From contig NC_087250.1 of assembly GCF_037042905.1 (NCBI RefSeq), positions 8,124,001 through 8,188,000 on the forward strand: a stretch of DNA of 64,000 nucleotides, in the 5' to 3' direction. The translations under genes were made by a program, and so were the position numbers. Source of the stretch: Lytechinus pictus. Lineage: Eukaryota. This document shows positions 1 to 64,000 of this stretch, piece after piece. The stretch's first letter is position 1, and every line of letters begins with the position of its first letter. The notes beneath the pieces are model-generated. The model ran no database searches. It saw nothing but the letters and a program-made list of their open reading frames with translations, and was not told the origin of the DNA.

Positions 1-357
1 GATAATTATTTCAAACAATATGCCTATTCATTTGTGAGCTTCAGACCTTTCATTTTTTCTTGGCATGCCCATAATTATATGCCCTATTTTCACAGAAGAA
101 ATATAAATGAAGGGAAGAAGCAAATTGTAAAAGTATGAGGATAATTAACATAAGAAATAAACACTATAATTAAAAGAAATACGATACATGCATACTTGAT
201 GAATTTGAGGGAGTGTTGGTGGGGGAATGTATCATTTTAACAGACTTCTTCTGGGAACAGAACATGTTCATTAACAAAGCTCGTAGCAAATACTAAAAGC
301 CGGCTTCATTGCGATTCAAATCTGACACCGAATAAATAAGTAAACACCAATACTTAC

Positions 358-783
358 ATTCATGCCATCGTAGGAGCAGTGATTGTATTGTTGAAATGAC
401 GTCGACAATCCGTGGTCGACGTCGAGGTCGTGCATGGCCTCGGATTGATCCATCCAGCCGTGTCTGTGGTGATGATGATATCGAGGAAACGGCGGTCCTC
501 TGTGAGAGTGTCCATGACAGTGAGGCTGACCTTGAGAATGACCTTGACCTTGTGGCTGACCTTGACGATAGTTACAGCGACCTTCACCTTCGTAAGCATT
601 GTTCGTGTATGTTTCTGGTACCACACTCGCATACGGTGGAGGAGATCCTAAGTCAGGACGCGTTGGGGTCTTGTTAGGATCGACTCTGGCGTAGGGGGGT
701 AATTCGGGTTCCGGTGGTGGAGGTGGTGGTGGGGTTGGTGTAGGGGCCAGTGGATGTGGCTCTTCGTCTGGTATCGTTGCCAT
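358..783 (-). CDS. First coding exon of a Pro/His-rich protein with PY motifs (LPPY, PPPY); the gene continues beyond the left edge of the window; product unknown
   Basis: ATG at 783 with an in-frame upstream TGA. Acceptor TTTTGCAG at 857-858 (exon starts 856). GTAAGT donor follows 358, giving 142 codons, phase 0. GC-richer than the flanks. Confidence 0.7.
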
Positions 784-1969
784 TCTATGACCATTTATAC
801 CTCTTCATCAAATCAATGGTGTTTGTCCGTGAGAACGACGATACATCCGAGTTCTTCTGCAAAATAATTTTTGAAAGAAAATAGAATAATTAACGTTGTA
901 AGAGAAAGACTTCCGTTCCAGAAGAGAAAATTACCTTGGTTGTACCCTTATCAAATCATCATTTAAAATTTATCTCTTTTTTTTTTGGGGGGGGAGCTAA
1001 GTTTTAAATAATATCTTTTTAAAATCTTTAGTGATGCATATTGCATTATGGGAAGCTTATTAGAAAATGTGAGGAATTCTTTGGTAGTCCTAACTATTTT
1101 TTTCATATTAGCACCTGGCAGTAGCTTAATGAGCGAAACAAATTGAGAGGGAAACCTCTTGCATCTGGCCAAAATTTCAACAAAAATCAAAATGCATTTT
1201 GCCATAATATCCAGAGAGAGATATATTACTTCCTTTCCTTTTCTGCTTTTTCCACCTTTTCGAAAACTTTTTTTTTTTTGGGGGGGGGGAGGGGGGGGGG
1301 GTGGTCTCGACACTATAGTAGTGTAGTTATAACAGACACCTTTTCCCAGGTACTTTTTTTTACAATGAAGCCGCATACTGACAATTATTTCTAAGGTATA
1401 CCAACATCCTATAAATCCAATTTTCACATTATCTTGTCATAAGATAATGCAAAATTATATATACAGGTACAAAGGGAACGGAACTCAAGAAAAGGCTTAT
1501 ATTATTCAACAATATCATCAGAAATGACATATTTCATACATCATTTAGGGTAGGGAAACATAACAAAATACTTGTCAAGGGTACTCTGAGACCGTCACAG
1601 AATTTTTACTTGTTTTATGGTCCATTTTGAAAGCCCATGTCAAACCTTTGTCAAAATAAAATATTTAGGACATTATTTTATAGGGTAGGGAAAACAGGGA
1701 ACAAATACTTGTAAAGGATAGGCCCTGCATTAAGTCCGCGAGATGATAGCTTGTCAACGTTCCATTTTGAATGACCATAAACGGGCACGGTGTCCAACTC
1801 GTAATAGGGACTTTTCGCACCACTACGTAGACTCTTTCTGGAAAGGTGAGAATCTATTGTCAAAAGCCCTTTATCACAAATCAGCCTTTGTCGCAGATCA
1901 GTATATAAAAAAGGCAGTGCCGTCGTGAACTATGGACAAATGACATATTTGCAATTTTTCGTCAGCTCC

Positions 1970-2139
1970 GGGGGGTGTTTCATGAAAGTTGTCAGCACTG
2001 ACTAATTTGTCAGTGCTGACTATTTCAGTGAAATCCTTGCTTTTGATTGGCTGAGAAGCTCTGGCCTCTGACTGTTACTATGGTAACTGTCGGAGGAAGA
2101 CATCTTTTCAGTGCCGACAACTTTCATGAATCGGTCCCC
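1970..2139. mobile_element. ~170-bp MITE with TIRs; an inverted-orientation copy lies at 32527-32689
   Basis: TTTCATGAAAGTTGTCAGCACTGA at the left end is inverted at the right end; near-identical second copy in the window. Confidence 0.75.
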
Positions 2140-2204
2140 AGAACCTTAGGTAGATCTTAGATCTTACAAGTACGATTATACACCACCTGGTGGACTGTAC
2201 TTTC

Positions 2205-2408
2205 ACGGATGATGATGATGTGATGATGATGATGATGATGATGATGGTGATAATGGTGATGATGGTGATGATGATGGTGATGATGATGATGGTGATGATG
2301 GTGATGATGATGGTGATGATGATGATGGTGATGATGATGATGGTGATGATGGTGATGATGGTGATGATGATGGTGATGCTGATGATGGTGATGATGTTGA
2401 TGATGATG
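2205..2408. repeat. (GAT/GGT)n trinucleotide microsatellite
   Basis: Read directly; it generates the spurious poly-His, poly-Met and poly-Ser ORFs. Confidence 0.95.
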
Positions 2409-3811
2409 AGATCTGCTGTTCCTGTTCACCCATTTTCGACAATGACCTCTAATCTGTTTATTGTGATATGATGGACAGTTTTAAATAGATTCTCAACATT
2501 CCATGAAGCGTCTGCGCAGTGGTTGCGAAAACTCGATATTAACGGGGAGTACCACTCGTACATATTAAGATATAAATGACATATAAACATACTTAAAGTA
2601 ATGAACATTTGTGACACGTACGTCTTAGGCATCAGATTCATCTTCAGGTAAAGAACCAGCAATCCTTTGAGATTAGAAGTTGCGGATCAATTAATAGTTT
2701 TGGAAACAAACCATACAACTCCATCTTACTCATGAATGGCTTCTCAAATACTATTATTGTTGATGGTGTTGTGTCTTTTCCACACACAAAATAAATGATC
2801 TTCTACAGTGGTGGGTCTGTCATGAACGGTTAGGTTATTCACTAGTATAAGCATTTCGTGAAATCAACGTGTTGTTGTTGTTTTGTCTTTTCCACAGCAT
2901 AAACAAAATGATCTTTAACTGGTGGGTCTGTCATAAGACTGATGATCTTAGCCTGGATGAACTCCTATGTTCTTCTTCCGTTGAGTACAGTCCTCTTTAT
3001 AGAGTATAGTCGTACTTGATAGTTATGTTATTTCCTCGTGTAAGGATGGACGTTTGTGCTGGTCGGCCTTAATTGGCTATGCCCACTTATCTTCATTTGG
3101 TAGACAATATCCTGTGATCCCTTTCCAATAACCATGCACGCAGACAAAACGTCTGCAGTGTTACCGGCCGATCTTCGAACAGTAGAGGAACTGAAACGCG
3201 AGATAGGTAAATTAAACTCCTCCAGTATTCCAAAGAAACGTCTGTTCCACTTGCTAAGATGTTGAAATGGGTAACTATGAAGTTTCCTTTCTTTTAGATG
3301 TCATAGCGTTGTGTAAAGTGTTATTCAACCCCGACGCTATTCAGAATAAGTACACAGCACACATAACACTGTCTGTGTACTATTATTGACGTTAGGATTT
3401 AGGAGTCCTCGCATTTGAATAGTTTTTCTTTTGATCACTCGAGTGTTATTGATCCTGTTGTATTCGGATAAAGGTAACGACATAAAGGGGTAAAAATAGT
3501 AAGTGAGAGAGAGATAGAGAAAGAGATAAAGGAAATAAGGGAGAGAGTGAGAGAGAGAGAGAGGGGGAGGGCGGAATAAAGATTAGATATACCCTCTTCA
3601 ACGAATAATAATGTTATGGAAGTACTATTTTAATTAGCAATCATACAATATGTTGGATATTTCACTGAGTATTGTCGCCCCCTTAAGCTGTAGGAATTAT
3701 CTTTATCATAGACTCCCTTCTCTCTCTTCCTCTTCTCATTATTTTTCCACCTCATGTCCCTCCCATCTGGATCATCCAGGCAATTTTATCGGATAAACCA
3801 AATATGCCTAG

Positions 3812-4052
3812 ATGGTGACACGACATTTGCTCCTGAGACTATTGCTCCGGGCTTTTTTTCGTGTAGAGTTTTAGGGTTGCAATATGGTTTTAGGTTAGGT
3901 TTAGGGTTAAGTTCGTGGTAGAGTATAGCGTTAAATCCAGGGTTGAAGTTAGTTATTCGATTAGTGTGTGGAATTCGGAGCGGAGCAATCCTGCCCCCGG
4001 AGCAAATGTCGCCGGTCGGAGCAACTGTCGCCGGAGCAAATGTCATGGACCC
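3812..4052. mobile_element. MITE with GACATTTGCTCC / GGAGCAAATGTC arms and a TTAGGG-like core; relatives at ~10880-11055 and ~54990-55750
   Basis: Inverted arms and three related copies in the window. Confidence 0.65.
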
Positions 4053-4529
4053 ACTTCCATTTGTTTTAGGAAGAGTAATACATTGTGATATGCATAGTGC
4101 CCCCAAAATATACCATGATCGCTATAAATTAATACCCACTCGCCGGAATTGAGCATCGATGCATTTGGCCTGAATGAAAAATGACGTAATTTCCTTTCAA
4201 TTATGACATCACACATTGCTATTACATGAAAGCCTTTAAATATGCTGAGCACTATGGGAGGAAAGAAGTTGGATTTAAAAAATCCACGTTACATCTCATA
4301 AAATTTATCAAACTCAAAGTGCTATACAATCTTTCCCATTTTCTTTACTTCTTTCACCCCATCCCGCGTTTCATCCCTCTTCCCATCCCACTTTTAGCAA
4401 TTTAAAATGTTGTATTTTCTTAATTTCTGTATGTGCTCCATATTATCATTTTATTCGTAATTATGGTATTTAATTAATCTGATTAAGTAGTAATATGATA
4501 TTCATTAAGTCCAATAGAATATAACAAGA

Positions 4530-4820
4530 TTATAATAATATGTCAATTTATATAGCGCAGTTACTATGTGCATATACTCAACTGCGTATTGATATTTGGT
4601 ATCATATTATTACCCCGGCTGTAGCTTAGCCGCCATATTAATAGGCGATAAAGCGTTCAAAGAGAAAGCATACCGGGTATCCATTCACCTCACCTGGGTC
4701 GAGTGCAGCATAATGTGGATAAATTTATTGCCGAAGGAAATTACGCCATGGCTGGGATTCGAACCCACGACGCTCTGTTTCAAAGTCCGGAGACTTATCC
4801 ACTGGACAGCCACGCTCCAC
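4530..4820 (-). mobile_element. tRNA-derived SINE; a 5'-truncated + strand relative lies at ~16195-16340
   Basis: Minus strand shows A-box-like TGTCCAGTGG and B box GGTTCGAATCCC, a central CCAGGTGAGGTGAATGG segment, and a 3' GCGCTATATAAAT followed by an ATT-rich tail, shared with the 16.2-kb copy. Confidence 0.75.
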
Positions 4821-6149
4821 GTATATGCGACATTATCGTGTATCTTTTTTAATTTTGTAAATAGTACCGCAGTTATGAAGCTGTACTACTGTTTTTAATT
4901 TTATTATATCCGTTAGCACGTCAGTCGATGAAACTGCAATGCCCGGTTTCATAAATATCATACAATACCATACCATGTCATGGTTATATTCACAGACGAG
5001 ACATAAGTGAATCATACTTTGTTCTTCAAATCATCACTTTTTGTTCCGACGCGTAAAATTAATTAAAACGAAAACGCTGATTATAATTTTTAAATTATCT
5101 TTATTCTGAAAACAGCATGCACTCTGAGGTATAAAAGATGAAATGAACATAATTATGACATTATTTGATTATTACACATTCCTCGACCCCATGCTGATTT
5201 CTATTTGGTATTGATAAGCATCTAATTTTATAGTATTAACAAGGATTACTTACAGCTATACCCGACATCGTCACTTGAATTCCTGCTACGAAATAAGCTT
5301 TTCGTATATTAGTCACTCTCAGAAAAAAATCTAATTAGATAGGGTTTTACCCATCCCCAATAAAAAAGTACCAGAATATGTTATAAAGCAGTTTTCTCGG
5401 TGTTACCTCCAAAGCGATTTCAAATCGAGTCCTTTTCATGTTAGCCACCTTTTAGAAAAGAAAAGATTCTGATTAGAAATGTTTTTCAAATACCCCCTTT
5501 CCCCAAGAGTACAAGAATATTTCTTAAGCATTTTTCTCTAGATTGCAAAGAGGACCTCAGAAACTGTTTCAAATTGGGTCCTTTGCAGAGAGTGTGTCCA
5601 AATCGTAAAGAGATACTTGATGGTTATTAAGACCTCTTGTCATTTATCTTCAGAGCAAACCCGTCATTCTGCAAAATAGAACGTTAGCGATTAGCTATTT
5701 CAAATAATTTACTGTTTGTACATATAATTGTACAATCGTGGTAAGCTTTCTTTTCAGGAAAAGATATCAACTCCACTCAGTAGTTACTAATATCATTTAT
5801 AATTTGATTATACAACACGATATACTATGAAGTAAAAAAACGAATGAGCATGTCCATAAATTTCATGAACTGCACGTATTGTCATGATAACAAGCTTCGT
5901 GTCCACTATCCTAATAACATTTATTTGGTATTTCTTTGACTAGAGCATATCCTAAAATCAATCTTAATATTGATGAAGCATCCCTTCAAGAATCGAGAAA
6001 GGTTTGAATTTATTCACTGTGTATCATGTTATGCACGGGATTTGTAGCAATGTGAGATTTTTATTTAAATAACGTAACAGATGATTTAATCATAAAATAA
6101 AATTATAGTAAAAAAGATTCAAAGCTGATGAAACATCCGATATTATTTT

Positions 6150-6337
6150 TTATTCGTTCATGAGTGGTACTGATGCCTCGTCGTCTCGCTGGGCATTCTG
6201 GGAACGAATCACTGATGTCATCTTCCGGACGACAACCAGGACGATAACAAGGAGAACGATCATGATCGTTACCATGGCAACGATAGCCAGCATCCATGGG
6301 TTGAACGCAGAAACATGTGTTTCAGTTGGTTTATCGT
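6150..6337 (-). CDS. ZP gene exon 25: TM helix, short cytoplasmic tail and stop
   Basis: WMLAIVAMVTIMIVLLVIVLVVV followed by RK; TAA at 6150-6152. Confidence 0.9.
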
Positions 6338-9300
6338 CTGCAAGATAAAAACAAACATGGTACAATATGGTTAACAGGTAGGAAGAAAAAAAAACACACA
6401 TACACTTAATTCCAATATTCTTATCAATATACAAAGGATTCATGCACATCATTATGCGATCTGTCCTTACTCGATCTACCAGAACTTTTTGTGAGACCGA
6501 CCCCTGTGTAGAAACTGTAGAAAAATAGATGAATTAATTTGCGAGGCGCGCCGCTTGGAACCTTCCCAAAATGAATATATTCTGTCCCTGTATTCCTACA
6601 ATCTAGAAATGATGGATTTTTTTTACTACGTGTTTACTTATATCCATCGTTAGCTTGGCATGTTTTTCTGATTATTTCAAAACCTTCATCCAACTACTTA
6701 TCCCCACTGTCGTGCGATCCGTGACGAATGCCACAATTGGTTGTCCGTAACTGATCATGAGAGTTTTTGAACCATTCAATCCTTTTCTGCGATCAGTACG
6801 ATTGCCAAGAATGATCTAATACGATCTGATACGACCACTACGATCATAACCACGATTAAGATCACCGTTTTAGTTGTGGCGCGAATCGTGAAAGTAGGAA
6901 CTAGGCATAAGACATAGTACACACCAACGACATGATCGAAGAGATTAGTAAGGGTTACACGCACGAGGTACTTTCGGAACAGTTTTAATACGTCCGAGGC
7001 CTTTCGATAATAATAGTTACCAGAGTGAATGTAACCACTAGAAGTTAGGTTGGTTAAACAACCAATGCGTTTTGCAATTTAATTGCGTTAAACACAACAA
7101 TATATTAGTTTATAGTGGGTTTTGTTGTTGTATTAGCCTTTTGAAACATGTAATTTTACAATGCAAAATTTGTATTCATAATTGTTAATATATTCATTTT
7201 TATACGCATATTCATTATTGTAATTATGTTCATTTTTATACGCATATTCATTATTGTAATGTTCATTTTATACGCATATTCATTATTGTAAACATATTCA
7301 TTTCTATACGCAAATTCATTATTGTAAACATATTCATTTCTATACGCAAATTCATTATTGTCATACTCTCGCTCGGGAATCGATAGAGTTTAATGAAATA
7401 TTATCTTATCTTAGCTGAGGGCATTCACTATTTCAAGCTGGGTAAGTATGTGTAATCATGATTATTCTAATGCCAGGATAATTGTATGTTTGATAGGATA
7501 GTGTTGTGGGTCCTTGTTATATGATAAACCATCCTCATCTCAGAATAATGACGGGTCAATTGTACTAGTCATTAGTACCAGTCAGCAAATATTCCGTTTA
7601 ATGGCAAAAATAAATGCCTGATCACGTGATAGGTCTGAACCAATGAATTCGATAAGAGTCCATATTACCATTTTAAAACATAATAATAATAAAAAATTAA
7701 CTTAAAATAGGCCTTTAAAAGAATATTGGTAAAAACACTTACATTTTACGAAGATTTATATTTAATTTCTACAAGAAATATACGATGATTTGTATATCAT
7801 ATATTTCTTGAACTTTGTATCTTGTATTAATACGTCTTGTTTATTGAAGGAAACCTTCATTAACAAGCATTGCTTTCAGAAGGTTTTTATTTCATTTCAT
7901 TACGTTATATTATAAATCGCTTTACTTTGTAATTTTGTTGAAATTTTGAAATGACACAAAGTCGTTTTTTGTGTATAGAATGAAAAAGAGGAAAATATCC
8001 TACATCAACAATGCGCATACCTTTTATCATCCAGTCCATCTGTTCGTAGGATTCCGAGCTGCGTCTAAATCTGATCGGTCCACGGCTAATCCTCGTACGC
8101 GCAAGCGTGGATTTCGAGGCTGTGACGTCACGACGTTGGCGACCGTTCAGCCCACTTGGGCATGTGACGTCACATTCCGTAAGATTTCCGCTTGTTGCGT
8201 CACAGACAAGGAGGTCACAATGGATGTAAACCTAGAATACATAAAGAATAGCTATAAAGGTAAAGTCAGTGTTGAATTCATTATTTTAATAATGCTTCAT
8301 TTGAAGTCTGTTGATCATACTTTCATATCGCTATTCCCTATTGAAAAGGATGTTGGGCCACGCGGAGTGTTAACACAGTGTAATCACACAGTGTGCAATG
8401 GGAAGATGTGGGGCCCGTCTTAAGGCGACCGCACACCTTACGACTGGTCTGCGACCCGATTTAGGAACAAATCGCATTTTGCTCATTTTCTGAAGATGTG
8501 AATGGAACATATCATTTTATTTGAGGTTGAAATTAATTGAAATAATAATATTATAACAATTTTGAAAGATTGCAAGCCCTTATTTTGGAGTAAAGTCCAA
8601 ATTAGGTTCAAATCGTAGCCAATCGTAAGACTGCTATGACGTCATTACGACTATAGATATTAAATTCGCTTTTATTCTAAGAAGGATGATAGCATAGTCA
8701 CAAATTTGATCATAGGTATTCGTACGATGATTTCGAACATTACACAGTTAAAGATATGCCAAGTCTCAATATTAGCATCAAATTCTATTACATTTTATTC
8801 TGAAATCGGGTCGCAGACCAGTCGTAAGGAGTGCAGTGGCCTTTACAAAGAGTTGCAATTATTGATCCGATCAACCACAACTATGGAAAGCCAACAACGT
8901 GAACACCGAAAATCCTTGTATGTTCAAAATGTTTTCTAGACATAATGTATTGTCATACTGTACATTAATCATTGTCTTGGCAATTCGATGTGCTTCATCT
9001 TTGTTTACAAAGTACATTGTGCAAATTTCCTGTAGGAACAATATGACAATGATGGATTTCCATATACTAGAGTTGAAATTAATTGGATCAAATCTTCGGA
9101 AGATGAGAACGTGATTTACGACTCTTAAAATGCTCAAATTTCACGAGAATCAAGAATCAAAACTTTCATTTTTCTAGTCTACGCTGCTTACACACATTGT
9201 GGACACTCTCACTGTCAACAATCTTGTGCACAGTTCTACAGTGTAAATGTTCACAATGTGTTCACACAGTAGACTGCGTTAAGACGTGATTCACACTGTT

Positions 9301-12300
9301 AATATGCTGCAAATATAACAGTGTGAATATACTTTCGCACTGTGGAAACCTCTATGGTGGAAGGTTTCACAGTGTGTTCACATAGTGGGCTATGTTAAGA
9401 CGTGGTTCATACTGTTAATATGCTGCAAATGTACTAGTATACAGTGTGCATATACTTTCACACTGTGGATACCTCTATAGTGTGAGGTTTTACAGTGCAT
9501 TCACATAGTGGGCTATGTTAAGACGTGGTTCATACTGTTAATATGCTGGAAATGTATACAGTGTGCATATACTTTCACACTGTGGATACCTCTATATTGT
9601 AATGTTTCGCAGTGTGTTTACATAGTGGGCTATGTTAAGACGTGATTCACACTGTTAATATGCTGCAAATTTAATAATGTGAAGATGATTTCACACTCTG
9701 AAGGCATCTATAGTGTGAGTGTTCACAGTGTGTTCACATTGTGGACTATATAAAGATATGATTCAGTGTTACAATGCTCAAAATTAACAGCTTCACACTG
9801 TAAACACATTGACCGTATAAGCATTTATAGTGTGTTCAGTGATTCGGTAATAAACTGCTCAAGTTTGATAGTGTAAAGATAATTTCAAACCGTGGACACC
9901 TATAGAAGGTGAGCGTTTACAGTGTGATCCCATACTGACTATGTGAAAATGCGACTTCAACTGTTAAAATAAATTCTCATTATTGTTATTATGGCAATGG
10001 TTTCACACTATGAAACACGGCGGGACACTGTGTTCTAGGGAAATTCGTAACACTACCGAGAGAGGGCGTTAAATGTTTTATAAAAAGATATAAATTGCAG
10101 TATGGATTCAGTTAATGGACAATGATATACCCATCACTCCCTACTTGAAAGAACACAGTGTCCCACAGAGTGTGCCACAGTGTGTTCACACTGTGAAATA
10201 CAATATTAAATACCCTCACACTGTTAAATTCAATTCAATTCATCAGTGTGAATCACATACTCACACAGTCGACCATGTGAACATGCTGTGAACAGTCACA
10301 TTGTCCAGTTGACCACATTGTGAAAATATCTTCACTGTTGAATATCAGGGTTTTTACAGTGTGACACTGTATCTTATCCAGCAGGGCTATGCTTTTGTAC
10401 GATCCGAAACATAAATCAACAGCCTATGAATTGTTAACATATAATTTAACATAATAGAAACCTCAGAATGGCATCAGTAGGAGGAGGATCTTCTCTTCCC
10501 GTCCTTTTACTTTCTTGTTTCCCTATATACTTACTCTGTTTCCTAATCCTACGAACCGGAAGGTCTTCATCGTGACCCCAACGAAGTCAAGCTCATCCGG
10601 TTGGATTACTGTTCCTTCATCGACAGAACAACTAATAGACAAGGAAGGAGAAAAGAGAGAAAATGTTAAAATATGGGGAGGAGAAAGCAAATTTTAGATA
10701 TTTAAAGAGGAAGACATGGAGAGTTAGGAGAGAGAAAAAAAAAATTTAGTATACCTATACATTATCTATAATTATTATTTCATTCAACATAACCAAACAT
10801 GTAAACAATATGTACAAACAGTAAGATAAGGAGAGTCACGTGGATGCCGGGAAATGAAAAATATTAACTAAATAATATTTGCTCAGGCGACAATTGCTCC
10901 GCTGTAAATCCCCCACATTAATGGAATGACCAACTTCAACCCTGGATTTAACACTAAACCCTATCCTAAACATAATCCTAAACCTAACATAAAACCCTAT
11001 TGCAATCCTAACCCTCTTAGGCGAGCAATTGTCGCCGAAGCAAAAGTCATGTCCCCTCTGTTCCAAGCCATGTGACTTTTTAGAAAGAACATACACGTAA
11101 TAGTAAATAGTAAGATACAACTATAGTTGAAGATCATTGGAATCATACATAGTTTAACATTAAGAGAGAATCTTATCAAATCTAGGGTAGATATGAAAAC
11201 ATTCTACCTGAGCCATACATCCTATCCAAATGTGAAAAGTTGCGAGCCAATCATTATTGATAATGGTTGATTTAGATAGAAATAATGCAAGCTAAGTTGT
11301 GTAATGATTGTACCCTTTATTCATCTTATATTCAGAGTAATATATATCGAATAAAAAATATGAATTATTCATTATCAATAAAGAGGAATTTCAAGTAAAA
11401 TCTTGTGTGTGGTTGGGGCGTCACGAGACCTCTTGACCATCTGGTAATCTTCCATGCCGAGAATTTCATCCGACTTACCCATCTTCGATAAAAAGGAATT
11501 GGTCGTCATTGAACGAACTTGAGGGCGTGGCCACACAGCGGGTGATTGACAGGTCCAAGGTCCCTTCCTGCGATGGAACGGAAGCACCGAAGTAGAGATC
11601 ATCATTGAGATCCATATCGACTGGATAGTCCTCTTCAAGGTACTTCTCCTCAAATCCTTCATCTCTGTAACAAGTCAATTCAAGAAAAAATAAATTCTTA
11701 TCAATATTAAGGAGATTTGTTGACTGATATATAATTCAAAGTCTTCTGTATCAGGTTGACCATATTTTCGTCATGTTTTTCCAAACACTAACGCTAACCC
11801 TAGATGTAACCCTTTTTAATCCGGGTTGTCAAAACTGGCTTGCGCCAGTGGAATAATTGACACTATAGAAGCAGCAGAAATGAATTGCTCTTTTCATTAT
11901 GTATAATATTCTCTTAAAGGTAGATTTAGATTTAGATTTATTCATTTTCCGTTCACAAAGCACAACAAAATCAAAGTAACAATACATAGTCAAATTTAAA
12001 GTACAATATCAATCGGAATAATGCATAATAACTAGAAGGTAACGATGAATGGTGGTACAAGAACGCCGATCTTACTCAAGAATGGAAAATATACATATTT
12101 TACAATGTCGATGTAGGCCTACTTTTAATTCACCCTTAAACACCCTTTAAAAATCAAATCCAAGAAATAATACATCAGTATCGATTTATCCTGACAGAAA
12201 AGAGGAATTGACATTAGCAACATAAAAAGGGAATTATTAACAAAAGACAGAGGACATCTACTTTTAATTTTTTTCCGAGGGACGAGGTTATAATTCCGAG

Positions 12301-14024
12301 GGACGAGGTTAACACTAACGCTAACCCTAATTCTACATCCTGCAGAATTTCATGAAATATTACACCCGTTTATTTATTATCATTATTATTATTATTATTA
12401 TTTTATTCGGCACTTAATCAAAAACGAGACAGCATGTACAATGCAAGATTGAGAAATAGTACAAAAATACAAATAGTTTTTAGACCCTTTCTCATCCAAC
12501 CAGGTAGCCTGGTTTCTCTGTTGATAACTGGCGGACTGTTAGCATACACTGTGATTTGTCAGAAACCTTGCAGATACACTCACAAATTGTTGAACGACTT
12601 CAACCCGACAGATTTCAAACTTAGAAATATATTGGTACGAATTTCTTAAGATCATAGACCCACCTGTATATATCCAAAGCGAAAGCGTACTGGCCGCTGG
12701 ACTCTTCGGTGACGTTGAGACGATAGTTCTTGAGCTCGTACGAGCGTAGTCCCACGCGCCCGGTTCGGTTGTAGGTGCAGGTGAAGGGGATGTACACATC
12801 AGATACGCGGGTGACAACCCCATACTCTCTCTCAACCACAGTATTGCTGTAATACTCGAATGTGGCATCTTCCTATCATTTGATGACGGTGAAGAAAAAA
12901 AAAGGTGCAAATTCAACATTGTTTCGCTTATAACTGCGTCAAAGTGATTCGTTATTACTTTGTAAATAAGTGAAAGTAATTGTCATTATTTTCTCACTTG
13001 CTAAAGATGCAGTTTTGCGGAATGTAAAACAATAAATCAAATCAAAATCAAATCAAACGTATCATTTTCAAAGTGTTTGAAATGGTGAAGATTGGACCAG
13101 ATAAAGACACATGGGCTGGATGATTTCTAATGGATTGGGTTTTCACCGGTGAAATAATGTGAACATATCAAGAAGGAATAAGACAATTCACAGTGTGGAA
13201 GAGTATTAAAACAGAACAAATGAGTTTGAGTAAAACATTGTGATCATAGGCTTACTTTGGTCATGTCACATTCGTAAAAAAGGAAACCTGACCAACAGTG
13301 AAAATACATCAACAAAGTTAGAACAATTGTGGATATATATGGTTTGTTATATTTGTTTTCAATACATATACATGTAGGCCTGATGAAGGCCCTACTGGCC
13401 GAAAGCTAGCATTAAATGAGATACCTTGAAAGCTAATCACAGTAATAACGTGTATTCAAAGTTTAATGAAGCGGTCACAGTGAATAAACAGTGTACGGAG
13501 AATTGCCATTTGAACATTAAGTGTAGTTAAAATTCACATTAAAGCAGTAAAATGAATTTCAAATAGTCAAAGATCAAAGCACTATAAGAACAATAATGAT
13601 AAACGCAATAAAATAATAGTGTTAACCCAAAGAATATCAAATATTTTTAAATTTTCAATGAGTTGGCACTGTGTAAAAGACGCACCAAACTTAATTTTAA
13701 TTTTTAATAAAAAATAACGTTAATGAGTGTAAAAGCACAGGGAGTGCAGCAATAAATTACAACAACCTTTAGTGTAATACTTACACGTCTTTCGTTATTA
13801 CATGAAGTTAGATTTGTGGTGATAACGATGGCCATTCCATCCTCTGATATCACTCCCTGGCAGCTGCCATCGTTCATCAGCTGAAGGTCGGTTCCAAGGG
13901 ATGCGCCGCCGAGCCGCTCCAGGGGGACTCGCACTGACATGGTGGTGGGTGAACACTGGAGGATGATAGCAGCGACTGCAAAGGGAGTGTGAGTACAATA
14001 AGGAATTAGCAAGCAATGCTTTCT

Positions 14025-14062
<38 letters not shown>

Positions 14063-17000
14063 TAACGTTTGAACTAATCGTAACGGGCGTAAATCCGTGA
14101 CGTCATGCTATTCAAGTGGGGGGAGGTGGAACAATAGATTATCCCCGTGAAAAATAGGTGTGACGCAAGGATTTACGTCAGTGCTAATCATACATATTTT
14201 TTTTTGTTAAAATAAAACAAAAATATCACATCATTTCGTTGTTATCACTGTTATTAATTTTCATTATTATCATGTACAGTAGGCCTATTGTCTTCATTAT
14301 TATCATAAGTTTGGAAGATTCTTTGCTGAAAACACTCTGTCACACAGTGCAAAACACAATCTGAATCCTCTTTTAGAACAATTTATTCAGTGCATGTGAA
14401 TAAGGCCACCGTCTTACAATGAATTGTGATTGATCCAATTAACAACAACTATGGAAAGCCAGCAACGCCAACATCTAAAGTGCGTGTTTTCTTCAAAATA
14501 CTTTCTAGATATGATGTATACTCAAACATTCATTGTAGTCTTGAGTATAGGGTGTGTTCCTCTTTGTATACAGAGTAGACCGTGCAAATTTCCTGTAGGA
14601 ACAAATTATGACAATGATGGATTTCCATATCAAGGTAAATCAGATCAATCCCAACTCTTTGTAAGACGGGCCTCTGATCTTCACGTGGTCCATTGTGTGA
14701 ACACACTGCCAAAAAAAAAATCACTGTGAACACACTGTAAACACACTGTAAATATATTATGAAAATACTGTGAACACACTGTGAACGTACGGTGAATACA
14801 CTGTAAACACAACATACTGTAAATATTGTGAAAACACTTTTAACACACTGTAAACAAACAATGAATACATTGTAAGCACTATTATTACATACTGTGAACA
14901 CGGTGAACACACTGTAGACACACTTTGAACACTCTGAGAACACACAGTAAACGCACTGTGGAAACACTGTGAACATACTATGGACACAATGCAAACATAC
15001 TGTAAACACACTGTGAACACACCGTAAAAACGCTGTAAACTCACTGTGAACACACTGTAAACACACACAATGTGAACTAACTGTAAACACTCTATGAACA
15101 CACTGTAAACACACAGTGAACTAACTGTAAACACACTGTGAACTGTAAACACACTGTGGACACACTGTGGACTGTAAACACACTATGTACACACTGTAAA
15201 CACTATGTGAACACACTGTAAACACACTTTTAACTAACTGTAAACACACTGTGAACACACTATAAACACACTATGAACACACTGTAAACACACTGTGAAC
15301 TAACTGTAAACTCGCCGTAAACACTCTGTGAACGCACTGTTGAACACTGTTTACACACGGTAAGCACTCTTTGAAGACACAGTACAATGAATACATTGTA
15401 AAACAATTATTACATACAGTACTGTGAACACACTGTAGACACACTTTGAACACTCTGAGAACACAGTAAACGCACTGTGGAAACACTGTTAACACACTAT
15501 GGACACAATGCAAACCTACTGTAAACACACTGTGAACACACCGTAAAAACGCTGTAAGCACACTGTAAACTCACTGTAAACACACTGTAAACACACTGTA
15601 AACACACTGTGAACTAACTGTAAACACTCTATGAACACACTGTAAACACACATTGAACTATCTGTAAACACACTGTGAACTGTAAACACACTGTAGACAC
15701 TCCGTGAACATTCTGTGAACACACTGTAAACACACGGTAAACACTCTGTGAACACACTGTAAAAACGCTGTAAACACACTGTAAACTCAATGTGAACACA
15801 CTGTAAACACACTTTGAACTAACTGTAAACACACTGTGAACACACTATAAGCACACTGTGAACTAACTGTAAACTCGCTGTGAACGCGCTGTGAACACAC
15901 TGTAAACACTGAACACACTGTGAACACACTGTGAGCACACTTTAAACACACGGTGCTACACTATGATCCTTTCAGTAGGGTTTCCAAACCTGTTTTGACT
16001 GAAACGGGTCCAACTGGTGAGAGCTCATAGTCCTGACTGAGGAAGGCCCCCACAGTGACGTTGTACATGCGGTCTGGCAACAAGTCCTCGATGGTGGCGC
16101 TATTTTGATCACCTCCGTATACCAGCTCTACATAAATGAATCAGAAAAAAACTATGATGAATAAGGACAACTCCACAAGATTTTATACAATTTTAGGTGA
16201 GGTAAATGGGTACCGGCAGGAAGTCATTCCTCAAAAGGCTGTGAGCACCGGAGTCGGTATACTAGCTAAGCCGGGGTAATATATATCCGCCTTGAGTACC
16301 CAACAAGGTGGAAACGTGCGCTATACAAATCCTATATTATTTGATTATCAATCAGTTTGACATTTTATACGTCCGAACGTCATTTTTCTTCATCTTACTT
16401 CAATTCAGGTAATGCTCGAGCAATGATATTTTGTTAGCTCTAATATAAAAATAATTAAGAAATCATTATACGACGCTCCCAGAATTGGGACAGACGGGCA
16501 TATCTAAATGAATTGCCGATTTCGTAATGTTTCAATATTTCCTCATGGTTCTCTGTAGGAAATACACATACATGTACATGACCAAACCAGTCACAATATC
16601 TTCTGTCTACTAAAAATTGTATTTTTTTCAAGACAATTATTTTGTATTTGCTTGAATGTGGGCCCTAACAGTTGACTTTTTAAGGCGTGTGTCGTCTTAG
16701 CTTATTTATTTATTTATATCTCAAAGAAAATCCAGGTACTTTATTTGTTCACTTGACCGCTATTAAAGAGAAAGAGGAAAATACGACGGCGTAAGCTACC
16801 GTGTAAATATAATGAACAGTGATTGAAGATAGACTTTGGTCTTTAAGTTGATAACAGCGTTATCATCTTAAAACGGCATTAGCAATTATACCAGATAATT
16901 GCTTTGTGATGGTACCAACATCTTTGTACCACGTCAGGGTAATATATATATATTAATTCAATTTTATATTAAAAAATGTGCTCTAAGTTGACACGACCTT

Positions 17001-20000
17001 TAAATTAAAGGCAAAAAATATGCCGTTATCTTTAATAATGTATTTGAATTTGGCAACGGTCATTTTCCCTCCTCTTTTAAAGTTGACATGTTTAGGATAT
17101 CCATGGCTCGGGCTAAGTATTTTAAAGACATATATGCCGTTTTAATAGATGAAATTAAAATTTGTATCACTTTATTCATTTAAACGTATTTAATCAATAT
17201 ACAAGCAGAACAGCACAGATGCTGGAAATAGTAAGTGGTAGCAACAGATAGTAACTGATCATATATCTATATAGGCTAAGAATGATGCATGACATTGCTA
17301 CCTCCCCAGAAAAAAATATAATGTAACTGTAATGCAAATATGGGTCTGAGGTTTACGGCGCAGGATATCTAGACAACCAAAAATACGAGCGTTCGACCCA
17401 CACATAATAGAGAGTTTTCGCACGGGACGCAGAGGAAAATCAAGAACACAGCTGATGTATTGAAAATGTCCGTCAATAGCAATAAACAGCTGGGAGGTCT
17501 TTGTCGAAACCTGCATGGTGAACCGTAACCACAAGTTTGATCCTAAGTTTCGGAGCTGACGAAAATTTGCAAATATATCGTCATGTCCAGATTCCAGGAC
17601 AAAACTGCTGCTTTGATTCACCATTGTCGACAGAGACTTCTTGGTTATTCATTATCGTTAAAAGCATATGACAATACATTTTTTATGTTGTTGAAAGCGT
17701 TGTGTCGCGGTGGTTAAACTCCCTAATAACGATCCAACCCGCGAGACAAAGATGGAAAATTTATAACAAATTCCACGTAGCTCTACAAAATGCTTACACT
17801 TAATTTTTGTCAGCCTTGTCTCGTAGATATTTAATTTACTAGGTGTGGACAGTTATATACAATCAATTAAATTCAAAATAAAAAGAAATACCTGTAGTAA
17901 TTACTGTTTATATACATGAGAAGAAAAGCATGCAGAAAGCAACCAGGGAGTAGAATTGAAATATAAGTTCAATTTTATAGTGACGCTTGTCTTCCCTTGT
18001 GTAAAGTATAGGACCAAGGGAATATTTCATGAAACAAATAGCGTTTTCCACAGTGACAAGCTACCGAAATCCTTGCATCTGATTGGCTAAAAGCAAATTA
18101 GTGGAGGTCACTGCGCTCTAAATAATATTGGGTGAAAGTGCTCCAAGAGGCTAATTATGTGCCCAACGAACATTGGGCATTTTTATTTATCCAGTGTGAT
18201 GAAAATTTTAAAGTAATTGCTGCTTATTCTTTAAAGGAGAATGAAACTCTTGGAGCAAGTTATCTTTTGTGAAAGCAGAAAAATCAAAGAATAAGATCAA
18301 CAAAAGTTTGAGTAAAATAGGACTAGCAATAGAAGAGTTATGAGCATTTGAATGTCGAGATCACTAATGCTATGGAGATCCTCCCATTGGCAATGCGACC
18401 AAGATCTATGATGTCACAGATGAACAACTCTCCCCTTTTGGACACTGAAAATATACCCCAAAACATCTCTTTTTGCTCATTCTAATCATATGACAAACGA
18501 TTCATCAATGATATAATGTTGTGAAGCCTATGTACTTGTCCTCTCATAAACAGAACACCTCACCTTGTGATAGACTCTATAAAAGTGAGAATATAAGTGA
18601 AATTAGTACTAAAGTAATAATGGGAGTTGTACGTGTGTGACATCACAGATCTTGGTCGCATTGCCAATGGGAGGATCTACATGGCATTAGTGATCTCAAT
18701 ATTCAAATGCTCATAACTTTCTTATTATTCATTAAATCTTCCTCAAACTTTCAACAATATGTTTCTTTGATTTTTCTCTTTGATATGGATTCAGCTGGTT
18801 TCAAGGGTTTCATTCTCCTTTAACCTTACTGGACAATCCGCATTTGGTAAAATACTGCCCCAAATTGGTTGGACACATATTTACCCACGTGGTGGTGAAA
18901 ATTTAACCCAATATTTTTTACAAAGTGACCATTTGCATCATAAAACACTCCCCGTTTAATACGTACCGAAGCTGACGTCAGCATTGGCTTCATCTGCCAG
19001 CCAATAACGTACTCGGTAGCCTATGACGTCACAGCTAGTGTCAGACGGTGTCCACGTGACCATCATGCTTGTCTGCGTGGCGACAACGGCAAGGTTACTA
19101 GGGTTTGCATCTTGGAGCTCGAAACCTTTAAAGTGCATGAGAATCAATAGCGTCATCTCGAGTCCTCTACTACTCATACCTGGCCACTTTCCTGACCCAT
19201 AATGCTAATGCAGTCAATTAATATAGACCCACTTGAATGATAACATGCTAATTAACTACTAAATACATTTATACCACAATAATTATGTTATCAAAACAAT
19301 TATTTTTCCTCTCAAAACATTTTAGTTTCTCTATACAAATACAATTATGGATCAATTAATTCTCTGTAGTATTAGTAGATATCGAAAAAAACGTATATTG
19401 TAAGACTATGTATTTATAACACACAGTCATTGAGAGACCACATACAGTTCACTCCCCCTTTAAAGAGCATGAGAATAGTTCCCAGTTTTTAAATCACGTG
19501 CAATGATTAACATGGACGAATAAAAAAACGTTAAGAATAAGCTAACGATGAAGAAGAAGCAGAGAAGGCTTAGATAAGGAAATAAATGAAGAAGATTAGA
19601 CAGAAGATTAGTAAAAGGGGAAGAAAGTGTAAATGGCATAAAGAATTAAGAATATGGCAAGGAAATTTGAAAATTCAAAGATGGAAAAAGTTTTAGAAAA
19701 ATAATGGAGATGTGAAGATCAAACAAGAACGGAGAGGTATTGGATATTTTACATAACAGTCAACATTTTTTTTTTAAGGAACTATATGAAACTTAAACAT
19801 AAGGAGTAAGGTAAGAATATCTTAATTATGACTTTTTTTTTCTGACAAGGATGATCAATTATCAGATCATAGCAACTGCTATGAATTGAATAAAGATATA
19901 ATTAAAACGAATTGTATATTATGTAGACAAAGCCGTTGTAGAAAGGAATTTTGTAATTGACAATTATGCTCCCCTGTGTAAATAAAACTCCAAAGAAATT

Positions 20001-23000
20001 AATAAATAAGTATTAAGTAGATAGACAAATTAATAAATTAATGAAATATATAGATAGATAGAGTTAACAAGGATAAAGAAATCTATAAACAAATAGAAAA
20101 AATAATTAAGATGAATGAATGAATAACAAATAAATAAACAAATAAATGAACAATTTAACCAATGAAAATTTCCTACCTTTTGGTGATATTTCGCAGATGT
20201 AACTCAGTGTTTCGTCACACACAAGAGAAACGAGATCGCCGCTTGGTTGAAGAGCAGCGCAGTCCTCACTCCCGCCGCCAGGGGAACCGTCAGCCCAGAG
20301 ATCGTTCTGCCATTCGGTCGATTCAGTGCAATCGACCCATCGCCAATCGCCCTCTACGGACTGATCTGAATAGCCTGTAAAGGGGACATTAAAAAAATTA
20401 TCATGCTGCATACAAGTACAATGACGTAAATCCGTGACGTCATGCCATTCAAGTGGGGGGGGGGGGGGGGGAGGGGTTCACCGCTCAGATATATGCCCGT
20501 GGCTGCATGTGTATTCTGTAATATATCATTAACTCCGATGATGAGAATACTCGAAAGTTTAAAGACATCGTCAACTCCTCGATCATATTGCCCCCCAGAC
20601 ATATTATAAGAAAGGGATCATTTAATGTAATGAATATTTCTTCACTCAAAGCATTCAAAGTACATTCATTTTGTTGATATCTGCTTTTTTTCTTCAGGGA
20701 AAGGGGACGTGGGGGGGGGGGGGAGTGTTCGCACCCCTTGCCCGCGGCTATCAACATCCTTAATATAATTTTTATATAAGTTCATTTGTGTATACTTTTC
20801 TTCAGTGGGGGTCGAATTATCCACCCCCCCCATATCAGATATACAACAGAGCACTAACTGCAAAACAAGTAAAGGATTAAGGGGGGAAAAAGAGTTAGTA
20901 AAAATTAATGACTCATTTTACTTACCGACCCACCAAGTCATATTGGAATTGATCTCGGCCGAGCGTGATGTCAGGAAGTCGAGTTCCGCCTGGTCATTGA
21001 CGATGACAAGATCGGAGTCGGCCACGTCGTCGCACGTTCGTCGTCCGGTGGGCCACCACGAGCCGATCTCGAGTATTCTGAAGCGGTAGCAATGACCGTT
21101 TGGACCCAGCTCGTAATTAGTAGGGCAAGTGGCTAATCATGGTCAAAACAGATGGAACAAATGTATAACACATTCATTTTATTCAAATGCTTTATAACAA
21201 AAGCAATTCTTCCAAGTGAAACGCTTTTTATGGGCCTTGCAGTAGTTGTTAAACGGTATAAACAAGTGTTTAAAATTTTAAACAAAGTTTGATTTTCAAT
21301 GTGTAATTCTTTATATATTAATTATGCTTTTTAACTGTTTAAACAACTGTTGTAAGGCTCATATATAGTAAACAGCGATGTATTAACATTTAGACACCGT
21401 TTTTACCTGTATATTTCTGACATGTATACCAAGTAATGTTCAGCCTCAATTAATGAGTCCGCCTGAAACAATCATGGAAAATCACAGTATTTACAAGTAA
21501 TTATTCATTTACAAGGATTAAAAGACCCCAAGGAAAATAGTAATTTTTGACTTACTTGTGCCAAGAACGGACAATGCAGTGCTATATCCATAGCACCCGT
21601 AGGTGACCGTGCATGTTGTCAGTTCAAACAGATAAGTTGTAGCTGGAGAGAGACCACTTATTATGACGTCAGTGTTCAGCGCCCCTTCAAGCTCAATTTC
21701 AATAAAATCTCCACTTTCCGTGGTATTGTAGCGAATCTAGGCAAATTGGAATGAAGATGAAAAATGAGAATCAATGAGCCATTGATTCAAACCAATATGT
21801 CAACCCCACAAACACCTACATATAGCACACACACACAAATATCAATCCCACCTTTCACATGAACCCATATCATCCAACTATACACACCATAATTTCCCCT
21901 CCCTTCTACACACACATACACACCTCCCGCTTTATACCCGGACAAACTTATTTCTCTAGCACACGCATATCCCACCTACACACACCCCACATACACATTG
22001 ATCCCTCCCTTCTACGCACACGCACCGATCGCTCTGTCTCACGTTCCCGAGGATACATTCCTACATCTACAAGGCACTTGCACTCATTGCTCTTGCATAT
22101 GTTATATATATATTTATATCCTGCATCAAAAATTTGTTGGCTTTTGATTGGTTGAGAGCTCGTCACATGACCAGAAATATTTGAACTATTTTTAGAAAGT
22201 ACTATATGAGAGTACTATTTGGGAGTACTATTTGGGAGTTGAAAAATTTATTATTATTTTTTTTTTAATTGAATTGTTTTTTTCTTCAAATCTAAATTTA
22301 ATGAAAACAAAATATTCTAAATCTTTTTAGATAAAAATTGACATTTTTTTTTTTTTTTTCATAAAATAAATTGTTGATGCAGGATATAAAACAAATATAC
22401 CATGCCTTCTATTCGAGGTACTGGTTAAAACTATGGGTCTCGGTGACTCCAAAAGTACCATTTGCTTCGGGGCTGCGCCTCTCAGCAAATAGTACTATTG
22501 GAGTCACCTCTTGCGCATAGTTTTAACCAGAACCTCTCAAGACAGTGTATATCTGTATAATATATATATATATATATATATATACATAGCTGTATGTATG
22601 TATGTACCCACATATGCCTACTTATCCCTTCTTCAGAGACGTGCGTACATGCATCCATCTTCTATACATATATTCACCCACCCTCCCCTCTATACACAAA
22701 TGCACTAATATTCCCACACCCACGCATCTAGATTTACCCCACCTACACGCACTCGCACATCCATCTCTCTCACACACACACACGCACACATCCCTTAAAA
22801 AATCTACAGACTCCCACTGTTTGTACACAAATCCACTAGTCCTCCCACACCCACACATGTGCATTGTTCCCCGATCTACACACACTCACGCATTCATCCC
22901 ACACACAATTCCCTATCAAATCTACAGACTCACACATCCCCATACAGAAATGTAATAATCCTCCCACACCCATACATGTAAATTCCCCATCTACACACAC

Positions 23001-26000
23001 TCACAAATCAATCTCTCACACACACGCACTCACCTACCCACACACACGATCAAATCTCCTGACTCACACTCTCTATATAAAACACGGACAATACTGAAAC
23101 ACCCACACATGTACATTGTTACCCCCATCTACACTCACACACACACATCTTACATACACGCAACCTATCAAATCTGCAGACTCGCACATCTCCATACACC
23201 AATGTACTAATCTTCCGACATCCACACATTTGCAATTCTCCCACCTACACACACGCAAACATCCATCTCACATACGCACACGGTATCAAATCTACACACT
23301 CTCACTTTCTGTACACTAATTCACTAATCCTCCCACACCCACACATGTATATTCCCCATCTACATACACACACACACTATCAAATCTGACTCACACTATC
23401 TATACCACAATGTAATAATCCTCCCACATCCACACATGTACATTCCCCCATCTACAGCACTCACAAATCAATCTCTCTCACTCAAACACGCACCCGCACA
23501 CACACACACATCTCACATACACACAACCTATCAAATCTACAGACTCTCACTTTCTATAATCCTCCCACACCGACACGAGTACATTCCCCTATCTACATAC
23601 ACATCAATCTCACACATACCCTAATACACACACATGCTCTTATCCTCCCACACCTACATTCCCCTATCTACCTGCATACACTCATCTCACATGGACAGCC
23701 AGATGCATGATCATCTTTCACACACACAAACACATACACCTTATCCAATATACAGACGTGCACTCACACATACAACTTACACACAAATATGTCAATTAGT
23801 TTTTCCTCGCTGCCACGCACCGTACATCCCTCGGACACACCCCCGTACTTCCCCGCGCCCAACCCCACCTCTCTACTTCCCACCTGCCCTAATCCCTCAC
23901 GCACCTCAACTCTTACACAGAACCGTGAATTCAATTTCAAGAGAAACGTTTGATCTTATAATCACCTTGTAACCGGATACATCACAAACGAATTCCGAAG
24001 CGTTGAAAGACAATGAAACATCGTTATCATCGATTTCAAGAACTTGGAAATTAGAAGGATAACAATCCGAGTCCACATAATCTAAGATATTAAGATAAAA
24101 AAGAAAACATGTAAGAACTTTTGACAAATTTGGTAAAAATGAGATCATAGAGATTTCATAGAAATTCAAATTGATGAATTATACTAGATCCGTTTAGGTT
24201 GTCAATGACCACAAAGTTGAAAAATGTGATGAGGAAGATGTTATTTTCACATTGTAGCATTGACTTTCTCATTCATGATTTTTCTATCGTTTTTATTTAA
24301 GTTTTTATTGAATAAATCATCAAGAACCACAATATTTACAAACGATTTTCATGATTGGAACGCGATGAATTTCTATCCTGGATTTGTATTTTCATTGTGA
24401 AGGCGTTGTATTTGTTATTTCCTTTGCATTTATTAGGTGGTCTGTCTATGACAGATCACCTATTGATTTCGCCAGAATTTTCTTTCTTTCTTTATTTATT
24501 TATTTATTTATTTTTATTTCTTCCGTACACTTTTTTGTACACACGTTCACTCGAAATCGACATGGTCAATTTCCTTCAAATTTCTGTCAGTCATCAAGCT
24601 CTATGATTTCAAGTAAAATCAACTTTTTCAAGGTCATCAGGTCATGATGACGTCATCCAGGCGCCATTTTGTAAAATCACATTGTCGATCATATCTCCAT
24701 TATCAATTATCAAAAATCAATCAAATTAACATCACATCAATTTCAGGTTAAGGGTCAACAGGTCATGTCATCAAAGGTCACCTGGAGGTCACGACGCGCG
24801 CGTACGCGCTCGTCAAATTTTTAAAATGCTCAAAATCACCTTTTGACCAAAGTAAAGTACGTTTCAGGTCATTTTAAGCATTTCAAAAATTTGCGCACGC
24901 ACAGGTATGCGCGCGCGTTTCCGCGCGTAACGCCTTCAACGCAACGCAGAAACGCCGTTTTTTTTATATCCTTGCATTGATAATATAATTCTGAGCAATT
25001 TGATACCTTGATCAACCTTCTACGACCATTAATAACGAAATTAACACCCGTTAAACTTTGCAGCACGTGTGCGCGCGAGCTCTTACTATAGGCCATATAT
25101 GGGCAAAAACATACCTATTAAAAATTCACTGTAGCTCTTTAAATAGTCCGTTGACCCCCAATTTTTTTTTCATATATCGATAGAGTATGAGTTGTAAATT
25201 TGATTTCATGTCACCATTGTCCCTCAATTTGATCATGACGTCATCAAAATTGCGCCTAAACTGAAAATTTCATTTTTTCAAAAATGACGTCATCAAATTT
25301 ATGCAAATTTGATCATAACTCCGTGAATATTGATCATTTGTCGCCCAGATTTCAATATGTTGTAGTTTAGAATGTACTCTTTCTCGTAAGTTTGCATGAA
25401 TTTTCATTTTGAAAAACGCATCATGGTGTAAAATTGCGATGAAAAGAGGCATGTCATTTTTCCTCATTTTACGTGTAATCTCTATGGGACATGACTTTTT
25501 CTCAAAACTAGATTCTACATTCCTCTATTTCGTGAGCTATATCTCCATTTTTTCTTGTTAGTTATCCCTGAGCTTTTGGTATGATGTAGCTGAGATTCTA
25601 AGCTTTCGGAAGTGTGCCCTCCATTTTTCGATCGGATGTCAGGATCATGCCCGTTTTTCGCTTCCAAAATTGGATTTGTAATTCTCAAATTTGCTTACGT
25701 GTAATCTCTATGGGAACGTGTAATCTCTATGGGGAATATCGTGGCTCAATGGATAACGCACTTGACTTGAGTTCTCGGGGGCGCAGGTTCGAGTCCTGGG
25801 GGTGAACAAGATGATTTTTTTTTCATTTTTTTTTTCTTTTTACCACCTCGTACATGATCCTTTATGATAATTAAAAGGTATGAAAGTTAAAATTTAGCAA
25901 GATTAAACAGATTATAATTACTTTTTTCATATCACATGTAATTTCATATATCAAAGAGACCCTTTTCACAGTGCTTTATCATCTCCCGTCTTTCACAAGT

Positions 26001-29000
26001 ATTCCATCCATAATGAACATTCCGTTGTCATCATGAAGATCATATTGATCTGCTTGAACATGGTAATAGTGATCATGATGGCGAGAATAAGGACAGACCA
26101 CCTAATTCGTCCGCATGACGAATTAAAATCTAGTCTTTATATCTTTTCTTTATTTATAATTGTCATCTATTTTTCTTTGTGTTATATTGTTTTTACCAGT
26201 GTTCTCATTGCATGGTTGGTTGGGCGCTGGGACCACAAGCTTACCTACGGGGGGGGGCAGAGGGCAGTCTGCCCCCCCCCCCTGATGAGCCACCACCCAT
26301 GCATGTATCCCTGCCCCCTGACGAGCTTGAAAGACCTTTTTGCCCCCCCTGACGAAAATCCTGGAAAATCCTAGGTACGCCACTGGCTGGGACCATCAGG
26401 TAACAGTTATCAAGTTTACCATCCCCTTCCTTCGCCGCCAACTGATGCACTGGGAGGTCCAAATATGCTACCAATATTGCATTTGTATGTATGATATTTT
26501 ATAAAATTGATTTTTTAAAGTGACGAATAGAATAATAGATAAATAATAAAAAAATAAAAGTAGCTTCATTGTTTGTATCACTGTATTAGGAGTTGTATTA
26601 TGAACATGAGTAGGTAGAACAATTTTCTCCGAGGTCACATGCATAAATAAAATTGTTTGTTGTTTCTTTTTGGTGTACCCTGAGGCCAAGTGCAATTTAT
26701 TATTCTTCTTTTTGCATTGTTATTGTTGAACAGGTTAGTTCTCTTTCAAGAGCAAAGCTTTACTTACCTTTCCGAGTGACCTCGCAGACATAGCGTCTAG
26801 TATTGAAGCAATCATCATCGTTGTATTGTCCGTCTGTCATATTCATGTACGCGCAATGGTTGTCGTCGAGGTCATTCGGTGCTCCGACCTGCCAGTTAGT
26901 ATCCGCAAAATCGGTATCCGCAAGGCAATCAACCCAAACCCATTCTCCGTTGATGGCAGCATCGTAGTAACCTTAAAAACGAAAAAAAAAGAGTGATACT
27001 TTTTATCTGATCTGCATCTGAAACTACATCGTTTCATATCCACAAATTCCCCATTTTAATGAAATCTTCAGCATTGTGCTTCTTTGATTGATCTTTTTCG
27101 ATTCAAATCAACATTTTTCTGGGGTGGACTTGACCCTTAACAGTATTGTTCAAGCTTCATATTTCGTGTTTCTTGTATATCACTCACTGTACATGTTGGA
27201 GTAAAAAAGGCGAAATTGCCCCCGTCCCATCCGTCGTGTCCGTATCCACTTTCCTCTTGCTGCTATTTTTATTCTATATACTCACCAACCCACCAACCAC
27301 TTGAATCATTCCCTTGCATGGCAGTGATCATCTCTAAGACCCAAGCGTTCTCGTCCTGGTCGTTGATCACGACGATGTCACCATCGGCGACGTTGTCGCA
27401 GTCGTAACGTGCATTCCACCAATCAGCGGGCGTGTCCACAAACTTGTAACAGGTATCGTTTGACGGATTGTAGCTGTATCCGGTTGGGCATTCAACTGAG
27501 GAAAAACATGTAGACACGATTGACTTAGAATATTGTGTGTTTGAAGGGGGCAGCCTGCATCAAAGACCTGATATAAACTTAATTTGAAAATTGAAAGGAT
27601 ATAGGGACTCAGTGGTAAAGCACCCGCCCCATGAACGAGAGGTCGTGGGTTCGATCCACGGCCGTGTCGCGATCGTACAAAAAAAGACACACCGGCGCCC
27701 AACTTTTTTAGAATTGATAAGGGTAATAATAATGAAAATACTATGCATTGCCCAATATCGGTACCGAATACACACTAAGAAATACCGGTTCAATTTTACA
27801 CCATAGGGGTGCACAGGCTTGTCCCTATACGAGTACCCCTAGGGCTAGGGTTGCACACGTACACCCCGAATAGGGGTGTACAGTGTGCACCCCTATTTGG
27901 GGTGTCCATCTGCACCTTAGAGGGTGTACACGTCTACCCCTTAGGGTGCATAATGCATAATGTACCCCACCTAAAATAACAAAAAAAGATTGTCGAGCCT
28001 TCCGGTCCATTCACTTTCTGTATCGATTTTTTAGTTACCTTAGTTAGGATTCGAACTTACCTCGTTTTATCTGTAGTCAAGATTCTTCCCGCTATGCCAG
28101 CGAGAAGAGCTGAAACCACATAAGGTCTCTAGCCATATGATTCGATTCCTTTTTTTGACTTGTGCTGATAGTTGTGATTCAATACTCTATTTACCGTTTC
28201 TCCAAATGTAAACATAATCAAATGTGTTTTGTAAACAATTATCACATAAATATTAAATATTTCAAAAATTATTTTACTTTGGTAAAATGTGGCGTTAGCA
28301 CATTGTTATTTTGGGTAATCTTCGATCACAAATCAACTTTATCTATACCAAACGTCTATCAGCGAGACTGGTGGGGTGCGCGCAAAGAGTCCATGGGTGT
28401 ACTACAGACACATACTCTCGCATAAGAGCTAACTTGCACCTCGATGGTATTGCGAGGTGTATGCACGTAACGTACACCCCATTTGCACCGGAATTCCTTA
28501 GTGTGTAAGAACAAACATTTAAATAATGCGGAACTTACAGAATTCTTCATAGGTAAAACTGAATCCAGAACCAGTACCCGAGCTGTCGGATGTGAAGCGG
28601 ATATTGAGACCGTTGAACCGGCTGACGACATCATTTGGTAATTCAGATCCTGTTATGACCTGTTAGATTAATCGATAACGAATTAAAGAGAACAAATATT
28701 ATTCAATTCAATTCAATTTATTTTTCTCAGTATAAAAACAATATAAATAGTACAAACATGAAATAAATCAGACATTGACATAAATAAAGTATTATACTGA
28801 AAGGGTAGCAGCCAAAAAGAAGTTAACCTTATGTACGGCCGACCCAAATAAAATAATACATTATTTGAACAATTAAAGTAGACAAGTGGAATGCCTCTGG
28901 CCGTCTCACCTGCATCACGCGATTCAATATAGCAGCAGTGCTGATTTTGAAAACTACTATAACTCGCACAAGATGTTCAGTGATACTTGGTTACTCTTAT

Positions 29001-32000
29001 TTCCACGTTTTATGAACTAGACCAATACACTTATAGAGATATGATGGCAATTCAACAAATACCCCCAACGTGGCCAAAGTTCTTTGACCTTACATGACCT
29101 TTGACCTTGATCATGTGACCTGAAACTCGCACAGGATGTTCAGTGATACTTGATTACTATTATGTCCAAGTTTTATGAACTAGACCAACACACTTTCAAA
29201 TTTATGGCTGTAATTCAACAAATACCCCAATTTGGCCGAAGTTCATTGACCCTAAATGACCTTTGACCTTGATCATGTGACCTGAAACTTGCACAGGATG
29301 TTCAGTAATACTTGATTACTATTATGTCCAAGTTTCATGAATCAGATCCATAAACTTTCAAAGTTATGATGGTAATTCAACAGATACCCCCAATTCGGCC
29401 AAAGTTCATTGACCCTAAATGACCTTTGACCTTGGTCATGTGACGTGAAACTCATGCAGGATGTTCAGTGATACTTGATTAACCTTATGTATAAGTTTCA
29501 TGAACTAGGTCCATATATTTTCTAAGTTATGATGACATTTCAAAAACTTAACCTTAGGTTAAGATTTTGATGTTGATTCCCCCAACATGGTCTAAGTTCA
29601 TTGACCCTAAATGACCTTTGACCTTGGTCATGTGACATGAAACTCAGGCAGGATGTTCAGTAATACTTGATTAACCTTATGGCCAAGTTTCATGAACTAG
29701 GTCCATATACTTTCTAAGTTATGCTGTCATTTCAAAAACTTAACCTCAGGTTAAGATTTGGTGTTGACGCCGCCGCCGCCGTCGCCGTCGCCGCCGCCGT
29801 CGCCGCCGCCGTCGCCGTCGGAAAAGCGGCGCCTATAGTCTCACTCTGCTATGCAGGTGAGACAAAAAGGGGAAAGAATTACCTAACTAACCCAAACAAA
29901 CAATCAAAATAATAATTACATAAAAAATGAATAAGTAGTGATGATTTGGTATTTACAATTTCTCCTAAAAACATTAAGAGAGCAACTATCCTTAAGTTCC
30001 TTTGATAAAGTATTCCAAATTAATGGTCCCCTATATAAAATTGAGTTTTGAAATAATTTTGTTCTTACTTTAGGTATATGAAAATCATTATTGCCCCTGG
30101 TTGTATAATTACAATGGTTGTATAATTATACAATTAATTGGTATCTTTTTGAGTTACATAAATTCCATAATCATCCTAGACAATCTAAATCATATTCCTT
30201 ATAATTGAAATAGATTTGTATGATATATTTATTTGATCTGTTATTAATAATAATAATAATAATAAAAATAATACATAAGATTTATATAGCACACTATTCC
30301 TATTAAATGGTTGTATTAATTCAAATGCTGTTCCGTTTTTTTCCTTTTTTGTTAGAGACTTGCAAACATACAGTGAATTGCCAATAGCCATTAAATAGAG
30401 TGATTGGAGAAAATGTGTAGAACAGAGAACAAGTCATACACGTGGTTGTTAAGTGCAAAAATGTGAAATAAATATTGTGGAATGAATATGATGAACATTT
30501 GAAGAAAAATTAATAAAGATTCGTTCATTTTGAAAAGATTTACTGTTATTAGAAATACCATCGAATGATGGCAAAGTAAATTTGAAAAAAAAAATGGGAA
30601 AACAAAATTTGAATCACAAGATATGAAAGAACGATTATACTTACAATGTACGATGTCCCAAAGCTGTCATCTACCAGATTTGATCCGCCGATAATGAGTT
30701 TATCATGCCCGAGTTCCAAGTCGAATTCGGTGAAATGAATACGGACTTGAAAACCACCTCGAACTTGGATTATCCACTGGCAATCGGCATCATTTGGGTA
30801 ATACCCGCCGGCGAGCTGTGGCGAGGAGACGACGCCGTTCAGGTCCAAGCGAGTTTCAATCAGGCAAGCATCTGTCAAAATGTCAACCATTAAAACTTTG
30901 CATCAGGCTTTGTTAAATTCCAAAAAAAGTTGCCAATTTTAATAGTTACTGTTTGAAATAATGAAAATTGTACATTTTGACACACGTGCAAAGAAGGTGA
31001 TGTTAAATTTATATATTTATGGGAAAAATATTAAATCATATCGTCAAACTTCTCAAGCCTATGATACTATCTGCGCATGCCTGTAATGTGAAATGGCCTT
31101 TATTAGGAAAAAGGTGATGGCGTACGCGTTGAAACGGAATTAGATAAAAGTCCTATTAAAGGTTTCATTAAAAAGCAATATAAAAGATATAGCAATTATT
31201 ACAATTTTGTCAGATTTATAGAGCACAATCATTTACAGTGAATCTTTAACCAATTTGTTAAAATGATTAATCCAATACCACAAACATATGCCTACTGGTC
31301 AAGCAATTCAAATGTCTACTATCCGTCTCCAGCTACTATTTTTCTCTGACAAGTAGATGCTTTATCTACACACCATAATCATCACCATAATCATCGTCAT
31401 TATCATCTTCATCATCATCATCTTCATCTCCATCATTTTCATCATCATTACCATCATCATAGCCGTCATAATCATCATCATCATAATTACCATTATCATT
31501 ATCATGACTTTCATTGTAATAAACATCGACGCCATCACCAAAAACATCATCTTCACTATCACCTCATGCAATGATAAATTTATCAAAGCTTACCGTCATC
31601 AAGTGTGAGTTCAATGTCGACCTCGTCGGCCATGAGATCTTCGGCAGAGAATACGATCCAGAGATCACCGTTGTAAGTAGAATAGGTCTGGTTCCCGACA
31701 TCGCCTGTCATCAACTTCAATCGACTGCCAATATCAGTCGGGTCGGACCCGTAACCGATCTCCAACCAATCATACAAGGATTCTATTCCGGATACAAATA
31801 TGATTAATTTCTTTAGGTATACGTTGATACAATGGCATTATCTTATTGGTCAAACACGTATCCCTACATAACAATTTAATTGTAATTGTTCCAAAGCCTT
31901 TTGCAGTTATGATACAACAAGTGTCGAAGGCGGAGTGTTTCATTATCTTGTATATGTATATAGTTAGTGCTACATGAAAACCCATTATAATAATTTTTCA

Positions 32001-32365
32001 TTTATTAACAGTTTTTAATTTTCCTTAGATATATATACTCAACGTTGTATACAGTTAAGTCCAAATGAGCCATGTTAACGTTTAATATTAAGCATAATAT
32101 TGTTATTATTAGAATTATTCATTAATTGTTTAAATCGGGACCACGTGATCCACTTAACATGGATGATTACTTACCAGACATCGACGATACACGTACGTTC
32201 ACATTTGTCAGGATCGATGTGTGAACAAGCCATTGGCAATACACGTGTGTCATGGTAGAGGAGAAATTCCCGATGTGAATGGATCCTACCCCATTTGAGG
32301 TTGTCAGATCCAGAGTTCCACCGCAACCGTAATCTGGGTTTTAAAGATTTAAGTGTGGTGTAATA

Positions 32366-32397
<32 letters not shown>

Positions 32398-35300
32398 TAA
32401 TATCAAGCTTATTCATCATAATTATCAATAATTATAATGATAATATTATAAACATAATGGCATATGTACTACTGGTTAGTGTGTAGACCAAACGGCAATT
32501 AGACCGCATTGGTAATAAACCAATCTGGGGACCGTTTCATGAAAGTTGTCAGCACTGACAAGTTGTCTTTCTCATACAGTTACCATAGTAACAGTCAGTG
32601 CCTTTCAGCCAATCAAAACCAAGGATTTCACTGAAATTGTCAGCACTGACAATTTAGTCAGTGCTGACAACTTTCATGAAACGCCCACCGGGTTTGCTCT
32701 AAGTGAGTATTAGTAGAAAAGACAGAAGTCCTCAGCAATTATTTTTCTATTTAAAAATTTGTGGCTTTTGTAATAGCAAATTTGGACAGATTTTGTGGAA
32801 CACTCTGATTTCGTCTGCGTTCAATTAGGTTATTTGACAATTTTATTCAACATTCATTTCAAAAGCATTGTTACTGTTATGCCATTGGTGTTGTTTACGT
32901 TATACTGGAGGGGGCAACTCGAAAAGCTTGTAGCGAATTCATATTGCATTCTAGTTCTTGTTTTTCCTTTGTCATGATAACCCGCATTCACCTTGAACAT
33001 GATCCACGGTTAACGTAAGCGAGCGGCTTCTGTTTGATGACCCGGAAGTGAAGACCAAGGTCACGCCGTGACCTTCCTGGAGGAAGATGTATTCATCACT
33101 AATTGAGCCCGTGAGCTGGCGGCGATAATTGGACCAGTCGGTGGGATCAAGACCGGTAAAAACATGCAGAGAATCAATTCTAAGAATGAAAGAGAGAGAG
33201 AAAGACAAAAAACATATGATTTGCTTGTTAAAATTTTGAAATCTTTTAAAATCTTGACTACTTCTTAATATACATGTACTTCCGAGACACGCATATCACC
33301 ATAATGCATCGGCGTACCTTTATAGGTAATCGCGTCAAGAGTTGAGTCAAGTGTCAATGTCATTGGAGTATAGGCCTATTTGAAACACCCTCGTCTACTT
33401 AGATTTTTTTTCATTAAGTTTCATTCATTCATTCTATTCACAAATGATATACCTGTTTTTTTAGTATACTTCCTTGGACCCAGAAATCTTGCTTAATAAA
33501 CCTCATGTATTGACGTCGTCGTGCCGCCATCTTAGAGGCTGAAGCCATTGCCTCGCAGGTGTCACGGGCCTAATTCATTTCCCATAGACTCGTGTGTTAA
33601 AGTGGCACTTCATAAAAAAATCATAAAAAGATAAGGAGGAAATTCGATGGTTGAATGTTTACTACTACCAATGGAGAAACACTATACCCTTATATCCCTT
33701 ATTCACACTCTTCATTTTTTACCATTCGTTTCTCCACCGTTTTCACTTCTTGAATAATCATACACCCTTACAGCACAGCTCTTGCCCCCGCCTTTAATTC
33801 TTACCCCTCTTCTGTATCCATTTCCTCGACAAAGACTTGAATCCTTGATGCAGCCTCGTTGTTGGTTATTCTGTAGACACAGACGAGATCAGATGTGTCA
33901 GCGGGAAGGCTGAAGAAAAGAGCTGTAAACAAAAAAAGGAAAGAAATTGGTGTTTAATAGATCAGAAAGTTAACCATAGATTGATGAACAGATGCTATAT
34001 GGATGGATAGATAGATGTATAAATGGATTTATTTATTTATTTATTGATAGATACATTTGTTGATTGCTTGTTTGATGGATTGGTTGATTGTTTGATTTAT
34101 ACATTGATTGCTTGGTTGGTTGATTGATTAGTTGATAGAAAGAATGATTGATTGGTTAGTCTATTAATGATTTATTTAATGACTGAAGATTGATTGATTG
34201 ATTGATTATCAGGTTGGAGGTCCAGAAACTTTTTTTATTTTTCTGATTTCGTGTGAAAAAAACCCAGCGGTCTCATAAACGGTTCTTGTGAGTAATCTGT
34301 ATAAAACTTTTTATTTATTTGAACTTGCTATGTTGATGAAGTAAAAAAAATTTAAGATTGTTTTTGTGAAGATACTAATTTGAAAAACTATAGTAGTAAT
34401 GTGCTTTCGACAAATGTTTTAAAGAGCTCTTTATACATATACAAGAGTCAAAGAAAAATAAAATCACACGAAAATAATGGCCAGTACTTATCACAAACAT
34501 TTCGTGAAAATCAGGATGGTCAATAGATAAATCTTTCAGATTCTTTGAACGATTATTTCGATATGCACGTAGGACCTACCAAAGTTGATAGTGCTTGAAT
34601 AAATTAAAATAAGATTAGTGTTTTATTCAAGGCTTTATCTGTGTTATCTACATCCGGGATACAAGGTCGTTCAATGCCTATTTTGAATGTTGAAATCCTA
34701 CGGAAAAGCAAAAGTTGGTGAACTTTTGCCTATATCATATAGGAACAACACATAGGCCTAAGCGAATACAATATGCATCTATGCTCGTGGCTCACAGTTA
34801 AAATTCAATCAATTTTTCCGATTTCACTTATGTGTGCATTTGTAAATCCATAACACAGTTTTGTTATCCGCATATTTCCACATGAGAAATATACATGTAA
34901 TTGCCCTTGTATCATTAATGTATTTCCTTCATAATCCGTGTTTTATAACAGTAAGCATGTCGAAGATTTTATGGCTGTATCATGATTGGATGAATGTGTA
35001 TCATACACTGCAAACAAAAAGTGTTAAAACTACAAGTTTTCATAAGTCACGAATTTTACATCAGTGTAAAACTTAAGGTGCAAATTCAACACCTATTGTT
35101 AACACAATCTGTTTCTCAATTTCAATGGTGTATTTTCAACACCTGAGGGTGGGGTCCCCTGAGAACAGACTAGTGTTGTTTTTAGCACCGTAGTTTTACA
35201 GTGTACAGACCTTATGTAAATGACGTCATATTTCCAAAGCGCCCTCCTTCAGAGGATATTCGGATATGCGTAAAGGGGTTGTCATTATATGCGCAAGCTG

Positions 35301-38300
35301 GATGCAAATCACCAACACATGCAATTCATTGGCTAGTCTGCAGGCACAGACCCTTGGTTTTCAAATTTACATAGTGTATGATGCATAATCTGAAGCAGTG
35401 AGACTATTCACTATATACTGTGGCTACCTATATACTGACACAGACATAGAGTTTGGAGTCTTACCGCTAGATAGGGTATCGGTTGAAGTGTGAAATGTGA
35501 TCCCTGGCAATGGCTTCAGTCTCTAAAATGGAGGTCCGATGACGTAATTGCATGAGGTTTAATAAATCAGGAAGCAACTAAGGCATTATTTCTTACCAGA
35601 TTGTTCCAGTGTGAAGTTGCCTCCGCAGGATGAAGATTCGGGTTTTTCTTCCATCTGTGTGACTGGAGAGAAATAAAAGATATGTTCATTCAAAATCCTA
35701 AGGTTGGAATCGTGGCCTTACGCATATATATATTTTAATTTTTGCGGGAGGGGGGGGGGTACTTTTGGCATTTTTTTTGAAAATTTTCATTAAGAATTTT
35801 TAAAGTCTTCAAAATTTATGGGGAGGGGGGCAACTGTCCCTCCGCTGCGTAGGCCTACAGCTATGGTTGGAAAGAAATCGAGTCACGATTCCATTGTCAC
35901 ATTATTTTGAAGAACCGACTCCATATATACCTATACCAAATCTATTACATCGTTTCCAATGACATACCATCTGTCGATTTGGAGTGGTTTCGTTGATGTG
36001 ATTGTAAGCATCGAACTGCATTCTTAAAAATATTGGGTAAAAGTGCTCCATGAGGATAATTATGTATCCAACCAACATTGGGCATTTCTTTTGGGCATTT
36101 TTATTTATCCAGTCAGACGAAAATTTTGCCCATTCTAAAGTAATTGCTGCTTATTTTTTAAGCCTTACTGGACAATATGCTTCCCGCATTGGGTAGAATA
36201 CTGCCCCAAATTGGTTGGACACACAACTACCCTCGGGGTGGTAAAAAAATTACCCAATATTGTTTACAGTGTGCAGATATTTTTCAACATAGTATGCAAA
36301 CAAAAGAAAACTATAACCTCATCCTTTTATTCCATATTCTCCTTTTTCTGATCTTCTTTTACCATCATTTTTCTCCTCCAACTTTCTTAGTATTCTTATC
36401 CTTTCTATAATTTCTAATCTTCTTCTTCAACTCTTCTTAAATCTCCTCGTTCTTCTCCCTTTTTATTCTTAGTGTCACTCTTTTGCCTTCTTCTTGTCCC
36501 TTTTTTGTCTCTTTTTTCGCCTTCTTCTTCCTCTCCTCTATCTTTTCTTTTTTCTTCCTGTCCCTTTAAGTTCTCATTCTTATTTTTCAACAATGCCTTC
36601 TATTTCTTCATCTCCATATTCTAGACCGATATATCTTACTACGTTATTCTTATTGTAGTATTTATAATTCTGCTTCTTATTCCCCTTCTAACTTTGATTG
36701 TTTCTATTTATTTTCACTACGGGCCTTTTCACACGTGAATCTTGAATCATCATTGTAATGTGGTTTTCCATTCTAATCGTGACTGTTATTAGCGTTCGTG
36801 ATTCTAATCGTGTTCTAGTTTGTTTTCACACGTGCTAAATATTCGTCATTAGCCTTATTTTTCACTGGAATCATCAATCAAATTGCGGATTTTTTTACCG
36901 TGTGAAAGGGCGGTAAGTGTATTTCTTTTTGTTCTTGCTATACCCTATACCCGTTTAATTCTATCACTTACCACTGCTTGTTTCAACAATTACATGAAAT
37001 CCTGATGCCCGATCCGAGTAATCAGACCGAAATTCCGCAATGACGTAATCCATGTCTGCTACCATGATTGGTCCCATGCTCGTAGTGGGCGTGCCCATTT
37101 GCGATAGAACTTCTACCGGGTCACCGGTCGCTAAGAATGCGGTCAACTTCATCCAATCATGTTCCTCCATTTCCAGGTCGACCACGGTGATCGTCAATGG
37201 ACCCGATGACGTAATGTTCCAAATATAGTGAGTGTTGTCATCGTAAAACATGGGGTAGTCGTTGCTGTAAAGATGAAGTGGCTTGCCCGGCTTAGCAGCC
37301 ACCTCGTAAAAAGTTTCTTTGACAGGAACTGCGTCTGAAAAAGGATTATGATTAGAAGGAATATGACGAACATATACCATACTGTTTGCTCATTTCCATT
37401 TATGCTCAATATTATACTGTTTTTTTGTTTTGTTTTACGAAGTAAGAATGCTCGCCTGTACAATTTGTACTTCATTTATATTACTTTATATATTACTTTG
37501 AATTGTGTTTTTAATGGAAATGGAATAAAGAATTAAATTGAATTGTTAAGACTTTTTGCATTTCATGCTGTAGTTCATACTTTCTCGAATATAAGCCCTC
37601 AAAATGTGAAATAAGAATAGTAAGTTCTTCTCAAAGGATAATCGAATCCTATTAGAAAATGACGAAGACAAAAATGTTACTGTGACACTAGTCGCGAAAA
37701 GAACAGAATGAAAAAAAAATCAAATAATCGAGAGAGAAAACGAAAATGTGATATAGTATAGGATAGAGATAAAGTATATGAGAGGGTCTAGATGATTGCG
37801 AGGGTGGGTACGCTTAGCTATGGTAATTTTGGCGTGTCTGCTAGTATGCGTGTGTGTGGGATAGGTTTGTGTGTGTGGGTGGATGCGTGATGCATTATCT
37901 GTTTGGTGGTATAGTGTGTGATGGTGTTTGTTTATGCGTTGTGTGCGGGGGAGCGCGCGTGTGAGGTTGAGGGTGTGGGTGAGGGAGTGGGTGTGCGTTG
38001 GGATTTACTTCTTGGTGGGGTTGTGAGGAGTGCGTGCATGCGTATAAAAGGGTGTTTGTGAAGGTAAGGGTATAACATGGTATGTACAATCATATGTTTT
38101 GTATGCAAAACCTGGGCCCCGTCTTACAAAGAGTTGCAATTGATCCAATCAATCGTAACTCTATGGAAATCCATCAGTGTCATAATTTTTTCATCAGGAA
38201 TTTGCATTTGTAAACAAAGGAGAACACACAAAGTTGTCTAGAAATCAATAAAATATTGGATATACATTCGTATCTAGATTTTTTTTAACAAACGTGCATT

Positions 38301-41300
38301 TTATATGTTGCCTTTGCTGGCTTTCCAAAGAGTTGCGATTGATCGGATCAATCGCTACTATTTGTAAGACGGGGCCCTGGAAAGGATGGATCAAGCAGAA
38401 CAAATAATATAGAAACACAAGGAATAAATAGCCCATAAAAATCTAAAGAACTGTAAGCAGAATGACTCATTACGATAATTATCTACAAATTTGAAAGGAA
38501 AAATACCATACCTCTGGGATATTCGTCGTAAACCATTTGGAAACCGGTTCCGTTGGTGTTGACCCCATCAGATACAAATGTGACATGGAATACGGTGCTT
38601 AGGAAAGTCTTGGGAATTGCACTGCCGGTCACCCACTAAAGGGAAGGGGGAAAGAAATATACAGAGGGCCAATGCGAGAGAGAGAGGGGGGGAGGGGTAA
38701 AGGGTATGAGAGGGGAGAGGTAGATGGAGAGAGAAAGGGATGAGGAGATTGAGTGTGTGGATTTATGGATAAAAGGAGCCACGATAAAAACATGGGATGA
38801 AAATCCCATGTTTATCTTGAATTTTGTTACTTAGTAAATGACACTCTTTGAAATCTTAAAAAAAATCATCATGAAAATCATCGACATTGAGCGAAGCATG
38901 GTCTTGGAATTAACTCCAACCCTAAAAAAAGTATTTCTAAATTAACAAAGTTCTCCTGAAATCTTTGGATATTATAGGGGAATGATTGCAAATTAATAGG
39001 TCAGGCTAAACCACGTGGATGAAAAATACTTTAGAAATAGTTCATGACTATCAGTTTTTATAGAAACACGTGTTCATTGTGGTAAATAAATCACTGCTAG
39101 TATCGGCAGTTGAGTCTGCTTAGAACCAAGTTTGAGCACAAACCGTTTTCTGAGAATCATTCATTCATTCGAATAAATATCTATTTTCTTCCATTTTCAC
39201 CAAATACAATTTTTGATAGAAATCATTGTCGTAAAATAGCAAAAAGATTGACATCCTCAAAAAAAAATATATGGGCACATCTGGTCTTGATAAGGAGTTA
39301 GGCCTATTCTAGTACTAAGGTGTCACGGGGGGTGTTTACTATTTTTCTTGTATTCAACTGCGACAAGAATTAGTTCTCGAAAAAAAATTGACACCGCAGT
39401 AACATAAAAACGTACAAGGTCCGTAACTCATTACCAGCTGTTTAAACTTAAACCATGCAACTTTGGTGTCGAAATGACATCAATTAACTTAGGCCTAGTG
39501 TCACATAATGTTACTAACTTTGGTGTCAAATGAACACCAGGGTTTGCAAAATAAAGGCATACATCATCATGATGGTATGGTTTCCTTGCCGGTTGGTGCC
39601 TTAAGTATCCGTGGTGTTAATCCTAACACCGTTCTTTATGCAAAAAAAAAAATGATAAAACATAAAGATTTACCGTGACAGCTCCGTACTCATCCTCAAC
39701 CATAACGCCATCCCCGTCGTCTCTGAAATCAACGCTTTGAAACTGTAATCGAGTTAGACGTCCATTGCCGGCCGTCAGCGTCATCGAACATTCAAGGCTG
39801 TTTGCGTATGGGCTCGGGAATCCCGGAGATTCTAGCGTTCCCGGATATGTCATATTATTCCCGCAGATATCGGTGGCTGTAGAGAAATATCATGAAGAGA
39901 GAAAAGAAAATGAAAATGAGAGGAACCGCATTCTGTATCTTTTTATTTTTATTAGGTTAAATCATTGCTATAGTCAGCGGGGGAGGAGGTGGGTGTTTCA
40001 GGCAATTGCCCCTCTCCAGAAATTTTGAAAACTTTCAAGATAAAAAAAAATCACAATTATGCACGGAATCCTTAACCTTCAATGACTCATCGCTCTCTCG
40101 CTTTTGAGTTTCTTTGAATATTTCCATGCGCCGCCCCCCCCCCCCCGAGGAAAATTCTGCGTATACAGAAATGGGCTTGATGTTTCTTTTATTCAGTTCT
40201 TCCTTACAGCGGAGGTCGTATCCGAGTGTTTGTTCCACCTTCTAATTGAGGCATGCAAGGTTCGATCTAATACAAGCTATTTTACAATTTTAATCGAGAG
40301 GTTAAAAACATGCATTCATATCATGTTGCTTGTGAAATACATGTTGCGGCAAAGGACATTTATAAATTCTCTTTTGTTTTATCTTCCATTAAATTATAGG
40401 TATTAATTAGTACCGCTTAAATCTTTAACAAATATCATATTAAAGCACACTCTTAACGTTCACGAATAGCCGTAGATACAAAGGTGGTTGTATGACTAAG
40501 ACCATGCAATGCTTGACCTAAAATCACTGATCATACAGTAAAATGAGGGTCAAATTCACCCAAAAAGGAACTTTGGGTTTCATTATGAAGAATGGTTTGA
40601 AGTTGAGTGGCTTCATAATTAGATCCACTGCGCAAATACGATTACGTTTAATAGTACAACCTTTGTCTTTGAGTCAATATCGGTCTGATAATTGATCAAA
40701 GACTAACTAGAGTTTAGAAGCAAATTTTAAGGTTTTTAAACGACCCTTGTCCCATGTTAATATGTCATGTAAAAGATTCCAGTTTCAAGACCTATTTCTC
40801 TATACCCATTTCAATACATATGTATATAAATTACATCACTCAAAAAGAAGAGCTTCATGTAAAAAAGACAAATTAGATTAAAGAATCAGATCCCACCAGA
40901 AAGCCAAGTTAGTTTTGATGAAAGCCTAAAATAGCTTTTGTTTTACCCGTCATAGCGCACGGTGTGCATTACCGTACTTTACTGAATGACTTTAAAAAGC
41001 GGGGGAATATCTTCTTGCTACTCATGTTGCATCATGAATTATAAAAAAGGGGCACTTAAAACCTAAAATGGTTGCCTTTGTTCTCCCCCAAAGAGTAATA
41101 ACAATAAATAATGAAATGCGTGAATAAATAAATGAAAATAAATAAATAAATATATGAATAAATAAATAAATAAATAGAGAAAGAAACATATATAAATGAT
41201 AATAAAACAAATAAAACGAATAAGATAATCACAATAATATTGATAGCAATATATCAAATGGAAAATAATAAAAAAACACGAAAATCAGCATTCTTGGCAC

Positions 41301-42196
41301 ATGTTAATTGCGAATCCCCCACCCCCCTATGTACAGCACGCCCCAAGGCTTACAAAACCCAGTCAGATTTTCACGCATTATGTCACATGACAAACTTAGC
41401 AATGCATGAGACAGAGATTACATAAGTCATGTTAGTGGCTGAATGAAGGAAAATCACCAAGACATCGGGGGGCATTTCAAGGAAAAATAGTCAGTTATTT
41501 TTCACTTGTATGATCTGAGCCATTCAGATGGAACCAATCCGAATAGTTAGTGAAAAATTATTCATTTTTGGTTTTATTAAATGTCCAAGATCAAGTTCCA
41601 GGTTTTATTTTCATTTCATTTCCATCAATAACATTACAAACATATGCAAATCAGACATAAGTCATAATAATACAAATGAAATATGGTTACAATGATTACA
41701 AATCAAGTATAATATTTCCCAGTTCCACGGGAACCTGTCTCATTACAGAAATTAAACAAAAGTTACAATTATTCTAGTATAAATGAAAGAAATTAAGTTA
41801 TTTCAAATCATATTGGTCTAATCTCGAGATTTATGTAATTATTTGTGACCTTCAAATAGCACTGTTTGAAACTAGTTCATCACGAATACGGTATACCGTG
41901 TAATTGAGAGGCTGAGACTAAAGTGAATATAAAGGAAGCAATATCAAGTTCTGATATTTTAATATTTCAAACATAACGTGTTCAAGTAAGCAATAGACAA
42001 GCAAAAACATAAAACCCAACGAATCAAACAACATAGCAATAGGAAAATCGAGTATAATGCAAATGATGAAGCTCATTTTGAAACTTGCAAAATTCATTTG
42101 AAATATCGGGGGGTAAGAAACAAAATATTCAAACTTACCATGCGCGGTACACGCCAGCAGGAGAATAGCCAGTGCAGCTTTTATAACCCCTCCCAT
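6150..42196 (-). CDS. 25-exon gene (~1436 aa) for a mosaic ZP-domain membrane protein: SP-CUBx5-CTL-FN3-CTL-FN3-ZP-furin site-TM
   Basis: Hand-spliced exons (low-high coordinates): 42139-42196, 39674-39876, 38512-38635, 36972-37334, 35597-35662, 33805-33922, 32992-33179, 32175-32333, 31594-31782, 30645-30871, 28539-28659, 27286-27495, 26768-26971, 23966-24081, 21556-21736, 20926-21132, 20177-20374, 18967-19125, 15990-16127, 13785-13975, 12664-12872, 11479-11664, 10535-10631, 8021-8231, 6150-6337. All introns are GT-AG and phases match throughout. The total is 4311 nt with no internal stop. Domains were called by motif recognition only. Confidence 0.88.
7180..7362. repeat. ~34-bp tandem repeat, about 5 copies
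   Basis: TATACGCA(T/A)ATTCATTATTGT recurs. Confidence 0.85.
8021..8231 (-). CDS. ZP gene exon 24: end of ZP-C, furin site RQRR and EHP-like motif
   Basis: VYIHCDLLVC...C...CPSGLNGRQRRDV...ISRGPIRF; not found by the ORF track. Confidence 0.9.
8423..8842. mobile_element. PIF/Harbinger-like MITE with a TTA TSD, nested in another MITE (~8409-9105)
   Basis: ~40-bp TIRs AGGC(G/C)AC.GCAC.CCTTACGACTGGTCTGCGACCCGATT; TTA at 8420-8422 and 8843-8845. The host sequence is uninterrupted at ~38113-38378 and ~14405-14672. Confidence 0.8.
9180..10365. repeat. CACACTGT-rich repetitive element with ~120-bp internal tandem units
   Basis: CATAGTGGGCTATGTTAAGACGTG..TTCA.ACTGTTAATATGCTG recurs 4-5 times; right end TTTTTACAGTG. 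Confidence 0.7.
10535..10631 (-). CDS. ZP gene exon 23 (ZP-C)
   Basis: GCSVDEGTVIQ...MKTFRFVG, the typical ZP GC..D and FxF motifs. Confidence 0.88.
11479..11664 (-). CDS. ZP gene exon 22 (ZP-C)
   Basis: YPVDMDLNDDLYF...RCVATPS...FIEDG. Confidence 0.92.
12664..12872 (-). CDS. ZP gene exon 21 (end of ZP-N and linker)
   Basis: YYSNTV...IPFTCTY...GQYAFALDIY. Confidence 0.9.
13785..13975 (-). CDS. ZP gene exon 20 (start of ZP-N)
   Basis: LQCSPTTMSVRV...LQLMNDGSC...TNLTSC. Confidence 0.9.
14700..15980. repeat. ~1.3-kb satellite of ~11-bp units ACACACTGT(A/G)A with an internal ~250-bp duplication
   Basis: Read directly; source of the VFTVC-type ORFs. Confidence 0.9.
15990..16127 (-). CDS. ZP gene exon 19 (C-half of FN3-2)
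   Basis: SATIEDLLPDRMYNVTVGA, the FN3 L-P-x3-Y motif. Confidence 0.88.
18235..18819. mobile_element. Kolobok-like palindromic MITE with a TTAA TSD, nested in a ~250-bp MITE
   Basis: AGGAGAATGAAAC termini, TTAA at 18231-34 and 18820-23, long internal inverted arms. An empty host copy lies at ~36017-36272. Confidence 0.85.
18967..19125 (-). CDS. ZP gene exon 18 (N-half of FN3-2)
   Basis: PSNLAVVATQTSMMVTWTP...VIGYRVRY. Confidence 0.9.
20177..20374 (-). CDS. ZP gene exon 17 (C-half of CTL-2)
   Basis: GYSDQSVEGDWRWVDC...W...EDCAAL...C...YICE. Confidence 0.92.
20926..21132 (-). CDS. ZP gene exon 16 (N-half of CTL-2)
   Basis: CPTNYELGPNGHCYRF...C...LVIVNDQAELDFL...WWVG. Confidence 0.92.
21556..21736 (-). 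CDS. ZP gene exon 15 (C-half of FN3-1)
   Basis: VIISGLSPATTYLFEL. Confidence 0.9.
21800..23900. repeat. Degenerate CA-rich low-complexity region, interrupted at ~22115-22530 by a hairpin-rich element
   Basis: Recurring TATCAAATCTACAGACTC and AATCCTCCCACACC motifs; inverted pair TATATCCTGCATCAA / TTGATGCAGGATATA. Confidence 0.7.
23966..24081 (-). CDS. ZP gene exon 14 (N-half of FN3-1)
   Basis: YPSNFQVLEIDDNDVSLSF...CDVSGYK. Confidence 0.88.
24429..26134 (+). mobile_element. Non-autonomous Helentron/Helitron-like (HINE-type) element, ~1.7 kb
   Basis: 5' ATTAGGTGGTCTGTC with a local hairpin and a TTTA microsatellite; 3' GACAGACCACCTAAT subTIR, hairpin TAATTCGTC/GACGAATTA, then CTAGT. Confidence 0.7.
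26768..26971 (-). CDS. ZP gene exon 13 (C-half of CTL-1)
   Basis: GYYDAAINGEWVWVDC...NWQVGAPND...HCAYM...YNDDDC...YVCE. Confidence 0.92.
27286..27495 (-). CDS. ZP gene exon 12 (N-half of CTL-1)
   Basis: ECPTGYSYNPSNDTCYKFV...WWNARYDC...WWVG. Confidence 0.92.
27603..27670 (+). mobile_element. tRNA-like SINE head fragment
   Basis: ACTCAGTGGT (A box) and GGTTCGATCC (B box); no intact acceptor stem. Confidence 0.5.
27771..28505. mobile_element. Non-autonomous TIR element with CACAC/CACTA-like ends and TA flanks
   Basis: CACACTAAGAAATACCGGT at the left end; ACCGGAATTCCTTAGTGTG at the right end. Confidence 0.65.
28539..28659 (-). CDS. ZP gene exon 11 (C-half of CUB5)
   Basis: ITGSELPNDVVS...LNIRFTSDSSGTGSGFSFTY. 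Confidence 0.92.
28882..29868 (-). mobile_element. HINE/Helentron-like element carrying 4-5 tandem units of ~160-190 bp
   Basis: subTIRs GTCTCACCTGCAT / ATGCAGGTGAGAC, (GCC/GTC)n microsatellite, internal repeats containing TGACCTTTGACCT. Confidence 0.8.
30645..30871 (-). CDS. ZP gene exon 10 (N-half of CUB5)
   Basis: GVVSSP...YPNDADCQWII...VRIHFTEFDLE...DKL. Confidence 0.93.
31370..31565. repeat. Degenerate (CAT)n microsatellite
   Basis: Read directly. Confidence 0.85.
31594..31782 (-). CDS. ZP gene exon 9 (C-half of CUB4)
   Basis: YDWLEIGYG...LMTG...LWIVFS. Confidence 0.88.
32175..32333 (-). CDS. ZP gene exon 8 (N-half of CUB4)
   Basis: CGGTLDL...GSI...YCQWLV. Confidence 0.88.
32992..33179 (-). 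CDS. ZP gene exon 7 (C-part of CUB3)
   Basis: DSLHVFTG...LTGS...VTLVFTS. Confidence 0.88.
33805..33922 (-). CDS. ZP gene exon 6 (middle of CUB3)
   Basis: LVCVYRI...RIQVFVEEMDTEEG; phase 1 to 2 fits the neighbouring exons. Confidence 0.82.
35597..35662 (-). CDS. ZP gene exon 5 (linker and start of CUB3)
   Basis: SSCGGNFT; 66 nt, phase 1-1. Confidence 0.8.
36972..37334 (-). CDS. ZP gene exon 4 (CUB2, lacking the usual Cys residues)
   Basis: LYSNDYPMFYDDN...IWNI...DLEME..DWM...FRSDYS...GFH. Confidence 0.92.
38512..38635 (-). CDS. ZP gene exon 3 (C-half of CUB1)
   Basis: VTGSAIP...FHVTFVSDG...GTGFQMVY. Confidence 0.9.
39674..39876 (-). CDS. ZP gene exon 2 (N-half of CUB1)
   Basis: ICGNNMTYPGTLESPGFPSPYANSLEC...LQF. 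Confidence 0.92.
42139..42196 (-). CDS. ZP gene exon 1 (signal peptide)
   Basis: MGGVIKAALAILLLACTAH, ACAATGG start context, phase-1 GTAAGT donor matching exon 2. Confidence 0.88.
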
Positions 42197-43519
42197 TGTG
42201 TCTTAGCTTTTTTTTTTATTGTAGAATAAGAGAAGAAGTCAATCCCTTCTTTGAAAAGGGATCTTATTTTTCCAAGGATCAGAAATAAATTAAAGAAAAA
42301 TTGAAGAAATAGACGAGGGAAGAATCGCGTTAAAGGGAGAGGTGATTGTGAGAACACTGCCCCGGACGATTGGTTCCCGCGATTATCAACCCTTAATGAT
42401 CGGTGATTTAATCTTACGACCTACCATCGGGCTTGAGTATTATTTAAACAGTTTAAAGATAAAGTTGGACAAACATGTGTTGTAGTCCAAAATCACATTA
42501 ATCACGTTTTGAACACTTGCAGACAGAGACCGCATCACCATGAAAAAATTATGTAAGTATATACACACGAGGGTTAATTTTGTGGAACATTATTATTCAT
42601 TATTTACCAAGTCCAAAATGTTTAACAATTGAAGGGGGGACTGGTTAACACCATTTTCAAACACTTTCCCTTTAAATAAAATCTGAAAAGCAAAAATAAA
42701 TAAATAAATAAATAATGATAATAAAATGAATAAAAAAGAAATGTCATTAAAATTCTGTCTGAAGAACTTTCCCCGTCATTACTTTTTTCATTTTTTTTGA
42801 AGGAATTTTCAATTTTCTATGACGAAGAGTAAAAGAAAGAAAAAAAATTGTCAAAAAGGTACAATGCATTTGGCTCAGGTACCAACTATCACGGTGCGCA
42901 TAAAAGAGGGAGAGAGAGAGAGAAAGAAAAAAATATATAGTGGTAAAGAAAATGAAGAAAAAAGGGAAAACTCTAAAAGCAAATGACCAATGATGTTACC
43001 GTCATCTAAAACCGACGGGGGCACAATAGTGTCAACACCCTGCAACAGATAATCGAAGGTGCACAATTGCAATTCCAGTCACACATGTTTCATATCTTGA
43101 AGCGGAACCGATTTTAACCCTGGGGTTCTTGTTTTCTGGATAGGCCTACATAATAGCAATGGCATAGAAATAGGGGGGGGGGGGGTTGGAAGGTCAGCCC
43201 CCAAATTTTCACAACCAAGGGGAAAAATAGAATAGGAAATGAACAGTGTGAAGTATTACTTTTAAACAGATCAAAATCAATGACAAATTTGATTTTTGTA
43301 TTAAAATGTCAACATTTCTTCTCGTTCGCTTCGCTGTCTCGCAGCTTTTTAAGAAATATTTTCGACATACACCATGTCGGGCCCCTTCAAATAGTTTTGC
43401 CTCATTTCGCTACCTGAGATTTCGCTCACATGAGATATGACATCAACCGGCATCAATCATAACTATTTAGGCCGTGTTGCACCCCCCTCAATCTTGGTGC
43501 CGCCCCTCTATACCGAACG

Positions 43520-44318
43520 ATTGAAAAAGACAAACCAATTCACATTTCAATGTTTCATCCCTAATTTCGGTTTGATCTTATACCAAACACTGATTCGAAA
43601 AAGACTACCCAATTCACATTTCAATGTTTCATCCCTATTTTCGGTTTGATCTTTTACCAAACACTGATTCGAAAAAGACAACCCAATTCACAATTTAATG
43701 TTTCATCCCTATTTTGGTGTGGTCTTATACCAAACACTGATTTGAACCGGACAACCCAATTCACAATTTAATGTTTCATCCCTATATACCAAACACTGAT
43801 TTGAACCAGACAACCCAATTCACAATTTAATGTTTCATCCCTATTTTCGGTGTGGTCTTATACCAAACACTGATTTGAACCGGACAACCCAATTCACAAT
43901 TTAATGTTTCATCCCTATTTTCGGTGTGGTCTTATACCAAACACTGATTTGAACCAGACAACCCAATTCACAATTTAATGTTTCATCCCTATTTTCGGTG
44001 TGGTCTTATACCAAACACTGATATGAACCGGACAACCCAATTCACAATTTAATGTTCCATCCCTATTTTTGGTGTGGTCTTGTACCAAACACTGATTTGA
44101 AAAAGACAACCCAATGCACATTCTAATGTTCCATCCCTATTTTCGGTGTGGTCTTATACCAAACACTGATTTGAACCGGACAACCCAATTCACAATTTAA
44201 TGTTTCATCCCTATTTTTGGTGTGGTCTTGTACCAAACACTGATTTGAAAAAGACAACACAATTCACATTTTAATGTTTCATCGCCATTTTCGGTGTGAT
44301 ATACCAAACACTGATTTG
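43520..44318. repeat. 74-bp tandem repeat, ~11 copies (one shortened)
   Basis: Unit GACAACCCAATTCACAATTTAATGTTTCATCCCTATTTTCGGTGTGGTCTTATACCAAACACTGATTTGAACC(G/A). Confidence 0.93.
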
Positions 44319-44536
44319 TAGCAGTTCACATTGGGCAGCTTTGGGTTAAGATATCCTCATTGGAAGATTATCATGATATTTGCTAGGTACGAAGATAAAC
44401 GATGATGGGATTGTTAATTGTTTGGATCGAGATAAAATTCCTCAAAAGCAAATAGGCCCATAGTAAACCGCCCTAAATTGCATAAAAGCCAGTAAACCAT
44501 GATTTAATTCACCTTATACTGTCTTCCTTTTTCTAT

Positions 44537-45013
44537 TAAAGAGGGAGTTCATCCTGACAAAAAGTTTATTGTAAAAATAGCAGAAAATAATAAAAAAATA
44601 TCATCAAAGGTTTGAGAACAATTAATCCATCAAAGAATAAAAAGTAATTAGAATCTTAATTATTTAATTTGTGACGTCATGTGCGAGCAGGTTCCCACCA
44701 TATCCTATGATAAAAAATAAATGAAATGTAATTTTCTCAGAAAATTGATTACGGTTTTTACTGTACCATCAGTTCAGTATATCTAGAGACAAATCATTTC
44801 ACACCCGTTTTTAAAAACCAAGTCACCACGAACCATTAAAAAAAATGATATTTATGCATTTTACACTACAAATTTTTACAATACTCGTTTATGACGACCC
44901 AAATCCAATAGTTTTAAATTCTAATAACTTTCTTAATAATGGATTTTCCAACCTTCACCAATATTTTTCTATTTTTTACAACAAACTTTTATTCAGGGTG
45001 AACTTCCCCTTTG
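44537..45013. mobile_element. Kolobok-like MITE; a related copy lies at ~53657-54158
   Basis: Inverted termini AG(A/G)GGGAA(G/A)TTCA(T/C)CCTGA with TTAA-like flanks; central GTGACGTCA. Confidence 0.7.
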
Positions 45014-46747
45014 AAGAAAAAGAAATCTGACCCTAAAGTAAATTTGTTTTTTGTTTCTGTTCATGCTATTTCTAAAACATTGTAATGATATGCTTAATAT
45101 AAAAAGATTTATTCATTATATCTGTTATATCCTTTATTATTATTGTTATATTAGTACTTCCATTATACAATGGCGCGAAAATATCACTACTCAGATGAAA
45201 ATCAGTTTTTGATCAGGAAATCGTTATTTAAACAATACCATAAGACAACACATAAGACTGAACGTTAGAAATCATTATTTTTGCATGAAATGAACATTCT
45301 TTTTATTTACAGTATTGAATATCGAAAATCAGTACTACTCGCGAACTCTGCCTCTCCCGCATCAAACCCTCTTGCCCATCCCTCCATCTCCATCTCCATC
45401 TCGATCTTCTCACACTGCAAAAACTTGGTGTTGATTTAACGGCTCGGTGTAAAAATGGCAGAGGTAAAAATGGCAAAGGTAAAAATGGCAGAGGTAAAAA
45501 TGGCAAAGGTAACAATGGCAGAGGTAAAAATGGCAGAGGTAAAAATGGCAGAGGTAAAAATGGCAGAGGTAAAAATGGCAGAGGTAAAAATGGCAGAGGT
45601 AAAAATGGCAAAGGTAAAAATGGCAGAGGTAAAAATGGCAAAGGTAAAAATGGCAGAGGTAAAAATGGCAGAGGTAAAACTGGCAGAGATAAAGATCATG
45701 ATATGCGACATCAACAAGGAAAAAACAGAACCTTTTCGGTTAATATCAGTCATAGTTATTGAACTTGAATGGACTCCTCTCGACGAAAGGAGCAGCGGCG
45801 TAACAGGGGTTGGTGGCCAGGGGGGGCAAGAGCCAAAAATTTCCCGGTCATATCATGGAACAGGCAATGGCGTCATAAGGCAAAAATTTTGAGGGGGTGA
45901 TATGGCGTACCGGGCAAATATATATATATAAAAGCGAGCGAAGCGAGCGAGCAAAAATTTTTGACATTTTTATTGCAAAAATCAAATTTTGTGATAGATT
46001 TTGACATAATGTTAAAAAGATGATATCATATTTCACCCTCCTCTCTTTCCTTTTTTCTCTCTTTTTTTGTACGCCACGGTGAACAGGATTTTTGTTATGA
46101 TTGTGAGCATCAGGGCGAAGCTCTATATGCTCGAGGGGGCCGAGTATGGCGCTTCTGGCAATAAATAGCTTGATATAGGTCCCGAGAGAGCGAAGCGAGC
46201 GAGATAAAAAAAAATCACCTTTTCATGAGAATCTAACATGAAGATAGATTTTAACGTGATATTCAGAAAAATATAATACACTTTCCTTTCTTTCCTCATT
46301 TTTTTTTGTTTGGTTGTAGAACTTTTGGGGGCCATGGTCCAAACTCATCCATATAACAGTGCTTTATGGGTGGGGTCCAGGGCAGAGCCCCGGAACCTCT
46401 TGATATCAAAGCCATTTTGAACCTTACAGATGGCCACTTATTTTAATCAAATTGCGTGTATATTTATATAGCTTTAACACAACACATAAATTCAATGCAG
46501 TTGTGTATCGTAATCATCCAAATATTGTGAGGGGCACACCATAGCAAATGTGTGAAAATTTGTAAAAAGTCACCAGCGAGCGAAGCGAGCCGGAAAAAAA
46601 ATGGCCTGTTAAAATGAAATTCTAATTATGTGATAGATTTTTACATCATTATAGCAAATATCATGTCATATATTTTTTTTCATTTATCTCATTTCGCTGC
46701 CTCCTTTATTTTCTTTTATTTCCCCTTGGCTGTGGAACCACCCCCCG

Positions 46748-46835
46748 GTACGCCAGGGTCCATATAGGGGCCCGTTATAGAACCCATTAAAGTACGCCAG
46801 GGTCCATATAGGGGCCCGTTATAGAACCCATTAAA
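46748..46835. repeat. Perfect 44-bp tandem duplication
   Basis: GTACGCCAGGGTCCATATAGGGGCCCGTTATAGAACCCATTAAA twice. Confidence 0.9.
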
Positions 46836-47179
46836 GGTTACAGATGAAGAGCCCCCACTGCACGGGGTCTTGACTCTTGGACAGAGCCTTTGGAGATTTA
46901 GCAAGTTTATGATAGACTTTCATACGACATTATGCTATATACCACTGGCGTAAATCCGTGTTGATGGGTGGGGGGGATGACTAAGATATTTTGGCATTTT
47001 TTTGCAATCATGTTTTTAGATATGCAAGGAATTGTCATTGATATGTCCACAGTGGCGACCGTGGGTCACGGCATGGGGGGGGGGGGGCACCAGCAAAATT
47101 TTTGAATGACTGAGTGAGTGACCTAATAGAGACATTTTAAGGACAATGTCATTAAACGGATATGTATCTCACTGATCAA

Positions 47180-47470
47180 ATAATGCGAGCGCGAAGCGCG
47201 AGTTGAAATTTTTTTATATTCACACCTAAAAGGGGCATTATAATAAAATTTGTGTAATCATGATAGGTACCTGTCTCGCTTAACAATGCGAGCGCGAAGC
47301 GCGAGCTGAAAACTTAGATAATTCAGACCTGAAGTGGGGCATTCTAAGGTTTCTTTGTAGGAATTAACTAGGACCATACGTATTTCATTAACCAAATGAT
47401 GCGAGCGCGAAGCGCGAGCTGAAAATTTTTGATATTCAGATCAGAAGAAGGGACATTTTAAGGACTGATT
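47180..47470. repeat. ~110-bp units carrying GCGAGCGCGAAGCGCGAG hairpins, among G/C-run interspersed repeats
   Basis: Motif at ~47185, ~47288 and ~47400; related GCGAGCGAAGCGAGC at ~45933, ~46188 and ~46576. Confidence 0.7.
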
Positions 47471-49259
47471 TTAGGAATTCATGAAGAGCAGACATATCTC
47501 ACCAATCCACTAATGCGAACGTAATCACGGACAAGAAATGTTTCATATATACCAGGGGCCGCGGAACGGTTTTCAAAGTGGGGGGGGGGGGGGGGCTGAG
47601 CCAAAAGTGGGGGGGGGGCTGACCATGCTAAAAATCACAATCATATGGTCATTTTTACGTTTTTGTACACAGTTTTGGAAAAAAGTGGGGGCTGAAGCCC
47701 CCCCAGCCCCCCCCCCGCTTCCGCGGCCCCTGTATACGAAGACCTTAACATGGGGCAATCACTTTTGAGTCATGAAAAAGAAGCATATGTCACTACATAA
47801 AACAATGATAACTCAAGTGCTAGGAAATATATTTGGTTTATATTGACTTGAAAACGGGATGTTTTAGTACAACAGGATTATATATCTCGTTAACCAGACA
47901 ATGCGAGCACCAGGAACAATGAAGACGTAGGCCCTGGGCAAATTATGTTTCATAAAGTTATGATAAAAATGTTTCTTATGTAATGTAACTTTACATAGTT
48001 ATAATATAATACAACATTCTTCTTTCTTCTTTCCCACAACGTTTCTCTTCCTTTCTCCCTCTTTTCTCCTTTTCCCCCTTTCCCCGTTTTTTTTTTGGTC
48101 AGCCGATGGGGGGGGGGGGGGGGGGGGGGGATGTGCCCCCATGTCCCCCGTAGTTACGCCACTGTATGTCCATATGGCAAATACCCCTCCAATATTATTA
48201 TCTTTTTTACCCCATGATGGTTTAATGGTTTTATTAGAGATTACATTCAACAAATTTTTGACATTCCGTCTTAATCCCTTCCCAAAGACCCCAACATTGA
48301 TGAATTGGAAGAAACGGGGGTTTCTCTTCAATGTTATAATAAGGACATAAGTATTTCGTTTGGAAATGGTGAACTGGCTCTTTATTTGCATTTTATGATT
48401 CAATAATATTATTTTATTTGTTAAGCGGTATTTTTGGAAGAATTTTTACCAATAAAACAATTATCTCTTGTGATTTTTTTTCATTTCTTTCGTAAAAAGT
48501 GGGGGGGGGGGATGTTTGTACAGGCCATCCCCCCTCCTCGAAAAGTGGGGGGGGGGATATATCCCCCCATCCCCCCCCCCCCGGGATTTACGCCAGTGCT
48601 ATATACCATCCATTTTCCTTCCCGCTCGTTATCTCAATCCTCGGCAGCCCGGTAGTGTACGTTATCTTGTCCCTATTCTTTAATTTCCAGTTTAGATTTT
48701 GGCTAATTTATTTCCCGCTTTTGTTTTCCTTTTTGTCATCTTTAATTTATTTCCCTGTCTTACTAATCATGCTAATGTATTTGTATATCGGGGCGAATTG
48801 TTCTTTCTCACTTGTTTTTTTTTCCTTCCTTTTCCCGTTATCTTTCCGTTTTCCCTTTTTTATGTTTTTTCTTAGTTTTATTTTCCCTTTTCCTTTCCCT
48901 TTCCCCTTCCCCTTTTTCTTTCCTTTCCCTTTCCCCTTCCCCTTTCCCCTTTTTTCTTTCCTTTCCCTTTCCCTTTCTTCCCCCTTTTTTTTTCTTTTTC
49001 CCGTTTTATTTTTATTTTCCCGGTGAGCTCCGCCAGGGGGGGCAGCTTGCCCCCCCCTGCCCCCCCGCCTGTTACGCCACTGGAAAGGAGTATAATGAAC
49101 TGATTAGATATTATATGGATTTTTCTTTCATCATTTTAGGTCTATACTTTATCGTTGATATGATCAAACTCAAACTATTTCATGCCAAAATAATTTCAAT
49201 TAGTGATTGATGAAAGTATTTATCTTGGCCAGTTCGTATAGTAGAACGGCACTTCATCC

Positions 49260-52200
49260 GGCTTATTATATTCACTCGCGTTCGTAATCACTCGCGTCGG
49301 GTTGGTAATCACACGCGTTTTTTATTTTTGGCGAATTTTTTTTTTTTCGGTGCGATTTTTTTTCTTACGGTGTCTTCAATGGGACAAACGTACTGGAAAA
49401 ATAAAATGAAATTGAAATTCGAGTTTCGTTTTATTTTAAGCTGGTAAGTGCCTTAAATAAAACGTTCTCGACCACTGTTTTAAGATAACAAGTAAATTTT
49501 GACTACTGTTTTAACATAATCACATTCCACATCTTAAATCTTAGAGCCATAGGCGGCGGAAGCGGGGGGGGGGGCTCCCCCTAAAAAAAGAGAGAGGGGG
49601 GAGAAAGGAAGGGAAAGAGGGAGAAAAGAGAAAGAAAAAAAAAGACAGACAGAAAGAAAGAAGCAAGGAAAAAAGGAGAAAGAAAGGAGAAAAGGAATAA
49701 AGAAGAAAAAGGAGGAAAGGCTACTCTCGATTTAGCTTTGCCTTTGGAGGATTTTCCTGAAGTCTGTGGTATTCTTTATAAAGCATAGCGAGGTGCTACA
49801 ATTTCATAATATCACTATTTATTTGCTTCTCCCTTTCTTTGTGAATTATTCTACACTAACGTAAAAATCAGGGAGGAAAAAAGTGCTGAAGAAGAAAAGC
49901 AAGAAGGAAGGAGGAGGAGAAGTAGAAGAAGAAAAAAGAAGATGGAGGACATAAGGGGGTAAAAATGAAACTAAAAAGAGAAAATTGAGGGGAGGATGTA
50001 GAAGAAGAGAAAGAGAAGATAAAATAAGGGGAAGACTGAGAAGAGAAAAGGAAGAAGTGAGAAGGGAGATGAACAATAAGGAGAAAGGGAAGAAATTGAG
50101 AAGTAGAAGAACAGGGAGAAGAATAAGATGACATAATAATGGGAATAAAAAGAAGACTGAGAAGAAAGAGAAGTAGGAGGGGGAGTAAAGTGCACTCTGG
50201 TTATAAAGAAGTCCGAGGGACCAACAAAATTGTTCCTTTATACAAATAATTGTGTGTGTGTGTGATATAAGTTTTTTTTATATAATGATGGTGCACTGAA
50301 CAAAATTTAAAAATGGTAAAATGGATTTTCATTAATCTTGCAGGACGTTGCAGGGTGAAAAATATAAAAAAAAATTGGGGGTTATCAAGGACAAGAAATC
50401 TACACTGTATTGTAATTTGTATTGTAATGTATTTACAAGTGTATATTTGTTGTTGATCACAATGTTTTATTTATGTTTATGTATCCAGCCTACTGTGACT
50501 CCCTGAAGCCATGTCTTCTGTTTTCCAATCCATTATTTCTGACTCAATCTGAGTTACCTCGTGCTTGGAGTTGTTTAAGGGGCCTGGATAAATGACGTAG
50601 CCGACAACTTCTGTTTTCAGGAAGGCACCGGGACGGTACGGTACCTTGGCTTTGATCGTCGCGCGAATTTTTACCGTGAGAGCGCGCACAGCCACAGGGG
50701 CGGATCTTGACCAAAAGCTTCGGTCTTTGTGTCTATTAATTATTATGTTGGTTGTTCCGCTGAACTCCGTTGGCTCGGCAGTTTATAATCACTCGCGTCG
50801 CGTTCTGGTTCGTAATCACTCGCGTTTTGAATTTTTGGCGATTTTTTTTATTTCGGTGCGATTTTTTTTTAACGGTGTCTTCAATGGGACAGACATGCAG
50901 GGAAATTTGAGTTTCGTTTTAAGCCGGCAATTAAAGAATAGAAAACAAGCTTGATCCGCCCCAGACAGCTGGCAGCAGTCTGTTTCGAGGAGTTTTTTTC
51001 AAACATTTTTAATTTTTTTTTAAATTTCTCTGTATTTGGTGAGTGGAGCCAACGGAGTTCAGCGGAACAACCAACATAATAATTAATAGACACAAAGACC
51101 AAAGCTTTTGGTCAAGATCCGCCCCTGTGGCTGTGCGCGCTCTCACGGTAAAAATTCGCGCGACGATCAAAGCCAAGGTACCGTACCGTCCCGGTGCCTT
51201 CCTGAAAACAGAAGTTGTCGGCTACGTCATTTATCCAGGCCCCTTAAACAACTCCAAGCACGAGGTAACTCAGATTGAGTCAGAAATAATGGATTGGAAA
51301 ACAGAAGACATGGCTTCAGGGAGTCACAGTAGGCTGGATACATAAACATAAATAAAACATTGTGATCAACAACAAATATACACTTGTAAATACATTACAA
51401 TACAGTGTAGATTTCTTGTCCTTGATAACCCCCAAATTTTTTCATATTTTTCACCCTGCAACGTCCTGCAAGATTAATGAAAATCCATTTTACCATTTTT
51501 AAATTTTGTTCAGTGCACCATCATTATATAAAAAAAACTTATATCTCACACACACACACAATTATTTGTATAAAGGAACAATTTTGTTGGTCCCTCGGAC
51601 TTCTTTATAACCAGAGTGCACTTTACTCCCCCTCCTACTTCTATTTCTTCTCAGTCTTCTTTTTATTCCCATTATTATGTCATCTTATTCTTCTCCCTGT
51701 TCTTCTACTTCTCAATTTCTTCCCTTTCTCCTTAGTGTTCATCTCCCTTCTCACTTCTTCCTTTTCTCTTCTCAGTCTTCCCCTTATTTTATCTTCTCTT
51801 TCTCTTCTTCTACATCCTCCCCTCAATTTTCTCTTTTTAGTTTCATTTTTACCCCCTTATGTCCTCCATCTTCTTTTTTCTTCTTCTACTTCTCCTCCTC
51901 CTTCCTTCTTGCTTTTCTTCTTCAGCACTTTTTTCCTCCCTGATTTTTACGTTAGTGTAAAATAATTCACAAAGAAAGGGAGAAGCAAATAAAAAGTGAT
52001 ATTATGAAATTGTAGCACCTCGCTATGCTTTATAAAGAATACCACAGACTTCAGGAAAATCCTCCAAAGGCAAAGCTAAATCGAGAGTAGCCTTTCCTCC
52101 TTTTTCTTCTTTATTCCTTTTCTCCTTTCTTTCTCCTTTTTTCCTTGCTTCTTTCTTTCTGTCTGTCTTTTTTTTTCTTTCTCTTTTCTCCCTCTTTCCC

Positions 52201-52828
52201 TTCCTTTCTCCCCCTCTCTCTTTTTTTAGGGGGAGCCCCCCCCCCCCGCTTCCGCCGCCTATGGCTCTAAGATTTAAGATGTGGAATGTGATTATGTTAA
52301 AACAGTAGTCAAAATTTGCTTGTTATCTTAAAACAGTGGTCGAGAACGTTTTATTTAAGGCACTTACCAGCTTAAAATAAAACGAAACTCGAATTTCAAT
52401 TTCATTTTATTTTTCCAGTACGTTTGTCCCATTGAAGACACCGTTAGAAAAAAAATCGCACCGAAAAAAAAAAAAATCGCCAAAAATAAAAAACGCGTGT
52501 GATTACCAACCCGACGCGAGTGATTACGAACGCGAGTGAATATAATAAGCCGTTGGCTCCACTCACCAAATACAGAGAAATTTAAAAAAAAATTAAAAAT
52601 GTTTGAAAAAAACTCCTCGAAACAGACTGCTGCCAGCTGTCTGGGGCGGATCAAGCTTGTTTTCTATTCTTTAATTGCCGGCTTAAAACGAAACTCAAAT
52701 TTCCCTGCATGTCTGTCCCATTGAAGACACCGTTAAAAAAAAATCGCACCGAAATAAAAAAAATCGCCAAAAATTCAAAACGCGAGTGATTACGAACCAG
52801 AACGCGACGCGAGTGATTATAAACTGCC
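49260..52828 (+). mobile_element. Outer copy of a ~1.79-kb non-autonomous DNA transposon with GGC ends and an 8-bp TSD (Merlin/MuDR-like)
   Basis: Ends GGCTTATTATATTCACTCGCG and GGCAGTTTATAATCACTCGCG (reverse complement); CTTCATCC at 49252-59 and 52829-36. Confidence 0.88.
50777..52551 (-). mobile_element. Inner, inverted copy (1775 bp) of the same element
   Basis: Same termini in reverse; GTTGGCTC at 50769-76 and 52552-59; near-identical to the outer copy. Confidence 0.9.
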
Positions 52829-53457
52829 CTTCATCCCATACATAACAAACAAATTTTAATGTAAAGACCAATGTGCGCTACCATTAACACACTGAAATAG
52901 ACAAGTTCGGGATTTCTTTGAACCACTGGCATAACTTGGATAACAGAAAAATAACAAAACGTTCTGCAATAAAAGCAATTTTTCATATTTCAACATCATA
53001 ATGGATCCGAATAGATATTGATATGATACGTATATAGTTTAATGTAAATGATATAATAGCAACTAGTGTTCAGTTTTTCAGAGCAATACCTCATTGCACC
53101 TAGTCCAAGTGGATGTCAGGTTCCTTACCTAGTTTCTATGGTAACGGTTACCGCATTAATTTTGAAATGTGTAGCGAATCAGGGATTTGAATTTTTAGGT
53201 GTTTCTTAGGTACCATTCTATTCAATTCAATTTCAATTCAATTCATTTATTTTCTCTTTCAATCTTTTTACATTTACAATGATAGTTCAATACACATATT
53301 TACAAAATATAACATTTATATCATTTTTTATAATACAATAATACCATGAAATCGAAAGGGAAGGAGACCAACTAAAAAGCAGAGCTTGTAGGGTGAAGGC
53401 CCCCTTTTATAAGTAAATTTTATGAATAAAAAATAAGATAAAATAAAGAAATAAACA

Positions 53458-53498
<41 letters not shown>

Positions 53499-55135
53499 GA
53501 ATAAAAAATAAACAAATAAAAATAAAAATAAATAAATAATAACAAAAATATATGATTCAGTATACACTGTATACAGAAATCATAAAACGATTAAACATAT
53601 ATACAAAGAGAAATTAATAAACACATTTACATATTAAGTTCTGAATTACATTACTTTGGGAAAAATCGACCTGTTTTGAAGGGGAAATTCACCCTGACAA
53701 ATGGTTTACTGTAAAATTAGCAGAAAAATATATTGGTGAAAGTTTGCGGCAAGCCCATCAAAGATTAAGATAGTTATTAGAAGTTTGAGTTTTTATGATC
53801 TGTGACGTCATACACTAGCAGCTGCCCCGTATTTAATGCACCAAAATGTATACTTTTCGATATTTTAATCAGTGGTTTATGATTGCTAAAAAAAATCTTT
53901 CAGGTGCGGATGTAAAATGATTTGTATGTTACAATAAAAGCCATTTTCATTTTTTTTAAAAAATTGACATTTCATTGATATTTTTTTATTACACCATATG
54001 CGGGAAAAACTGCTCGCAAATGACGTCACCGTTAAAATGTAAAATTCTAACAGCTTTTTAAATCTTTGATGGATTCCCTAAAACCCCCACCGGTATCATT
54101 TTAATTATTTTCTGCTATTTCTACAATAATCTTTATGTCAGTGTGAATTTCCCCTGTAATGAATGAAGTATAATACTTGGGATCCAAAGTGTGCTTCAAA
54201 TTTGAATATTAGAAGAGCGATTTGACATGAGAAGACCGTGCATGTAAGTCCAGGAAAAAATAAGAAATACCAACTCAAGTGTTATCAATTTGGTGCAGAA
54301 GATCTACAGCATCATTTGAAAATGTTACCCTTTCCATTAGTCAAACATATAATTCCAAATTTCTTCTCAGAACCTTTCATATTTAATCTACTGTACATGG
54401 AGGGGCTTTTGGGTTTTTTGGCATGGGGGTTTAAAACTGACCATTTATACCTCTATCATTTTTACCTTTGCCATTATTACCTGTGCCATTTTTTCCTGTG
54501 CCATTTTTACCTTTGCCATTTTTACCTCTGCCATTTTTACCTCTGCCATTTTTACCTCTGCCATTTTTACCTTTGCCATTTTTACCTTTGCCATTTTTAC
54601 CTCTGCCATTTTTACCTCTGCCATTTTTACCTCTGCCATTGTTACCTTTGCCATTTTTACCTCTGCCATTATTACCTCTGCCATTTTTACCTCTGCCATT
54701 TTTACCCGGCACCGATTTAACACCAGCCCGGAATCTATAATGTCCACACCAGAGAAGTATTGAAACAACACCAGTTTGGAAACAAACCGATACTGTTTTG
54801 ATACTAATTGGTGTTGTATAAACACCTGTCTGGTGTTAGACCAAATGGTGCAAATATCTATATTCCGGACTGGTGTTAAATCAACACTAGAGTTTTTGCA
54901 GTGCATTCTCCGTTTTATTCTCTCCCTCTATTTTCCCCACCTTTCTAAAATTATTCGTCTCTTCTTTCGATTCCATCTCATTTTCTCCTGCGACAATTGC
55001 TCCGATGGACAATCTGTAAATTTAGCCGAACTCAAACCTATTATCCAAAACTAAATAAGCCCTTTACATTATTCCGAACAAAAAAAAAACCCCGTTACAA
55101 TGCTAACTCTAACCCTATGTCCTCTGAGATATTAA

Positions 55136-55717
55136 AGGGATGGTCCGGGCTGAAAATATTTATATCTTAATACAAAGAGTAGAATTCACTGAGCAATATG
55201 CCGAAAATTTCATCAAAATCGGATAACAAATAATAAAGTTATTGAAGTTTAAAGTTTAGCAATATTTTGTGAAAACAGTCATCATGAATATTCAATAGGT
55301 GGGCTGATGATGTCACATCTCCACTTTCCGTTTTCTTATGTTATTACATAAAATCATAATTTTTTCATTATTTCATACTTGTATGAATAATATGTCTCCC
55401 TTATAATGAAATAAGTTGCAACAATAAATATCTAATGCACTAAATCAGTTGCCAATCCAATTTTTCTAGTTCTCGGAGGAAAAAATTTGAATAAACATAA
55501 TTTCATATAATAACATACAAAAGAACAAGTGGAGATGTGACATCATCAGCCCACCTAATGAATATTCATGACAACTGTTTTCACAAAATATTGCTAAACT
55601 TTAAAATTCAATAACTTTGTTATTTGTTATCCGATTTTGATGAATTTTTCGGCATTTTGCTCAGTGAATTCTACTCTATTTATTTAGATATAAATAATTT
55701 CAGCCCGGACCATCCCT
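55136..55717. mobile_element. Kolobok-like near-palindromic MITE with a TTAA TSD
   Basis: AGGGATGGTCCGGGCTGAAA TIRs extending ~190 bp; TTAA at 55132-35 and 55718-21. Confidence 0.88.
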
Positions 55718-56149
55718 TTAAGACCGGAGCAAATGTTGCAGGTGCATATGTATTCAAACACCACCATTCACATTTACCTTGTTATGTTAAAAATACACTC
55801 AAATTTCTCATCAATAACATACAAAAATTTCAAATATTCAACAACATACAATATTTTCTCATTGGATGATAATAATTAATGAAATTCACGTCAAATAAAA
55901 TCACATGAATTCAATATTTTTCAACAAGTGTAGAACAAACCTCCAAATTTAATTCAAAATTTGAAAAAACAAGCCATCATGAATGGAACATTAAGTTCTA
56001 TTGAAATAGTTTAAAATGTAACAATTGTGAATAAATATATTTAAGTTTAATTTACATTTGATTCGATCAACATTCCAAATAAATTACAAGCTTACAGTCA
56101 CTGTCGATAACAACATTCAAAATACACATATGTAATGAGTTCAACTCGA

Positions 56150-57450
56150 GAGCAAAATAGTAACAATTATATTTTCAGATTACCAATCAGTTATGTACAA
56201 AGCTAACATTTTTGAATGTATTATTTATTTAACAATGAAAGTGATAAATATAATTACATAAATTATGAATTGTCATCAGGCTTTAGTGATAAATTGAGGC
56301 TAATTTCAAGAGATTAAGACTCATTCATATCATAAATGCACTATTTACACTACAAACATTTTTGAAACTTTTCTTAAGTTTTACAAAGATATATACACAT
56401 GAATCAGCACTTGGCAGTACTAAACACCCATTTACTTGCAGTCTTACTAGTGCTTTCCATTTTTGTTATATTGATTTCCATTTTTTTTCTTTTAATGCAA
56501 TTAAAGAGTGCATGACGCATCAATTCAAATCTGGTTTCAAGTTTTTTTTTTCAATGTCTCAAACAAATATCAATCTATGATAGTTTTTCTCTAATAAGCT
56601 TGAATGTATGTTACATTCACTTCAACTGATATGAATCCCGCCACATCAATTTGTAATGAACTTATGAAATATTTTTTATACGAATACATGAACAGTTTCC
56701 ATGACAATTTTCAAACCGGTATTATGCTTTTGTAAAGGGGTAAATTCTGTAAATTAAACATATCCCAGTATCATCTATTATTCTAATATAAAACAAAATT
56801 GTAGTGTAGTCTTTTGATTCCATCAAAATTCTAAATTAATAAATGTTTTACATGTCAATGACAACTTTTAAAATATGTGTATGTACAATGAGCCTTTTTG
56901 GAAAGCAAAATAGTAACACCAATCAGTCATGTACAGAGCTAACATTTATTTTTTTTGTTTTTGGTTTGTTTTTAGTTAACATTAACACTTTTGTGACTTG
57001 CCACAGATTCTTAACATAAATATACACATGAATCAACACTTGGCAGAACTAAACACACAATTACTCATAGTCTTAATATTGCTTTCCATTTACTCGTTAT
57101 AATGTTGGCTTGCCAATTTTTTTTTTTTTTTTATACAAATGCAACAAAAGCGTAATGTACATCAGTTTGAAATTCTGGTTAAAACTCTCTTTTTAATCTC
57201 AAACAAATATTAATCTATCATAAATTTCTTTCAAATAAGCATGAATGTATGTTTACATGCACTTCAATTGATATAGGTAAATCCCCTTACATCAATTCAA
57301 AATGAACTGATGAAATAGTCATACGAACACTTGAAATGCATGTACAGTTCTCATGACAAGTTAAAGCCTGTCTAAAACTTTTGCAAAGGGTTAAAGAATT
57401 TCATATCCCAGCATCATATATTATTCCAATATAATACAAAACTGTAGTCA
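56150..57450. repeat. Diverged tandem duplication (~650 bp and ~550 bp) downstream of the PRDM9-like stop
   Basis: Collinear shared blocks AGCAAAATAGTAACA, ATATACACATGAATCA.CACTTGGCAG, TCTCAAACAAATAT and CATATCCCAG.ATCAT.TATTATTC. Confidence 0.8.
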
Positions 57451-59258
57451 TTACCAATTTGATAGTGGAGTATTTTTTCAGCTGTTATGATTCAAACTTG
57501 CCAAATTAACACCAAATTTCAGAATTTTTATTTTTTATCAAGAAAATTTGAGTACTTATAAATCTAGTAATTGGACATTAGAAAGCTACAAATTATTCAT
57601 CCTTTCATGCTTGAGTGATCACTGGAAATTAAAAATAACCTATTTCATTACGAATGAATACTAACCTTTTAAGATTGAAATGTAGTATAGTGTAGTAGTA
57701 TAGTTCACATTATTAATCCTTTACCAGTTGTTTTAATCCAAGTGCAAATATTTTGTTTTAATGGCTATGAATAAAATTTCTATCATCTCTACTTTTTTCT
57801 CATATCCTTCTAATGAGATAGTCTTTTTATATTCTAATTTTATATTAAAAAACTTTTCAAGATATAGAGGCCCTGTGTGAAGCTTCATTTATTTTTTTAA
57901 AACTGTGTGTTATTTAAGAATGTTTTAAAGATAAGTAACGAGGACAATAGATTATACGTTTAACATTTTAAGCAGGATGAATCTAATCAAAACCTTCTTT
58001 TAAAGATTTATTGTGATTGCAGTTTACAATTTTAAATTACTATTTGATTTATTTAATCTACAATGTAAATTTGAATTCATGTATAACTATGACTTAGGTT
58101 AAGAACACCAAATTAAGTAAAATTATTCAACAACCTTATTTTGTGTATGTCTGACAACACATGCATTCAACTTGTACCACATTTTGAAACATATTCACAA
58201 ATAGTTCTTATCCAACTGTATTTCAATTGAATTTTCAGATTTATTTGATAATGGTTCATATATCAAAATTTGTATATTGTATGTAACAAAATTCTATTTG
58301 GGAAGACGATTTTTTTCATTTCTTTTATAAATAAACTTTTAATAAGCTTAAGATTAGTAAATCAGAAATTCATAGTGATATTTTGAATAAAGAATCTTTC
58401 ATTTTCAACAAATGTTTAAATATTAGGCCAAATGAAATTTCAATCATTTAGGATGTTGCAAGAAAATATTTGCAATCAATATGTTGCAATTAAGTTTGAA
58501 AGTGATCAAGTTCAACTATCGCAAATCAATTTGAACTTCTTGTTTCGAATAGTAGACCAGCAATTAGGGGCAAAGCAATTAATTTCAGGACTTACAATTG
58601 ATTTTTTTCAACAAAAAAAAATCGACTTACAAGTGATTGCAAGTTTCTTACGATGCTCAAGTAGACATACGTTCTCACAAACAATCTGTAGGAGATTGGT
58701 GTGTATCTAAATAGAAATAAATTCCAATCCAAACTTACATCTCATACTTGCATGCACATGTAATCTACAACAGGTAGTAAATTTCAACTGAAATATACCT
58801 GACCAATGTACATTTCTTTTGTTCTTTGAAGATAAACAACATTCCAAAGTACCTCAGAATTTACACTGGTGGAATTCAATGCACCTGTATCTACATGTAT
58901 GTGATTTTCTACATATTACATATATATGGAGCCACAAATTATAGTGTTAATAGAGATCTTTCGGTTGAAAAAAATAACAATAAAAGGTATAAATGAGTAT
59001 TTTTGTGATATATAGACAAGCAATGTTATAAACTAATTAAGGGAAAAGGCAGATAGAGAAATGATCATTTAAATGGATTTCATTTCGATTGTTTGCAATT
59101 CAGACAAACTTGAAAGCTTTTCCATACTAGAATGAAATCATTCACTAAAAAAAATCTATTTATGCATTTGAAATATCATGTAATTCATATTCCAATTAAA
59201 TAAATTTGATAATGACCTAAGAAAGTTCATGTCTTGAAAACTGCATAATACATATGGA

Positions 59259-63525
<4,267 letters not shown>

Positions 63526-64000
63526 CTGAAACCAAAGAGCAAAAAATTGATATGGATGTTCTTATCTCATATAAAGTTAATGATTTGCTATAAAAGTTTT
63601 CATCAAATAGTTTCACAGGCTTTAATTAAAATAGAAAGTTGCCTTCAAAAAAATCTATCTTCCTCTTGATGAAGTAAAATTATAATTAGATGCGGTACCT
63701 CAAACACAAAAGTTACATTTTATCTGATAATCAGAATCTAACTTTCAAATCTTAGACTGACAAATCTGGAAGGTTTCCTGAAACTTTGTCTTTTCAATAA
63801 TTGATTGCATTTTGAAAAGATAAACTATTAGTATTTGAATGTACATTCAGCTACTTGATAGGCAAAAATGTCAGTCACATGTGATGTGGGAATTAAGTGA
63901 GAGAAATTAAAAGCTGAGTCCACTCACACAAAGGTTAGCGATTGATCGCTAATTTCAGAGAACAATCTGATTGGTTCATGGTAAGTCTACTTAGCAAAAT

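What the first reader, a model, noticed from the sequence alone, without database searches (positions are those of the whole stretch)
6150..42196. Unusual mosaic ZP protein: CUBx5-(C-type lectin-FN3)x2-ZP-furin-TM
Seen: an intact ~1436-aa reading frame over 25 phase-compatible exons, several of them missed by the ORF track. Established: ZP modules polymerise into extracellular filaments after furin cleavage releases the external hydrophobic patch. CUB+ZP proteins (CUZD1, DMBT1) and CUB-rich echinoderm egg-coat proteins are known. I do not recognise this combination with two lectin-FN3 modules. Inference: a shed, filament-forming recognition scaffold, possibly for the egg vitelline layer and gamete recognition, apical matrix, or mucosal defence.
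Basis: partly seen in the sequence, partly recalled or inferred. Interest (0 to 1): 0.72.

Follow-up and report, generated by a model that had tools for sequence, protein, structure and literature searches.

The report
Sea-urchin receptor fused to filament module
This is a real but unstudied sea-urchin gene in which the outer part of an old cell-surface receptor appears to have been joined to a module that builds extracellular fibres, probably making a sticky surface mesh; such domain swaps are common in animals, but this one can be traced.

Summary
Confirmed. The minus strand carries 25 GT-AG exons giving 1436 aa, identical to an uncharacterised RefSeq protein of Lytechinus pictus (XP_063956891.1). 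All 8 introns laid were spliced as predicted in two runs. The order is signal peptide, CUB x5, (C-type-lectin-like + FN3) x2, ZP-N/ZP-C, furin site, EHP, TM. It is kept in L. variegatus, S. purpuratus and Diadema. The ZP module keeps every uromodulin/GP2 polymerisation motif I checked.

New here is the origin. The whole region before the ZP aligns in one piece (31% over 1063 columns) to an internal CUBx5-CTL-FN3-CTL-FN3 block of a crinoid receptor with no ZP; hemichordate 'cubilin-like' proteins repeat a CUBx5-CTL-FN3 unit. The ZP's nearest relatives are sushi/CTL-ZP proteins. So the gene is probably a receptor ectodomain grafted onto a ZP polymer, seen so far only in echinoids.

'Lectin' is overstated: CTL2 lacks the sugar-site motifs and CTL1 has a degenerate one. 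Nothing supports an egg-coat role; tissue is unknown. Most likely it is a shed apical-matrix filament with Ca-dependent CUB binding arms. New variant of a known kind.

The parts
42139..42196 (-). Exon 1: start codon and signal peptide (aa 1-19)
   Evidence: hydrophobic N-terminus, in-frame stop upstream
39674..39876 (-). Exon 2: CUB1, first part
   Evidence: Pfam CUB E 1.4e-5
38512..38635 (-). Exon 3: CUB1, second part
   Evidence: aligns to crinoid CUB
36972..37334 (-). Exon 4: CUB2 (no cysteines; acidic E185/D188/D233 invariant)
   Evidence: Pfam CUB
35597..35662 (-). Exon 5: CUB3, start
33805..33922 (-). Exon 6: CUB3, middle
32992..33179 (-). Exon 7: CUB3, end
32175..32333 (-). Exon 8: CUB4, first part
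31594..31782 (-). Exon 9: CUB4, second part
30645..30871 (-). Exon 10: CUB5, first part (E542, D546)
   Evidence: Pfam CUB E 8e-8
28539..28659 (-). Exon 11: CUB5, second part (D590)
   Evidence: Pfam CUB; joint to exon 12 in RNA contigs
27286..27495 (-). Exon 12: C-type-lectin-like domain 1, first half
   Evidence: Pfam Lectin_C; joints
26768..26971 (-). Exon 13: CTL1 second half, degenerate APN...YND site; locally very variable
23966..24081 (-). Exon 14: FN3a, first half
21556..21736 (-). Exon 15: FN3a, second half
   Evidence: Pfam fn3 weak; joints
20926..21132 (-). Exon 16: CTL2, first half
20177..20374 (-). Exon 17: CTL2 second half, no canonical Ca/sugar motifs
18967..19125 (-). Exon 18: FN3b, first half
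   Evidence: Pfam fn3 E 5.8e-7; joints
15990..16127 (-). Exon 19: FN3b, second half; the inferred fusion point to ZP follows it (phase-1 intron)
13785..13975 (-). Exon 20: ZP-N, first part
   Evidence: Pfam ZP-N E 1.1e-5
12664..12872 (-). Exon 21: ZP-N end (Y1148, R1162, Y1174), interdomain linker, IHP
   Evidence: alignment to uromodulin and GP2
11479..11664 (-). Exon 22: ZP-C
   Evidence: Pfam ZP-C E 3.9e-9
10535..10631 (-). Exon 23: ZP-C with FXF motif (FRF 1296-98)
8021..8231 (-). Exon 24: ZP-C end, cleavage site RQRR 1335-38, EHP 1352-59, second basic site RFRR 1358-61
6150..6337 (-). Exon 25: stalk, TM helix, 25-aa tail with invariant acidic...PLM motif, stop

Best explanation
A single-pass precursor of a uromodulin/GP2-type ZP filament protein, built by grafting one CUBx5-CTL-FN3-CTL-FN3 block of an older echinoderm/hemichordate surface receptor onto a ZP-cleavage site-EHP-TM end. 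Shown: gene, domains, conserved motifs, splicing. Inferred: the precursor reaches the apical surface of a somatic epithelium; a furin-type cut at RQRR frees the EHP; ZP modules polymerise head to tail through the linker; each subunit then projects a long, acidic (pI 4.1), glycosylated arm whose Ca-type CUB domains (CUB2, CUB5 best) bind protein ligands, particles or microbes with high avidity. The CTL domains act as spacers or protein-binding domains rather than classical sugar binders. A cut at the second site (RFRR, just after the EHP) alone would shed a non-polymerising soluble form.
For: Colinear match to GP2 (E 7e-17) and uromodulin (E 3.4e-14) across ZP-N, linker and ZP-C: 10 of 10 ZP cysteines, both ZP-N tyrosines, the fg-loop arginine, the linker, IHP and FXF. 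These are the elements PMC7737619 names for polymerisation (passages). Cleavage site and EHP are kept in Diadema, S. purpuratus and both ZP paralogues. ZP is the best-kept part: 99% to L. variegatus, 87-89% to S. purpuratus, against 66-73% for CUB2/3. Origin: residues 32-1058 align in one HSP to crinoid XP_071940891.1 1105-2128, E 1e-147. Five relatives with a visible TM end have no ZP. The ZP's nearest non-orthologues are sushi/CTL-ZP proteins at 50-52% whose CTLs fall outside the family clade. 11 of 11 domain-boundary introns are phase 1, against 5 of 13 others. Expression differs strongly between runs.
Against: No filament, cleavage, ligand or tissue was shown. The four runs are unlabelled as to tissue. 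The AlphaFold model of the ZP part failed (pLDDT 34). The invariant acidic/PLM tail looks like a sorting signal (motif recalled), which also fits a retained receptor. Not every ZP protein polymerises (betaglycan, endoglin; recalled). The direction of the fusion is inferred from distribution, without a rooted test, and the searches were word-based and length-limited.
Confidence: 0.58

Rival explanations
1. An egg vitelline-layer or egg-coat filament protein that takes part in sperm recognition.
For: ZP modules build egg coats in vertebrates (PMC7737619 passages); acidic CUB repeats occur in the sea-urchin egg receptor EBR1 (PMC13672419 passages). CUB2/3 diverge faster than the ZP.
Against: No expression evidence for ovary or egg. 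The ZP is of the uromodulin/GP2 type, scoring above ZP2 in the PDB search. 95-96% identity between congeners and 81% to S. purpuratus is not extreme divergence. Architecture and linkers are kept from Diadema to Lytechinus.
Confidence: 0.15
2. A membrane-retained uptake or co-receptor, working like cubilin or betaglycan, in which the ZP only dimerises and the ectodomain is shed.
For: The ectodomain descends from non-ZP type I receptors annotated cubilin-like; best PDB hit is cubilin CUB5-8; the tail has an invariant acidic...PLM motif.
Against: A cleavage site placed before the EHP and the full set of polymerisation motifs are conserved over the echinoids sampled; the tail is only 25 aa.
Confidence: 0.14
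3. A true sugar-binding defence lectin mesh: CTL1 binds microbial glycans and is under diversifying selection.
For: Exon 13 shows 9 differences in 202 nt against 6 in 1095 nt for six other exons (Fisher p 1e-4); 5 of the 8 listed are non-synonymous, two beside the APN and YND motifs. Crinoid homologues keep QPD motifs.
Against: CTL1 lacks the first acid of EPN, and the Diadema copy has lost the loop cysteine and the ND; CTL2 has no motif. The variation comes from contigs of two runs, was noticed after the fact, and could be a paralogue or an old haplotype.
Confidence: 0.11
4. Two neighbouring genes or a pseudogene merged by annotation.
Confidence: 0.02

Closest known systems
Uromodulin / GP2 (ZP-module homopolymers)
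   Same: Colinear ZP-N, linker and ZP-C with 10 cysteines, IHP, FXF, cleavage site, EHP and membrane anchor.
   Different: TM helix rather than GPI; the arm is CUB/CTL/FN3 rather than EGF/D8C; low sequence identity.
CUZD1 (UO-44) and DMBT1/hensin (CUB + ZP proteins; architectures recalled)
   Same: CUB domains N-terminal to a ZP module; CUZD1 also has a TM.
   Different: Five CUBs; two CTL-FN3 units between CUB and ZP; no SRCR domain. The 'DMBT1-like' label on the Diadema orthologue is not borne out.
Echinoderm/hemichordate CUB-CTL-FN3 type I proteins (Antedon XP_071940891.1, Anneissia XP_033117509.1, Acanthaster LOC110985794, L. pictus LOC129271967, hemichordate 'cubilin-like')
   Same: Same CTL-FN3 unit; in Antedon the same CUBx5-CTL-FN3-CTL-FN3 order; CUBx5-CTL-FN3 repeats in hemichordates.
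   Different: Longer, repeated arrays; no ZP; they end in a ~130-aa module (weakly SEA-like, 0.79, a lead only) and a TM. All are uncharacterised records.
Sushi/CTL-ZP proteins (S. purpuratus LOC581009 and P0008)
   Same: Nearest ZP-cleavage site-EHP-TM end, 50-52%.
   Different: N-terminal sushi repeats and a different CTL type; no CUB or FN3.
Sea-urchin EBR1
   Same: Acidic CUB repeats in an extracellular echinoid protein (PMC13672419 passages).
   Different: ADAMTS-like with TSP1-CUB repeats as described there; none of those domains is in this protein.

Membership tests
ZP-module proteins, uromodulin/GP2 type | ZP-N with 4 cysteines and signature tyrosines | tested here: met
   C1084/1115/1135/1172, Y1148, Y1174 align to uromodulin; Pfam ZP-N
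ZP-module proteins, uromodulin/GP2 type | ZP-C with 6 cysteines, IHP and FXF motif | tested here: met
   C1253/1273/1309/1314/1324/1328, IHP 1202-1209, FRF 1296-98
ZP-module proteins, uromodulin/GP2 type | Interdomain linker of uromodulin length and pattern | tested here: met
   Aligns with one 1-residue gap; 28/28 identical in S. purpuratus. Its structure was not confirmed.
ZP-module proteins, uromodulin/GP2 type | Basic cleavage site, then EHP, then membrane anchor | tested here: met
   RQRR 1335-38, EHP aligned to GP2's, TM 1389-1411
ZP-module proteins, uromodulin/GP2 type | Forms filaments after cleavage | not testable with these tools
   needs expression and EM
DMBT1/hensin | SRCR repeats (recalled; also PMC5435793 listing) | tested here: not met
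   No SRCR in Pfam scans of the protein or its orthologues
CUZD1 | Two CUBs directly followed by ZP and TM (recalled) | tested here: not met
   Five CUBs and two CTL-FN3 units; no CUZD1 among ZP relatives found
Cubilin | EGF repeats and 27 CUBs, no TM (recalled) | tested here: not met
   No EGF, five CUBs, TM present
Ca-dependent sugar-binding C-type lectins | EPN or QPD plus WND motifs (recalled): CTL2 | tested here: not met
   SPG and LVSL at those places
Ca-dependent sugar-binding C-type lectins | EPN or QPD plus WND motifs (recalled): CTL1 | tested here: inconclusive
   APN and YND in camarodonts; APS and YGN with a lost cysteine in Diadema
Ca-binding CUB domains | Glu-Asp-Asp triad (recalled) | tested here: met
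   Invariant in CUB2 and CUB5 in 5 of 5 sequences; incomplete or shifted in CUB1, 3 and 4
Egg-coat proteins | Made in oocytes and found in the vitelline layer | not testable with these tools
   runs carry no tissue label

The most novel reading that the evidence does not exclude
A traceable receptor-to-fibre conversion: in the echinoid line one repeat block of an ancient cubilin-like surface receptor was fused to a ZP polymer, its second CTL-FN3 unit was later replaced or converted from a paralogous receptor, and the product is a multivalent recognition mesh (mucosal defence or egg surface) whose CTL1 loop is kept variable by balancing selection.
Probability: 0.2. Interest if true: 0.7.

Novelty: new variant of a known kind. 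Interest (0 to 1): 0.43.

Why it matters
ZP proteins of echinoderms are little described: a 2026 review of ZP evolution has no occurrence of 'echinoderm' or 'sea urchin'. This gene gives a clean, datable case of exon shuffling that would turn a surface receptor into a fibre-borne binder, in a lab model species, and it exposes an apparently undescribed CUB-CTL-FN3 receptor family across echinoderms and hemichordates. It stays moderate because shuffling of domains onto ZP modules is known to recur in many animal groups (PMC9290575 passages), the gene is already annotated in RefSeq, and no function or tissue is shown.

Tried and rejected
No whole genome is held for this window, so a second L. pictus copy, synteny and dN/dS could not be checked. 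AlphaFold2 of the ZP part with 7 sequences gave pLDDT 34, unusable, and no fold search was run. The two-copy ZP complex job gave no verdict. The run search listed no holder on record as RNA; the laid contigs of X1 and X15 are nonetheless spliced. The careful CTL tree did not finish; quick trees were used. 'DMBT1-like' and 'cubilin-like' labels were rejected as family assignments. Weak Pfam hits on single exons (TSP_1 on exon 24, viral and DUF families) were treated as chance. A simple internal duplication as the source of the two CTL-FN3 units was rejected by an AU test (p 0.001), but I named the group after seeing the first tree. Literature: no paper holds any of six locus or accession ids; searches listed nothing on this architecture (listings only); passages of PMC11520437, PMC7037938 and PMC2909932 (and the latter's supplements, where 2 of 5 'CUB' rows were shown) did not mention it. 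The supplement of PMC7037938 could not be read and may bear on tube-foot expression; subscription papers and bioRxiv supplements were not searched. Earlier scan findings: none.
Full report
1. The observation. Scanning the minus strand for open AG...GT exons gave 25 exons between 42196 and 6150. Joined, they make 4311 nt, 1436 aa plus TAA, and 24 of 24 introns are GT-AG. Exons are 37-57% GC against about 33-43% for the surrounding 2-kb bins. The product is identical at 1436 of 1436 residues to RefSeq XP_063956891.1, 'uncharacterized protein LOC129263433' of Lytechinus pictus. So the gene is real and already annotated, but unnamed.

2. Transcript evidence. I laid four runs on 15960-28900, which holds 8 of the 24 introns. 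Contigs of X1 and X15 join all 8 at the predicted places with CT..AC ends, including CUB5-to-CTL1 and CTL2-to-FN3b. The X1 contig continues 1081 nt past exon 19; the model needs 1082 nt to the stop. The 4214-nt X15 contig has 1229 nt before exon 12 and 1572 nt after exon 19. Contig word depth was 304 in X1 and 22 in X15, while two raw RNA runs (about 6% read) showed no joints and 0-0.8 depth in the bins of exons 12, 14, 15 and 16. The measures differ, but expression is clearly uneven between samples. Tissues are unknown.

3. Anatomy. Signal peptide; CUB1-5 (about 22-605); CTL1 606-743; FN3a 744-842; CTL2 843-977; FN3b 978-1077; ZP-N, linker, ZP-C 1084-1328; RQRR 1335-38; EHP 1352-59; RFRR 1358-61; TM about 1389-1411; 25-aa tail; pI 4.1; 18 N-glycosylation sequons. 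Pfam passes three CUB stretches, two Lectin_C, two fn3, ZP-N and ZP-C. CUB3-4 are confirmed by ESM look-alikes and by alignment to crinoid CUBs. All 11 introns at domain boundaries are phase 1, against 5 of the 13 inside domains, the usual mark of shuffled modules.

4. The ZP module. It aligns end to end with GP2 (8xc5, E 7e-17) and uromodulin (6tql, E 3.4e-14). Kept are 10 of 10 cysteines, both ZP-N tyrosines, the fg-loop arginine, the linker, the IHP, the FXF motif and the EHP. PMC7737619 (passages) names these as the parts that drive head-to-tail polymerisation after cleavage releases the EHP, and reports that uromodulin ending after the EHP is secreted without polymerising. By analogy, a cut at RFRR alone would shed a soluble form; this is inference. 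Folding the ZP part failed (pLDDT 34), so the evidence is sequence only.

5. Binding arms. By recalled motifs, CUB2 and CUB5 keep the Glu-Asp-Asp calcium triad in 5 of 5 aligned sequences; CUB1, 3 and 4 are incomplete or shifted. CTL2 has neither sugar-site motif. CTL1 has APN and YND, and in Diadema has lost the loop cysteine. The matching crinoid domains keep QPD motifs. So classical lectin activity was probably ancestral and has decayed. One result points the other way: exon 13 (CTL1 loops) differs from the window at 9 of 202 nt in X15, against 6 of 1095 nt in six other listed exons (p 1e-4); X1 carries both forms; 5 of the 8 listed changes alter the protein, and 4 of these 5 give the L. 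variegatus residue. This may be balancing selection, an old haplotype or an unseen paralogue. I noticed it after the fact.

6. Relatives. The full architecture occurs in L. variegatus (two records, 95-96%), S. purpuratus (LOC754003, 81%), Diadema setosum (57%) and D. antillarum. Conservation is highest in the ZP and lowest in CUB2-3. A search of 1.84 billion representatives with exon 16 gave 39 hits; I Pfam-scanned 16 of them, three more had been scanned, and the rest, mostly short fragments, only against my own domain profiles. They reveal a family of CUB/CTL/FN3 proteins without ZP in a sea star, two crinoids, three hemichordates and sea urchins themselves. Five of these have a visible TM end and no ZP (P0003, P0005, P0014, P0015, P0023); P0006 and P0031 look cut short and prove nothing.

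7. Origin. Residues 32-1058 align in one piece to residues 1105-2128 of the crinoid Antedon protein XP_071940891.1 (31% of 1063 columns, E 1e-147), domain for domain: five CUBs, CTL, FN3, CTL, FN3. Hemichordate 'cubilin-like' proteins repeat a CUBx5-CTL-FN3 unit. The ZP region's only non-orthologous hits, among 2028 candidates of 789-2513 aa, are two sushi/CTL-ZP proteins at 50-52%; one is from S. purpuratus, and the other's organism was not shown. Their CTLs lie outside the family clade (SH-aLRT 96, quick tree of 53 domains). Unit 1 groups with the matching Antedon unit (80-89), while unit 2 nests among repeats of the echinoid non-ZP paralogue (98 and 94); an AU test rejects the two units as one clade (p 0.001, 31 units; group named after the first tree). 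The simplest story is a phase-1 fusion of the receptor block to a ZP end before Diadema and camarodonts split, with unit 2 exchanged with a paralogue in the echinoid line. The direction is inferred from distribution. 'Echinoid only' is provisional, because the searches were word-based, length-limited and sparse in taxa.

8. How it most likely works. A membrane precursor is cut at RQRR and polymerises like uromodulin into filaments on an apical epithelial surface. Each subunit displays a long acidic arm that binds protein ligands, particles or microbes through calcium-type CUBs (0.58). Rivals: egg coat (0.15), retained receptor (0.14), true lectin trap (0.11), annotation merge (0.02). Only the anatomy is shown; cleavage, polymer, ligand and tissue are inferred.

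9. What is known. It meets the sequence tests for a uromodulin/GP2-type ZP protein and fails those for DMBT1, CUZD1 and cubilin. No paper in the held library names the loci, and eight topic searches listed none on this architecture (listings only). I saw passages of PMC7737619, PMC9290575, PMC13361971, PMC13672419, PMC11520437 and PMC7037938, and a term search of PMC2909932 and its supplements. PMC9290575 states that shuffling of EGF and ZP domains happened many times in several taxa, which lowers the surprise.

10. Verdict. Real gene, correct architecture, unreported as far as I could search, with a traceable chimeric origin. New variant of a known kind; interest 0.43.

Noticed in passing
window 59262-63000, minus strand: PR/SET-domain exons (61772-62029, 62651-62974) and a long C2H2 zinc-finger exon with 11 fingers (59262-60764): a PRDM9/PRDM-like gene.
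   Followed up: partly
window 49259-52828: Nested near-perfect inverted repeats (688 nt at 99%, 359 nt at 100%, 331 nt at 98%, 279 nt at 100%): a foldback-like element or an assembly artefact.
   Followed up: no
window 45429-45699 and 54441-54725: The same 15-bp minisatellite array in opposite orientations about 8.8 kb apart, flanking the inverted repeats.
   Followed up: no
window 319-804, minus strand: A 162-aa proline- and histidine-rich frame with PPPY-like motifs, probably an exon of the next gene; no Pfam hit.
   Followed up: partly
window 26768-26971 (exon 13): Excess, partly non-synonymous variation in the CTL1 loop exon; both forms present in run X1.
   Followed up: partly
proteins P0003, P0005, P0014, P0015, P0023, P0031, P0039: An apparently undescribed echinoderm/hemichordate family of giant CUB/CTL/FN3 surface proteins, several ending in a weakly SEA-like module and a TM.
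   Followed up: partly
proteins P0012/P0013, P0060/P0061, P0063/P0064: L. variegatus, S. purpuratus and D. antillarum each have two records at 97-99% identity: uncollapsed haplotypes or recent duplicates.
   Followed up: partly
window 16195-16243, 18060-18830, 27100-27140: Short intronic stretches with very high read depth and loose ends: dispersed repeats transcribed elsewhere.
   Followed up: no
window 14722-15955: A 1.2-kb degenerate 11-bp tandem array in the intron between FN3b and ZP-N, the inferred fusion intron.
   Followed up: no
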